64,000 nucleotides of DNA, taken from the NCBI GenBank assembly GCA_963737265.1, contig CAVTRY010000014.1, positions 352,001 to 416,000 of the forward strand, given 5' to 3'. Within the stretch, counting starts at the first letter, position 1. Each line of letters starts with the position of its first letter. Shown in pieces: positions 1-64,000 of the stretch. The stretch is from an uncultured delta proteobacterium. GTDB taxonomy: Bacteria; Myxococcota_A; Polyangia; Fen-1088. A model generated the notes under the pieces. The model did no database searches, was not told the DNA's origin, and saw nothing but the letters and a program-made list of their open reading frames with translations. Both the position numbers and the translations under genes were made by a program.

Positions 1-1020
1 ACGCTCCTGGGCGGGCTCGCGCTCGCGGGCGAAGGCACCACCATTTCAGGTGCGGGAGCGACGTTTCCGTACCCAGTTTACTCGAAGTGGGCCGACGCCT
101 ACGCCAAGGAGACGAACGTCAAATTGAACTACCAGGCCATCGGGTCGGGCGGCGGTATCAAACAGATTACCGAAGCGACGGTCGATTTTGGCGCTTCCGA
201 TGCGCCCCTCAAACCCGAGGAGCTGGACAAGGCCGGTTTGATCCAGTTCCCCGTGGTCATGGGCGGAGTGGTTCCGGTGATCAACCTCGCCGGCATCAAG
301 GCGGGCGAGCTGAAACTGGCACCGGACGTGCTGGCGGACATCTTCATGGGCAAGGTCAAGAAGTGGAACGATCCACGGCTGGTGCAGAGCAATCCGGGGC
401 TCAAGCTTCCCGAAACGGCCGTGACCGTCGTACACCGTTCGGATGGCTCGGGAACAACCTGGATTTTTACCAACTATCTCGCCAAGGTCAGTGCAGATTG
501 GTCCAAGACGGTTGGCAGCGATAAATCGGTCGCGTGGCCGACGGGCGTGGGGGGCAAGGGAAATCAGGGCGTCGCCTCCTATGTCCAGCGCATCGTCGGC
601 GCCATTGGCTACGTCGAATCGGCCTACGCCATCCAGAATCACATGGCCCACGCCAAGCTGAAAAACCACGACGGCAACTTCGTCGATCCCAGCGACGACA
701 CCGTTCAAGCAGCGGCCAAGGGAGCTGACTGGACCAAGGCGCGCGGATTTTACGTGGTCCTCACCGATCAATCGGGTGCTGCCGCGTGGCCCATCACGGG
801 CGCTTCGTTCGTGATGGTTCGTCGCGAGCAGAAGGACGCCGATATTGGCCGCGCGGTCCTGCGCTTCTTCGACTGGGCCTACCGCAACGGCGGCGCGGCC
901 GCCAAGGAGCTGGGTTATATCCCCATGCCCTCCAACGTGGTGGACCTGGTCGAGAAGGCTTGGGAGAAAGACTTGAAGGACACTGGCGGCAAGAAGGTCT
1001 GGCTCGCCAGTAAGCGGTGA
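1..1020 (+). CDS. pstS: phosphate ABC transporter substrate-binding protein (5' end outside window)
   Basis: Frame open from base 1: GAGATFPYPVY, IGSGGG, HRSDGSGTT motifs; first gene of pst cluster. Confidence 0.97.
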   Translation, partial: TLLGGLALAGEGTTISGAGATFPYPVYSKWADAYAKETNVKLNYQAIGSGGGIKQITEATVDFGASDAPLKPEELDKAGLIQFPVVMGGVVPVINLAGIKAGELKLAPDVLADIFMGKVKKWNDPRLVQSNPGLKLPETAVTVVHRSDGSGTTWIFTNYLAKVSADWSKTVGSDKSVAWPTGVGGKGNQGVASYVQRIVGAIGYVESAYAIQNHMAHAKLKNHDGNFVDPSDDTVQAAAKGADWTKARGFYVVLTDQSGAAAWPITGASFVMVRREQKDADIGRAVLRFFDWAYRNGGAAAKELGYIPMPSNVVDLVEKAWEKDLKDTGGKKVWLASKR

Positions 1021-1053
1021 AGGGACGCCCTCGCGTAATCGGGTGATGCCATC

Positions 1054-2061
1054 GTGAGTCCGGCCGGCGCAGCAGCGACGCAAGAGAGCGAGCCTCCCGA
1101 ATCGTCCGGCCCGTCGGCCGTGGGACCTCGCGTCGTCTCGCCCGGAGATCGGTTCTTTCGCGGGCTGACCAAGTTTTTTGCCGCGCTGGTGCTGCTGTCG
1201 GTCTTCGGGATGCTCGTCACCCTGCTGGCTGGTTCATGGCCTGCGCTCAAGGCCTTCGGGCCGAGGTTTCTTGCCAGCAAGGAATGGAACCCGGTTACGG
1301 AGCAGTTTGGTGCGCTGGCTCCGCTCTACGGAACCGTGATCACGTCCGTCATCGCGCTGCTGGTCGGCGTTCCGGTGAGCTTTGGCATCGCCCTCGTGAT
1401 CACGGAGCTGGCGCCGCGCTGGCTCAAGCGGCCCATCGGCGTGGCCATCGAGCTGCTCGCCGCGATTCCCAGCATCATTTACGGCATGTGGGGTCTGTTC
1501 GTGTTCGCTCCGATTTTCGCGTCGACCCTGCAACCGTGGCTGACCGAGCATGTGGGGGCGGTGCCGATCCTGGGGCTGCTCTTTGAAGGCCCGCCCATGG
1601 GGATTGGCATGCTTACCGCCGGTCTCATTTTGGCCATCATGATTGTTCCTTTCATGGCGGCCGTGATGCGGGATGTGTTCGAGACCGTGCCCGCGTCCTT
1701 GCGCGAATCGGCCTACGCGCTCGGCTGCACGACCTGGGAAGTGGTGTGGCGGGTGATTTTGCCGTACACGCGCGTGGGGGTCATCGGCGGCATTATGCTC
1801 GGACTCGGCCGAGCGCTCGGCGAAACCATGGCGGTCACGTTTGTCATCGGGAATGCGCACGACATGCACCTGTCGCTGTTCATGCCCGGCAACACCATCT
1901 CCTCGACGCTGGCCAATGAGTTCACCGAGGCCACGACGACGCTCTACACGTCGTCGCTGCTGGCGCTCGGGTTGGTCCTTTTCGTACTCACGCTCATCGT
2001 GCTCATCGCCGCGCGTTTGATGTTGATGAAGTTGCGCGGGCGCGAGGGAGAGCGGACGTGA
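1054..2061 (+). CDS. pstC: phosphate ABC transporter permease
   Basis: [25 protein letters not shown] motifs. Confidence 0.97.
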
Positions 2062-2894
2062 GCCTCTACGCCCGTCGTCGGCTGGTCAATCAGGTCGGCC
2101 TGACGCTGTCGATCCTCGCGACGCTATTCGGGCTCTTTTGGCTGGTTTGGTTGCTGTGGACGCTTTTCGGCAATGGGTTGCAATGGATCCGGCCCAGCTT
2201 GTTCGTGGAATCCACGCCGCCACCGGGCGCGAACGGCGGGCTCGCCAACGCCATTGTTGGCAGCGTGATTCTCACCATTGCGGGCGTGGGCATCGGCGCG
2301 CCGGCGGGCATTCTCGCCGGGACGTATTTGGCCGAGTTCGGTCGGACGTCGCGCCTGGGTTCGATTGTCCGCTTCGTCAACGACATTCTACTTAGCGCCC
2401 CGTCCATCATCATCGGCGTCTTCGTCTATGGCCTCATCGTTCTGCGCACCGGCCACTTCTCCGGTTGGGCGGGTGCCATAGCCCTGGCGCTGATCGTGCT
2501 GCCGGTCGTGGTGCGCACCACCGAGAACATGATGCGCCTGGTGCCGGATAGCCTGCGCGAGGCAGCGGCCGCGCTCGGAGCGCCAAGCTGGAGGGTCACC
2601 ATCGTCATCGTCTATCGCAGCGCCTTGCCGGGAATCGCCACAGGCGTGCTGCTCGGGATGGCGCGGGTGAGCGGCGAAACGGCACCGTTGCTGTTCACCG
2701 CGCTCAACAACCAGTTCTGGAGCACCGACATGAGCCGGCCCTTTCCCAATCTGCCGGCCGTGATTTTTCAGTTCGCGATGAGCCCGTACGAAGACTGGCA
2801 ACACCTGGCATGGGCCGGCGCGCTGCTCATCACCGTTACCATCCTCGTCATCAATATTGCCGCCAGGGTGCTTATGAAGCGCAGCAAATCGTGA
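2058..2894 (+). CDS. pstA: phosphate ABC transporter permease
   Basis: [25 protein letters not shown]; overlaps pstC stop. Confidence 0.97.
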
Positions 2895-2902
2895 GGCTAG
2901 CC

Positions 2903-3772
2903 ATGGAATCGCCAAGCTCATCGACAGCGACCGCCAACGAACCACCGGGGCACCCGCCCGCGGAGAAACCGCCCCATCCGGCGGCGAGCCTTCCCGCCAA
3001 GAAGACCGCGCCCGCGCCGGCGCCCAAGGTCGAGATTCGCAGGCTCTGTTTCTTCTACGGCAAATACCAGGCGCTGCACGACGTCGACCTCGACATTCAC
3101 GACCGGCAAATCACGGCGTTCATCGGCCCGTCCGGTTGTGGCAAGTCGACGTTGCTGCGGACCCTCAATCGTATTTACGAGCTCTATCCCGGACAGCACG
3201 CGACGGGAAAGATCATGCTCGGCGGCCGCAACCTTCTCGAACGCGCCGACAACGTCAATCTGCTGCGTGCGCGAGTGGGCATGGTATTTCAAAAACCGAC
3301 GCCGTTCCCCATGTCGGTGCAAGACAATATCAGCTTCGGCGTGCACCTCTACGAGCGTCTCTCGAAGCCCGACATGGCGGATCGGGTGCAATGGGCGCTG
3401 GAAAAGGCCGCGCTTTGGAACGAGGTGAAGGACAAGTTGCGCCAGGATGGAACCGCGCTGTCGGGCGGGCAGCAGCAGCGGCTGTGCATTGCACGCGCCG
3501 TGGCCGTGAAACCAGACGTCTTGCTGCTCGACGAGCCGGCATCCGCGCTCGATCCGATTTCAACGCAGAAGATCGAACAGCTCATCACCGACCTCAAGAA
3601 GGACTACACCATCGCCATCGTGACCCACAACATGCAGCAGGCGGCACGCGTTTCCGACTACACCGCGTTCATGTATCTCGGCCGCCTGATCGAGTTTGGC
3701 GACACCAAGAAGCTGTTCATGAAGCCCGCGCAGCAGCAGACCGAGGAATACATCACAGGAAGATTTGGATGA
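2903..3772 (+). CDS. pstB: phosphate ABC transporter ATPase
   Basis: [37 protein letters not shown] end; start placed at ATG 2903. Confidence 0.96.
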
Positions 3773-4464
3773 GCCTGCCTCAGCACACCAACCACGACTT
3801 CGAAGCCGAGATCGAGTCCGTGCGGCAACGGATCTTCGATATGGGCAAGCAGGTGGATCGGGTTCTGGAGTCGAGTGGAAAAGCGCTGTTGGCACACGAC
3901 AGCGAGCTCGGTAATTCCATCATCGCCGGGGACGAGGAGACGGACTCGATGGAATTGGAGATCGACCATCTCTGTCTAGAGATCCTGGCGCGCCGGCAGC
4001 CGGTGGCGGGCGATCTGCGCCTTTTGACTTCGGCGCTGAAATTGGTGATCGATCTGGAGCGCATCGGCGATCTCGGCGTCAGCATCGCCGGGCGGGTGGT
4101 GGAACTAGGGGCCGAGCCACCTCTCACCCCTTATGAAGACCTCATTCGGATGCTGACGACGGCGCGCGAGATGTTGGCGGAAGCGCTGGCGGCGCTGCAA
4201 AACCAGGATGTCGCAGGCGCCACTCGGGTCATCGGCAAGGACGAGGTCGTCGACGGGTATTACACCCAGATCTTTAACGATGTCCTCGGCCGTATGCGCG
4301 AGAGCCCCGAGAACGTCTTTCGCGCCACGCGCGTCCAGGCTATCTCCAAGTACATCGAGAGGATCGGAGACCACGCCACGAACGTCGCCGAGCGCGTGAT
4401 CTTCATCCTAAGCGGCGACGACATCCGTCACACCACCCGGGTGCGCCGGAGCGACCTTTCCTAA
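3769..4464 (+). CDS. phoU: phosphate signaling protein PhoU
   Basis: [15 protein letters not shown] and ERIGDHATN repeats; ATGA overlap with pstB. Confidence 0.95.
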
Positions 4465-4479
4465 TCAAAGGAGATCGTC

Positions 4480-4725
4480 ATGAGTCAGGAGCAATGTCAA
4501 AGCTGTGCGATGCCCATCGAAAGCGGCAGCTACTGCAAGTACTGCGTTGACGAGAAGGGCCACTTGCAACCATTCGAAGAGCGTTTCCAGCGCATGGTGC
4601 AATGGACATCGAGGCGGAACCCGGAAATTTCCTTGGACGAAGCCCAGAGGCAAACGCTCGCCACCATGGCGCAGATGCCAGCCTGGCGCGACCACCCCAA
4701 GGTGAAGGCAGCCGCAGGTAGATAG
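4480..4725 (+). CDS. small zinc-ribbon domain protein
   Basis: CQSCAMP...YCKYC, GGAG RBS upstream. Confidence 0.8.
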   Translation: MSQEQCQSCAMPIESGSYCKYCVDEKGHLQPFEERFQRMVQWTSRRNPEISLDEAQRQTLATMAQMPAWRDHPKVKAAAGR

Positions 4726-4761
4726 AGGTTTCACCACCAGAGGGCCCGCTGGGCGGCGCCG

Positions 4762-7251
4762 TCAGCCCTTGGTTTTCTTGCCCGGCTGCTGGTCGGCCTT
4801 TACTTCGTCCATGGTCGTGCGCAAGCTGCCACCGGTGTCGCTGGCTTTCACTCCGGGGGGGCGTTGCCAGGGCACGTCCTTGAGCGGCTGGCCGGCGGTG
4901 ACTTCGTGAAGGTAGCGGGCAGTCATGGGCACGGTGAGCATGAAGGCGGCGTCTTTGAATCCAAGCGGACGCTCGCGCCGGTCGTCGCCGATCCAGCTGG
5001 TGGTCATCCAGCGCGAGGTGTAGCCCACGAACCAGGTGTCCATGGTCGCGCTGGAGGTGCCGGTCTTGCCCGCGACCAACAAGCCCGAGCTGCGTAGCGC
5101 GGGCGCGTGTCCCTTGGTCACCACATGGCGCAGAAGCTGCGAGGTGAGCCACGCGGTCCGCGGAGGCATCACGTTGGTCACGCGCCTGCCAGCCAGGGCC
5201 ACCATGCGATCGAGGCGCAGATCGGGTGCGCTCATGGGATCGGACACGACGGTGCTGTCTTCCAGGACCTGCCCCGCGCGATCGCGCACGCGCCGCACGT
5301 AAACCGGATCCGAAAGCGATCCGTTGCGCGCGAAGGCCGAAAAGGCACGCGTCAGCTCGTCGATGCGGGTGCAGGACGCGCCGAGGGCGAGCGCCTGGTC
5401 GGGAATGATCGGCGTCGTGATTCCCAATTTGCGCGCCCAGGACTCGACATCCTTGCCGCCAAGGAGCTTGAACAGCTGCACCGACGGCACGTTCTTCGAC
5501 CAAATCAGCGCGTACTCCAGATTCACCTGGTACTCGACGGTGTTGTTGAGGTTTTGCGGTATCCAGACCTCGCCGGTGATGGGATCCACTTCGGCGCGCG
5601 GAGTGTCGTTGAGCAGAGACGCGTAGCCGTAGCCGCGGTCGAGGGCGAGCGAATAATAGATGGGCTTGTAGGTCGAGCCCGGCTGGCGGCATGCTTGCAC
5701 GACGCGGTTGAATTCGGATCGGTCGAAGTCGAGGCCACCCACCATGGCCAGCACATAGCCAGTTTGGTGGTCGTAGGAAAACAGCGAACCCTGCACGTGC
5801 GGCGTCTGTTCCAATCGGAGCGTCATCGGGCCGGGCGCCGACTTGCGCTCGGGACTGGCCGGGATCCACTGCACCTCGCCCGCGCTGTCGTAGGTCCAGT
5901 CGGAAAATCGGCGAATGCGCGAAGCCAACGCGGGCGTTACCCACACCACATCCCCCGCGTGAAGCACGCCCGCCGTGTTGGTCAGCGTCTTACTGTTGGT
6001 CGAGTCCGTCGTGCTGTATGGGAAGGCCCATTCCATTCCCGACGACGGCAAGGGGTAGGTCTTCTCGCCCACCCGCACTTGTGCGCCTTTGCCGCCGCTC
6101 GTGCCTTCGACCAGGCCGAGGTAGAGGCGTCCCTCGACGGGCCGGGTGGCGCCGTAGCGCGCGTTCGCTCGGCGGCGGAATTCGTCGGCCGCCGGGCCGG
6201 CCAGACGAACCACGGGTCCGCGCCAGCCTTGGCGCTTGTCGAGCTTGCGGAGCGAGAAGTCGACGTTTTCCTGCGCGGCTTCGTCGATCCACGGCACCAG
6301 CGTGGTTTCGATTTCGAGGCCGCCTTCCCACAGTGCCTTTTCGCCGTAGCGCTTGCCGATGTCGCGGCGGACGTGCTCGGCGAAGTAGGGCGAACGCTCG
6401 CGAAACACATCCGGCGGTTGCCGCACGACCAGCGGACGCGCGCGCAGGTTGTCCGCCGTCGCCTCGTCGATGACGCCGGCGGTGGCCATGGCCGCCAGCA
6501 CTTGATCGCGGCGTGCTCGTGTCAGGTCGGGCGCGAGCAGCGGCGAGTAGCGACTGGGCGCTTGCGCGATGCCGGCGATGGTGGCCATCTCGGCCAAGTC
6601 AAGGTCGCTGACCTGCTTGTTGAAATAGCGACGCGCGGCCGCGGCCACGCCGTACGATTGGTGGCCGAGAAAAATCTGGTTGAGGTAGAGGGTCAAAATC
6701 TGATCTTTGGCGTAGCTTGCCTCCAGTCGACGGGCGAGGATCGCCTCGCGGATCTTTCGCTGCAGGGTTTGCTCGGACGAACGCAGGAACGCGCGCGCCA
6801 CCTGCTGAGTGATGGTCGAGCCGCCTTGGACCACGTGGCCGGCACGCAGGTTGGCGACCAGGGCGCGCACCATGCCGCGGTAGTCGAGGCCGCCGTGCTC
6901 GTAGAAGCGCCGGTCTTCGATGGCGACGAAGGCGCGCGGCAGATTCCTGGGAAAGGCCTCGAGGGGCAGAATCTCGCGGCGCTCGCTCGCCAGCTCGGCG
7001 AGGATGGTGCCGTCCCACGCGTGCACGCGCGTCGACTCGGCGGTCTCCTGCCGGTAGCGGTCGAAGTCCGGCAAGCTTGGCAACGTGGCCGCGAAATAGG
7101 CGTAAAGGCCGAGTCCTGCCAGCACGGCGAGCCCGGCCAGGCACAGGGCCGCGAAGCCATAGAATTTGAAAAGCCAGAACCAGAACCCGCCGTCCGAGGG
7201 ATTGCTGACCTCGACGCAGGCTGGCTCTGGCGAGGAACGTCGCCAACTCAC
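4762..7251 (-). CDS. mrcA: class A penicillin-binding protein PBP1A
   Basis: EDRRFYEHGG, GGSTITQQ, RKIRE transglycosylase motifs; STYK, SKN, KTG transpeptidase motifs. Confidence 0.92.
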   Translation of the reverse strand: MSWRRSSPEPACVEVSNPSDGGFWFWLFKFYGFAALCLAGLAVLAGLGLYAYFAATLPSLPDFDRYRQETAESTRVHAWDGTILAELASERREILPLEAFPRNLPRAFVAIEDRRFYEHGGLDYRGMVRALVANLRAGHVVQGGSTITQQVARAFLRSSEQTLQRKIREAILARRLEASYAKDQILTLYLNQIFLGHQSYGVAAAARRYFNKQVSDLDLAEMATIAGIAQAPSRYSPLLAPDLTRARRDQVLAAMATAGVIDEATADNLRARPLVVRQPPDVFRERSPYFAEHVRRDIGKRYGEKALWEGGLEIETTLVPWIDEAAQENVDFSLRKLDKRQGWRGPVVRLAGPAADEFRRRANARYGATRPVEGRLYLGLVEGTSGGKGAQVRVGEKTYPLPSSGMEWAFPYSTTDSTNSKTLTNTAGVLHAGDVVWVTPALASRIRRFSDWTYDSAGEVQWIPASPERKSAPGPMTLRLEQTPHVQGSLFSYDHQTGYVLAMVGGLDFDRSEFNRVVQACRQPGSTYKPIYYSLALDRGYGYASLLNDTPRAEVDPITGEVWIPQNLNNTVEYQVNLEYALIWSKNVPSVQLFKLLGGKDVESWARKLGITTPIIPDQALALGASCTRIDELTRAFSAFARNGSLSDPVYVRRVRDRAGQVLEDSTVVSDPMSAPDLRLDRMVALAGRRVTNVMPPRTAWLTSQLLRHVVTKGHAPALRSSGLLVAGKTGTSSATMDTWFVGYTSRWMTTSWIGDDRRERPLGFKDAAFMLTVPMTARYLHEVTAGQPLKDVPWQRPPGVKASDTGGSLRTTMDEVKADQQPGKKTKG

Positions 7252-7283
7252 GCGCGGAATGTAGCAGCCCGAGGCGAAAGTCT

Positions 7284-8330
7284 CTAGCGGGCACTCATAC
7301 GTAGGTACTTAGGCGACGGCCACATGGCGAAGTCCCGCGGCGAGGCGTCCGGTTTTTCGGTCGCGCTTCGGATGTGCCCGAAGCGTGTTGCCAACGAGGA
7401 AAGCGAAGGCGGCGCGTATGTCGTCGAAGAGGCTCGTGCTGCATTCAAGGACGGCAGCCAGGATTGCGTCGAGGAAGTGCTTGGCGGAACGGGCTGCGCG
7501 CTGTGTGGACAGCGGGATGCCGCACCACGCTCGGCCGCGTGGGTGATGCAGCGCTTGAGCGTAGCTGCGAGGAGGCTGGCCCAGATCAAGCCCTCGGCGA
7601 TGGGGGCCTTGCCGGTGTCGAATTTGTGGAGGTTTGAGCGGGATTTCCATTCTTTGAACAGCAGCTCAACTTGCCACCTTAGCCTGTAGATCTGCCCCAC
7701 GTCGTGCGCGGAGAAAGTCTCACGGGGCAAGTTCGTGTGTAGGTAGACAAAGGCCGCCTTGTTTTGCTTTCCTTCGGCATAGATGACGACGAGACGACCG
7801 CTGTAGGGCTTGCCCGAGTCGCGCTTCCAATCGATGTCGAGGTCGACGTCATGACGGGGAAGCAGGGACCACGAGAGGCGCCTTCCTTCAAGGTGACGGA
7901 GACGTCTGCCCTGGCTATCGCGAGCGGTCCGGATGGTCGGCCGGATGCTCTTTGTGCCACGGACTATGAAGGAACCGTCGGCGTCTTGTACGGCGACGAA
8001 GAACTCTCGCTCCTGGTATCCACGGTCCTCAAGCAGCAGGTGGTTCTTGAGAGAAGCCGCCTTGGGAGAGAACGGCCGCTCAGCCTCCCTGTCCGGAGCC
8101 AAGGTAATCGCGACCGGGTTGTCGCTGAGGACACTCATCGTGACGTGGAGTTCTACCGCAGCCGGTGTCAGCTTCTTGAAGCGCCCCGGCCACTTCCTCG
8201 AACTGGGCCAGCTTGCTCTTCGGTAACCCCTCGAGCACGGGCGCCGTGAGCTTTGCCAGCAACTCCTCCAGAATCGCGCGTACGAAGCCACGATCCACGC
8301 ACAAGGGTTCCGCCGAAATGCAGGTTAGAG
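7284..8330 (-). pseudogene. IS4-family transposase remnant (frameshifts, internal deletions)
   Basis: YRLRWQVELLFKEWKS (YREK) and DRGY motifs spread over several frames; ends approximate. Confidence 0.8.
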
Positions 8331-8338
8331 ATTCCGCG

Positions 8339-8914
8339 CTATTGGCTCATCGGGCACATGGGCGAGCCGCAAGGACACCCTTCCATTCCCTGCCCCATGC
8401 CCATGTCCATCCCATGGCCACGTCCAGGTCCGCCGCCACCGCGTCGACCCTTGGGGCCAGCGCCTCCCATCATTCCGGGGCCCATACCCATTCCGCGGCC
8501 AGGACCGGACTGCGCCCATTCCGCCCTCTGCGCTGGCGTGAGCAACGCGTGAACTTCTAGTCCGAAGTCGGTCCAGATTGCTCGCATCTTCTGGTGGATG
8601 GCATCCATCTCGGCTTGCTTGCCTGTGATGGCCTTGCGATCCGGCTTCTCGACCGCCCAAAGCTGTCGCATCTCGACCATCTTGGTCTCCAGTTCGCCGC
8701 GAAGAGGAGCGGCCTTTTCCTTGGCAGCGGCACGCAGGGCGGCGATCTTCGTCTCTTGGTCCGGGGTCAAGTTGGATGCAGGAGCCTTCTGACCCATGGC
8801 GCCTCTTCCCACTCCAGGAGGCGAATTGGCGCCGGGGCCTTGTGCCAACGCAGGCGAAACTGCTCCCACCAACAACATCATCACGAGTCCCATGGAACTG
8901 AATGTCTTGTGCAT
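8339..8914 (-). CDS. Spy/CpxP/ZraP-like periplasmic protein
   Basis: Signal peptide (ALA), LTPDQ and LTPAQ (LTxxQ) motifs, Gly/Met-rich tail ending CPC..CPM. Confidence 0.8.
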   Translation of the reverse strand: MHKTFSSMGLVMMLLVGAVSPALAQGPGANSPPGVGRGAMGQKAPASNLTPDQETKIAALRAAAKEKAAPLRGELETKMVEMRQLWAVEKPDRKAITGKQAEMDAIHQKMRAIWTDFGLEVHALLTPAQRAEWAQSGPGRGMGMGPGMMGGAGPKGRRGGGGPGRGHGMDMGMGQGMEGCPCGSPMCPMSQ

Positions 8915-8926
8915 GTTTCTCCTCCG

Positions 8927-9940
8927 TTACGTTCGTACGATCGGGCGCGAATTGTAAGTGTTCCAGAATAGCACCGTCTTGTCGGCAAGCTGGTTGTTCC
9001 GGGCGTCGGCGACCACGGCGGCCAGCGCTTTTGCCGTGTAGGTTGTTTCAAGTCGCAACCCGTGGAAAGTCGCAAGGGCGACTGCCTCACGCGCTTCGGC
9101 GGTGGGCTGCGCGTAGCCATCACCGAAGAACCCTTCCCGCACGTGAAGTCCCACATTCTCTGGTATCAACAGGGGAAACCCAGGATCGGATTCTTGCAAC
9201 AGGGCCAATGCTTCTTTCATGGTCTGCCTCGAACGGGCCAGACCCGCGATTTCAGCTGGGACGACGCGCACACCGATGACCTGAGTCGACAGTCCAAGTG
9301 CCGCGAATCCGATGGCGAGCCCGCTTGCCGTTCCCATCGAGCCCAGGGCGACGTAGACAACGTCGGGCATGGGCAGGTGGCCACGTTCGATCTGCGCCGC
9401 CAGCTCAAGGGCCGCGTTGACGAATCCAATCGTCCCTCGGGGGACTGTCCCGCCGAAGGGAATGACGAACGGTTCGATGCCATCCTGGCGGGCAAGTTCA
9501 ATTTGCAGGTCGGCGGCCCGAGTAAGTGACTCCTGGTGCGATTCCGCGAAGCACAAGGTGGCGCCAGCGGCGCGACCGGCGTGGAGATTCGCCTCCAGAT
9601 AGGATGTAGACGGCTGAGGCGTGAGCACGGCGTGAACCTTCAGGCCGAGTTTTTGGCCGTAGACCGCCGTGGCGCGCACGTGATTCGATCCGCGCGCCCC
9701 GAAAGTAATGACCGACTTGCGCCTTTCGGCCAAAGCTTGTCCAAGCAGGAATTCGAGCTTGCGGACTTTGTTGCCGCCGTAGGCTTCACCCGAGAGGTCG
9801 TCCCGCTTGACGAAGAGCGAGCGAAGCCCAAGCCGCCGGGCCAACTCTGTCCATGGCTCGACAGGCGTAGGAAGGGATGCGAGCGCCACGTGCGCGAGCG
9901 CCTTGGTTCCTGGAAAACGGTCATGCAAGGGCAAGGTCAT
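8927..9940 (-). CDS. PLP-dependent D-cysteine desulfhydrase/ACC deaminase family protein
   Basis: KRDDL..GGNKVRKLEF, SNH, ETTYTAK. Confidence 0.9.
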   Translation of the reverse strand: MTLPLHDRFPGTKALAHVALASLPTPVEPWTELARRLGLRSLFVKRDDLSGEAYGGNKVRKLEFLLGQALAERRKSVITFGARGSNHVRATAVYGQKLGLKVHAVLTPQPSTSYLEANLHAGRAAGATLCFAESHQESLTRAADLQIELARQDGIEPFVIPFGGTVPRGTIGFVNAALELAAQIERGHLPMPDVVYVALGSMGTASGLAIGFAALGLSTQVIGVRVVPAEIAGLARSRQTMKEALALLQESDPGFPLLIPENVGLHVREGFFGDGYAQPTAEAREAVALATFHGLRLETTYTAKALAAVVADARNNQLADKTVLFWNTYNSRPIVRT

Positions 9941-9959
9941 GGCATCACTCTATTGGGGG

Positions 9960-10253
9960 CTACACTGTCTCCAGACGGATGGCCTCGTTCGGGCAGCACG
10001 GAACGCACTGGCCGCAGCCATCGCAGCGTTCGGCGCAGATGGCGATGCGAGCTGGCTCGCAGGGCACTTCCATGGTCGAACAGTACTTCACGCATTTTGC
10101 GCAGCAGAAATTCATGGGCTCTTCGATAGCGTGGTGAGGACAGCTGGAAACACATAGCCCACAGGAAGTGCACTTGGTCGTGTCGAGTACTGCCCTGTGC
10201 GCTCCGGTTGCAGCGTGTCCTCTTTCGGCGACGGGACTACCGTGTTCGTTCAT
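9960..10253 (-). CDS. 4Fe-4S dicluster ferredoxin-like protein
   Basis: CTSCGLCVSSCP and CDGCGQCVPCCP plus extra CCAKC..C cluster; start at ATG 10253. Confidence 0.85.
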   Translation of the reverse strand: MNEHGSPVAERGHAATGAHRAVLDTTKCTSCGLCVSSCPHHAIEEPMNFCCAKCVKYCSTMEVPCEPARIAICAERCDGCGQCVPCCPNEAIRLETV

Positions 10254-10275
10254 CGCGCTTGCTCCAGGTGGCGGG

Positions 10276-10809
10276 TCAGTGCGGCGTGATTTCGACCATC
10301 GCGCCGTCGGCGTAGCGCCTTGCCAACGCGACATACAGTGTCTTCGCCGTGTGGGTCATCATGTGGTGGCGTTCATCGATGTCTCCGACGATCCGCACGG
10401 GCACGCCAACCGCGACCCTCCCGGGCGGGATCTTCTGGTGATTCTTCACCATTCCCATTTCGCCCACGATGGAGCCGGCGCCGACCTCGGCGTAGTCGCT
10501 GATTACGGCGCGCATCCCGATGACAGCACCATCTTCCGCCGTGGCATTGTGGACCATGGCACCGTGGCCCACCGTCACGCGCGCGCCAATGCGAGTACAT
10601 TCGTCGTGCCGGGAATGAACGATTACGCCTTCCTCGATGGCAGTCTCGTCGCCAATCTCGATGGAACCGAAGTCGCCGCGCAGGATGGCGCCATGGCCGA
10701 TGTAGCAACGCTCGCCGATGGTGACTTTTCCAATGATCTGCGCCGACGGTGCGATGTAGGTTGTCGCCGCGATGACCGGCCGATGATTCTCAAATGCGTA
10801 GACGGGCAT
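10276..10809 (-). CDS. gamma carbonic anhydrase family protein
   Basis: LRGD, VTVGHGAMVH hexapeptide repeats. Confidence 0.92.
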   Translation of the reverse strand: MPVYAFENHRPVIAATTYIAPSAQIIGKVTIGERCYIGHGAILRGDFGSIEIGDETAIEEGVIVHSRHDECTRIGARVTVGHGAMVHNATAEDGAVIGMRAVISDYAEVGAGSIVGEMGMVKNHQKIPPGRVAVGVPVRIVGDIDERHHMMTHTAKTLYVALARRYADGAMVEITPH

Positions 10810-10818
10810 CCGTGGTCC

Positions 10819-11331
10819 TCACGTGGGATTGCGATGAAATCGTTCGTCTGCCACGATGCGATTTTCACCAGCAGCATCGAACCAGCCGGCTTTCGATCCT
10901 GGGTAGGCATCGAAGTCCGGTACATAGGGCTTGATGTCGAGCAGTGGGGTGCCGTCGAGAACGTCGATGTCGGCCACGTGTAGCACCTGGCCCTCCCTTC
11001 GCAGCAGCCGGACCACGGACATTCCGATGGGGTTGGGTCGACACGGGGAGCGGGTTGCGAAGAGTCCGTGCTCTTGGGTGTCGCGGTAGGGTACGACGTG
11101 CGTCTTGAAACCCGTGATCCGGTCGAGCCAGTAGATTAACCAGACTCGCTCGAAGCCTTCGATGTCATCCAGCGCGGCAGCAAAGGCTTCAGCGATGAGA
11201 ACCTTGCCCTCGGCGCCCTGGGCATAGCAAGGTTGAATGGGAGTGCCCGCCGCATCGGCGAAGGGGCTACGGATGACCCCAACTGTGCGCAAGCTGAAGG
11301 GGGATGGCATGGAGTTCTCGTCGCTACACAC
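10819..11331 (-). CDS. tsaA: TsaA/TrmO-like tRNA m6t6A37 methyltransferase
   Basis: GLFATRSPCRPNPIG, DGTPLLDIKPY; true start may be ATG 11310. Confidence 0.9.
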   Translation of the reverse strand: MCSDENSMPSPFSLRTVGVIRSPFADAAGTPIQPCYAQGAEGKVLIAEAFAAALDDIEGFERVWLIYWLDRITGFKTHVVPYRDTQEHGLFATRSPCRPNPIGMSVVRLLRREGQVLHVADIDVLDGTPLLDIKPYVPDFDAYPGSKAGWFDAAGENRIVADERFHRNPT

Positions 11332-11348
11332 CGCAGGTGCCTAGAGTT

Positions 11349-11744
11349 CTAAGGGTGATCGTGGCCGTGGCCCTGGCCTTGGCCGTGCCCACCGCACGCC
11401 ATGCCCGGCTGCATACGCATGAGGGAGCCTGCCTTGAATGCCTCGACGGTGGTTGAAACCGTTGGGTGCTCGGCACGGAAGACGCTGAGTCCGGCCGCCA
11501 TCAACTTGTTGAGGGCGCCCATGCCAATGCCACCCACCACGATGCCGTCGAGGATCTCGCCCTGGAGCAACGCGAAGGGCGAACACGTGCCGTGCTCATG
11601 ATGCTGATTCCGATTCACAATAGCGCGGCAATCATTGTTGTCGGTATCCACGATCAGGAATGCGGGGGCCGAACCGAAATGGGCGCAGACTTCACTCTGA
11701 AGCCCAAGGTCGTCGTTCACTGGGATACAGATTCGCATGGTCAC
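11349..11744 (-). CDS. NifB/NifX family FeMo-cofactor-binding domain protein
   Basis: HFGSAPAF, GGIGMGA, His/Gly tail. Confidence 0.88.
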   Translation of the reverse strand: MTMRICIPVNDDLGLQSEVCAHFGSAPAFLIVDTDNNDCRAIVNRNQHHEHGTCSPFALLQGEILDGIVVGGIGMGALNKLMAAGLSVFRAEHPTVSTTVEAFKAGSLMRMQPGMACGGHGQGQGHGHDHP

Positions 11745-11797
11745 TTCTCCTTGATGGATGGCCTTCCGGCCGGGTTACGTCCGGAGGACATTCCGGG

Positions 11798-12127
11798 TCA
11801 TTTCTTCTTGTCGTGCAACTCACAGCAGCGACGGCCTTCGTGCTGAACGGGGCCGCCTTCGATGCGCAGTGCCTTGCCATGCACCAGGACGTCCGCAACC
11901 TTCCGGTGCGCAGATTCGACAATCCTGCTGAATGTCGGGCGAGACACGCCCATCTGTTCGGCGGCTTGTTCCTGGTAGAGCCCGACGAGGTCGGCCTGTC
12001 GAAGTGCCTCGAACTCGTCGAGGGTCATCACGACCTCCTCGATCTCGCGCATGGGGATGCCGGTAGGTTTGAAGATCGAAGCGGCCGGTTTCCCGGCGAT
12101 CATGCGGCAGCAGAATGGTCTTGGCAC
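11798..12127 (-). CDS. DUF134 HTH DNA-binding protein
   Basis: PRP start, FKP, DEFEALR.AD..GL.Q..AA..MGVSRPTF, IEGG. Confidence 0.9.
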   Translation of the reverse strand: MPRPFCCRMIAGKPAASIFKPTGIPMREIEEVVMTLDEFEALRQADLVGLYQEQAAEQMGVSRPTFSRIVESAHRKVADVLVHGKALRIEGGPVQHEGRRCCELHDKKK

Positions 12128-12145
12128 CCGAATACCTTCGGAGGC

Positions 12146-12173
12146 ATTATGGACATATGTGCACAATTGTCAA
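12146..12173 (-). promoter_or_regulatory. sigma70-like promoter with overlapping palindromic operator
   Basis: Minus strand TTGACA-N16-CATAAT; ATTGTGCACAT|ATGTCCATAAT is a 9/11 inverted repeat. Confidence 0.7.
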
Positions 12174-12641
12174 GCGGGACCATAGGCATTTCGAAGGGGC
12201 ATTTCGAAGGGGTGTTTTGAGCGTCGGAGAACCCTGCCGGACCGCATCAGGTCGGCCCTGATCACGTTGGCGCAGCGCACTTGACCGGGTTTCTGGGGCC
12301 TGACGGGGTCTTTCTCGAGCACGCAGGGGAGTCTACTCCATCCCGCCCTGGTCGAGGTGCCGTCAGTTCAGCCAGTCTCCGCCCTCGCCACCAGATTGCG
12401 AGGGAGGCGGCCGTGCGGGCCAGAGCTTGGGCGCCTCGATGGGTAGCCCCATGGCAGAGAGAATCTTTTTGATGGTGTCCTCGGTCTCGATCATGGCGAT
12501 GAGGCGCAGCGGGCTCTTGGCAGCACGGGCAGATCGTGTCGATGTCGAATGTCTTTTTTAGGAGCTGGCTCCAAGAAATATAGTGTGAAAGGAGCAGTGA
12601 AGGCTTGTCGTTTTCCTCGGGCGTGGCCGCGGCCGGGACTG

Positions 12642-13220
12642 GGGTGCTTCCCTGAAATGGGGGCTGGGGCTTCACCTCGCCCCGCGCAGGTGGGAATCGG
12701 AGGGAAAAACAGGGAGGAACGGAGGACCAGAGGAATCACGGGTTGGGTTGACGAGGCGGCGGAGACCCTCGCGAAGTACGGGGACGTGGAAATTGACGAG
12801 CAGGCCCACCGGCAGTCGTAGGAGCTTGAGATAGGTAATGACTGTGCCAAGTGGACAGGAAGCAACTGCTCTACCGCCTTGACTTCGACGACCAAACGGC
12901 CTTCCACCATGAGGTCGAGGCGATAGCCGCAGTCGAGGTCAATGCCTTTGTACTGCAGAGGAATCGCGACCTGACGTTGCGTGCGAAATCCACGCAGGCC
13001 TAGCTCGCGCGCCAGGCAGTGCTCGTAGGCCGACTCAAGCAGCCCGGGACCGAGGTGACGGTGGACTTCGATGCAGGCGGCGATAATTTGCCCAGTAAAG
13101 TCATCCTGTCTCTGTTTCTCCGTTCCTCGCTGTTCCATATCTGCGTTTTCGGCGGCACTCCGCCAGAAGTTGCTACCTCACCGAGCCCCCGGCTGGGGCC
13201 CCCGTTTCAGGGAGGCACCC
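12642..13220. mobile_element. 579-bp non-autonomous element carrying GxxExxY gene
   Basis: 22-bp TIRs GGGTGC(T/C)TCCCTGAAA(T/C)GGGGG, 9-bp TSD CCGGGACTG (12633-12641, 13221-13229); removal restores QVVPVPAAA of tnp. Confidence 0.8.
12735..13138 (-). pseudogene. GxxExxY protein, frameshifted (copy 1)
   Basis: LGPGLLESAYE, YRLDLMVE, EVKAVE; 1-nt deletion at HLAQ/VITYLK; 3' end approximate. Confidence 0.85.
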
Positions 13221-13319
13221 CCGGGACTGGGACGACTTGGCTGCGGAGGCTGGAGTGTGCTGAGCCCAGCGCCGCGAGAGACTCGTTTCAGTTGGTTGAC
13301 TGATCTGGCTGGCTAATGG

Positions 13320-14759
13320 CTATTGCTTGAGCGTAGCACCTTCTGCCTTCTCCCAATCTGAAAGGTCGGCGCACTCCTCCGGCTTGCTATTGCACTTGGT
13401 ACGTGTGCACATGACCTTCCTCGTTGGATAGATGCAGACGGAACGAATGGCGCTGCCTGGCCGTTCGACCACACCGACGCTCGTGTTGACGTCGGAGGCC
13501 TCCAGGTCCACCTGCGGGTCGTTGTAGTTGAGCTCGGTGTTCCGACCCAATATCTCCCGATAGTCGCCAAGACGGCCGCAACCGATTGTCACGGAAAATG
13601 CGTTCCAGCGAACGGTTGGAAGGCCGTATCCGTTTAAACCCGACGATGACAAATCTTCCCATCGACCGTCCCACCCGAAGACGAGATCGCCTAGTCCGTC
13701 GCCGTTAATATCCCCCGCCCAAACGATCCTTCCGTCACGCTCTCCGGTCGGATTGCCCTTCCATGCCGTCGTTCCAGTGAGATCCCAGGCCGGCAGGCCA
13801 CGATCCTCGTCCGGCGGGTGGCTTGAACACCAAGCCAGGGTTTGGGCGCGCAGCTTCGACTGAGCCGCTCGCGCAGCAATCGCGTTCCTGCGTGCCTCGT
13901 TGGCCGTGGCACATTTTGTTGCCCCCAGGCTGCATGGGCCTCCGCAGAGAGCGCGGTTGAAGGCCGTACCGGTTGAATCGGGCGTGGGCAGCCCGCTGAG
14001 ACCTTTGACACACAAGGCGTCGTCGCCGCGATGATAGTTGACCATGGCCTCATCGTTGGTAAGGGCTTCGGCAACGTCCGAGGTAATTTCCTTGCCGCAG
14101 ACGCGGCGGTACTTGGTGATCAGGCGCAGGGCGCTGTCGCGAAAGGCGGCCTTGTCCAATTTTGTGACGAGCTCTCGAGCCTTTTTGAAATCGCACGACA
14201 CTGCCTGCTCGGAATCGCGGTCCTCCACCGTCCTGTCTCGGTTTTGGGCGCGTCTGACGTCGTCTTCAATTTCCTTCTGGCGCTTCTTGACTCCGAACTC
14301 ACAGCAAGACATGCAGGCCGCCTTTTTGCAGTCGCCCCCACAATATCCAAACGAGTCGTTGATCTCCTCGTCTGGGCCCCCATTCCCAACCACGAGCATG
14401 CTCCGCTCTGTGACACGGCGGCAGCCTTCGAAATCGGTAGGATCCTTCTTCAGGTACTGCCTAACAATGTAAAGGAGCGTCCGATGCTGGTCACTGATGC
14501 TGACCCTACCCCTGCAAAGTTCCAGCTCGTGCTCGTAGGAACGAATCGTGTCGTCTGTCTTGACCGACGCGGCCTTGTCCTCGCCACGACTTAGGATCTG
14601 CTTGTACGTACACTCCGGGTCTTCCGCCGCCGCCGTTTTGGCCACCCCCGCGCAGGCGCAAACGACCGCGAGCGACAGCCACCAGCGGCGGGATGTCGGC
14701 GCGGCGTCGCCGCACGTTCTATTTATCGAAAGGTCCTCTCGGACAAACCAGCCAAACAT
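13320..14759 (-). CDS. secreted cysteine-rich hypothetical protein
   Basis: Long ORF, signal-like RRWWLSLAVVCACAGVAKTAAA, two CGGxC modules, GDINGDGLGDLV Ca-binding/FG-GAP-like motif; start uncertain. Confidence 0.7.
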   Translation of the reverse strand: MFGWFVREDLSINRTCGDAAPTSRRWWLSLAVVCACAGVAKTAAAEDPECTYKQILSRGEDKAASVKTDDTIRSYEHELELCRGRVSISDQHRTLLYIVRQYLKKDPTDFEGCRRVTERSMLVVGNGGPDEEINDSFGYCGGDCKKAACMSCCEFGVKKRQKEIEDDVRRAQNRDRTVEDRDSEQAVSCDFKKARELVTKLDKAAFRDSALRLITKYRRVCGKEITSDVAEALTNDEAMVNYHRGDDALCVKGLSGLPTPDSTGTAFNRALCGGPCSLGATKCATANEARRNAIAARAAQSKLRAQTLAWCSSHPPDEDRGLPAWDLTGTTAWKGNPTGERDGRIVWAGDINGDGLGDLVFGWDGRWEDLSSSGLNGYGLPTVRWNAFSVTIGCGRLGDYREILGRNTELNYNDPQVDLEASDVNTSVGVVERPGSAIRSVCIYPTRKVMCTRTKCNSKPEECADLSDWEKAEGATLKQ

Positions 14760-14915
14760 GCCAACGGTCTGCCTGGCAGTCGGAAATCTGTCAAGCAGGC
14801 ATCGCGAGGCGTGCAACCGCAGCTTCCCAGCGATGCTGTGGTCGGTGGTGCTTGCCTGGCCTCCGGGTAGGCGTTCCCCAGCGATCGGGTGGAACCGAAA
14901 AGCGTTTTGGATCGG

Positions 14916-15029
14916 CTACGGTTTGTACTCGTCTGCCCCGCAGTCGCAGGCCGTGCCTTGCGGGCGGGTGTTGCCGTCGATGTCGTCGGGCGGGCAGGTA
15001 TTGCCGCCGGCGTTCACACAGGGCGATGT
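14916..15029 (-). pseudogene. 3' remnant of choice-of-anchor Q domain gene
   Basis: SPCVNAG...DIDGNTRPQGTACDCGADEY abutting the IS91 end. Confidence 0.65.
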
Positions 15030-15499
15030 GACCATAGGCATTTCGAAGGGGTGTTTTGAGCGTCGGAGAACCCTGCCGGACCGCATCAGGTCGGCCCTGA
15101 TCACGTTGGCGCAGCCTGGTCGAGGTGCCGTCAGTTCAGCCAGTCTCCGCCCTCGCCACCAGATTGCGAGGGAGGCGGCCGTGCGGGCCAGAGCTTGGGC
15201 GCCTCGATGGGTAGCCCCATGGCAGAGAGAATCTTTTTGATGGTGTCCTCGGTCTCGATCATGGCGATGAGGCGCAGCGGGCTCTTGGCAGCACGGGCAG
15301 ATCGTGTCGATGTCGAATGTCTTTTTTAGGAGCTGGCTCCAAGAAATATAGTGTGAAAGGAGCAGTGAAGGCTTGTCGTTTTCCTCGGGCGTGGCCGCGG
15401 CCGGGACTGGGGTGCTTCCCTGAAATGGGGGCTGGGGCTTCACCTCGCCCCGCGCAGGTGGGATCGGAGGGAAAAACAGGGAGGAACGGAGGACCAGAG

Positions 15500-15905
15500 G
15501 GATCATGGGTTGGGTTGACGAGGCGGCGGAGACCCTCGCAAAGTACGGGGACGTGGAAATTGACGAGCAGGCCCACCGGCAGTCGTAGGAGCTTGAGATA
15601 GGTAATGACTGTGCCAAGTGGACAGGAAGCAACTGCTCTACCGCCTTGACTTCGACGACCAAACGGCCTTCCACCATGAGGTCGAGGCGATAGCCGCAGT
15701 CGAGGTCAATGCCTTTGTACTGCAGAGGAATCGCGACCTGACGTTGCGTGCGAAATCCACGCAGGCCTAGCTCGCGCGCCAGGCAGTGCTCGTAGGCCGA
15801 CTCAAGCAGCCCGGGACCGAGGTGACGGTGGACTTCGATGCAGGCGGCGATAATTTGCCCAGTAAAGTCATCCTGTCTCTGTTTCTCCGTTCCTCGCTGT
15901 TCCAT
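15500..15905 (-). pseudogene. GxxExxY protein, frameshifted (copy 2)
   Basis: Near-identical to copy 1 including the same frameshift; left TIR at 15410, right TIR lost. Confidence 0.85.
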
Positions 15906-15967
15906 ATCTGCGTTTTCGGCGGCACTCCGCCAGAAGTTGCTACCTCACCGAGCCCCCGGCTGGGGCC

Positions 15968-16012
15968 AACCCACCCAACCCCTGCCCCACGCGGCTTCGC
16001 CGCGCCCGTCGC
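15968..16012 (-). repeat. hairpin/G-run micro-insertion 1
   Basis: GCGACGGGCGCGGCGAAGCCGCGTGGGGCAGGGGTTGGGTGGG on minus strand, after PWSDG codons. Confidence 0.7.
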
Positions 16013-16364
16013 CATCGGACCACGGGCGCTTGAACTCCAGCCTCACGTGACCGTCGTCGAGGATCTCTGAGGCGGTCGTTGGCGAGGGGCGGGCGCAAGA
16101 TGTACTTGCACAGGTTCTCGCGACCCTTGTTGTCGTTGGCGGCGACTTTGGTCTGAGCATGGAGGTTGAACCCTGCGTGCTGGCCGCATAGCCTGCCCTT
16201 GGCCATGGGCGTGGCGTCGGGGTCGAGCACGATGCGCACAGGCGCCCGCTTGTGCGCGCGGGCCGGCGGGCGACGCCCCGGCGGTGGCTGCTGCCAACAA
16301 GCGGGCCAGGAGCGGGTCTTTCTCGCCCATGGTTTCGTCGGTGACGACGGTGACTTCACCGTCT

Positions 16365-16432
16365 CCCCCTTCGGGGACTTCGGGACCTACCCCTCCACCT
16401 ACCCACCCCACGCGCTTCGCGCGTGCCCTCGC
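16365..16432 (-). repeat. hairpin/G-run micro-insertion 2 (variant)
   Basis: GCGAGGGCACGCGCGAAGCGCGTGGGGTGGGTAGGTGGAGGGG... splits VTAPG|DGEV. Confidence 0.7.
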
Positions 16433-16807
16433 CTGGCGCGGTGACGAGGGTGATGACGCCGCGACGCTTTAGGAAGCGGAGGATGCGCTTACTGGTGCGC
16501 TCGACGATGGCAAGGACGTCCTCTTGGGTAAGTTCCGGCGCCGGGTGGAAGATGGGGGAACCGCCGTCGCGGCGAGGGGCGTACGCGCCATCGAGCTGGA
16601 GGACATGAAAATGCGGTGAGAGACGCAGGTCGCTGTTGGCGCGCTGGACGACGGTGACGGCGCCACACTCGCCGTCGGCAATCCCCCGATCTGCCAGGCG
16701 CTTGCGATAGCTCGACGCTACGGTGTCGATGAAGATGCGCAGGACTTGGCCGAGTAGTTTTCCGTCGAAGGCCAACGGAAATCTCAGCGAGAAGGGCAGC
16801 GTAACTA

Positions 16808-16857
16808 GGGCCTGCCCGCCCTGCCCCTGCCCCACGCGGCTTCGCCGCGCCCGTCGC
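16808..16857 (-). repeat. hairpin/G-run micro-insertion 3
   Basis: Same core as insertion 1; splits RQF|V|VTLP. Confidence 0.7.
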
Positions 16858-17047
16858 GAATTGCCGGATAGGCACTTCGGGCAGCACGTGGTCGACCAGA
16901 GACAACGCGCCCGCGTTCATGCGTCTGCCGCCGCAGCTCGGACAGAAGCCGCGACCTTTGCAGCTCCAGGCCACCGCATACCGCTGGTGGCAGGTCTTAC
17001 AAGCAGGTCTTACACAAAAGTTGCGCGAAGCCGTGAGTGTGGACGTA

Positions 17048-19321
17048 CTACGACTCCTTTCTTGGGCCGCCGATCATTTGGTCAAACAGGTCGCGCTGGC
17101 GTCCGCAAGTAGCGGAAGATACATCGATTCTCCAGCACTCACGCTTGCCTATTTGGGTGCGCATGGCTTGAAGGTTCCCTTGTTTGACCAAATAGACGAC
17201 GTGCGATTTTCCCAGTCCCAGGCGGCGAGCTGCCTCGCTCACCCCTACCCAACCCGCAGGGGCCTCGCCGCCGGCGAGCTTCCGGCGAACCTCTTCGGTG
17301 AGCACGATACTCCAAGGCGCGCCGGACACCGACTGGTGTCCGGCCAGCACGCCATCGCGAAGCCACCGCTGGACGGTGCCAACGGCGACGCCGAGCTCGC
17401 TGGCTGTCTGGTCGAGAGTGAACGGACCTTCGCGATCATCGCGAGCCCGCTTCTTCGGCGCCGCGGGGATCTTGTTCTTGCCACGAAGCGAGCCCACGCT
17501 CTCCTTCGTAAACGCCCGCCCCAGGCCACTGCGCCTGCGCTGGCGATTGAGAATCCGGGCGATCTGCGAGTCGTCGAATTCCTGCGCCAACTGCCGCACA
17601 AGCTCAACGGTATCCAGCGGTGTTGCCGTGGCGCCGCCAGGGCTCGCCAGGCGTAACACTTCTCGCTCGGTGGTTGCGCCGCCCTTCCACACGATCCGGA
17701 CCAGGTATCGCTTCTGCTCCGTGCGGATCTGCACTTCTTCGATCACGGATCGCAGGAGCCGCTTTCGATCCCGCATCTTGGTGTTTTCGGCTTGCCAGAC
17801 TTCGTCGAGGTTCCGGCCGAGCTTCTCGGCCCGGGCCAACTCCGCAGTGCTCAGCGGCCGTCGGTGGTCCAGCGCCTGCGCGGCTTTCGTCCGCACTGTC
17901 TCCAACTCTTCGAGCCGCTGGTTCCAGCGTCGCTCAAGCTCCCGGGCGACGGTGCGATTCTCCGGGTCAGTCGCCATGTATTGCCGCTCGGCCAGACGAG
18001 CCTCGTACTCGGCCTTCTCGATTTGTAGCTGCCACAACTTCTCAGTTGCTGCGATCTCGCCGCGCAGTTGCTGGTCGGCCAACACTGCCGCCGTCGATCC
18101 CGCGCTCTTCGTCACCTCGAGAAATGTTGCCACCACCACCGCCTCGATCCGCTTACCGCCTACGAGCTGGCACTCCTTGCGGCCATACTCGCCCGGCCAG
18201 CGACATCGGTACTGAAGCGTCCGCTTGGCCTTCGCGCCGCCATAGCCGACAAACATCCGCCGCCCGCAGTGCCCGCAGCGCGCGAGCCCCGGCAGAAGCC
18301 CTTGTCCTTCGCGCGCGGCTCCGCTGTGGCTCTCGTCTTTGCTCGCTTTCATCATCTCGTTGTTCTCTATGCGCGCCTGGTTGGCGAGGTACTTGTCAAA
18401 CGTAATGTACCCCGGATGGTGATCCTTTATCAGCACGGGCCACTCGTCCAGACCGCGTCTCTGACCACGTCGTATCACCACCCGGTGTGGATTGTCCGGT
18501 TCCAACTCTCGCCGGGTTTCGCTCCGGCCAAACACATAGGCCCCCGCGTAGAACGGATGGTGCAGCGTCGACAGGATCGCCCGGTATTTCACCTCCGTCC
18601 ACACCACGAGACCGCCACCGACGCCCAGCCGCCGCACCGGGAAGGGTAGCCCTTGTGCGTGCCACCACGCCAGCACCTGGCGCGCGGTCCCCACCTCATC
18701 GAACTTGTCGAATACCCGGCGGATAGCATCGGCGACCGCCTGGTCGCTGGTGATGCTCAAGCGTCCGAGCTCGTCGAGGTCGTATCCGGATGGCACCATG
18801 GTGAACACTTCCCCGCGGCGAGCCTTGTTCCAGCGAGCCTCCACCATACGGTGGACGGAATTGTCTCGCTCGATCTCGCTGACTTGGCCCCGAATTCCCA
18901 GCACCATGCGGTCAGCGCCGGCGCTTGGGTCGCAGATGCCCTGCTCGTCGGCAATAAGAGTCCCTGTCCAACGGCAGAGATGAACCAGATGATACCAATC
19001 GGCATCGTTGCGCGAAAGCCGCGAGACCTCCAAGCTCATCACGATTCCGACCTCGCTGCGAGCTACCGCCGATATGAGTCGAGCGAAGCCAGGGCGTGAT
19101 TCCGGCGTCGCCCCGCTCTTGCCTTGATCCTCATCGACCACCACCACCTGTTGCTCGTTCCAGCCCATGGCTCGCGCTTGCTCGGCGAAGCCGTGCTGTC
19201 GCTTTTGGCTCTCAAGGTTTTCGCGCACCTGTTTGAGCGACGATTGTCTGATGTACACGAACGCTGCGCGCTCGTGGTGTTCCGGTCGAATCTTGGATCG
19301 GTCGAGGTTGTAGATGCTCAT
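17048..19321 (-). CDS. large serine recombinase (resolvase, recombinase, Zn-ribbon, C-terminal HTHs)
   Basis: YIRQSS, EDQGKSG, EVSRLSRN, CGHCG zinc ribbon. Confidence 0.92.
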   Translation of the reverse strand: MSIYNLDRSKIRPEHHERAAFVYIRQSSLKQVRENLESQKRQHGFAEQARAMGWNEQQVVVVDEDQGKSGATPESRPGFARLISAVARSEVGIVMSLEVSRLSRNDADWYHLVHLCRWTGTLIADEQGICDPSAGADRMVLGIRGQVSEIERDNSVHRMVEARWNKARRGEVFTMVPSGYDLDELGRLSITSDQAVADAIRRVFDKFDEVGTARQVLAWWHAQGLPFPVRRLGVGGGLVVWTEVKYRAILSTLHHPFYAGAYVFGRSETRRELEPDNPHRVVIRRGQRRGLDEWPVLIKDHHPGYITFDKYLANQARIENNEMMKASKDESHSGAAREGQGLLPGLARCGHCGRRMFVGYGGAKAKRTLQYRCRWPGEYGRKECQLVGGKRIEAVVVATFLEVTKSAGSTAAVLADQQLRGEIAATEKLWQLQIEKAEYEARLAERQYMATDPENRTVARELERRWNQRLEELETVRTKAAQALDHRRPLSTAELARAEKLGRNLDEVWQAENTKMRDRKRLLRSVIEEVQIRTEQKRYLVRIVWKGGATTEREVLRLASPGGATATPLDTVELVRQLAQEFDDSQIARILNRQRRRSGLGRAFTKESVGSLRGKNKIPAAPKKRARDDREGPFTLDQTASELGVAVGTVQRWLRDGVLAGHQSVSGAPWSIVLTEEVRRKLAGGEAPAGWVGVSEAARRLGLGKSHVVYLVKQGNLQAMRTQIGKRECWRIDVSSATCGRQRDLFDQMIGGPRKES

Positions 19322-19494
19322 GGCCTGTTTCCTTCTTTCTTCTGCTCCCTCTTCGATCGAGCCTGAGCCACGCGCGCGATCAGTCGCGCCATCTGCTCGA
19401 TCACCGCTTGCCGCTCTCCCTCTGGCAACCGCTGTCAGAGCACGGCAAGATTGTCCCTGCGAAAATCAAGCGACACCTGTCTCTGCATGGGCAT
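19311..19494 (-). pseudogene. small accessory ORF with nonsense codon
   Basis: MPMQRQVSLDF..L*QRLPEGERQAVIEQMARLI; likely TGG to TGA; overlaps recombinase start. Confidence 0.45.
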
Positions 19495-19542
19495 GGCCCT
19501 CCTTCACCGCCCACATGCCAGCACACCCAGAGCACGGAAGCT

Positions 19543-19785
19543 TCAACCTTGATGTCGTCGCTGAAGCGCAGTCACTAGATCCGCCAACTCTCGGATCGCA
19601 TCGACGGTGAAAACGGTCGATGCCTGCTCGGCGAGATCACCGGGACCGTCTGCGTCCGTCCATGCCCGCGGCATGAGCATGGGCGGGCCTCCCGGCAAGC
19701 GCACAACGATCTGGCGCCGTCCACCGCGCAGCACCTCCAGCTTCTGCCCCGCGAGCGGATGGTGCCGCCGCGTGATCTTCACCTC
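19543..19785 (-). CDS. DUF5372/Y4bD-like small protein
   Basis: VKITRRHHPLAGQ...MPRAWTDA, typical partner of these recombinases; start uncertain. Confidence 0.6.
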   Translation of the reverse strand, partial: EVKITRRHHPLAGQKLEVLRGGRRQIVVRLPGGPPMLMPRAWTDADGPGDLAEQASTVFTVDAIRELADLVTALQRRHQG

Positions 19786-20154
19786 GGTCGGTGTCGGCGT
19801 AGTGAAGTGATTGTACCGATTGTGTTGTTGCCTACCCCCGCGCGAGGATGCCACCGTCGGTCACGAAGCTGGGCAGCGTGCGGCCGTCGGACTTGTCGGT
19901 CCACTCTTGCTCGAAGGTCAGAAGGTGTTGCTGGAGCACCTGGAAGAGCGCGGTCTTCTCAGGCTCCCGGCGGGCATAGGTGTAGCCGGTCGCAGGTTTT
20001 GCGCATGCTGCTGCCTCCACGAAGGAGGATGTCGGTCAGCGGGTCACGGAAGTTGCTTGAGCACGCCCTCAAGAGGTGTCTCAAAATGGGGTGAGCCAGT
20101 GCCAAGTCCCTCGGCTGGGAGCGAGGCCGGGAATCTCCTCGTGAGGGCCCAGCC

Positions 20155-20880
20155 CTGTTGCAAGGACGCACGATCTGCGGACTCTGCGGCTGCCGAATGC
20201 GCGTTCACTACAACACTCGACGCACGGGTCAGCTCATCCCCAATTATGTCTGCTCCGGGCACGGCCGTCTCCTTGGCGACGGCTCATGCCAGAGCATTCT
20301 GGGAACGGAAATCGATGCAGCCGTCAGCAAGTTACTCGTCGAGGCCGTGACACCGATGGCGCTGGAAATGACCCTCGCCATCCAGCAGGAGATCACCCAG
20401 CGCGAGCGCAAGCGCATGCTGGCGCTTTTGATCGAAGACATCACACTGATCAAGCGGCGCGAAATCACCGTCGCGATCCGTTTCCGTGGCGGAGCGACCA
20501 CTACCTTGACATTGCCTCGTCCACTCACGCCCCAGCAACTGCGTGCCACACAACCCGAAGTCCGCCAGCAGATCGACGCTCTCCTCGACGAGTATACCGA
20601 CGCTCAGGTCGCCAACCAACTCAACAAGCAACAGATGCGCACCGGCACTGGCGAATCCTTCGATACAGTCAGCGTCCAGTGGGTACGCTTCTCAGCCAAG
20701 CTCAAGAGCCTCAAGGAACGGCTCCTCGAAGCTGGCTGGCTGACAAGTAAACAGGTCGCTGCCCAGCTCGGCGTCAGCCTCTCGACCGTCAGCAGTTTGC
20801 GCAACAAAGGGCGCCTCAAGGGACGTATATGCAGCGACAAAGGCGAGTGGCTATACTGGCCAGGGTGGCCCATTGGTACC
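20155..20880 (+). pseudogene. second serine recombinase remnant (Zn-ribbon and C-terminus, internally deleted)
   Basis: LLQGRTICGLCG.RM, RKRMLALLIEDITL, FRGGATT paralogous to 17048-19321. Confidence 0.7.
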
Positions 20881-20884
20881 AGCA

Positions 20885-21050
20885 GCATTCCGTCGTCGTT
20901 CGATCCGGTGCATCGAGGACGGCCTGCATCTGTGAGGAGGCATAATGGAGGAAGGAGCGCACGGCCACCAGGCGGAGGTTGCGCGCGCGCGCGGAGTTGC
21001 CACGCTCCTTCTGAAGCTGGTCGAGAAAGCCGAGGATGACCGGCGCGTCC
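20885..21050 (-). pseudogene. RitC-like tyrosine integrase fragment
   Basis: FLDQLQKERGNSARARNLRLVAVRSFLHYA...LDAPDRTT resembles 55649-56647. Confidence 0.65.
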
Positions 21051-21057
21051 TTTCTGT

Positions 21058-21085
21058 AATTGACGTAATGCTTCTTACCGGACAT
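21058..21085 (-). other. XerC/D dif-like site 1
   Basis: Minus strand ATGTCCGGTAA-GAAGCA-TTACGTCAATT (11-6-11; E. coli dif is GGTGCGCATAA-TGTATA-TTATGTTAAAT). Confidence 0.7.
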
Positions 21086-21645
21086 TTGCTAGCAGATGGG
21101 CTTCGGTGAATGGAAAATGGCGTTTGAACGGACTAGTGATGCCTGGAGGTACCCATGAAACCATAAGGTGAAAATCCTGAAGCGGTAGAAGGTCGAAGCC
21201 GCATAGCTTGGGTGGCGCCGAGTAGGGAAATCCTGGCGGCGAAGCCCACCGACAAAGCCCCGCATGGCGGGGTGAGCAAGTGCACGGGCCGTAACGACGA
21301 GTGAACGTCCGGACGAGGCCCCGAGAATAAGAAACCCCGGGTGCCGAGCTGGCCAAGTAGGGGCGAAGGCAGTAGGTGACTCCAAACGCGATCTGCGGAG
21401 GCACCGCCCGGCGGGGTAAAGGACGGCAGCACGCGCTCAAGGTCATGGGAGAAAACAGGGAAGGGCTCCTCGCCCCGTGGAGAAAGCCCACGGAAGCAAG
21501 GTAGCCGCGCGAGCCGGAAGGCGAAGTGCGGTGAAGGCGAGAGCCTGACGGATGGGTCCGTATGAGCGATGAAGCGGGGTAACGCCCGCCGAGCAAAGGG
21601 GCCCTGCCGAAGGCAATCGGAGCAATGAAGCGAGGCAAGAGCGGG

Positions 21646-23125
21646 ATGATAAAGCCCACCATCAGTTTGCAAGAACTTCGAGCGAAGATAGGCCAACGGG
21701 CGAAGTCCGCCCCTGCGCATCGCTTTTGGGGACTACACGTCCACATCATGAAACCGGAAACGCTCGAAGCGGCGTACTTGGAGGCCAAGCGCAATGGCGG
21801 AGCCCCTGGGTCCGACGACGAGACGTTCGAGGCGATTGAGGCGCAGGGCCGAGGAGAGTTTCTCGCGAAACTCGCCGAGGAACTGCGCGCGGACATGTAC
21901 CACCCAAGGCCGTATCGTCGGAGAGAGATTCCCAAGGAGGGCGGCAAAGTCCGCGTGATTTCGATTCCTGCGATTCGAGACCGCGTGGTGCAAGGCGCCC
22001 TCCGGCTTATTGTGGAACCAATCTTCGAAGCCGACTTCTCGGACAGTTCGTATGGGGCGAGGCCGGGACGAAGCGCGCACGAGGCAATCGAGAAAGTGCG
22101 AGTGGGACTGAACCAGGGCCGACACCGCGTGGTCGACGTCGATCTGTCGCGCTACTTCGATACGATTCGGCACGACCGAATCTTGGCGAAGGTGGCAGGG
22201 CGGGTTGTCGACAGCGATGTGCTGGCCATGGTGAAGCAGTTTCTCAAGAGCACGGGCGACCGAGGCGTGCCACAGGGCTCGCCGCTGTCACCCCTTCTCG
22301 CGAATCTTGCGCTCAACGACCTGGACCACGCCCTTGACCGAGGAGCCGGCACCATCACCTATGCCCGATACCTGGACGACATGGCAGGGCCATCGCATCA
22401 TCCTACATCGACGCAGGATCCATCAGAGTCTCGGCCATTTCTGGAAGGTTTTCCCCTGGGGTCGGTGCGCGCGCCGGTGTGCAGGCAGGTTCGGCAGCGC
22501 GCACGGGCGCGGAGACCGGCATAACTATCGGCATCTCCGCAAGATCACTTACAATTTAGATGCGTTGGCCCTGGACGACATGGTCGTGCTCGCGGCCGAC
22601 ACCCCGAAAGGGCGGCAGTGGGCAGACCGAGCGCTGGAGCGTATCCGCCAAGAGGCGGAGGCCATCGGCGTGTCGCTCAACGCAGAGAAGACCCGTTTGG
22701 TTACGATAACGGAGCCAAGGGCCAGCTTCGCGTTTCTGGGATTCGAGTTCCGTTGGGAACGGAGCTCGAAGACTGGAACATGGTATTCGAGCAGAACCCC
22801 GCGACCGAAGAAGGTCATTGCGGTCCTGAAAGAAGTCGGAAACATCCTGCGCCGGAGCCGCCACTTGCCTATGCAAGCGGCAGTGGCGCAGGTGAACCGG
22901 GTCCTGCGGGGCTGGGTGAACTACTTTCGAGTCGGCAACTCGGGGACGGCGTTCGGCAAAATCAAGTACGAGGTCGAGCGCAAGGTGAGGCGACTGGCGG
23001 CCAAGAAGCGCAAGCGCAAGGGATTCGGCTGGAAGCGGTGGAGTAGCGCCGTGGTGTACGGAACGTGGGGTCTCTTTCGAGACTACCGCGTGGTGTACTG
23101 GAACGCGAAAGCATGCCCCAACTGA
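21646..23125 (+). pseudogene. ltrA: group II intron reverse transcriptase/maturase, no En domain, interrupted at YLDD
   Basis: IPAIRDRVVQ, SYGARPGRSAH, VDLSRYFD, GVPQGSPLSP, RYLDD, RGWVNYF. Confidence 0.88.
22385..22573. mobile_element. 189-bp MITE-like element (IS4-like ends)
   Basis: TIR CAGGGCCA(T/A)CGCATC 14/15, 10-bp TSD GACGACATGG. Confidence 0.85.
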
Positions 23126-23335
23126 ACGGACGCATAACCCCGATGGAAGACGCCTTCGCGGTGAGCCGAGATGCGGGAAATCCGCCTGTCCGGTTCGATG
23201 TGGCGGGGGCCGGAGACGGAGTGATGGAACCCCTAAACGGGCACGAAGCCGGAAACGGCCGACACAGCCAAGGGGCGTCCTGCACACCACCGCGCCGGTC
23301 CCCGACCCGACTCCACGTCCATCCCAGGTTAGAGG

Positions 23336-23467
23336 TCCCCCTGTCTCCACGACAAGATATCGGATAGTCCAATGCTCATCATCCAGGAGGAAATTCACTA
23401 CTTTTCCGATATCGCCGTCGTCGGCGCCTACCGCATAACCCTCGATGGCTTTCAAGCTTCGCAACAT
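23336..23467 (-). pseudogene. truncated PRC-barrel protein
   Basis: MLRSLKAIEGYAVGADDGDIGKV..WTIRYLVV paralogous to the start of 29664-30449. Confidence 0.75.
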
Positions 23468-23480
23468 GAGTATTTCCCTT

Positions 23481-25982
23481 TCATCCCGCTGCCGAACCAT
23501 TTTCAACCAAACCGCCAAGAGGAGTCGAACCCTTTGCCCTATGAACCTTCAGGGGATCGAAGATCCGATAGGCCAGCAGTTTCGCGCGGTCATTCACCAT
23601 GAACCAGACCAGCGCATACCCCCAAACGAACAGGGCCCAACCCCAACCGAGAGGTGTCATGAATGCCCCGTAGACCGCGATCAGCGTCGCCAGGATCTGC
23701 GTCCCCAGCACGGCAAGCCACAAGATCCGCGCTGGTCGTATGGACCAGAAAGGACCGCGTGTGCGTGAAAGGAAGATCGTGAGATGGCCCGCCACGGACA
23801 ATTTCAGATACATCAGCGTCTGAATATGGGCGCGGTCGAGATGAAAGACGCGCTCGCCGAGATAGAACAGCCCGAAGGCGGAGACGACCCCGGCCACGCC
23901 CAGGACGGTTGAAACGCCAAGCACCACCGGCATGTTCCAGCTCTCGGGCGAGTCCTTGTAATGAACTTTGTCATACGCAATCGACAGGATGGCGCCATCG
24001 TTCAGCAGGGCCAACATCACGATCATGACCGCGGTCAGTGGATAGAAGTTGAAGACCAGAATCGCCAGGGTCATGAACAGAAGTACGCGGATGGTCTCCG
24101 CGATGCGATAGATGGCGTAACTATTCATGCGCTGGAAGATCCTCCGGCTTTCCTTGATCGCGTCGATGATCACGGTCAGTCCGGGCGTCATCAGCACGAT
24201 GTCCGCCGCCGCGCGCGCCGCGTCCGTGGCGCCCGACACCGCGATGCCACAATCGGCCTTCTTCAGCGCAGGGGCATCATTCACGCCATCGCCGGTCATA
24301 CCGACGATGTGCGCCCGCTGTTGCAGGACATCCACGATGTGGAACTTGTGCTCGGGAAACACCTGGGCGAACCCGTCGGCCTTCTCGATGGATGCCGACA
24401 TGGCAGCCGTTTCGTGCTGCTTGACGTCGCCCAAGCCGCTGGCGTCGAGAATTGCCGAGCCCATGCCGAGCTTCTTGGCCGTCTCCTGGGCGATGGCCAG
24501 TTGATCGCCCGTGACCATCTTGACCGTCACCCCCATCGTGCGCGCGGTGGCGATGGTTGCCTTGGCATCCTCCCGCGGCGGATCGAAGAGCGGCAGAACT
24601 CCGAGGAACTGCCACGGGCCTTCCCCGTCGGCCCGCGCCACGCCGAGCGACCGGAATCCGCGTGCCGCGAACTCGTTCACCGCCTTGTCGACCGCGGCCT
24701 TCACCTGCCCTGCATTGGCCGACAATTCAAGAATCACCTGGGGCGCGCCTTTGGTGACTTTGAATGCCTTGCCATCCTTCGCCTTGATAGCGGCTTCGGT
24801 GCGCTTGTGGACCGGGTCGAACGGCTGAAAATGGACGATTTCGTAGGCCTGCAAGGCATCCGAGCTCTTCAAGCCAGCGAGCACGGCCAGGTCGATGGTG
24901 TCGTTGTTCTCCGCTCGCGACGCCAGCGCGCCGGCAAGAATCACCGCTTCGGCGGAGACATCGTTCACGCTGAACGCGTCGCCCAGCGACAACTTGTTCT
25001 GGGTCAGCGTGCCGGTCTTGTCCGCGCAAATGATGTCGACGCCCGCCAGCTCTTCGATAGCTACCAGCCGGCTCACAATCGCTTCCTTTTGCGCTAGCAA
25101 GCGAGCTCCCACCGCCATGGTCACCGACAGGACCGTGGGCATGGCCACTGGAATCGCCGCCACGGTCAGAACCAGCGCGAACTGCAACGTGGCGAAGAAT
25201 GCGTCGCCGCGATAGATCGCCACGGCGATAATCATCACCACCAGCGCCACGGCCAGAACGATCAGGTAGTTGCCGATCTTGAGCACCGCCTTTTGAAAGT
25301 GGCTGACCGTGTGCGCCTCTTGCACGAGTTGCGCCGTCTTTCCAAAGTACGTGTTCGCGCCGGTCCCATACACCAGGGCGCCGATTTCGCCTTGTCGAAG
25401 GATCGACCCAGAAAACACCGCCTCGCCGGGGCTGCGGGTGGCTGGCAACGACTCCCCCGTCAGCGCGGACTGGTCCACCTCGACCGGATCCCCCTCCAAC
25501 AGGCGAGCATCCGCCGGCACAATGTCGCCCAGACGCAGTCGAATCACGTCGCCAGGCACCAATTCGCGCGCCGCCGGCGTTGTCCACTTCCCGTCCCGCT
25601 TGACGCGAGCCTTGATGGCCAGCTTGGCCTTGAGCGCGGCGATAGCGTTGCCGGCCTGCCGCTCTTCCCAGAACCCGACCACCGAGTTGGCAACCAACAA
25701 GAGAAGGATAATGAAGAAATCCGGCCAATGACCGACGACGCCCGACAGAATGACCGCCACTTCGATCATCCACGGAATAGGTCCCCAAAAATACGACAGG
25801 AACTTCAGGAATGCGTTGGTCTTCTCCTCGGCGATTTCGTTGGGCCCATAGTGTGTCAGCCGCTTTTGCGCCTCGGCCTGGCTGAGTCCGTCCGGCGACG
25901 ACTCTAACCTTGCCAAGAGATCTGGCATGGAAAGGGATTTCAGCTCGTCGTTCTTCGCATCGGCCTTGTTTGGCGCATCCAT
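23481..25982 (-). CDS. plasma-membrane-type proton-efflux P-type ATPase (P3A)
   Basis: LTGES, IPVAMP, DKTGT, FDPVHKRT, KGAP, TGDGVNDAPAL, LLNDG. Confidence 0.93.
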   Translation of the reverse strand: MDAPNKADAKNDELKSLSMPDLLARLESSPDGLSQAEAQKRLTHYGPNEIAEEKTNAFLKFLSYFWGPIPWMIEVAVILSGVVGHWPDFFIILLLLVANSVVGFWEERQAGNAIAALKAKLAIKARVKRDGKWTTPAARELVPGDVIRLRLGDIVPADARLLEGDPVEVDQSALTGESLPATRSPGEAVFSGSILRQGEIGALVYGTGANTYFGKTAQLVQEAHTVSHFQKAVLKIGNYLIVLAVALVVMIIAVAIYRGDAFFATLQFALVLTVAAIPVAMPTVLSVTMAVGARLLAQKEAIVSRLVAIEELAGVDIICADKTGTLTQNKLSLGDAFSVNDVSAEAVILAGALASRAENNDTIDLAVLAGLKSSDALQAYEIVHFQPFDPVHKRTEAAIKAKDGKAFKVTKGAPQVILELSANAGQVKAAVDKAVNEFAARGFRSLGVARADGEGPWQFLGVLPLFDPPREDAKATIATARTMGVTVKMVTGDQLAIAQETAKKLGMGSAILDASGLGDVKQHETAAMSASIEKADGFAQVFPEHKFHIVDVLQQRAHIVGMTGDGVNDAPALKKADCGIAVSGATDAARAAADIVLMTPGLTVIIDAIKESRRIFQRMNSYAIYRIAETIRVLLFMTLAILVFNFYPLTAVMIVMLALLNDGAILSIAYDKVHYKDSPESWNMPVVLGVSTVLGVAGVVSAFGLFYLGERVFHLDRAHIQTLMYLKLSVAGHLTIFLSRTRGPFWSIRPARILWLAVLGTQILATLIAVYGAFMTPLGWGWALFVWGYALVWFMVNDRAKLLAYRIFDPLKVHRAKGSTPLGGLVENGSAAG

Positions 25983-26000
25983 GGGCGACTCCTTTGGAAA

Positions 26001-26122
26001 CTAGCTTGCCGGCTTTGGCCGCAAATCTGGCGTCAGCACGATGTCGATGCGCCGGTTCTTCTTCCGGTTCGCGTCTGCGTCGATATTTCCAGTGTCAGCA
26101 TGGTCAACATCACTTTCTTCAT
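26001..26122 (-). pseudogene. OmpA/MotB-family gene remnant (signal start joined to C-terminus)
   Basis: MKKVMLTML start with RBS; other frame NRKKNRRIDIVLTP. Confidence 0.5.
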
Positions 26123-26550
26123 CGTGCTCTCCTTAGTCGGGACGCCTTGCTGTCTTCACGCGAGATTCGCTTTGTCTCTCCCGATCTGTGCCTCGACGCC
26201 TTGGGAACCTTCACGGTGGGCTTGGAATCAGCCGCCGCCGTGCTCGCTCGCGCTGTTGCGTTCATCGTCAACTCGCGGACGATCAATCTCGTCAGTCGAT
26301 TCACCGCGCGCTCCAGCGCGGCAAGGACATCCGCATCGGTGGTTTCCGCCTTCATCATCCTCGGCAGCTTGAGCTCGACTTCGACTAGGCAGCGCTTGTG
26401 GCCGGTCTTGGTCGAGGCGGCCCAGAATCGAGTGGTCACCCGGCTGATGTGTTCGCCAAATCGCGAAAGTGCAAAGCGCAAACGGAGCTTGACCCCATCA
26501 CGCACCGCTTGCGGAATTTGCATACCGCTCGAACGAATGGCGATTTGCAT
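26119..26550 (-). CDS. HPF/RaiA-family ribosome-associated protein
   Basis: MQIAIR..RLRFALSRF..I.RV..KRCLVEV. Confidence 0.7.
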   Translation of the reverse strand: MQIAIRSSGMQIPQAVRDGVKLRLRFALSRFGEHISRVTTRFWAASTKTGHKRCLVEVELKLPRMMKAETTDADVLAALERAVNRLTRLIVRELTMNATARASTAAADSKPTVKVPKASRHRSGETKRISREDSKASRLRRAR

Positions 26551-26674
26551 TCGGCGTATCTAGTACCTGGTGGCCACGTCGACTAATAGGAAATCCCAGG
26601 TTCCTTTGACGAAAAAAGCGACGGCTTCTCTTTATGACTTGCTGGCGCGGCGAACCGGACCTACCTTTCCCCAC

Positions 26675-27577
26675 GTGGAGTGGCTCAACTACCATCACCT
26701 TCTCTATTTCTGGGTCGCGGCAAAAACCGGGAGCATCGTCGCGGCGACCAAGGAGCTGCATCTATCGCACCCGACCATCAGTGGTCAGATCCATCGCTTG
26801 GAGGAAGTCCTGGGGCAGAAGCTGTTCCTGCGCAAAGGACGAAGTCTGGTTCTGACCGACGCGGGGCGAGTGGCCTATGGCTATGCCGAGGAGATCTTCG
26901 CTCTTGGCCGCGATTTCATGGACACCGTGAAGGGCCGACCGAGCGGGGGTACGCTGCGCCTGGTGGTCGGGGCCAGCGATTCCCTGCCCAAATCCATCGT
27001 GAACCGCATGCTAGAGCCCGCGTTCAAGCTGGAGAAAGGTGTCCGCGTCGTCTATCGCGAAGATCGCACGATCGAATCGTTCCTCGCCGAGCTGGCGTCC
27101 TATTCCATCGACGTCCTACTTACCAATGCACCCGCGGCGTCCGAACTTCCGGTGCGTACCTTTAGCCACCTGCTAGGCGAGTGTGGCACCGCCTTCCTGG
27201 CCGCCCCTGCCCTGGCCAAGGCGTGTCGCCGCCGCTTTCCCATGTCGCTCGACAAGATGCCCTTCTTGGTGCCCAGCAACACTTCCGTCCTGCGCCACGC
27301 CTTGGATGGATGGTTCGATTCCAACGGCATTCGGCCAACCATCGTCGCCGAGCTGGACGACTCGGCCTTGACCCGGGAATGGGGGGAAACCGGGCTCGGC
27401 GTCTTTCCCGTTCCCGACGTCGTGGTCAATGACATCCTGCGACGCTGGGATCTCCAGATTGTGGGCCAGGCACCCGAGCTCAAGCAATCCTTCTATGCCA
27501 TCTCCGTCGAACGCAAGATCCGGCATCCCGCGGTGCTCGCGATCTGCGAGGTCGCGCGCAAGAGCATTTTCGCCTGA
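26675..27577 (+). CDS. nhaR: NhaR-like LysR regulator
   Basis: WLNYHHLLYFW, PTISGQI, DSAL, YAISVERKIRHP; GTG start at 26675. Confidence 0.88.
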   Translation: MEWLNYHHLLYFWVAAKTGSIVAATKELHLSHPTISGQIHRLEEVLGQKLFLRKGRSLVLTDAGRVAYGYAEEIFALGRDFMDTVKGRPSGGTLRLVVGASDSLPKSIVNRMLEPAFKLEKGVRVVYREDRTIESFLAELASYSIDVLLTNAPAASELPVRTFSHLLGECGTAFLAAPALAKACRRRFPMSLDKMPFLVPSNTSVLRHALDGWFDSNGIRPTIVAELDDSALTREWGETGLGVFPVPDVVVNDILRRWDLQIVGQAPELKQSFYAISVERKIRHPAVLAICEVARKSIFA

Positions 27578-27603
27578 AACCGGCGGGCGTGCCTGCAGGG
27601 CGG

Positions 27604-29064
27604 TTACAGGAAGGGCGAGAACAATCGCGCGGCCGAATCGCGCAATTTCCCTGGAAGGCTCCTCGCCTCAAGCTCGGCCAGCGTCACCTCGTGTGCCCCC
27701 CGCAGCTTCTTTTCGATGACCGCTTCCACCTCCTCGGCCAGGGCGCGACCGTAGCATTCCACATTCAGCTCGAAATTCAGGCGCAGGCTGCGCGCGTCCC
27801 AGTTCGCCGAACCCAGCAACACCCAGTGGCCGTCCACCACCATGACCTTCGAGTGGTCGAAGGGCGGTGAGGTGAGCCAGAGGTGGCAGCCACGGTCCAG
27901 AACCTCCCACCACATCGCCCGTGAGGCCCAGTGGATGAGGGGCAGGTTGTTCTTGCTCGGCAAAACGATGTCCACGCGCACCCCGCGCAAGGAGGCGAGA
28001 TTAAGCGCCTCGACCAGCGCCGCATCCGGTAGAAAATACGGCGTAACAATTTGCACGGACGTCTGCGCCTCGGCCAAGGCCGCGAGCAGGGTCCAACGCG
28101 CCTTTTCGAAATCCGCATCTGGCCCGTCGGCGATGACCCGGGCGATCACGCTGCCGTCACCCTTCAATTCGGGGAACCAAGCCTTGCCTTCGAGGATCTC
28201 TCCGGTGGTGAACATCCAATCGTTGACGAAGGCTTCTTGCAGTTGTGCGACCACCGGACCCGCGATGCGAAAGTGTAGATCTTTGACGGCGTGGGCCGGA
28301 TGCTCGGCGAGCACGTTGCCGTGGCGGATGTTCATGCCGCCCGTGAAGCCTATCCGGCCATCCACGACCATGACCTTGCGGTGATTGCGCAGATTGATGG
28401 TTGCCACGCGCCACGGCGTCAAGAGCGACGCCGGCAGGAATCTCGCGTGCGGAACGCCCACCTTGCGCAACCTGTGTGTGATGGGCGGCCACGAGTAGCG
28501 GGTACCGGCGGCATCGATCAGAACCCGCACCGCAACGCCACGCTTGACGGCCCTGCTGAGCTCATCGGCGAACCGCTTTCCGGTGAGGTCGTTGTCGAAG
28601 ATGTAACTGACCAGCGAGATGCTCTCGCAGGCGGCTTCGATGGCGGCCAGCATGACCGGAAAGGCGGCGTCCCCGTTCACCAGAGGATGCACCTGGTTGG
28701 CGCCGGTCAGTGGAGTTGCCACGAGGCGGTCGACCACGCGTGCAAGCATCTTCAGGTGCTCCGCGCCTTCGTGCTCGGGCTCGCCGAAGTCTTCGGGAAG
28801 GGATCGCCCGGTCTTTTTTGTTAGGCCAAGCTTCAAGGCACGTCTGCGGATGCGGTTGATCCCGAAGGCCAGGTAAAGCAGAGACCCGAACGCTGGCATG
28901 AGCCAAATTAGACCGATCCACAGCGTAACCGCCCGGGTGTCGCGCTTGTGCAGCAGAGCATGACCCGATGCCAAGAGCACGGCGACAAGATGAAAGCCGG
29001 TCGCGATGTGCGGCCAGAATGGAAGAATTCTATCGAGCCAGAGCATGGTGCGGTTGCTGTTCAA
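27604..29064 (-). CDS. cls: cardiolipin synthase
   Basis: Two HKD motifs (HRKVMVVD, HSKVMVVD), N-terminal TM pair. Confidence 0.9.
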   Translation of the reverse strand: MNSNRTMLWLDRILPFWPHIATGFHLVAVLLASGHALLHKRDTRAVTLWIGLIWLMPAFGSLLYLAFGINRIRRRALKLGLTKKTGRSLPEDFGEPEHEGAEHLKMLARVVDRLVATPLTGANQVHPLVNGDAAFPVMLAAIEAACESISLVSYIFDNDLTGKRFADELSRAVKRGVAVRVLIDAAGTRYSWPPITHRLRKVGVPHARFLPASLLTPWRVATINLRNHRKVMVVDGRIGFTGGMNIRHGNVLAEHPAHAVKDLHFRIAGPVVAQLQEAFVNDWMFTTGEILEGKAWFPELKGDGSVIARVIADGPDADFEKARWTLLAALAEAQTSVQIVTPYFLPDAALVEALNLASLRGVRVDIVLPSKNNLPLIHWASRAMWWEVLDRGCHLWLTSPPFDHSKVMVVDGHWVLLGSANWDARSLRLNFELNVECYGRALAEEVEAVIEKKLRGAHEVTLAELEARSLPGKLRDSAARLFSPFL

Positions 29065-29390
29065 TCATCCGCTGCCGAGTGCGGCCGGATCCTGAATCGC
29101 CTCGCGCCGACGCCGCCTCAACCAAGCGAACATGGTTGCTCCCGTTTTGGCGGCATGACGACCGCTGCGACAGCTCTGGACAAGACCACCGCTTCTAGCA
29201 CGGCACGTCCAGCGCGCCAGCGCTTCACCCGCCATGGCCGCCGAGGATTCCTCGCCTCACCTGTCGCATTTTCCTTCCGATGCCGCCGGAATTTCCTTTT
29301 CACACATTCACAAACCATGGGGTAAGAAGCCGCGTGTGTTGGTCGACTGCCTGTCTTCTTCAAGCAAGGCCGACAGCTCAGGAGGTCACG

Positions 29391-29647
29391 ATGGCGACGG
29401 AGAATTCGGTGGTATGCGTGTACAACACCCATCTGGATGCGGAACAAGCAGTCAAGACGCTTCAAACATCCGGCTTCAACATGAAGCAACTCTCGATCGT
29501 TGGGAAGGACTACCACACCGACGAGCACCCCGTTGGGTACTGGCACACGTGACGATGGCGGAAGTATCCAAGGCGAAGGAGATTCTGCAAGGCACCAACC
29601 CTGCGCATTCACCCGGCGCCCGCGTCGAGCGCGCCTTAGTCCTTTGA
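29391..29647 (+). pseudogene. general-stress/DUF1269-like gene with internal deletion
   Basis: MATENSVV.VY.TH..AE.AVK.LQ..GF.MK.LSIVGKDYHT joined out of frame to AEVSKAKEIL. Confidence 0.6.
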
Positions 29648-29663
29648 CGGAGGTATAGGATTC

Positions 29664-30449
29664 ATGCTGCGAAGTCTGAAGGATCTTGAGGGTTACGCTG
29701 TGAGCGCCACCGATGGCGACATTGGGAAAGTGGCCAACTTCTTGCTCGACGACGAGCGCTGGACCATTCGCTACCTGGTCGTGCAAGCCGGTAGCTTCTT
29801 CAGCGATTCCCGCGTGCTCATCACCCCCATTTCATTTCGCCAGATTGATTGGGCCCCTCGGCGCTTTCACGTGGCGTTGACCAGGGACAAGGTCAAGCAC
29901 AGCCCCAGCGTTGACACCGACAAGCCCGTCTCCCGCCAGCACGAACGGGCTTTCTTCGGCTACTACGGCTATCCGTACTACTGGGGGAACCCGGGCCTGT
30001 GGGGCGCCGTCGGCTCCCCGGGATTGCTGGCGGCCGAGAAACTCTACGCGGTGCCGACTGCGCCTCCGTCCTTATCAGGGGACATCCATTTGCGTAGCGC
30101 CCGCGAAGTTCGCGGGTATCACATTCGCGCGACCGACGCGTCGGCGGGCCGGATCGAAGACTTCATCATCGACGACGACACTTGGGAAGTTCGCTATCTC
30201 GTGATCGACACGGCCAGTTGGTGGAAGGGCAAGAAGGTACTCGTTGCGCCGCGCTGGACGCGCAGTATAAGTTGGACTGAAGGGATCGTATTGCTCGACC
30301 TCTCCCAAGAAGCCATCAAGAAGAGCCCCGAATGGAATCCCAACGCGCCTATCAACCGAGAATACGAAGCGCGTCTGTACGACTACTATGGTCGCCCGGT
30401 CTACTGGAACGAGAACGACCGACCGCCCAAACCGACGCCTCGCGACTGA
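29664..30449 (+). CDS. tandem PRC-barrel domain protein
   Basis: Two repeats GY.(V/I).ATD...G....F..DD..W..RYLV. Confidence 0.88.
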   Translation: MLRSLKDLEGYAVSATDGDIGKVANFLLDDERWTIRYLVVQAGSFFSDSRVLITPISFRQIDWAPRRFHVALTRDKVKHSPSVDTDKPVSRQHERAFFGYYGYPYYWGNPGLWGAVGSPGLLAAEKLYAVPTAPPSLSGDIHLRSAREVRGYHIRATDASAGRIEDFIIDDDTWEVRYLVIDTASWWKGKKVLVAPRWTRSISWTEGIVLLDLSQEAIKKSPEWNPNAPINREYEARLYDYYGRPVYWNENDRPPKPTPRD

Positions 30450-30459
30450 GCAACAGATC

Positions 30460-32279
30460 ATGAGCGAGGAAATCAATAATGGCAATCAACGTCAAGCGGC
30501 CAAGTTCGAGGGATTCGATGCCCTAGCGGAGCTGGCCCTCAACCTCCGCTGGTCGTGGAATCATGCCACCGATGAGGTTTGGCGGCGGCTCGATCCGGAA
30601 TTGTGGGAGACCACCCATAACCCCTGGGTGGTTCTTCAGACAGCCTCGCGCGACAAGATCGAGCGTGCGATGGCGGATTCGTCGTTTTGCAAGACCGTCG
30701 ACGGCCTGGTTCAAACCGGGCGAAAGGCGATTGAGACACCCGCCTGGTTTCAACAGAAACATCCCGCTAGCGCCCTTGCTAGCGTGGCGTATTTCAGCAT
30801 GGAGTTCATGCTGAGCGAGGCCTTGCCCATCTATTCAGGTGGGCTGGGCAATGTCGCCGGGGACCAATTGAAGGCCGCCAGCGATTTGGGAGTTCCCGTC
30901 GTTGGCGTGGGACTGCTGTACCAGCAAGGCTACTTTCGCCAGGTCATCGACAGGGATGGAGCGCAGCAAGCCCTCTATCCTTATAACGACCCTGGGCAAT
31001 TGCCGATCACGCCCTTGCGTCAGCCTAATGGCGAGTGGTTGCGGCTGGAGATCGCCTTACCGGGGTATTCGGTCTGGCTGCGGACCAGGCAGGTGCAAGT
31101 CGGCAGGGCCAAGCTCTATCTGCTGGACAGCAACGATGCGGCGAACTTTCCCGCCCACCGCGGGATCACCAGCGAGCTTTATGGCGGCGGTCCCGAGCTT
31201 CGCCTGAAGCAGGAAATCTTGCTTGGCATAGGCGGCTGGAGGTTGCTGGCCGCGCTTGGCATCGAGCCGGAGGTCTGCCATCTCAATGAAGGGCACGCCG
31301 CTTTTGCCGTCCTGGAGCGGGCTCGCGCATTCATGCGGAAGAACGCCCGGCCCTTCGACGTCGCCTTGGCCGTCACTCGGGCAGGAAATATTTTCGCGAC
31401 CCACACCGCGGTTTCCGCGGGTTTCGACCGCTTCGCACCGGCGCTCGTCGAGCACTATCTTGGCAACTACGCCGAGAAGCACCTCGGTTTGTCCGTTCGC
31501 GATCTGCTAGCCCTTGGCCGGCAAAATCCCGACGACGCATCCGAAAGCTTCAATATGGCTTATCTTGCCATTCACGGCAGTGGTGCCGTGAATGGCGTGA
31601 GCCGCCTGCATGGAAAGGTCAGCCGACACCTGTTCGAGCCGCTTTTCCCGCGCTGGCCGACAGATGACATTCCTGTGGGCCACGTGACCAACGGAATCTA
31701 TGTGCCCAGTTGGGACTCATCGCCAGCGGACGATCTGTGGACCGAAGCCTGCGGTAAGGACCGTTGGCTGGGATTGACAAAGCCCTTGGATCAGCAGCTC
31801 CGACGGGTTTCAGACACCCAATTGTGGCAATTGCGAAAGGCACAGAGCGCGTCCCTTGTCGAGTACGCACGTCAACGGCTGGCCCTTCAACTGACGGCCT
31901 CCGGCGGGTCGAACGACGTCATCGACCAGGCCAAGCGGCTGTTCGATCCGAACATCTTAACGCTCGGTTTTGCACGGCGCTTTGCCTCCTACAAGCGCCC
32001 CAACCTGCTGCTGCACGATCCGGCGCGCCTGCTGCGCATCTTGACCAACCCAGACCACCCGGTGCAGCTCATCATCGCCGGCAAGGCCCATCCGGCCGAC
32101 GATGTTGGCCAGGCGTTGATTCGACAGTGGACTAGTTTCATTCGCACACCCGAAGCGCGGCCCCACGTCATTTTTCTGAGCGACTACGACATGCTCCTCA
32201 CCGAGCACCTGGTGCAAGGTGTGGATGTTTGGCTCAACACGCCTCGACGGCCGTGGGAAGCCAGTGGCACGAGTGGCAT
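30460..32279 (+). pseudogene. glgP: alpha-glucan phosphorylase, 3' truncated
   Basis: YFSMEF, YSGGLG, HLNEGH, FARRFASYKR; stops at EASGTSG just before the PLP lysine. Confidence 0.88.
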
Positions 32280-34558
32280 TGCTCAAGCGTCCGCTGGTGC
32301 TCGCGGATGTGAAGCACATGCTGCTCGGACACTGGGGCACAACCCCAGGACAGAATTTCATCTACGTCCACCTGAACCGGGTCATCAAGAAGTACGACCT
32401 CGACATGGTCTATGTCTCCGGACCAGGGCACGGCGGTCCCGCCGTGGTCGGTAACACGTACCTCGAAGGAACCTACAGCGAGGTCTATCCCGACATCAGT
32501 CAGGATGAAGCCGGGCTGCGCAAGCTCTTCATTCAGTTCTCGTTCCCAGGCGGTATCCCCAGCCACGCCTCGCCCGAAACCCCTGGCTCGATCCATGAAG
32601 GTGGCGAGCTTGGCTATTCGCTAAGCCATTCTTTCGGCGCCGTGTTCGACAATCCCGAGCTGATCGTCGCCTGCGTGGTCGGCGACGGCGAGGCGGAAAC
32701 CGGCCCGCTGGCCACGGCCTGGCATTCCAACAAGTTTCTCAACCCGGCCAGCGACGGCGCCGTACTCCCGATTCTGCACCTCAACGGCTACAAGATTTCC
32801 AACCCCACGGTCCTGGCCCGCATCACCCGCGAGGAATTGGAGCAGCTGTTTCGCGGTTACGGATGGACGCCCATCTTCGTCGAGGGTCACGAACCCGAGC
32901 GAATGCACCAGGCGATGGCCGCGGCGCTCGATACGGCGGTGGAACAGATTCGACAGATCCAAGTCGACGCGCGTGTCCACGGCAACCTGGCACGACCGCG
33001 CTGGCCGATGATTGTCCTCGATTCACCCAAGGGCTGGACAGGACCCAAGACGGTCGACGGCGTGCCGATCGAAGGCACGTTTCACGCCCACCAGGTGCCG
33101 CTCTCCGACCCGGCCACCCATCCCGAACACCTCAAGCTGCTGGAAGACTGGCTGCGCAGCTACCGTCCGGAAGAGCTGTTCGATGACCAGGGACGCCTGA
33201 AACCGGAGCTGGCGGAGCTTGCCCCCAAAGGCAATCGTCGCATGGGCGCGAATCCACACGCCAACGGCGGTCTTTTGCTGCGCGACCTGCGCATGCCGGA
33301 TTTTCGCGACCACGCGGTCGATGTGCCGTCGCCGGGCGTGCCGGGCATCGGTGACACGCACGTCCTCGGGCGCTTCCTGCGCGACGTGGCCAAGCTAAAC
33401 GACGAGCAGCGGAACTTCCGGGTCTTCGGCCCCGACGAGACTCTTTCCAACGGCCTGGAGGCCCTCTTTCAGGTGACCCAACGCCAATGGGAAGGCAGCA
33501 CGGCGCCCAACGACGAGTTCCTCGCGTGCGCCGGCCGCGTGATGGAAATGCTCAGCGAGCACCAATGCGAGGGCTGGCTTGAGGGCTATCTGCTGACCGG
33601 ACGGCATGGCCTTTTCAACTGCTACGAGGCGTTCATCCACATCGTGGACTCGATGTTCAACCAACACGCCAAATGGCTAAAGGTCACCTCGGGTCTGCCC
33701 TGGCGACGAAAGATCGCTTCGTTGAATTACTTACTGGCCTCCCATGTGTGGCGCCAGGACCACAACGGCTTCACCCACCAGGATCCAGGTTTTATCGACC
33801 ACGTGGTGAACAAGAAGGCCGAGGTCGTGCGCGTCTACCTGCCGCCTGACGCCAATTGCCTGCTGTCGGTCATGGACCACTGTCTGCGCAGCCGCCACTA
33901 CGTCAACGTGGTGATCGCGGGCAAACATCCGGCGCCCCAGTGGCTGACCATGGACGCCGCCGTCAAGCACTGCGCCGAGGGTATCAGCATCTGGCAGTGG
34001 GCCAGCAACGATCAGAGCGTCGCCCCCGACGTGGTCATGGCCTGTTGTGGTGACGTGCCCACGCTGGAAACGCTTGCCGCCGTGTCCATCCTGCGCGAGC
34101 GCTTGCCCGACCTGAAGATCCGCGTGGTCAACGTCGTCGATCTTATGAAGTTGCAGCCGCAATCCGAGCATCCGCACGGACTTCGCGACATGGATTTCGA
34201 CGAACTGTTCACCAAGGACAAGCCGGTCATCTTCGCCTTCCATGCCTATCCTTGGCTGATCCACCGACTGACCTACCGTCGCACCAACCACGCGAACATC
34301 CACGTTCGTGGTTACAAGGAAGAAGGCACCATCACCACGCCCTTCGACATGACGGTGCTCAACGAACTGGACCGCTTTCACCTCGTCATGGACGTCATCG
34401 ACCGTGTTCCAAGGACAGCTGAAAGGGGCATCTACCTCAAGCAGCAACTCAAGGACAAGCTCATCGAGCACAAGCAGTACATCGAAAGGAACGGCCAGGA
34501 TTTGCCGGAGATTCGGAACTGGCGCTGGGGCAACGGCGACAGCAATCGACCGACCTGA
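32279..34558 (+). CDS. xfp: phosphoketolase, native 5' end deleted
   Basis: [39 protein letters not shown]; frame open upstream to GTG 32219 inside glgP DNA. Confidence 0.85.
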
Positions 34559-34668
34559 TCCGCGGCGTAACCGGCGGGCGCGCCCAGCAATGCTGGGAGA
34601 TCAACGGTTGCCATTTCGATAATGGTTATTGCCCACGTCCAATGGGAAGACGACAGCGTCCGACCCGG

Positions 34669-37003
34669 TTACGGGGTTGCCCGCTCTGGAGAAGGATTGT
34701 GCCAGCCGCCGTCTGCCGCGATAAGGGCATCGGCCTCTTTCGGGCCCCAGCTGCCGGGCTGGTAGGGAAGGATCCCGTGGTGCCTCCTCAGGATCGGATC
34801 CACGACCGCCCAGGCTGCCTCCACCGCATCCTCGCGGGTGAAGAGCGCGCCGTCGCCGGCCAGGGCATCACCCAACAGCCGCTCGTAGGGCCTTTCCTCT
34901 CCCGCTTGCTCTTCGAGTAGGTAGAGCTCTCGCTGATCGCCGATGAACTCCTTGCCCGCGCGCTTGACCCGAGCCGCGAGGGCGACGGCCGAGCTGGGCG
35001 AGAGTCGAAAACGCAGGTAATTGGCTCGGCCCGCGCCTGGCTTTGAATCGTCGAAGAGCCGTTGCGGCGGTGGCTTCAATTCCACCAAGACCTCGGCCGC
35101 GGATGTCGCCAGGTACTTTCCCGAACGCAGGTACCACGGCACCCCCGCCCAGCGCCACGAATCGATGAAGAGTCGCAGGGCGCAGTACGTCTCCACATCG
35201 GAGTCTTTGGCCACGCCCGGCTCCATCCGGTATCTGAAGTGGACCCCTTTGGTAGGACCAGAAATGGCCCGAGCTAAGAGAGAGTCCGCGTGGGTTTGTT
35301 TGTAGATCCGGGTGAGCCTCGCCGGCAAGGAAATTGTTGAGAGCGGAGGCATGCTGATGGCTGCTGTCCACGGATGCAATGCGCGCACGGCCCCACAGAA
35401 GCAGGTGAACGCGTTGCAGTTGTGGGCAGCGTGCCATCAGCATGATGCAGCGGCGATTTAGGCGGCCTCTTTCATCGCCGACTTCTTTAGTTCGAATTCG
35501 TAAAACGCTACGGGTGTCTGAAATCCAAGGGTTTGGTGAGGCCGCCTGTGGTTGTACTTGTCCAGGTAGATCGCGATGCCACTGCGGGCGTCGGCCACGT
35601 CTCGGTAGTCGTTCAAGTAGACCTCCTCGCATTTGACAGACCGCCATAGACGCTCGACGAAGATGTTGTCCATGAATCGGCCGCGACCGTCCATGCTGAC
35701 CTTTACGCCCTTGTCCAGCAAAACCGATGTGAAGTTGTCGTCGGTAAACTGCGACCCCTGGTCGGTGTTGAAGATCTCCGGCAAGCCGAAGTTCGCAAGA
35801 GCTTCTTCCACGACCTCGATGCAAAAACGGCTGTCCATCGTGTTTGAAATGCGCCAGGACAGAACCCGGCGCGTGTACCAATCCATCACGGCGACCAGGT
35901 AGCAATGCCCCTGTCTCGTCGGGATGTACGTGATATCCGAGGCCCACACCTGATTGGGCCGAATGATCGCGAGATGGCGCAGCAAGTACGGGAATTTCGT
36001 ATGTTCCGGCGCGGGGACGGTCGTCCGTGGTTTGGGCGCCAGCGCTTCGATGCCCATGATTCGCATCAGTCTCTGCACCCGTTTGCGATTCACCGTCTGC
36101 CCCTGTGCCTTTAGCAACCGTGACAGCTTCCGGCTGCCGAATGCTGGCAATTCGAGATGCAGCTTGTCCAGCTCCTTGCAGATGGCCAGATCTTCCTCTG
36201 CCATCGGCATCGGCTCCCAGTAGATGCCCGATCTCGCAAGATTCAGCAGCTCGCACTGCCGACGGACAGATAGGTCGTTGTGGGGCTCGATCATGGCGCG
36301 CTTCTCCGTCAGCGAATGCGCGCGAGCCCGCGTGCTAAAAAATCATTCTCCAGCGTCAGCTGCCCCACCTTGCGCAGCAATTCCGATTCGCGTTCGGCGT
36401 TCGCCGATTCCTCTGCATTTGCATGGCCTGGTTCGAAAACCATGGCCAGCCGTGTGACGGCTTCCTTCTTCCACTTGTGAACCAGGTTCGGGTTGATCTT
36501 GTATCGGCGCCCGATCTCCACAACCGTTGCCTGCTCCCGCATGGCTTCGAGAGCTACCTGCGCCTTGAAGAGTGCTGTGTGCTTTTGGCGGTTCGTTTTC
36601 ATCGTGTCCTGCCTCGTTGTTGAGGCGGACTACACCTTAGCTCCTGGTCCCATTTTTGGGGTCCACTTCAATCCCGTATACTGGCCGCGGACCACGTCGC
36701 TCGGATGCACAGGGCGCATCGCTTGAAACACCTTCGCCTTCTCGCCGCGGACGGCGCCATAGCCCCTGATACGCCGGCGGCTCCATGGCCAGCAGCGCGA
36801 CGATCTGAAAAAGGTGATTTTGGATGACGTCGCGCAAGCATCCGGCACTCTCGTAAAACGCCCCGCGCCCCTTCACGCCGAAATCCTCGCTGTGCGTAAT
36901 CTGCACGCTGGCCACACAGTCGCGGTTCCAGATCGGCTCGAGAAACGAGTTGGCGAAGCGAAAATAGAGGATATTCATGATCGCCTCTTTGCTGGGTAGG
37001 GGG
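34669..37003 (-). pseudogene. zwf: glucose-6-phosphate dehydrogenase, 5' truncated and split by IS3
   Basis: [25 protein letters not shown]|..ETY, RWAGVP, YERLL. Confidence 0.88.
35235..36670 (-). mobile_element. IS3-family element copy 1 (orfA 36309-36602, orfB 35458-36294)
   Basis: TIR TGAAGTGGACCCC, 3-bp TSD ATC, W.SDITY, TDQGSQF, DN..VER. Confidence 0.95.
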
Positions 37004-37037
37004 ATAGGTTGGGCTAGAACGCCATGTAAGTCTATGT

Positions 37038-37065
37038 AGTTGACGTAATGCTTCTTATCAGACAT
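37038..37065 (-). other. XerC/D dif-like site 2
   Basis: Minus strand ATGTCTGATAA-GAAGCA-TTACGTCAACT. Confidence 0.72.
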
Positions 37066-37094
37066 TGAAAGCAAAGTGGCGCTTGAACGGACTA

Positions 37095-38336
37095 GTGATG
37101 CCTGGAGGTACCCATGAAACCATAAGGTGAAAATCCTGAAGCGGTAGAAGGTCGAAGCCGCATAGCTTGGGTGGCGCCGAGTAGGGAAATCCTGGCGGCG
37201 AAGCCCACCGACAAAGCCCCGCATGGCGGGGTGAGCAAGTGCACGGGCCGTAACGACGAGTGAACGTCCGGACGAGGCCCCGAGATCAAGAAACCCCGGA
37301 CGCCGAGCTGGCTAGTCATTGGCGAAGGCAACAGGCGATTCCGAATGCGATCTGCGGAATCGCCGTCCGGCGGGGTAAAGGACGGCAGCACGTGCACAAG
37401 GACATGGGAGAAAACAGGGAAGGGCTCCTCGCCCCGTGGAGAAAACCCACGGAAGCAAGGTAGCCGCGCGAGCCGGAAGGCGAAGTGCGGTGAAGGCGAG
37501 AGCCTGACGGATGGGTCCGTAGGAGCGACGAAGCGGGGCAACGCCCGCGGAGCAAAGGGACCCTGCCGGAGGCAATCGGAGCAGAGAAGCGAGGCAAGAG
37601 CGGGATGACAAAGCCCACCATCAGTTTGCAAGAACTTCGAGCGAAGATAGGCCAACGGGCGAAGTCCGCCCCTGCGCATCGCTTTTGGGGATTGCACGTC
37701 CACATCATGAAACCGGAAACGCTCGAAGCGGCGTACCTGGAGGCCAAGCGCAATGGCGGAGCCCCTGGGTCCGACGACGAGACGTTCGAGGCGATTGAGG
37801 CGCAGGGCCGAGGAGAGTTTCTCGCGAAACTCGCCGAGGAACTGCGCACGGACGCGTACCACCCGAGGCCGTATCGTCGGAGAGAGATTCCTAAGGAAGG
37901 CGGCAAAGTCCGCGTGATTTCGATTCCTGCGATTCGAGACCGCGTGGTGCAAGGCGCCCTCCGGCTTATTGTGGAACCAATCTTCGAAGCCGACTTCTCG
38001 GACAGTTCGTATGGGGCGAGGCCGGGACGAAGCGCGCACGAGGCAATCGAGAAAGTGCGAGTGGGACTGAACCAGGGCCGACACCGCGTGGTCGACGTCG
38101 ATCTGTCGCGCTACTTCGATACGATTCGGCACGACCGAATCTTGGCGAAGGTGGCAGGGCGGGTTGTCGACAGCGATGTACTGGCCATGGTGAAACAGTT
38201 TCTCAAGAGCACTGGCGACCAAGGCGTGCCACAAGGCTCGCCGCTGTCACCACTCCTCGCGAACCTCGCGCTCGACAACCTGGACCACGCTCTTGACCGA
38301 GGAGGCGACACCATCACCTATGCCCGATACCTGGAC
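37095..38336 (+). mobile_element. group II intron copy 2, 3' half missing (RT fragment 37605-38336)
   Basis: Near-identical to copy 1; cut after RYLD by an IS21 end. Confidence 0.88.
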
Positions 38337-39700
38337 TGTAGACGGCCACAAAAATCCGCGTAAATCCGACCGCCGGGGCGTGGCCACTACTTGGCTTTCT
38401 TCGAGGAATGCGTCTGGGACTTCTGGCGCCAGGAGTCGGCGTCGATGTCGATGACGTGGCAGTGTTGGACGAAGCGGTCGACGAGAGCCACGACGCAAGC
38501 GGCACCTGGAAAGACGGTGCCCCACTGTTTGTACGCCAAGTTGGTGGTGATGACGGTGGATTTGGATTCGTGCCGACGAGAGACGATGTTGTAAAGGAGG
38601 TCGGCAGAGCGGCCGTCGCAGGGCAGGTAGCCAAGCTCGTCGACGATCAAGATGTGCGGGGACAGGTAGCGTTGGCGCATGCACCGTTCGAGCGCGGGCA
38701 AGGATTCGCGTCTGAGCAAGTCGGTGAGTAGCGCTGCCAGGCTGGTGAAGCGGACGGAATAGCCACGAGTCAGGGCCGCGAAGCCGAGATTCTGCGCGAG
38801 GGTGGTCTTGCCGACGCCGCTTTGTCCGCGCAGGAGTACGTTCTCTCCACGCTCGATGAAATCGAGGGTGGCATGGAGGTGTTCGTAAAGGCCGCGGTCG
38901 ATGGAGCGGGGATGGCTTCCAGTCGAAGCCATCGAGGGTGGCGAATTTGCCGAGGGTGGCGAGGCGCGTGCGCGCCAGGAGATTGCGACTGTCGCGTTCG
39001 CGGCGCTCCATCTCGACGAGTTTTTCGCAGACTTCGACCGGGCCGATTCGACTCTTGGTGGTGTGCTCGAAAAAAGCGCGCAACGTCGGCAGCGAGACGC
39101 GAAAGCCGAGCGCTTGCAGTTGCGTGGCGACATCATCGTTTGACATCGTAGCCTCCGAGGTCGTGCGGGATGACGTCTCTGTCAGGGATGTGGTCGCCCA
39201 AGGAGACGTGGATGGGGACGGGATGCTCGGCGGCGCGGCGATGCTTTTCGCACAGGACGCCGACTTCGCCGGGGTCGTGCGTGCCGCGCTCGATGGTTTC
39301 GGCGATGGCTTTGTGTTCCGAGGCGGTGTGAGTGCGGCTGAGCGGCGGGAGATTGTGCTCCCTCCGTGATGGCATCGGTTGGACAATCGCCATCATTCCC
39401 GTCGTGGAAATGTTCATGGCGGCTTGCGGGGAATCAGGGTAGTGGCGGCAGGGAAAGGAGGAGCATCGGCATCTCGCTGGCCGCAGCTATGTAGGTGACC
39501 AGGAGGGCGTATCCACCACCCTGCCTGGTCGTGCTCCGCACCCGACGTGAAAGGAAACGAAAGGAACGGAGCGCTTCAGACAATCGTGCACGGCAAGGTC
39601 GGGGTCAAGCTCTGGTTGGCGGCAGTGCCAGGCGTGGACTTGCTCAGACCGAGCACCTGCCCTCTATGTGGACGAGCTGGCTGTCCGCCGGGAGCAAGTC

Positions 39701-42700
39701 TGCTGAGCGACAATTACATCTCCCCAAAGACGACAGCTACGTCGCCCCGCTTTGAGGCGCGACGGTGACCGTGAGGTAGACCTCCAAGCCCGCAAGCGGG
39801 CAGGAGGCACCTTTGAAGCCGGTCACCGACGCCCAAGTGAGGCGTTTGATGGAAGAGATGAGCAAGATTGGAAAAGTAGGCCAGGCCGCCATGAAGGCGG
39901 GCATGGACCGGAAGACAGGGCGGCGATACATCGCCGCGGGCAAGCTACCGTCGGAGCTACGGCAGCCGCGGTGGTGGCGGACGCGCCCTGACGCGTTCGC
40001 CGAGGACTGGCCAGCCGTGGCCAAGTTGCTGGAGGAAACGCCTGGGCTGGAGGCTCAGACGGTGCTGGAGCTGCTGGAGGCGAAGCAGCCAGGGCGGTAC
40101 AACGAGAGCCATCTTCGGACAATGCAGCGGCGAATCCGTCGCTGGCGGGCCGAGCATGGTCCTGCGCGTGAGATTTGGTTCACGCAGGCGCATCGGCCCG
40201 GTGAAGCCGCGCAAACCGACTTCACGTCGACGGCGGAGCTTGGTGTGACGATCGTGGGCCAGCTATTTGTGCACCTTTTGTGCGTGACGGTGCTGCCGTA
40301 CTCGAACTGGCAATGGGCGACCGCGTGTCTGTCGGAGTCTCTGGCAGCGCTTCGGCGAGGGATCCAGTCGGCGCTGTTCCAGCTTGGGCGGGTGCCGCGA
40401 TACCACCAAACCGACCACTCGACGGCGGCGACACATCAGATCGCTCGCGATGCGGAAGATCGCACTTTCAACGATGAATACAAGGCGGTCATGCGGCACC
40501 TCGGAATGGAGCCACGAACTACAGCCGTCGGGGCCAAGGAACAAAACGGCGATGTGGAGGCCAGCAACGGCGCGCTCAAGCGTCGGCTTGAACAAGCGTT
40601 GCTGGTGCGTGGCAGCCGCGACTTCGCGGACCAAGACGACTACGAACGCTTCGTAGCCAAGGTGGTCCGCAAAGCCAACGCTTCGCGAGGCCCGCGCGTC
40701 GCCGAGGAGATCGAAGCCATGCGGCCGCTGGTGGTGGAGCGTTTGCCGGAGTACGCAGAAATGACGGCACCTGTGGCGTCGACGAGCACCATCCGGGTCA
40801 AGTCGTGCGCCTACTCGGTGCCGTCGAGGCTGATCGGCGCACGGGTGAGAGTCCGCGTGTTCGAGCACCGAATCGAGGTGTACTACGCCGACAACTTGGA
40901 ATTGGCCTGCGACAGGCTGCGAGGCAAGACCGCGCGCATCGACTACCGGCACGTCATCTGGTCTTTGGTGCGCAAGCCGGGCGCGTTTTCTCGCTACGTC
41001 TACCGAGAAGAGCTGTTTCCAAGCGTGACTTTCAGGCGGGCATACGACGCGATCCAGGCGACCAAGCCTGGAATCAAAGGCGACGTTGAATACCTGCGCA
41101 TTCTTCACCTGGCCGCCAGCACGATGGAAGCCGATGTCGAGCAAGCGCTCACGACTCTGCTTGCCGATGGGACCATCTTGACGGCGGATGCAACCAAGAA
41201 GAGATGCACACAGGCGACGGACAGTACCTATCCACCGAGCGTCCCCGCGCTCGAAGCACCGCTGGTCGATCTCGCGTCCTACGACCTGCTCCTCGAACAG
41301 GTGGCATCATGACCAACGTCTCCGTAGACACGGTCAAGCCGAGCGCGCTCGACGCTCTGCTGGTGCTTCTGCGCGCGCTCAAGCTGCCTGCCTTCACCCG
41401 GCACGCCGAGGAGATCGCGATCAAGGCCAGCCGCGAGGGGTGGACCTTCAGCCAATACCTCCAGCACCTGGCCGAACTGGAAATCGAAGAGCGCCGAACC
41501 CGTCGCATCGATCGCGCGCTTCGCGATTCGGACCTTCCCACGGAGAAAACCCTGGCCACCCTGGAACGTGGTCGGCTGTCACCCAAGGTGATGAAGCAGA
41601 TGGCGAGCCTGTGTGAGGGTGGCTTTGTCGAACGTGGGGAGAACCTGCTCGTCTTCGGACTGCCCGGCCGAGGCAAAAGTCACGTTGTGGCTGCCATCGG
41701 CCACGAACTCATCCGGCGCGGCTACCGGGTCCTCTTCACGCCGACCTTCGCGCTTGTCCAGAGGCTGCTGGCCGCCAAGCGCGACCTTCGCCTGGAACGA
41801 GAACTGGCCGCGCTCGACATCTATCACGCCGTGATCCTCGACGACATCGGCTACGTCCAGCAGGGTGGGTTGCACGGGCCCGGGTTCTGGTGGCGGCTGA
41901 AGGGCCCGTTTTCCGAGCGCGCTACGGGACGTTGATTCGAGGGCGAGTTGGTGGGTGGCGCGCTCGGAAAACGGGCCCTGGCGTGGTTCCCAAAATGGAA
42001 GGAATTTGCGTAGGAAGGAGATTCATGGCGATGCCTTCAGCTATCCAAGAAGGAGGCACCGCCATGAGACGACCCAATGTCGCAGGATTGACTTTGCAGG
42101 CTCTGGAACCGCTCGTCCAGAAATTGAACGAGCTCGAACAACAAGCGCTGCGCGGCGATGGCATGTCCGTGGCGACGCTGGGGGCTGCGCTGGCGACGAC
42201 GTTGTCGACTGTGGGCCGAAGAGCCATGGAACTGGTCATCCAACAGGCCGCGCGGGCTCATGGACCTGGACAAGTCTGCACCTGTGGAAAGCAAGCCAAA
42301 TCCAGAGGATTTGAGAGAACGACGTTCGTGGCGAGATTCGGTCGGGTGGAAGCCGATCGTCGACGCAACGAGTGTGTTTGCGGCCGCAGCTGGTTTGCCT
42401 TTGACGAGGCTTGGGGCCTTCCTGCGGGCGAATACGCCGACGATGTGCGCGAGGCGACCGAAAGGCTGGCCTGCCGGATGGGCAGCTTCGACGAGGCCGT
42501 CGAGGAACTCCGTTACCTGTGGGCCGTGGCTCCCGACGGGAGCACCGCCAAGCGATGGGTGACCGAAGATGGAACGCGTGCCGCCCAGGCCGCCCAGGCC
42601 GATGCCGAAGCCCATTGGAGCAAGTACGACCAACAGGTGCATGCCCAGGCTCGCGGTGACCTGTGTGCGCCCAAGCGTACAGAGGGCTTCGGCGTGATCG

Positions 42701-43983
42701 AGGTTGACGGTGTTCACGTCCTGACCTGGAAACCAGGACAAGAGCCACGGCGCAAAGCGACCGACGAGGCGAAGGCGCCGTCTGCGGTCCCGAACGCCAC
42801 ACAGTCGGCAGCGGTCAGCGAGACCGGCGAACGTGCCCTTCGCCATCAGGCGCCGAGTACCCTGTCCGAGGTCGCTGGCTCGCCCATGGGGCCCACCGGG
42901 CGCTCACCACGGGTCGCCGGCCGCGAGGTGTGCATGGGACTGACCTACCTCGGGGAACACGCCTGCGAGGAGAGCCCCGGCCGAGGCGTCTTGCTGGACC
43001 GGCGCTACGTCGCAACACTCAACGACCGAGACGGCTTTTGGCACAAGCTGCACGCCGCCGCCACGACCCAGGGCGTGCTGTCTCGCCAGAAGGTAGTCCG
43101 TGTCTCCGACGGTGGCGCTTACTTCATCGAGCACAGCGACGAGATCTTCTGCGACCAGCCGTTGCTTGGCATCCTCGACTGCCAGCACGCCAAGCAGCAT
43201 GTCTGGGAGGCAGGTCACAAGGTCGTGCCGGACAAGAAAGCAGTGCCATCTTGGGTCTTGCCACGTACCGAGGCCATCATGGACGGCAAGGTCGACCAGG
43301 TGCTCTCGGGCCTCGCCCAAGAGCGGCAGCGTTCCACCGGCAGCCAAGCGGTCAAAGCCCTCGACGACTTGACCGGCTACCTGAGCCGCCACAAGCACAT
43401 GATGGACTACCCCGCATACCACGCTGCCGGCTATCCGCTGGCCAGTGCCGCCATCGAAAGCACCAACAAGCGCCTCGTCGGCCGGCGCTGCAAGCAAGGC
43501 GGCATGCTCTGGAGCGAGGTCGGCCTTGAAGCCATGGTCGCGCTCAGGGTTGCCTTCTACAACCCGGGGGCCTGGCTCGCCCTCTGGCCTCACACCCAAG
43601 CCCAGCCGCCCAGTCATGAAACCCGGACCCGTGCAACCCACCCCGTCCAGCAGAGCCGCGATGAAATGGAGGTCCTTTTCACCTTCCTGGCCGAGCGGTA
43701 CGAACGCAAGAGCGTCCTCATCACCAGCAACCTGGTCTTCAGCGATTGGATCCGCATTTTCAAGGATCCCATGACCACCGCCGCCGCCATCGACCGACTG
43801 GTCCACCACGCGGTCATCCTTGAGATGACCGGCCCCAGCTACCGCAGCGAAGAAGCACGAAAGAGAGGCGTCACCACCCCAGCGACAACTACGACAACTA
43901 CCGATCAACCAACGACAACTACCCCCGACAACAATGGGGCGATGTAATTGACGTCACCGGGTGAATGTAGTTGACGTCCAGCA
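39701..43983 (+). mobile_element. IS21-family element a, copy 1 (istA 39813-41312; istB 41309-43947 split)
   Basis: TIR TGCTG..CG.CAA.TACAT, short TSD GTC; QTDF, TDHS, NGDVE; GLPGRGKS, DDIGY. Confidence 0.92.
41863..43643 (+). mobile_element. ISKra4/ISLre2-like (UPF0236) element
   Basis: TIR GGGTGGGTTGCACGGG, 9-bp TSD CGTCCAGCA; EVDG, SDGG.YF, LD..HA, GYPLAS..IES..K..V.RR.K..GM.W. Confidence 0.85.
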
Positions 43984-44582
43984 GTCTTGGGATCATCGGG
44001 CACGGGCTGCGCTCAAGACAGTTTTGGGGACCGCCAGGACCGGGGCAAGTGCCCAAGATGGTCTTGCTGCTCGTCCGTCGCTTTCTCTGCAAGTGCGGCG
44101 CCGTGCTCACCGTGGTTCCTTGCGAAACGATACCGGGACGGCTTTACACCTCGTCTGCGGTCGGGTGGGCGTTGGCCTTGTTCGGGGTGCAGAAATTGTC
44201 TATTGCGGAAGTGCGGCGACAGACGAGTCCGCGGACGATCATCGGCGAGACCGCCATCACCGGTTGGGCCACGTTGCGGCGCTGGATTCGCGCCATTCGT
44301 GCGGGCACGCTGCTGTCCGGACTGCGCGCTTCGCCGTCGGATTTCACCGCACGGCAGGCGGCTGAGCGGGCGGCGTTGGGACTCGCTTCACTCGGGCCGC
44401 CGCCCTCGAACGAGGCGTCTGTGGCAACCCGGGCTTTCCAAGGAGCGACGCTCGCTATGCGATGACCATCAGACTTTTCCCGTCGCTGGGACTTCGCCCA
44501 CCCGCGAAGATCCCTGCCAGGCGTGGCCGGAATGAAGCATGGCTTTACCTGCATCGCACACCGCGATTGCAGAAGGGACACC

Positions 44583-45947
44583 ATGACCGACCTACAAAGC
44601 CTGAAGCCCAAGGACCATGCCGAGGAGGTAGCCATCTTTCGCAGCGAGATCGTCGGCGCACTCACCCGGCGAGATCTCGACCACGGAGAGTTGGCGGCGA
44701 CGCTGAAAGATCTGGCCGCCGAGCGCTACCGGCCGCCGGGAGCGGACAGCACGCGCAGATTCTCCATTCCGACGCTGGAGCGTTGGTACTACGCCTACAA
44801 AGCTGGAAGCCTAGATGCCCTGCGCCCCGAACCACGCAGCGATAGTGGACGCGCGCAGGAGCTGACAGCGGAGCAGCGCACGCTTCTGTGCGACATCCGG
44901 CGCGAGCACCCCTCGGCTTCGGTGCCCTTGATCCTTCGCACCCTGACCCTCGACGGACGATTGAGCAAGGACGCGGTGTCGGCCTCGACGGTGCGGCGGC
45001 TTTTCGCCGACGAGGGACTGGACCGCATTCCCATGCGCGATAGCAAGGGGCCGAAGACCAGGCTGCGCTGGGAAGCCGAGCGGCCTGGGGCGCTCTGGCA
45101 CGGTGATGTCTGTTACGGCCCGGCGATTTCGGTCGACGGCAAAAACATGCCGGTGCGAATTCACGGACTTCTCGACGATGCCTCTCGCTTCATCATCGCG
45201 CTGGAAGCGCACCACACCGAGCGCGAGGTGGATATGCTCGGCATGTTTGTGCGCGCCCTGCGCAGGCATGGGCCACCCGATGCCTTGTACCTCGACAACG
45301 GCAGCACCTATCGCGGCGACATCTTGTCCACGGCTTGTGCGCGCATGGGCGTCTCCCTGTTGCACGCGCGTCCCTACGACCCGCAGGCACGTGGAAAAAT
45401 GGAGCGCTTCTGGCGCACCCTGCGCCAGGGATGTCTCGACTTTCTTGGCCAGGTGTCGTCGTTACACGACATCAACGTGCGACTGTGGGCCTTTCTCGAC
45501 GAGCACTACCACAAGGCGCCGCACGCGTCGCTGCTCGGCCGCGCGCCCGCGCGCGTGTACGAGGCAGCCGAACGTCCCACCGACCGCTTTGACGAGCACA
45601 AGCTGCGCGAGGCGCTGACCGTGCGCGTGCGCCGCCGCGTACGCCGAGATACCACGCTGCCACTGGAGGGTACGGACTGGGAGCTTGACCAGGGCTTCCT
45701 CGCAGGGCGACTGGTCATGGTGGCCCGTTGCCTCGTCGACATGAACGAAGCTCCGTGGGTCGAGCACGAGGGAAAGGCGCTGCCTCTTCATCCCGTCGAC
45801 CCTGCTAAGAACGCCCGCCGAAAGCGCTCAAATCGTGGCGGGGGACATGCGACAAAAGCCTCGCGACCGGTGCCCTTCGATCCGCCCTCCGTGCTGCTCG
45901 ACCGAGCCGTCGGCCGAAACCCTTCGCCACAAGGAGGTGACCGATGA
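44583..45947 (+). CDS. DDE transposase (rve + Mu-C-terminal-like)
   Basis: WHGD, LDDASR, YLDNG, GKMERF. Confidence 0.92.
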   Translation: MTDLQSLKPKDHAEEVAIFRSEIVGALTRRDLDHGELAATLKDLAAERYRPPGADSTRRFSIPTLERWYYAYKAGSLDALRPEPRSDSGRAQELTAEQRTLLCDIRREHPSASVPLILRTLTLDGRLSKDAVSASTVRRLFADEGLDRIPMRDSKGPKTRLRWEAERPGALWHGDVCYGPAISVDGKNMPVRIHGLLDDASRFIIALEAHHTEREVDMLGMFVRALRRHGPPDALYLDNGSTYRGDILSTACARMGVSLLHARPYDPQARGKMERFWRTLRQGCLDFLGQVSSLHDINVRLWAFLDEHYHKAPHASLLGRAPARVYEAAERPTDRFDEHKLREALTVRVRRRVRRDTTLPLEGTDWELDQGFLAGRLVMVARCLVDMNEAPWVEHEGKALPLHPVDPAKNARRKRSNRGGGHATKASRPVPFDPPSVLLDRAVGRNPSPQGGDR

Positions 45948-46759
45948 CGCCTGCCTATCTCGGCCACTTCGCCCTCGAACGCGCCCCCTTCTCCAAGGAG
46001 ATTGCCGACGTCGACCTGTGGATGCCGCCTTCCAAGGAGGCCCTGGTACACGAGCTGTGCGAGGCGCTCCATGAGCGTGCGTCCATTATCCTCACTGGCG
46101 ATCCCGGCGCCGGCAAAACCTGCGTCCTGCGTGCCTTGCGCCACAGGCTGCCGCAAACTGGTTTCCGTCTGACCTACTGCCACAACGCCACTCTCGGCCG
46201 CCGCGATTTCTATCGCCAGCTTTGTCTCGCCTTGGGGCTCGCGCCTTCCGCCGCCGCCGCGGCTCTCTTCTTCGCCGTCTCCTCCCACGTCGAAGATCTT
46301 GGCCGCGAGCGTGTTCACCCGGTCTTCCTCTTGGATGAGGCCCACCTGCTCCACCAAGACATGCTGGATCATCTGCACATTTTGCTGAACTACCAGTGGG
46401 ACAGTAGGGCGCTCCTGTCCCTCGTCCTCGTCGGCCTGCCAGAACTTTCCGACAGGCTCGTCCTCCGTCGCAATCGATCCTTGTACTCGCGCATTTACAC
46501 CCGGCTCAATGTCGCGCCCCTGACCCCGGACGACACCGCCGACTACATTCGCTCCAGACTCAAACAATCAGGCTGCGACCGCGAGCTTGTCACGGCCGAC
46601 GCCTTGGCCATGCTCCACGAAGCCGCCGCCGGATCTTTGCGCGACCTCGACCGGCTCGCCACCGCCGCCCTTCGCGACGCCGCCCGCAGAAAGCGAAAAC
46701 TCGTCGAGCGCGATGCCATCACCCGTATCGTCGACTCCGAACCCAGGGATCCAGCATGA
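45944..46759 (+). CDS. ExeA/TnsC-like AAA ATPase
   Basis: YL.HF.L...PF, GDPGAGKT, LLDEAH, VLVG.PEL. Confidence 0.92.
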   Translation: MTPAYLGHFALERAPFSKEIADVDLWMPPSKEALVHELCEALHERASIILTGDPGAGKTCVLRALRHRLPQTGFRLTYCHNATLGRRDFYRQLCLALGLAPSAAAAALFFAVSSHVEDLGRERVHPVFLLDEAHLLHQDMLDHLHILLNYQWDSRALLSLVLVGLPELSDRLVLRRNRSLYSRIYTRLNVAPLTPDDTADYIRSRLKQSGCDRELVTADALAMLHEAAAGSLRDLDRLATAALRDAARRKRKLVERDAITRIVDSEPRDPA

Positions 46760-46980
46760 GGCGCCCACCGCCACCACACGCCCAGATCCATCTGCCTCCA
46801 ATGGACGCATCGTATGCCCTGACCATCGTCGACGTGTTCGAGCGGGCCATCGCAGCCATCTGGCGTGCCCATGGCGATGCCATCGCCGACCTGCAGGCGT
46901 TGCGCGGGATCGAAACACCCAGGCCCCCTGACGCCGTCTGGGAATCTGTCCCCGACGGCCCTCACGACGACTGCTTCTGA
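46756..46980 (+). CDS. small hypothetical transposon protein
   Basis: ATGA-coupled to the ATPase, identical in copy 2. Confidence 0.65.
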   Translation: MRRPPPPHAQIHLPPMDASYALTIVDVFERAIAAIWRAHGDAIADLQALRGIETPRPPDAVWESVPDGPHDDCF

Positions 46981-48445
46981 ACCGACCCAATGATGGGCAT
47001 CACGGAAGTGACAGGCACCCTGTCACCTTCGCGATGCCCATCTGCTATCTGGACCGCAAACCCATCAGCCTGTTTGCGTGGCAACACTTTGGCAAAGATG
47101 TCCTGGCCGTAAAGGTCGAGCAGTTTGGTGGTTCTGGCCGTCATGCTGCCCACGTTGCGGCCAGCCTCGACCCAGCGCTCGAACAGGACGCCGATGTCGG
47201 GAGCAGCGGCACGCAGACGACCGCCACCGGTGGACGCTGCGGCGCCTTGCTTGCGGCGTACGATCTCGGCGCGATGCTCGGGAAGCTCGATCTTTTGGCG
47301 ATGACCGAAGGAGCGGGCGTGCTGGGTAACGACGGTGGCGCCATCGAGCAGTCGGACAGTGCGGTCGTCGGCGACCAGGGTCAAGGTGCGTTCGACGTAG
47401 TCTGGAGGCACCGAGTAGATGTTGCTCTCGAAGCGAGCGAAGGCAGTCTTGTCGATGAGCACGGGCGTTACCAGGTCGGTGGCAGGCAAGGGACTTGGCA
47501 ACGGAAGCAGTCGTGGGGTTTCCTCGGCCAAGCAGTCGGCGATCGTGCGTTTGGGAAAGTTGGGGTGGTGCTGCTTGTGCGCGATGGTGTCGATGAAGCC
47601 CAGCAATTCGCGGTTGCCTTGCCCGATGCTGTGAATGTCACGACCTGCGAGAAAGCGGTCGCGCAAGAAGCGGATCTTGCGTTCCACGCGTCCCTTTTCG
47701 TTGCCCCGGTAGGGAGCGCACAGGCGCAGTTGAACGTGCATGGCGCTGCCAAGGTCGAGGAGCAAGGGATGGAAGCGAGCCGCGTCGCCGTGCCGCTCAA
47801 GCACGACGATTTTGGGATTGTCGAAGAGCCACTGGCGTGTGGAGCCGCCGAAGAAGGAAGCGGCTCGCACCAGGGAGCGCAGGAGCGAGTGCACGGTGGT
47901 GTCGAAACAGAATTCGCCACACATAGCGCGCGACCAAGCCAGCACCATGACGAAGAGCCAGAGCGAGCGGGTGCCGCCGCCAGGAACTGGCAGTTGCCCT
48001 ACGTGCGCCCAGTCGACTTGGGCTTGCTCACCGATGAGCGGGTCGAGACGCAGAAAGGCTTCGCGGCTTGGCGTTGGGCGCACCATCGCGACGAAGCGAC
48101 GCAAGGTGCGCTCGCTACCGAGATAGCCGCGCTCTTTGATCATGTCGAGAAGCCTGGTCGAGCACAGGCGCGGGTATTTCTTGAGCGTCTCTTGGATGAA
48201 GCCGTCGTAGGGTGCAACCAACAGTGGCGTGCGCTCTGGGCGCGGCTGTGCCGGGAGCAGGCCGAGGACGCGCCTTACCACATCGTGATGGACACCAAGC
48301 TGATCGGCAATCGTGCCCACTTTCCAGTGCTCGACGGCAAAGAGCCGGGCTATCTCCGCCTCGACCTCGGCGGCGACCGTCACTGTTGCCACGCAAACAG
48401 GCTGATGGGTTTGCGCTCCAGATAGCAGATGGGCATCGCGAAGGT

Positions 48446-49881
48446 TGAAGTGGACCCCAAAAATGGGACCAGGAGCTAAGGTGTAGTCCGCCTCAACAAC
48501 GAGGCAGGACACGATGAAAACGAACCGCCAAAAGCACACAGCACTCTTCAAGGCGCAGGTAGCTCTCGAAGCCATGCGGGAGCAGGCAACGGTTGTGGAG
48601 ATCGGGCGCCGATACAAGATCAACCCGAACCTGGTTCACAAGTGGAAGAAGGAAGCCGTCACACGGCTGGCCATGGTTTTCGAACCAGGCCATGCAAATG
48701 CAGAGGAATCGGCGAACGCCGAACGCGAATCGGAATTGCTGCGCAAGGTGGGGCAGCTGACGCTGGAGAATGATTTTTTAGCACGCGGGCTCGCGCGCAT
48801 TCGCTGACGGAGAAGCGCGCCATGATCGAGCCCCACAACGACCTATCTGTCCGTCGGCAGTGCGAGCTGCTGAATCTTGCGAGATCGGGCATCTACTGGG
48901 AGCCGATGCCGATGGCAGAGGAAGATCTGGCCATCTGCAAGGAGCTGGACAAGCTGCATCTCGAATTGCCAGCATTCGGCAGCCGGAAGCTGTCACGGTT
49001 GCTAAAGGCACAGGGGCAGACGGTGAATCGCAAACGGGTGCAGAGACTGATGCGAATCATGGGCATCGAAGCGCTGGCGCCCAAACCACGGACGACCGTG
49101 CCCGCGCCGGAACATACGAAATTCCCGTACTTGCTGCGCCATCTCGCGATCATTCGGCCCAATCAGGTGTGGGCCTCGGATATCACGTACATCCCGATGA
49201 GACAGGGGCATTGCTACCTGGTCGCCGTGATGGATTGGTACACGCGCCGGGTTCTGTCCTGGCGCATTTCAAACACGATGGACAGCCGTTTTTGCATCGA
49301 GGTCGTGGAAGAAGCTCTTGCGAACTTCGGCTTGCCGGAGATCTTCAACACCGACCAGGGGTCGCAGTTTACCGACGACAACTTCACATCGGTTTTGCTG
49401 GACAAGGGCGTAAAGGTCAGCATGGACGGTCGCGGCCGATTCATGGACAACATCTTCGTCGAGCGTCTATGGCGGTCTGTCAAATGCGAGGAGGTCTACT
49501 TGAACGACTACCGAGACGTGGCCGACGCCCGCAGTGGCATCGCGATCTACCTGGACAAGTACAACCACAGGCGGCCTCACCAAACCCTTGGATTTCAGAC
49601 ACCCGTAGCGTTTTACGAATTCGAACTAAAGAAGTCGGCGATGAAAGAGGCCGCCTAAATCGCCGCTGCATCATGCTGATGGCACGCTGCCCACAACTGC
49701 AACGCGTTCACCTGCTTCTGTGGGGCCGTGCGCGCATTGCATCCGTGGACAGCAGCCATCAGCATGCCTCCGCTCTCAACAATTTCCTTGCCGGCGAGGC
49801 TCACCCGGATCTACAAACAAACCCACGCGGACTCTCTCTTAGCTCGGGCCATTTCTGGTCCTACCAAAGGGGTCCACTTCA
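48446..49881 (+). mobile_element. IS3-family element copy 2 (orfA 48514-48807, orfB 48822-49658)
   Basis: Near-identical to copy 1, TSD GGT; inserted in the transposon's terminal hairpin. Confidence 0.95.
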
Positions 49882-49928
49882 GGTGACAGGGTGCCTGTCA
49901 CTTCCGTGATGCCCATCATTGGGTCGGT

Positions 49929-50153
49929 TCAGAAGCAGTCGTCGTGAGGGCCGTCGGGGACAGATTCCCAGACGGCGTCAGGGGGCCTGGGTGTTTCGAT
50001 CCCGCGCAACGCCTGCAGGTCGGCGATGGCATCGCCATGGGCACGCCAGATGGCTGCGATGGCCCGCTCGAACACGTCGACGATGGTCAGGGCATACGAT
50101 GCGTCCATTGGAGGCAGATGGATCTGGGCGTGTGGTGGCGGTGGGCGCCTCAT
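49929..50153 (-). CDS. small hypothetical transposon protein (copy 2)
   Basis: Identical protein to 46756-46980. Confidence 0.65.
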   Translation of the reverse strand: MRRPPPPHAQIHLPPMDASYALTIVDVFERAIAAIWRAHGDAIADLQALRGIETPRPPDAVWESVPDGPHDDCF

Positions 50154-50965
50154 GCTGGATCCCTGGGTTCGGAGTCGACGATACGGGTGATGGCATCGCG
50201 CTCGACGAGTTTTCGCTTTCTGCGGGCGGCGTCGCGAAGGGCGGCGGTGGCGAGCCGGTCGAGGTCGCGCAAAGATCCGGCGGCGGCTTCGTGGAGCATG
50301 GCCAAGGCGTCGGCCGTGACAAGCTCGCGGTCGCAGCCTGATTGTTTGAGTCTGGAGCGAATGTAGTCGGCGGTGTCGTCCGGGGTCAGGGGCGCGACAT
50401 TGAGCCGGGTGTAAATGCGCGAGTACAAGGATCGATTGCGACGGAGGACGAGCCTGTCGGAAAGTTCTGGCAGGCCGACGAGGACGAGGGACAGGAGCGC
50501 CCTACTGTCCCACTGGTAGTTCAGCAAAATGTGCAGATGATCCAGCATGTCTTGGTGGAGCAGGTGGGCCTCATCCAAGAGGAAGACCGGGTGAACACGC
50601 TCGCGGCCAAGATCTTCGACGTGGGAGGAGACGGCGAAGAAGAGAGCCGCGGCGGCGGCGGAAGGCGCGAGCCCCAAGGCGAGACAAAGCTGGCGATAGA
50701 AATCGCGGCGGCCGAGAGTGGCGTTGTGGCAGTAGGTCAGACGGAAACCAGTTTGCGGCAGCCTGTGGCGCAAGGCACGCAGGACGCAGGTTTTGCCGGC
50801 GCCGGGATCGCCAGTGAGGATAATGGACGCACGCTCATGGAGCGCCTCGCACAGCTCGTGTACCAGGGCCTCCTTGGAAGGCGGCATCCACAGGTCGACG
50901 TCGGCAATCTCCTTGGAGAAGGGGGCGCGTTCGAGGGCGAAGTGGCCGAGATAGGCAGGCGTCAT
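50150..50965 (-). CDS. ExeA/TnsC-like AAA ATPase (copy 2)
   Basis: Identical protein to 45944-46759. Confidence 0.92.
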   Translation of the reverse strand: MTPAYLGHFALERAPFSKEIADVDLWMPPSKEALVHELCEALHERASIILTGDPGAGKTCVLRALRHRLPQTGFRLTYCHNATLGRRDFYRQLCLALGLAPSAAAAALFFAVSSHVEDLGRERVHPVFLLDEAHLLHQDMLDHLHILLNYQWDSRALLSLVLVGLPELSDRLVLRRNRSLYSRIYTRLNVAPLTPDDTADYIRSRLKQSGCDRELVTADALAMLHEAAAGSLRDLDRLATAALRDAARRKRKLVERDAITRIVDSEPRDPA

Positions 50966-52326
50966 CGGTCACCTCCTTGTGGCGAAGGGTTTCGGCCGAC
51001 GGCTCGGTCGAGCAGCACGGAGGGCGGATCGAAGGGCACCGGTCGCGAGGCTTTTGTCGCATGTCCCCCGCCACGATTTGAGCGCTTTCGGCGGGCGTTC
51101 TTAGCAGGGTCGACGGGATGAAGAGGCAGCGCCTTTCCCTCGTGCTCGACCCACGGAGCTTCGTTCATGTCGACGAGGCAACGGGCCACCATGACCAGTC
51201 GCCCTGCGAGGAAGCCCTGGTCAAGCTCCCAGTCCGTACCCTCCAGTGGCAGCGTGGTATCTCGGCGTACGCGGCGGCGCACGCGCACGGTCAGCGCCTC
51301 GCGCAGCTTGTGCTCGTCAAAGCGGTCGGTGGGACGTTCGGCTGCCTCGTACACGCGCGCGGGCGCGCGGCCGAGCAGCGACGCGTGCGGCGCCTTGTGG
51401 TAGTGCTCGTCGAGAAAGGCCCACAGTCGCACGTTGATGTCGTGTAACGACGACACCTGGCCAAGAAAGTCGAGACATCCCTGGCGCAGGGTGCGCCAGA
51501 AGCGCTCCATTTTTCCACGTGCCTGCGGGTCGTAGGGACGCGCGTGCAACAGGGAGACGCCCATGCGCGCACAAGCCGTGGACAAGATGTCGCCGCGATA
51601 GGTGCTGCCGTTGTCGAGGTACAAGGCATCGGGTGGCCCATGCCTGCGCAGGGCGCGCACAAACATGCCGAGCATATCCACCTCGCGCTCGGTGTGGTGC
51701 GCTTCCAGCGCGATGATGAAGCGAGAGGCATCGTCGAGAAGTCCGTGAATTCGCACCGGCATGTTTTTGCCGTCGACCGAAATCGCCGGGCCGTAACAGA
51801 CATCACCGTGCCAGAGCGCCCCAGGCCGCTCGGCTTCCCAGCGCAGCCTGGTCTTCGGCCCCTTGCTATCGCGCATGGGAATGCGGTCCAGTCCCTCGTC
51901 GGCGAAAAGCCGCCGCACCGTCGAGGCCGACACCGCGTCCTTGCTCAATCGTCCGTCGAGGGTCAGGGTGCGAAGGATCAAGGGCACCGAAGCCGAGGGG
52001 TGCTCGCGCCGGATGTCGCACAGAAGCGTGCGCTGCTCCGCTGTCAGCTCCTGCGCGCGTCCACTATCGCTGCGTGGTTCGGGGCGCAGGGCATCTAGGC
52101 TTCCAGCTTTGTAGGCGTAGTACCAACGCTCCAGCGTCGGAATGGAGAATCTGCGCGTGCTGTCCGCTCCCGGCGGCCGGTAGCGCTCGGCGGCCAGATC
52201 TTTCAGCGTCGCCGCCAACTCTCCGTGGTCGAGATCTCGCCGGGTGAGTGCGCCGACGATCTCGCTGCGAAAGATGGCTACCTCCTCGGCATGGTCCTTG
52301 GGCTTCAGGCTTTGTAGGTCGGTCAT
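50962..52326 (-). CDS. DDE transposase (copy 2)
   Basis: Identical protein to 44583-45947. Confidence 0.92.
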   Translation of the reverse strand: MTDLQSLKPKDHAEEVAIFRSEIVGALTRRDLDHGELAATLKDLAAERYRPPGADSTRRFSIPTLERWYYAYKAGSLDALRPEPRSDSGRAQELTAEQRTLLCDIRREHPSASVPLILRTLTLDGRLSKDAVSASTVRRLFADEGLDRIPMRDSKGPKTRLRWEAERPGALWHGDVCYGPAISVDGKNMPVRIHGLLDDASRFIIALEAHHTEREVDMLGMFVRALRRHGPPDALYLDNGSTYRGDILSTACARMGVSLLHARPYDPQARGKMERFWRTLRQGCLDFLGQVSSLHDINVRLWAFLDEHYHKAPHASLLGRAPARVYEAAERPTDRFDEHKLREALTVRVRRRVRRDTTLPLEGTDWELDQGFLAGRLVMVARCLVDMNEAPWVEHEGKALPLHPVDPAKNARRKRSNRGGGHATKASRPVPFDPPSVLLDRAVGRNPSPQGGDR

Positions 52327-52443
52327 GGTGTCCCTTCTGCAATCGCGGTGTGCGATGCAGGTAAAGCCATGCTTCATTCCGGCCACGCCTGGCAGGGATC
52401 TTCGCGGGTGGGCGAAGTCCCAGCGACGGGAAAAGTCTGATGG

Positions 52444-53076
52444 TCATCGCATAGCGAGCGTCGCTCCTTGGAAAGCCCGGGTTGCCACAGACGCCTCGTT
52501 CGAGGGCGGCGGCCCGAGTGAAGCGAGTCCCAACGCCGCCCGCTCAGCCGCCTGCCGTGCGGTGAAATCCGACGGCGAAGCGCGCAGTCCGGACAGCAGC
52601 GTGCCCGCACGAATGGCGCGAATCCAGCGCCGCAACGTGGCCCAACCGGTGATGGCGGTCTCGCCGATGATCGTCCGCGGACTCGTCTGTCGCCGCACTT
52701 CCGCAATAGACAATTTCTGCACCCCGAACAAGGCCAACGCCCACCCGACCGCAGACGAGGTGTAAAGCCGTCCCGGTATCGTTTCGCAAGGAACCACGGT
52801 GAGCACGGCGCCGCACTTGCAGAGAAAGCGACGGACGAGCAGCAAGACCATCTTGGGCACTTGCCCCGGTCCTGGCGGTCCCCAAAACTGTCTTGAGCGC
52901 AGCCCGTGCCCGATGATCCCAAGACTTGCTCCCGGCGGACAGCCAGCTCGTCCACATAGAGGGCAGGTGCTCGGTCTGAGCAAGTCCACGCCTGGCACTG
53001 CCGCCAACCAGAGCTTGACCCCGACCTTGCCATGCACGATTGTCTGAAGCGCTCCGTTCCTTTCGTTTCCTTTCAC
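52444..53076 (-). CDS. Zn-finger/HTH accessory protein (DUF6431-like), intact
   Basis: CPLC...HG...RRFLC.CG...T.VP, W.TLRRW; start uncertain. Confidence 0.7.
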   Translation of the reverse strand: MKGNERNGALQTIVHGKVGVKLWLAAVPGVDLLRPSTCPLCGRAGCPPGASLGIIGHGLRSRQFWGPPGPGQVPKMVLLLVRRFLCKCGAVLTVVPCETIPGRLYTSSAVGWALALFGVQKLSIAEVRRQTSPRTIIGETAITGWATLRRWIRAIRAGTLLSGLRASPSDFTARQAAERAALGLASLGPPPSNEASVATRAFQGATLAMR

Positions 53077-53310
53077 GTCGGGTGCGGAGCACGACCAGGC
53101 AGGGTGGTGGATACGCCCTCCTGGTCACCCTACATAGCTGCGGCCAGCGAGATGCCGATGCTCCTCCTTTCCCTGCCGCCACTACCCTGATTCCCCGCAA
53201 GCCGCCATGAACATTTCCACGACGGGAATGATGGCGATTGTCCAACCGATGCCATCACGGAGGGAGCACAATCTCCCGCCGCTCAGCCGCACTCACACCG
53301 CCTCGGAACA

Positions 53311-53917
53311 CCAATCTGCCTTACGATGCCTGGTACGAATTCCTGGGCAACAAGAAGATGGTCGAGGCGCTCCTCGACCGTCTTCGCCAACGCTGCCACA
53401 CCATCATCATCGAGGGCCCTTCGCTGCGCAGCCCCGCAGCCTCGGCAACGCCGTGAAAACCCGACCTCCCATTCGCGTCATCGCGATCCAGATCCCAGCC
53501 CTCTCCACTCACGAGGCGGAGGCACTCATCGACTTTCTCGGGCAGATCCAGGGCGCACTCTGGGACACCTACGGTGCCGCCATCGTCGAGCGCATCACCG
53601 AGGCATCTCCGCCTGTCGCTGACCACCCCAGCAGTCCCTCCGACCCCAGCGACGACAGCACGCCCTTCTGATTCGCCCGTGTCCGGACACCTGCTGCGAC
53701 GGCGCTCACGCCTTGGGCCGGCTGGGGCCTCTGCCATGTGGGCTCTCGGCTGGGGAACGCTGTCTTGGTACCCCGGCCCTCCTGGCCTTGCGGCTTCACC
53801 GCAGGTGCCACAGCTCCTGAATCCACATCCTGATTCAGATCGAGCACCACGATCCGTGATCTAAGCCCGGGTCAATTTCAATGAGCGTCGCTGGGTCAAT
53901 TTCGATGAGCGGCGAAG
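53311..53917 (+). mobile_element. right-hand remnant of another IS21-type element (istB 3' end to 53456, small ORF 53453-53671)
   Basis: TNL.Y..W..FLG....ALLDRL...C....IEGPSLR; tandem end repeats GGGTCAATTTC.ATGAGCG at 53869 and 53893. Confidence 0.75.
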
Positions 53918-54063
53918 GCCAGTTAGCCTCAGAACACGCATCGCTTTCGCATAACCACCAACCTAACCACCTGAGCGAGACGGGGCTGGACGGCCCGAGA
54001 CTCCCTGTGACGGTAAGCCCGCGTCTCTACTCGGTTTCTCGGCGGTGAAGGGGGCCTTTACCC

Positions 54064-54103
54064 CCTTGCCAAGGTGGACGTCGAGGGTTCAAGTCCACCG
54101 CTC
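54064..54103 (+). other. tRNA-Gly(GCC) 3' fragment, att-site remnant
   Basis: CCTTGCCAAGGT.GA.GTCGAGGGTTCAAGTCC...CGCTC: anticodon loop and T-arm without a 5' half. Confidence 0.7.
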
Positions 54104-54243
54104 AGAAGTGTCTTGAATTATTGCTTTTTCTGGCATTGCCGGCGGTGCCTGGCCAAGCCGACGACTATTCACGCTCGACGAGTTTCCGGGTCGTCGCGAG
54201 TCAACTCCGATCTTCTTAGTTGGGGGATCGCCACGAGGGAGTC

Positions 54244-54264
54244 TATAATGTCCCTTAAAGGACA
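54244..54264 (+). promoter_or_regulatory. -10 box and palindromic operator of the TA operon
   Basis: TATAAT followed by TGTCCCTTAAAGGACA. Confidence 0.5.
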
Positions 54265-54271
54265 CACAAAG

Positions 54272-54565
54272 ATGAATCTCATCGCCATCAAGGATCTCAA
54301 GCAACCGCGTCGCTTGAAGGAACGCTTGTCGAACGAGAAGGAACTTCTGCTCACCAGCGATGGCAAACCGGTGGCTGTCTTGGTCAATGTGGGCCCCTTG
54401 GACGACCCCGAGGTGGTCATTCAGGCCGTGCGCGATTCGCGCAGCCGGCTGGCGCTGGCTCGTGTGCGTGATTCGGCGCGGAAAGCCGGGACGAATACGA
54501 TGAGCATGCGGGACATCGAGCGGGAGATTGCAACCGCGCGCCGAGAGCGTGGGATACAGCGATGA
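54272..54565 (+). CDS. Phd/YefM-like antitoxin
   Basis: I.DLK..., LLTSDGKPVAVL, EIATARRER; coupled to the PIN gene. Confidence 0.75.
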   Translation: MNLIAIKDLKQPRRLKERLSNEKELLLTSDGKPVAVLVNVGPLDDPEVVIQAVRDSRSRLALARVRDSARKAGTNTMSMRDIEREIATARRERGIQR

Positions 54566-54975
54566 TTCGGGCTGTGTTCGACACCAACGTCGTGGTGTCG
54601 GGCTTTCTTTCACCGTCAGGTCCGCCCGGCCGAATCGTAGATTGGCTACGAGCAGGCTCTGTCATCGCGGTCGTTGATGAACGAATTCTTGGGGAATATG
54701 CCGAGGTTTTGGTCCGCCCAACCTTTGGGCTGCGACCAGCGGACGTGGACGAGGTGCTCGCCGCGATTCAATCTCGGGTGACATGGGTGGAGGTGGGGCC
54801 CGACGACATGGTGAAACTCCCTGATCCCGATGATGCCGCCTTCGCGGAGTGCGCTCTGGTCGAAAGAGTTCCTCTCGTGACAGGGAACTTGCGCCATTTC
54901 CCGAAGCAAGCCTGTCATGGTCTGCGAATCATGACGCCAGCCGAGTTCGTGCGGTTTGCTGGGGGCGCTCAATGA
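54562..54975 (+). CDS. PIN-domain toxin
   Basis: VFDTNVVVS, EY.EVL, DPDD..F.ECA, VTGN.RHF. Confidence 0.9.
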   Translation: MIRAVFDTNVVVSGFLSPSGPPGRIVDWLRAGSVIAVVDERILGEYAEVLVRPTFGLRPADVDEVLAAIQSRVTWVEVGPDDMVKLPDPDDAAFAECALVERVPLVTGNLRHFPKQACHGLRIMTPAEFVRFAGGAQ

Positions 54976-55027
54976 GGGACGTCCCCCAGAATGAGGAACG
55001 CCCCTCATGAGGGACGAATGAGGGACG
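54973..55027 (+). repeat. TGAGG(G/A)ACG direct repeats (four), possible recombinase arm sites
   Basis: Four copies within 55 bp next to dif-like site 3. Confidence 0.55.
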
Positions 55028-55068
55028 GATCCCGGTGGATAGTCCCTTCAAGCACCACTTTGCTTTCA

Positions 55069-55096
55069 ATGTCTGATAAGAAGCATTACGTCAATT
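55069..55096 (+). other. XerC/D dif-like site 3 with empty intron target at 55039/55040
   Basis: ATGTCTGATAA-GAAGCA-TTACGTCAATT; about 58 bp nearly identical to the site 2 region, inverted. Confidence 0.72.
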
Positions 55097-55162
55097 ATGT
55101 GGCCTATTTCTCGGGGATGTAGGTGTGCGACCGGAGGGTGCCGGTGCGGTTCCTGATTGGGG

Positions 55163-55527
55163 TCAAGGGACAGAGGTGGGCGCGGCCGAGCGAAGCTCCT
55201 TGAGGTCGTCTCTGGCCTGTTCGAGGCGCCGGGCAAGCAGCCGTGCACTGTGGCCGGAAGGCCCCTTGCAGAGGTTCTTCGTGATCCAAGAAATCACGCT
55301 CTGGACAAGTGCGACTGCGTCCAGGTCAACGATGTCTGCCAGGTCGCCGCGGGGAAGCTCGTAGCGTGTGGCGATGCGGCTGAGGGCCTCGAAGTACTCG
55401 CGGCCGACGGTCTCGTCGACGATCTGGGTGTAGCGTAAGGTCATCCGGAAGTCGCGATGGCCGAGCAACTTCATGATGCCGAGCAGGCTCATGCCTCCGT
55501 TCATCAGAGAAGTTGCGAAGCAATGCC
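55163..55527 (-). pseudogene. tyrosine integrase C-terminus (host gene of RIT; upstream part 61451-61608)
   Basis: THRLRH|CFATSL..G..L..I..LLGH....T..Y rejoined across the RIT. Confidence 0.8.
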
Positions 55528-55648
55528 TGTTATGCCGAGCTCGGCATAACAGGCATTATGCCGAGTGCCCGGTTATGCCGAGTTGTTCGCCATCGGATGC
55601 AGGAATCACGAGGATTCCGGGTTCGTTTAAGTACCCGACTCGGCATAA

Positions 55649-56647
55649 TCAAAGGCTCTGTAGGAAGGCGAGGAGCTTGTCATCGGGACGGAAGCGAGTG
55701 GGTCGCGTCCCCGAGGGCGTCGTCTTGGCGAGCGCCCGCTCCTTGAGCTGGAGGCTGGCAGCGAAATAGATCTGCGTGGTCTCGACCGACTCGTGACCAA
55801 GCCAGAGCGCGATCACCGAGCTATCAACACCGGCTTGAAGGAGATCCATCGCCGTCGAGTGGCGCAGCACGTGCGGAGACACACATTTCTCCTTCAGCGA
55901 TGGGCAACGGATCCGAGCGGTCTGCACGTGTTTCGCGAGCAGGTACTCGACGCCGTCGCGACTGAGGAAACCGCCCCGCGCGTTGGGGAAGAGGGGCTCG
56001 GTCGCGGTGGCGGAGCGTTCGCGCAGCCACGCCCGGAGGACAGCGACGGCCTCTTTGCGCAGAGGCGTGCAGCGTTCCTTGCGACCCTTGCCGAGGCAGT
56101 GGACGTGCGCACCGATTCCGAGGACCACGTCCTGCACGCGGAGCCCGGTCAGCTCGGATACGCGCAGTCCGGTCTGCACGGCCACGAGAAGCAGGGCGCG
56201 ATCGCGCCTGCCGGACCATGTGGCTCTGTCGGGAGCTTCGAGGAGCGCGTCGATCTCGGGCCGGGACAGAAAGTGGACGATCTCGCGATCGTACTTCTTG
56301 CCCTGTATGGCCAGGACCCTCTGGATGACGGCGCTGTGGTCGGGCGCCTGCAGGGCGGCGTACTGGAAGAAGGAGTGGATCGCCGCGAGCCTGGCGTTTC
56401 GCGTGCGCGGAGAGTTGCCACGCTCCTTCTCTATGTGATCCAGGAACGCGCTAATCGCTGGCGTGTCGAGGTCGTCCAGTGCGAGCGCCGAGGGAGCCTT
56501 CTTCAGGTGTTGCTTTGTGAAGGCTAGCAGCAGGCGGAAAGTGTCGCGATAACTCTGCACCGTATGCTGACTTGCCCGGCGCTGGCGCAGAAGATGGTCC
56601 ACGAAGAAGGACTCGAGCAGCGCAGGGAATTCAGGGGAGGGCCTCAC
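55649..56647 (-). CDS. RitC tyrosine recombinase
   Basis: TGLRVSE, GKGRKER, PHVLRH, LWLGH, Y. Confidence 0.92.
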   Translation of the reverse strand: MRPSPEFPALLESFFVDHLLRQRRASQHTVQSYRDTFRLLLAFTKQHLKKAPSALALDDLDTPAISAFLDHIEKERGNSPRTRNARLAAIHSFFQYAALQAPDHSAVIQRVLAIQGKKYDREIVHFLSRPEIDALLEAPDRATWSGRRDRALLLVAVQTGLRVSELTGLRVQDVVLGIGAHVHCLGKGRKERCTPLRKEAVAVLRAWLRERSATATEPLFPNARGGFLSRDGVEYLLAKHVQTARIRCPSLKEKCVSPHVLRHSTAMDLLQAGVDSSVIALWLGHESVETTQIYFAASLQLKERALAKTTPSGTRPTRFRPDDKLLAFLQSL

Positions 56648-57578
56648 GGCGACGTCCTATCTCGCTCCAGGAGCGACATGGCGAGGCTCATCAACTCCGG
56701 CACTGCGGTCAGGTACCAGTAGGTGTCGCTCACGTGAGTGTGCCCGAGGTAGGTCGACAGTTGCGGCAGGTGCCGCTCCACATCGAGGCCTGCCCGGTAC
56801 CAGCGCAGCATGGTGTCACGGCCCACCGATGACGAAGGTCATGCAGACGCGGACCATGACCGTGACGACCTTCAGGACCACGAAGTCCAATTCGGCGAGA
56901 TAGTTGGACGAAGGTGTCTTCTGCGGTGTTCTTCACCAACCGGGCACCTGCCTCGCCGACCAGGAAGCTACTCGTCCGTGGTCTGGGATGAACGCCATCT
57001 CGGAAACGTGCGTACCGGCGCAGAGCCAGCGATGTCGATCTATGAACGGGCACCAGCCGGGTCTTCCCGAATTTGGTCTGGCGGATCGTCAGGATCCCGC
57101 CTTCGAGATCGCCATCCTCGCGGTCGAGAGCGATCGCTTCGCTGATCCTCAAGCCGGTCACGGTGAGCAGGCCAAGCAGCGTGACATAGGTCTGAGCACG
57201 AAGGCCCGTCGGTGATGCAAGTTGTACCGCCGCACCCATCAGCCGCGCGATATCGTCCTCGCTGTATATGTAGGGGCGCTTGCGCTGATACCGAGCCCGG
57301 AGGAGCCCGAGGGCAGGGACCTCGGTGCGAGAATCGGTGGCGCGCCGATACTGCGCAAAGAGCCGAACCGCCGAGAGGCGGCTGGCCCAATACCCGGGCT
57401 GGGCCTTGGTCGGCAGCATGGCCCACTCGCGGGCCAGATCGCTGGTGATGAACGGCGCCTTCCGCTGCTCCATGAAGGACACGAACTGCAGCAGTAACCG
57501 TCCCGAGCGGTCCAGTTTGTAGCCCAGCCGACGTCGCAGCGACAGGTACGCCTCGACGCCTTCGCAGAGCGTACTCAT
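56644..57578 (-). pseudogene. RitB tyrosine recombinase, frameshift near 56822
   Basis: TGLRISE, TKFGKTR, HDLRH, LSTYLGH..T.WY over two frames. Confidence 0.85.
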
Positions 57579-60500
57579 CGCCTGCCTCCCGGCCATGCAG
57601 GAGCGAGAGCACGTAGTGCCTGGAGATCTACCTTCGCGTAAATCGTCGTCGTGTCGGCTCGACGGTGTCGCAGGACCTGTCCGATCTCGGTGAGGGTCGC
57701 TCCTCGATGCAGCATCGAGCAGGCGAGCGCATGGCGAAGAATGTGCCCGCCCTTGCATGGTGGGTCCAGTCCGGCGAGCTCCAGTGCACGCCTCACGATC
57801 GTACAGATTGCGCCCGTGGTTGTGAAGCCACGTCGTGGTGCTCTCGCGCGGACGAAGACTCTCCGGCACGAGCATGCTGGGCGGCCATGGCGCAAGTACC
57901 GGGCGACGGCCTTGCCGACATCGGACGGCAACGGGAGGACGTCTTGCCGCCCACCCTTGCCGTGGACCCGCACCGTGCCGGCGGCCCAGTCGAAGTCTGC
58001 CAGATCCAGGCTCACGACTTCTCCACCGCGAAGGCCGAGTCGTGCCATCAGCATCAGGACCGCGTGGTCGCGCAGGCCGGCTTCGGAGCTTCTTCGTCGA
58101 CAGCGGCGCAGAAGATGCTCGAACGTCCCGCGCCGGAATCGATTTCGGCACCGTTGAGAAGCGCCAGCAGGCGACCGCGGGTACCGTCGCCGCTAGGTCC
58201 GCTGCCAGGGCTCCTTTCAAATGCGCCCACCGTAGAAGACTGCGTAGTGCTGGACGTCAACTACATTCACCCGGTGACGTCAATTACATCGCCCCATTGT
58301 TGTCGGGGGTAGTTGTCGTTGGTTGATCGGTAGTTGTCGTAGTTGTCGCTGGGGTGGTGACGCCTCTCTTTCGTGCTTCTTCGCTGCGGTAGCTGGGGCC
58401 GGTCATCTCAAGGATGACCGCGTGGTGGACCAGTCGGTCGATGGCGGCGGCGGTGGTCATGGGATCCTTGAAAATGCGGATCCAATCGCTGAAGACCAGG
58501 TTGCTGGTGATGAGGACGCTCTTGCGTTCGTACCGCTCGGCCAGGAAGGTGAAAAGGACCTCCATTTCATCGCGGCTCTGCTGGACGTAGCCGATGTCGT
58601 CGAGGATCACGGCGTGATAGATGTTGAGCGCGGCCAGTTCTCGTTCCAGGCGAAGGTCGCGCTTGGCGGCCAGCAGCCTCTGGACAAGCGCGAAGGTCGG
58701 CGTGAAGAGGACCCGGTAGCCGCGCCGGATGAGTTCGTGGCCGATGGCAGCCACAACGTGACTTTTGCCTCGGCCGGGCAGTCCGAAGACGAGCAGGTTC
58801 TCCCCACGTTCGACAAAGCCACCCTCACACAGGCTCGCCATCTGCTTCATCACCTTGGGTGACAGCCGACCACGTTCCAGGGTGGCCAGGGTTTTCTCCG
58901 TGGGAAGGTCCGAATCGCGAAGCGCGCGATCGATGCGACGGGTTCGGCGCTCTTCGATTTCCAGTTCGGCCAGGTGCTGGAGGTATTGGCTGAAGGTCCA
59001 CCCCTCGCGGCTGGCCTTGATCGCGATCTCCTCGGCGTGCCGGGTGAAGGCAGGCAGCTTGAGCGCGCGCAGAAGCACCAGCAGAGCGTTCGAGCGCGCT
59101 CGGCTTGACCGTGTCTACGGAGACGTTGGTCATGATGCCACCTGTTCGAGGAGCAGGTCGTAGGACGCGAGATCGACCAGCGGTGCTTCGAGCGCGGGGA
59201 CGCTCGGTGGATAGGTACTGTCCGTCGCCTGTGTGCATCTCTTCTTGGTTGCATCCGCCGTCAAGATGGTCCCATCGGCAAGCAGAGTCGTGAGCGCTTG
59301 CTCGACATCGGCTTCCATCGTGCTGGCGGCCAGGTGAAGAATGCGCAGGTATTCAACGTCGCCTTTGATTCCAGGCTTGGTCGCCTGGATCGCGTCGTAT
59401 GCCCGCCTGAAAGTCACGCTTGGAAACAGCTCTTCTCGGTAGACGTAGCGAGAAAACGCGCCCGGCTTGCGCACCAAAGACCAGATGACGTGCCGGTAGT
59501 CGATGCGCGCGGTCTTGCCTCGCAGCCTGTCGCAGGCCAATTCCAAGTTGTCGGCGTAGTACACCTCGATTCGGTGCTCGAACACGCGGACTCTCACCCG
59601 TGCGCCGATCAGCCTCGACGGCACCGAGTAGGCGCACGACTTGACCCGGATGGTGCTCGTCGACGCCACAGGTGCCGTCATTTCTGCGTACTCCGGCAAA
59701 CGCTCCACCACCAGCGGCCGCATGGCTTCGATCTCCTCGGCGACGCGCGGGCCTCGCGAAGCGTTGGCTTTGCGGACCACCTTGGCTACGAAGCGTTCGT
59801 AGTCGTCTTGGTCCGCGAAGTCGCGGCTGCCACGCACCAGCAACGCTTGTTCAAGCCGACGCTTGAGCGCGCCGTTGCTGGCCTCCACATCGCCGTTTTG
59901 TTCCTTGGCCCCGACGGCTGTAGTTCGTGGCTCCATTCCGAGGTGCCGCATGACCGCCTTGTATTCATCGTTGAAAGTGCGATCTTCCGCATCGCGAGCG
60001 ATCTGATGTGTCGCCGCCGTCGAGTGGTCGGTTTGGTGGTATCGCGGCACCCGCCCAAGCTGGAACAGCGCCGACTGGATCCCTCGCCGAAGCGCTGCCA
60101 GAGACTCCGACAGACACGCGGTCGCCCATTGCCAGTTCGAGTACGGCAGCACCGTCACGCACAAAAGGTGCACAAATAGCTGGCCCACGATCGTCACACC
60201 AAGCTCCGCCGTCGACGTGAAGTCGGTTTGCGCGGCTTCACCGGGCCGATGCGCCTGCGTGAACCAAATCTCACGCGCAGGACCATGCTCGGCCCGCCAG
60301 CGACGGATTCGCCGCTGCATTGTCCGAAGATGGCTCTCGTTGTACCGCCCTGGCTGCTTCGCCTCCAGCAGCTCCAGCACCGTCTGAGCCTCCAGCCCAG
60401 GCGTTTCCTCCAGCAACTTGGCCACGGCTGGCCAGTCCTCGGCGAACGCGTCAGGGCGCGTCCGCCACCACCGCGGCTGCCGTAGCTCCGACGGTAGCTT

Positions 60501-61309
60501 GCCCGCGGCGATGTATCGCCGCCCTGTCTTCCGGTCCATGCCCGCCTTCATGGCGGCCTGGCCTACTTTTCCAATCTTGCTCATCTCTTCCATCAAACGC
60601 CTCACTTGGGCGTCGGTGACCGGCTTCAAAGGTGCCTCCTGCCCGCTTGCGGGCTTGGAGGTCTACCTCACGGTCACCGTCGCGCCTCAAAGCGGGGCGA
60701 CGTAGCTGTCGTCTTTGGGGAGATGTAATTGTCGCTCAGCATGCGTAGGGCGGTCACCATCAGAGCGGCTCTCTTTGGATGGACCACGTGAACATGCCGG
60801 ACCAGGAATTCACCCGCATCCTGGGGCCCGAGCGCATTGAGGTGCACCTTCCTGCCATCGAACCGCTCCGCGAGGAACGAGCGGACAATGGGCAGGTAGC
60901 TGATCCGAGTCGAGACGGACAGGCCACGGTCTACCAACAGATACCGGCCGAATTCGCTCACGATCCGCCCGATCGCAGTGTCATCGACCTTAGTTGGGGC
61001 TGGCGGGGCCAGGCCGGCAGAACGGACCTGTTCAAGTAGAACACGCAGTGTCGCCGCGTCCCCACGCCGGGGCGAGCAAGGATGGCCCTGGACGAAGCGG
61101 ACTACGACTTGCTCGTCGACCTCACCGATAGCGAGTCCTCGCCGTCCAAGCCACTGTCCGAATTTCGCTGCCACGCGCACCTTCAGCGCCACGGTGGCGG
61201 GCGAATATCCCTTCTCGGTGAGCGTCGCCGCAAACGTGTCCAGGTGCGGACCCAAGGGGCCGCTACGCAGTCGTTGCCATTCCACAAAGTCGTCGTGCAT
61301 CCGGGGCAT
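57575..61309 (-). pseudogene. RitA tyrosine recombinase split by IS21-a
   Basis: GPLGP N-terminus, VTALR|SLLRW rejoin, LGLR..EV, HILRH, VLRH....T.IYAKVD. Confidence 0.85.
58248..60741 (-). mobile_element. IS21-family element a, copy 2 (istA 59130-60629, istB 58284-59133 with 1-nt frameshift)
   Basis: Same ends as copy 1, 7-bp TSD TGCGTAG. Confidence 0.93.
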
Positions 61310-61611
61310 GTGTCCTCCTTCGGCCCAGTAGCCAGAAAGAGACGACGACGCCCTGGTTATGCCGAGTCTGCAAGCCCATCTGCCGAAGGAATCTCCGATG
61401 ATCGAGCGAGATCGAAAGACTCACTCGGCATAACCGGGCACTCGGCATAATGCCTCAGCCGATGGGTGCAGAGCCGCTCCGACAGCGGCAGATCGCCGCC
61501 GATCTTGGTCAGAGTCGATTGGTAGGTGGTCGTGGCAATCGGTCGACCGCGTGCGCCCTGGACCAGGTAGGGATGGTCCTGGCGGGCCCGACGTTGCAGC
61601 TCGGTCACTGC

Positions 61612-61743
61612 CGCCAGAGCGGCGTTCTCGAAGGGGTCGAAACCCGCGGACTCTCACGTTGCACGGTCGAAGCCTACGCGCATGACTTGGCCCTGGTGCA
61701 CCGATGGCTTTTCGCCTCGGGACAAAAACTCGCGGAGCTTCCG
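61612..61743 (+). pseudogene. integrase N-terminal (SAM-like) fragment
   Basis: RGLSRCTVEAYAHDL. Confidence 0.55.
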
Positions 61744-61860
61744 CTGAGGCGCTTTTGAGGAAGAGTCCGGGTCTGCTCTGCAGAAGTAGTCCACCCTCGA
61801 CCTGATCGGTGGTGGCAGCGGAGGTGGCGAGGCGGGCGGGTTCCGGTGAGCGTGGCCGCG

Positions 61861-62292
61861 ATGTGCACGCGGCTCAAGAAACGGCCATGCCGGATTTGTG
61901 GGAAGTGGTTCTGGCCTGACCCACGGGTCGGGCAGCGACAGCGGACGTGCACGGCGAAGGAATGCCAGTGCAAGCGCCGGGCGTGGACGCAGGCAGCGTG
62001 GCGTGGTGCGAACCCGGAGTACGCCATCGCGTACCGGCTGCAAAAGCGGGCAGCGGCGCCGGAAAGGGAGCGCTCGGAAGCGCGTCATCCACCGCCCTTG
62101 GATCGACTGCCCTGGGACCTGGCGAAAGACGAGTTCAAGGCGCAAGGCCGCGATTTTCTTGAGGTATTGGCGCGAGTCCTCCTGGCTGGCATGAAAGACG
62201 AGATGCGAGCCCAAGTAGCCGTAATCACGCATGAATTCCGAGGACACCCCCCTTTGGTACCGAAAGACCAGACCGGGACTGCGGCAGTGTAG
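61861..62292 (+). CDS. Cys-cluster hypothetical protein
   Basis: CRIC..WF.PDPRVG.RQ.TC....CQ. Confidence 0.7.
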   Translation: MCTRLKKRPCRICGKWFWPDPRVGQRQRTCTAKECQCKRRAWTQAAWRGANPEYAIAYRLQKRAAAPERERSEARHPPPLDRLPWDLAKDEFKAQGRDFLEVLARVLLAGMKDEMRAQVAVITHEFRGHPPLVPKDQTGTAAV

Positions 62293-62299
62293 CCGGGCG

Positions 62300-63217
62300 A
62301 TGGAGGTTGAATTTCAACATCTGGATTTGCGCTACGAGCGGCTGCGCAAGCACCACCCTGCGCGCGAGCGGCAGTTGCTCGGATCGCTGGCCGACCACGG
62401 GCAGCAGGTGCCTATCGTGGTGGTGCGTGGCCCGGGCGAGATGCGTGTGGTGATCGATGGGTACAAGCGGGTGCGGGCGCTACAGCGGCTGGCGCGGGAC
62501 ACGGTGTGCGCGACGGAATGGTCGGTGTCGGAGCCAGAGGCGCTGATCGTGGAGCGGGTGATGCGTGCCACGAGCGGCGAGGACGCGCTGGAGCAAGGCT
62601 GGCTTCTGCGCGAACTGGTCGATCGATTTGGGCTCGGCCAGGAGGAGTTGAGCCGGCGCTTCGACAAGAGCAAGAGCTGGGTGAGCCGGCGGCTAGCGCT
62701 GGTCGCGGCTTTACCGACGGCGATCCAGGACACCGTACGCCAGGGGAAACTGGCGGCACACGCTGCGATGAAGTACTTCGTGCCGTTGGCGCGCGCCAAC
62801 GAAGAAGTGGCGGTGTCTCTGGCGGCAAAAGCGGCGACGCTGCGACTGAGCACGCGGCAGGTGGGCGCCTTGTACGTGGGCTATGTCTCTGGAAGCGCGC
62901 GAACACGCGAGCTGGTGTTGCAAGACCCGCGGATCTTTCTGCGCGTGCAACAGGAGGCACAGCAGAAGAAGGACGCGCCCCAGGGGCCGGTCAAGGAGAT
63001 TGAAGGCGAATTGGGTGCGCTGGGCGGGATTGCCCGCCGACTGCACCGGAAGCTGCAACAGGGGCTGTGGCGCAATCTGGATCCCTGCGAGCACGAGGAA
63101 ATCAGGTCGCATGTGCAGCGGGCGCGTGCGGATGTGCAGACGTGCCTGGCGAATTTCGACGAGGAGCAAAGTGATGCTGGACCAGAACACGCGAACGTCG
63201 ATTCTCAAGCTTCGTGA
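62300..63217 (+). CDS. ParB/RepB/Spo0J-like protein
   Basis: SL..HGQ.VPI.V, VIDGYKR..AL, HTH ELSRRFDKSKSWVSRRL. Confidence 0.85.
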   Translation: MEVEFQHLDLRYERLRKHHPARERQLLGSLADHGQQVPIVVVRGPGEMRVVIDGYKRVRALQRLARDTVCATEWSVSEPEALIVERVMRATSGEDALEQGWLLRELVDRFGLGQEELSRRFDKSKSWVSRRLALVAALPTAIQDTVRQGKLAAHAAMKYFVPLARANEEVAVSLAAKAATLRLSTRQVGALYVGYVSGSARTRELVLQDPRIFLRVQQEAQQKKDAPQGPVKEIEGELGALGGIARRLHRKLQQGLWRNLDPCEHEEIRSHVQRARADVQTCLANFDEEQSDAGPEHANVDSQAS

Positions 63218-64000
63218 AAAGGGGCACGGCACGCGCAAGATCGCCCGTGCGCTCGGGGTCTCGCGAAAAGCGGTGTGCCGGGTGATCGAAAGTGGAGACG
63301 CGGCCGTGCCCATGATCGAGCGACGAGAGCTGGCCGAGCCCTACCGGGAGCAAATTCTAGAACTGCACGCCGCATGCAAAGGACATCTGGGGCGGGTCCA
63401 CGAGGAGCTGGTGAAACAGGGCGCGACCTTATCGTACCAGGCCCTGACGGGATTCTGCCGTCGCCACGGGATTGGGTACGAGGCGCCGTTGCCGGCTGGG
63501 CGCTACGAATTCGCACCTGGGGAAGAAATGCAGCACGACACTTCACCCCACCGGGCGAAGATGAAAGGCGTGCTGGTCGAAGTAGAGACGGCATCGCTGG
63601 TGCTGTGCTACTCGCGCATGCTGTATTTCCAGATGTATCCGCGCTTTCGGCGCTTCGAGTGCAAGGTCTTTCTGACCGACGCGCTCGGGTATTTTGGCGG
63701 CGCCGCCGGCCGGTGCATGATCGACAATACGCATGTGGTGGTGCTCAAGGGGACGGGCAAGACCATGGTGCCGGTGCCGGAGATGGTGGCTTTGGGCCAG
63801 CGCTTTGGCTTTGTCTTCGCGGCCCACGAGGTGGGTGATGCCAATCGCTCGGCCCGTGTCGAGGGGCCGTTCAACTGGATCGAAAACAATTTTCTCAACA
63901 ACCGCGACTTCAACGACTGGGAGCACCTGAACCGGGAAGCCACCGCCTGGTGTGACAAGGCCAACGCCACCCACAGCAGCAAGCTGCACGGAACCCGGCG
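63174..64000 (+). CDS. istA: IS21-family transposase IstA (partial)
   Basis: HTH RKIARALGVSR, PGEEMQHD, YSR, IDN, NRSARVE. Confidence 0.85.
   Translation, partial: MLDQNTRTSILKLREKGHGTRKIARALGVSRKAVCRVIESGDAAVPMIERRELAEPYREQILELHAACKGHLGRVHEELVKQGATLSYQALTGFCRRHGIGYEAPLPAGRYEFAPGEEMQHDTSPHRAKMKGVLVEVETASLVLCYSRMLYFQMYPRFRRFECKVFLTDALGYFGGAAGRCMIDNTHVVVLKGTGKTMVPVPEMVALGQRFGFVFAAHEVGDANRSARVEGPFNWIENNFLNNRDFNDWEHLNREATAWCDKANATHSSKLHGTR

Follow-up and report, generated by a model that had tools for sequence, protein, structure and literature searches.

Two group II introns in one 64,000-nt stretch of the genome of an uncultured myxococcote (the window) each begin a short distance past the same 26-nt motif, which an earlier note on this DNA had read as a dif-like recombination site, and a third copy of the motif stands beside what looks like the same target without an intron. 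The locus raises the question of how an intron whose protein has no endonuclease (En) domain finds its sites: by recognising the recombination site, or by pairing its own RNA with the DNA that it enters. Our comparison of junctions, guide loops and flanks points to the second answer; in this En-less intron family of uncultured Myxococcota, the DNA targets are probably selected through base pairing, and the 26-mer would take no part in the choice.

Filled and empty sites in the window

The 12-mer TTGAACGGACTA, with at most one mismatch allowed, occurs three times in the window (0.06 matches expected by chance, from shuffled sequence; three matches reached in none of 100 shuffles), the minus-strand copy at site 3 reading TTGAAGGGACTA, with one mismatch (Table 1). 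Each occurrence accompanies a copy of the 26-mer TTGACGTAATGCTTCTTAYCRGACAT, and the distance from 26-mer to insertion point is 50 nt at site 1 and 29 nt at sites 2 and 3. All three sites belong to a non-coding repeat of 130–150 nt (the unit) that contains the 26-mer and is dispersed in related Myxococcota genomes; the insertion point falls 5–8 nt inside its right edge. Introns start directly after the 12-mer at sites 1 and 2, and at site 3 the target runs unbroken from TTGAAGGGACTA into TCCAC. These positions agree with the earlier note, which had placed the two introns directly after TTGAACGGACTA, 50 and 29 nt from the XerC-like arm of the motif, had described an uninterrupted target before TCCAC at 29 nt in site 3, and had seen TCCAC again behind intron 1. 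To the left of site 1 is a truncated tyrosine-recombinase gene fragment (Phage_int_SAM_1, E 0.008, 20900–21085, minus strand).

Table 1. Introns, target sites and neighbouring elements, in window coordinates
Feature	Position	Strand	Details
Site 1	21055–21135	+	Right part of a long-spacer unit copy; 26-mer 21060–21085; IBS2-IBS1 TTGAACGGACTA 21124–21135
Group II intron copy 1	21136–23311	+	2176 nt; full length, defective
Copy 1 guide loops	21325–21359	+	EBS2-equivalent GAATAAG 21325–21331; EBS1 loop CAAGTA 21354–21359
Copy 1 RT ORF, N-terminal part	21625–22384	+	RVT_1; ends in YARYLDDM
MITE	22385–22574	+	About 190 nt; inside the YLDD codons of copy 1; splits the RT
Copy 1 RT ORF, C-terminal part	22571–23125	+	End of RVT_1 and maturase domain GIIM
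Copy 1 domains V and VI	23161–23311	+	Putative domain V hairpin and long domain VI, the latter closed by GGGGGCCGG/CCGGUCCCC
Site 1, 3′ exon	23312–23316	+	TCCAC; final bases of the repeat unit
Site 2	36992–37094	+	Short-spacer unit, complete as far as the insertion point; 26-mer 37040–37065; IBS2-IBS1 37083–37094
Group II intron copy 2	37095–38336	+	5′ 1242 nt only
Copy 2 guide loops	37284–37290; 37313–37317	+	EBS2 GATCAAG; EBS1 TAGTC; both fit the flank
IS21-family element end	38337–39136	−	Cuts copy 2 within the YLDD codons
Site 3	55035–55094	−	Empty target, right half of a unit; 26-mer 55069–55094; TTGAAGGGACTA 55040–55051; TCCAC 55035–55039
RIT-like element, degraded	55095–64000	−	Split a unit at TTGAC (55090–55094); extends beyond the window to G000:C14:~417861

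Both copies carry the 5′ part of a group II ribozyme (RF02003, group II D1-D4, at 21162–21299 and 37121–37258; 106.1 bits each, gathering score 49 [Rfam]) and begin with GTGATG directly after the 12-mer. The 3′ end of copy 1 (...GACCCGAC) was set by comparing 3′ junctions, six in this genome and seven in relatives. The putative domain V of copy 1 gives a weak match to RF00029 (23161–23236; 28.7 bits, below the gathering score of 40), and the introns of relatives score 35.8–39.9 bits, all likewise below 40; the minimum-free-energy fold contains a hairpin that resembles domain V and, for domain VI, a long stem. An unpaired A 7 nt upstream of the 3′ splice site is a candidate branch point, placed by inspection only.

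The reading frames are broken in both copies. In copy 1 the inserted MITE is flanked by a 13-nt direct repeat (CTGGACGACATGG, 22372–22384 and 22571–22583) and recurs in at least 18 more near-identical copies elsewhere in the genome; the element that truncates copy 2 contains an IstB-like gene (38387–39136; IstB_IS21, E 3.2e-44). A search of this genome found no match spanning all of RT residues 1–427, so that the RT of every copy is broken. Because all the intron copies of this genome are dead, six further unit ends besides site 3 have stayed empty. The reverse transcriptase comprises RVT_1 and GIIM only, no endonuclease domain being found in the two halves from copy 1 or in an intact 427-aa relative. 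Copies in relatives measure 1974–1979 nt and have ORFs of 426–430 aa. The GTGATG start, the YLDD motif and the missing endonuclease domain had all been read correctly from the sequence.

Whether the two filled sites count as one event or two depends on their flanks. One insertion, duplicated afterwards along with its flanking DNA, is a possibility raised in the earlier note. It would account for the identical junction and for the identity of the two introns over their first 190 nt, in a region that is rich in rearranged insertion sequences. The flanks themselves contradict it: they differ at 6 of 55 aligned nucleotides and by a 21-nt indel, whereas the adjoining intron shows 2 differences in 200 nucleotides (Fisher p = 0.0016). 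The indel is the difference between long- and short-spacer subfamilies of the unit, which are old and occur in several genomes, others than this one among them, and the left flanks are unrelated. We give duplication hardly any credence; by the comparison of flanks, the two filled sites are shown to be independent insertions, one in the long-spacer and one in the short-spacer variant of the unit.

Guide loops and their targets

A consensus fold of domain I from 19 family members (95 pairs, 41 with compensatory changes) assigns a terminal loop to the proposed EBS1 and an internal loop to EBS2. The TAGTC of copy 2, which the earlier note had offered as a candidate EBS1, is present and occupies the terminal loop of its hairpin in this covariation-supported structure, so the folding check turned out in favour of that proposal. 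EBS1 and IBS1 form at least five of six pairs at 25 of 26 distinct junctions, with a mean of 5.15 pairs for introns matched to their own flanks and 3.39 in 600 cross pairings, and EBS1 loops that have changed match at least eight different IBS1 words. EBS2 covaries with the flank as well (GATCAAG with CTTGAAC or TTTGATT, AATCGAA with TTCGATT, GATGAAG with CTTCATC, and GATGCAG with CTGCAAC), and exon position +1 is T at all 13 of the 3′ junctions from this genome and its relatives.

These patterns suggest a mechanism in which EBS1, in the terminal loop of the domain I hairpin, would pair with exon positions −5 to −1, and EBS2, in the adjoining internal loop, with positions from about −13 to −7. 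For the sub-lineage with EBS1 UAGUC and EBS2 GAUCAAG, the predicted target is YTTGAWY-N-GACTA|T, the bar marking the insertion point. The later steps would be those established for other En-less introns, RmInt1 among them: reverse splicing of the intron RNA into the DNA, and cDNA synthesis primed from a strand of the replication fork.

A strict form of the target motif for copy 2 and a third copy with the same guide loops (c3) occurs 11 times in the genome and not at all in a reversed-sequence control. Ten of the 11 occurrences lie at the conserved outer ends of two repeat families, the unit with its 26-mer and a repeat that carries a PD-(D/E)XK nuclease gene, and four of these ten are filled or hold an intron remnant. 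On this account the distances of 29 and 50 nt to the 26-mer simply reflect where the 13-nt target lies in the unit.

Copy 2 fits its own flank, with five of six positions paired for EBS1 and six of seven for EBS2 (the latter by inspection). Copy 1 is a misfit to the base-pairing account: its EBS1 loop reads CAAGTA, not TAGTC, and pairs at only two of six positions with the adjoining exon. The copy is also a mosaic; nucleotides 201–300 differ at 19 of 100 positions from copies 2 and c3 and at only 1–2 of 100 from another sub-lineage, and elsewhere the pattern is reversed. Its EBS region would be a patch received from that other sub-lineage by gene conversion, an added assumption that the mosaic pattern supports.

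The 3′ flanks call for a second qualification. TCCAC follows the intron at five of six junctions in this genome, including that of c3, the 5′ flank of which belongs to the other repeat family, whose intact ends read TGGTC. Either flanks have been shuffled by recombination between copies, or recognition extends to exon positions +2 to +5. In principle, gene conversion between copies could likewise have made the introns more uniform than the DNA beside them.

A rival account is that recombination between dispersed intron copies moved the flanks about and so created the association with units, without homing into them. The mosaic structure of copy 1, the mixed flanks of c3 and the 5′ remnants of introns at two repeat ends are all consistent with such exchange. 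The agreement of both copy 2 loops with the exon beside them speaks against it, as do unit-type sequence on both sides of copy 1 and the presence of filled units in three unrelated metagenome contigs, and we regard it as highly improbable. Targeting by base pairing, the reading that we prefer, makes this family a clean natural series of retargeting by matched changes in EBS1 and EBS2, a series that includes copy 1 as a case in which gene conversion would have overwritten the guide loops, and the intron no longer fits its own site.

The unit, its 26-mer and the recombinase trio

Five copies of the 26-mer with up to three mismatches are present in this genome, and more diverged ones occur both here and in 8 of 40 related genomes. 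The target end is retained in subfamilies of the unit whose central sequence differs. A metagenome search with a pattern that demanded a unit-type exon supplied the three contigs with filled units mentioned above; one of the three has a complete unit, and another (L114) retains only the last ~30 nt, without the 26-mer. Unit ends are a recurrent home for the UAGUC/GAUCAAG sub-lineage.

The earlier note had proposed dif-adjacent targeting as a trait of the lineage and had suggested a search for dif-like motifs upstream of homologous introns. The junctions of the family lie mostly elsewhere: of 16 junctions in family genomes, the 2 in this window alone have the 26-mer upstream of the intron, and of 27 junctions in other genomes (a set that partly overlaps the 16) none does. 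Copy c3, with EBS1 and EBS2 identical to those of copy 2, occupies the end of a different repeat, and no 26-mer lies within 130 nt of it. Judged from these junctions and from L114, the 26-mer is evidently dispensable for insertion.

The likeness of the 26-mer to dif is of a grade that chance supplies. It agrees with an E. coli dif motif at 16 of 28 positions; 8 of 200,000 random 28-mers do as well, which corresponds to about 500 per genome, and a scan of the genome found no site with fewer than nine mismatches to that motif. Like dif, IMEX and pdif sites, the 26-mer is a motif of roughly 26–28 nt with TAA-N6-TTA spacing that is used by a tyrosine-recombinase element. Unlike dif it is present in many copies and not once per replicon, its arms are barely palindromic, and the only recombination junction seen is a 5-bp TTGAC at its outer edge, not the central 6 nt. 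Nor do sites 2 and 3 delimit a Xer-type module, site 3 being half of a unit split by a recombinase element.

It is accordingly very unlikely that the lineage recognises a dif-like tyrosine-recombinase site, the proteins bound to it or its structure, homes beside it and hitch-hikes on Xer-type modules. Two independent insertions at a fixed position in 26-mer-bearing units, the complete unit at one metagenomic filled site, and a tyrosine-recombinase integration site that overlaps the 26-mer speak for such a model, but it sits poorly with a spacing that varies between 29 and 50 nt, with c3 and L114, with the scarcity of the 26-mer at family junctions, with the survival of the target end in subfamilies whose centre has changed, and with the chance-level resemblance to dif. 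What holds of the original proposal is that the intron has homed more than once to the same position in a conserved module, of which empty copies are present. The link to a recombination site holds in part: the 26-mer does overlap a genuine tyrosine-recombinase target, but in a register that differs from that of dif.

That target belongs to the degraded element next to site 3, whose right-end inverted repeat (...AAATAGGCCACATAA) adjoins the 26-mer; the remnant of a third recombinase gene is at 55163–55504, and the element holds nested insertions. In a relative (genome G002, locus L056) three adjacent ORFs have Phage_integrase or SAM-like domains, and the ends of the trio element, ATTTATGTGGCCTATTT and AAATAGGCCACATAA, are inverted repeats. 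Integration at TTGAC inside a unit is seen in three different unit copies in three genomes. Published accounts describe RITs as recombinase trios with 34-bp terminal inverted repeats and unproven mobility (PMC10214605, PMC3414803). The G002 element resembles them in having three tyrosine-recombinase genes within terminal inverted repeats, and is RIT-like by this architecture; it differs in its specific target, TTGAC in a dispersed unit, and the copy in the window is degraded. The trio is perhaps more useful than the intron, since it offers a defined 5-bp junction in a dispersed repeat in three genomes, and with it a candidate attB/attP pair, for a class of elements whose mobility and target choice are still unproven in those accounts (PMC10214605, PMC3414803).

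Several identities for the unit were considered and set aside. An ATG starts the 26-mer on the other strand, but some copies have no ATG or contain stops, and codon-position entropy (0.50, 0.56 and 0.48 at positions 1, 2 and 3) shows no third-position excess, which does not suit a small gene. A structured RNA is not supported on the strand tested (RNAalifold −3 kcal/mol, 1 of 23 pairs compensatory), and Rfam gave no match for the unit-bearing loci at E values up to 0.1. The unit is not the terminal repeat of the recombinase trio, which has inverted repeats of its own and splits the unit; as for an autonomous element bounded by unit ends on both sides, this genome yielded the trio-split unit and nothing else. 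An integron attC reading fails for want of an array, a GTTRRRY-type core (by inspection) and a hairpin. The commonest target context in relatives (…GCTGCAACGGCTTG) has no long ORF across it and no Rfam match except an unrelated intron nearby in one locus.

The hitch-hiking idea of the earlier note can be put forward in a weaker version, as doubtful speculation: the unit may serve as an attB-like landing pad, dispersed in Myxococcota, for which two or more unrelated mobile elements have become specialised, the trio at TTGAC in the centre and the intron at the right edge. The unit and the similar-ended repeat might themselves be moved by tyrosine recombinases, in which case the intron would ride along and so multiply, with the recombination site undisturbed.

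Affinities of the intron

Every copy seen begins GUGAUG, which departs from the group II 5′ boundary consensus GUGYG; GUGAUG is a conserved variant and not a decayed form. Among solved structures the reverse transcriptase is nearest to those of class C (IIC) introns (6ar1, E 8.7e-55; 7uim, E 1.9e-53). Class C introns target terminators and integron attC sites, and the present family shares with them insertion beside a tyrosine-recombinase site and an RT without the En domain. It differs in having an EBS2 that covaries with the flank, in the absence of a conserved upstream stem-loop (the weak fold of the unit given above), and in a ribozyme far above ~400 nt.

Comparable in behaviour are the class D introns of Sinorhizobium (RmInt1, RmInt2 and Sr.md.I1), in which an RT/maturase without an endonuclease domain is likewise combined with homing sites in multi-copy mobile DNA; their targets are set by pairing of EBS1, EBS2 and EBS3, and the EBS sequences are altered among related introns for different repeats. 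RmInt2 is described as an En-less class D intron located in the inverted repeats of ISRm17, with several sites per genome (PMC4615759). The host phylum, the GUGAUG 5′ end and the unusually long domain VI distinguish the present family, as does its target, the edge of a short non-coding repeat and not an insertion sequence with a transposase. The motif that marks the C-terminus of class D proteins, given as LX3AX3PXLF[V/A]HW (PMC4615759), is not visible by inspection in that of the intact relative.

Taken as a whole, the case is a fairly ordinary intron colonisation of repeated DNA and one more illustration of how En-less introns maintain themselves, by settling at the conserved ends of repeats. 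An intron of Myxococcus xanthus, M.xa.I1, has reportedly been placed in F/g2. Ribozymes of classes IIE and IIF measure 450–700 nt, with long D6 stems in IIF, according to two reports (PMC3753933, PMC3552965), and the present family resembles these classes, as described there, in its small IIB-like ribozyme of ~680 nt without the ORF, the missing En domain, the covariation of EBS2 with IBS2 and the long D6.

Target sites and boundaries of the introns

The 12-mer TTGAACGGACTA occurs three times in the window with at most one mismatch (21124, 37083 and, on the minus strand, 55040-55051), against 0.06 occurrences expected from shuffles. Group II intron domains I-IV (106 bits each in Rfam) directly follow the first two, and both introns begin with GTGATG, at 21136 (copy 1, site 1) and 37095 (copy 2, site 2). 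Each 12-mer is preceded by the 26-mer TTGACGTAATGCTTCTTAYCRGACAT, with 50, 29, and 29 nt between the 26-mer and the end of the 12-mer, and site 3 carries the uninterrupted TTGAAGGGACTA followed by TCCAC; the 12-mer, the GTGATG starts, the 26-mer spacings, and the empty site had all been read correctly in the earlier note. The 3′ junction was set by comparison of junctions from this genome (six) and from relatives (seven). They share the intron end ...CCCCGACCCGAC, and the next base is T in every junction compared, which places copy 1 at 21136-23311; TCCAC is present at five of the six 3′ junctions in this genome.

A domain-V-like hairpin precedes a domain VI of unusual length (~100 nt, closed by GGGGGCCGG/CCGGUCCCC), with an unpaired A (placed by inspection) 7 nt ahead of the intron end. 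Intact relatives, of 1974-1979 nt, code for a protein of 426-430 aa with RVT_1 and maturase domains only; this protein stops 21 residues beyond the maturase domain, leaving no endonuclease domain. The closest solved structures to the reverse transcriptase (RT) are group IIC RTs, in contrast with the ribozyme, which is ~680 nt long and has an EBS2. Compared with published descriptions (PMC3753933, PMC3552965), the intron is like classes E and F in size, missing endonuclease, and long domain VI.

Target choice and base pairing

These copies belong to a family of group II introns that lack an endonuclease; base pairing guides its homing, into conserved ends of repeated DNA. In the consensus structure folded from 19 family members (95 pairs, 41 with compensatory changes), the TAGTC proposed earlier as EBS1 falls in the terminal loop of a hairpin, and a second variable stretch ~20 nt upstream falls in an internal loop; EBS1 and EBS2 usually lie in such positions. 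Five or six of the six EBS1-IBS1 pairs form at 25 of 26 distinct junctions, with a mean of 5.15 pairs for introns and their own flanks versus 3.39 in 600 cross pairings. Many distinct exon words occur, each with a correspondingly altered EBS1 loop, and EBS2 covaries with the flank likewise. A genome-wide search for YTTGAWY-N-GACTA (then T or the intron), the motif that the loops of copy 2 imply, gives 11 matches, 10 of which fall at repeat ends, in two families; the reversed control gives none. RmInt2 is described as having the same habit, with ISRm17 inverted repeats as its home (PMC4615759).

The dif-like motif lies near the intron but does not determine its target. Homing beside dif-like sites, suggested earlier for the lineage, is not its habit, as homologous introns sit in other contexts: among 16 distinct junctions from 89 family genomes, 2 have the 26-mer (with at most 7 mismatches and no more than 130 nt upstream), both of them in this window, as do 0 of 27 in other genomes, a set partly overlapping the 16. 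A metagenome scan, limited to the unit-type exon by its search requirement, added three filled units (copies of the repeat around the 26-mer), one without any 26-mer. Titles and abstract openings retrieved for "group II intron" with "dif site" contained no report of dif-adjacent intron targeting.

A single insertion later duplicated with its flank is excluded for sites 1 and 2 by the divergence of their flanks (long versus short variant), which show 6 mismatches over 55 nt and a further 21 nt of indel, whereas the adjacent 200 nt of intron show only 2 differences. Arguments from intron identity alone are weakened, since copy 1 is a mosaic. In a sliding comparison, its nt 1-200 and 601 onward resemble copy 2 and c3 (a further copy in this genome, outside the unit); a patch clearest at nt 201-300 and running to ~nt 500 is 98-99% identical to another sub-lineage and holds both EBS1 and EBS2. 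The loops of copy 1, CAAGTA and GAATAAG, match the most frequent target in relatives (…GGCTTG) and mismatch its own flank; this replacement of the guide loops is why the EBS1 match was seen in copy 2 only. Comparison of the copies suggests gene conversion between them as the most likely cause of the patch.

Repeat families and a tyrosine-recombinase target

The 26-mer forms the middle of a sharply bordered 130-150-nt repeat, the unit (CCTGGGTATAGGGATAG ... GACTATCCAC or GCCTATGCTC), which is present in 9 of 41 genomes searched (this one counted), nearly all of the same genus. Units lie between unrelated genes and occur as short-spacer and long-spacer variants; some subfamilies keep the ends around unrelated central sequence, and no RNA structure, coding signal, or Rfam match was found for the unit. 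The intron inserts 5-8 nt within the right border. A second repeat family (at least 25 copies genome-wide) ends in ...TTTGATTCGACTA followed by TGGTC, similar to the unit end, and c3 lies at such an end with loops identical to those of copy 2. The last ~18 nt of this repeat, the intron's other home, resemble the unit's right end. In relatives, the commonest home is a repeated non-coding context ending ...GCTGCAACGGCTTG; at one such locus (L061), the other strand carries an unrelated group II intron (RF02001) whose Rfam match stops ~170 nt upstream.

In a related genome (G002), a unit is interrupted by an element that has three tyrosine-recombinase genes and inverted ends, with TTGAC repeated on both sides. 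Site 3 is the right junction of such a recombinase-in-trio (RIT)-like element, the left junction being 10.8 kb away, outside the window; a third such junction is found at a different unit copy in G008. The 5-bp TTGAC repeat stands at both RIT-like element junctions (three unit copies, three genomes), and the element ends, if joined, would form a near-perfect palindrome around it. The 26-mer thus overlaps a real tyrosine-recombinase target, but crossover takes place at its outer edge rather than in the spacer proposed earlier. Its likeness to dif is weak: it agrees with an E. coli motif (not the host's own) at 16 of 28 positions, a chance level genome-wide (~500 equally dif-like sites expected in this genome). 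It is also multi-copy. The junctions provide a defined target for an element class whose mobility is described as unproven.

State of the copies and neighbouring mobile DNA

All family copies in this genome are dead. The genome, 99.5% complete, contains five 5′ and six 3′ family junctions, with no full-length RT match. A ~190-nt MITE, of which the genome has at least 18 near-identical copies, interrupts the RT of copy 1, and copy 2 ends at 38336, where an IS21-family element starts. The latter insertion is in the same YLDD codons, only 7 nt from the MITE position in copy 1. Earlier insertion and loss have left intron 5′ remnants of 7-8 nt (GTGATGC[C]) at two repeat ends; the first remnant is followed by a duplicated target and then a full intron copy.

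Features in the window, elsewhere in this genome (G000; C, contigs), and at loci (L) in relatives
Feature	Location	Details
3′ exon of copy 1	23312-23316	TCCAC
MITE	22385-22574	in YLDD codons of copy 1; 13-nt direct repeat either side
Intron 5′ remnants	G000:C14:431198-431241 (first); G000:C20:~39309
Second repeat family, window copies	12185-12276, 15037-15115	end ...GACGCTCAAAACACCCCTTCGAAATGCCTATGGTC; then PD-(D/E)XK (PDDEXK_3) gene
GCTGCAACGGCTTG-ending context	L061, L062, L072, L077, L080, L082, L084 (G001, G008); G000:C7:244600
RIT-like elements	55095-64000 (on to G000:C14:~417861); L056 5424-10245 (G002); L055 (G008)
Second group II intron family	G000:C14:93782, C17:97828, C11:1168870, C7:298811
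100%-identical inverted IS copies	35234-36671/48445-49882, 39701-41352/59090-60741, 43983-47028/49881-52926	rve/Mu-type transposases, IS21-type pairs
Large serine recombinase gene	17048-19321 (-)	757 aa
ORF with the same C-terminal domains	20158-21039 (+)	zinc ribbon, HTH_17

Between sites 2 and 3 lies a mobile-DNA graveyard, with inverted IS copies nested in it. The ORF near the serine recombinase gene in the table may be a rearranged fragment. The genome also has four equal-score matches to another group II intron family, unrelated to the first (RT 33% identical, open frames of 486 aa), and this family looks intact.
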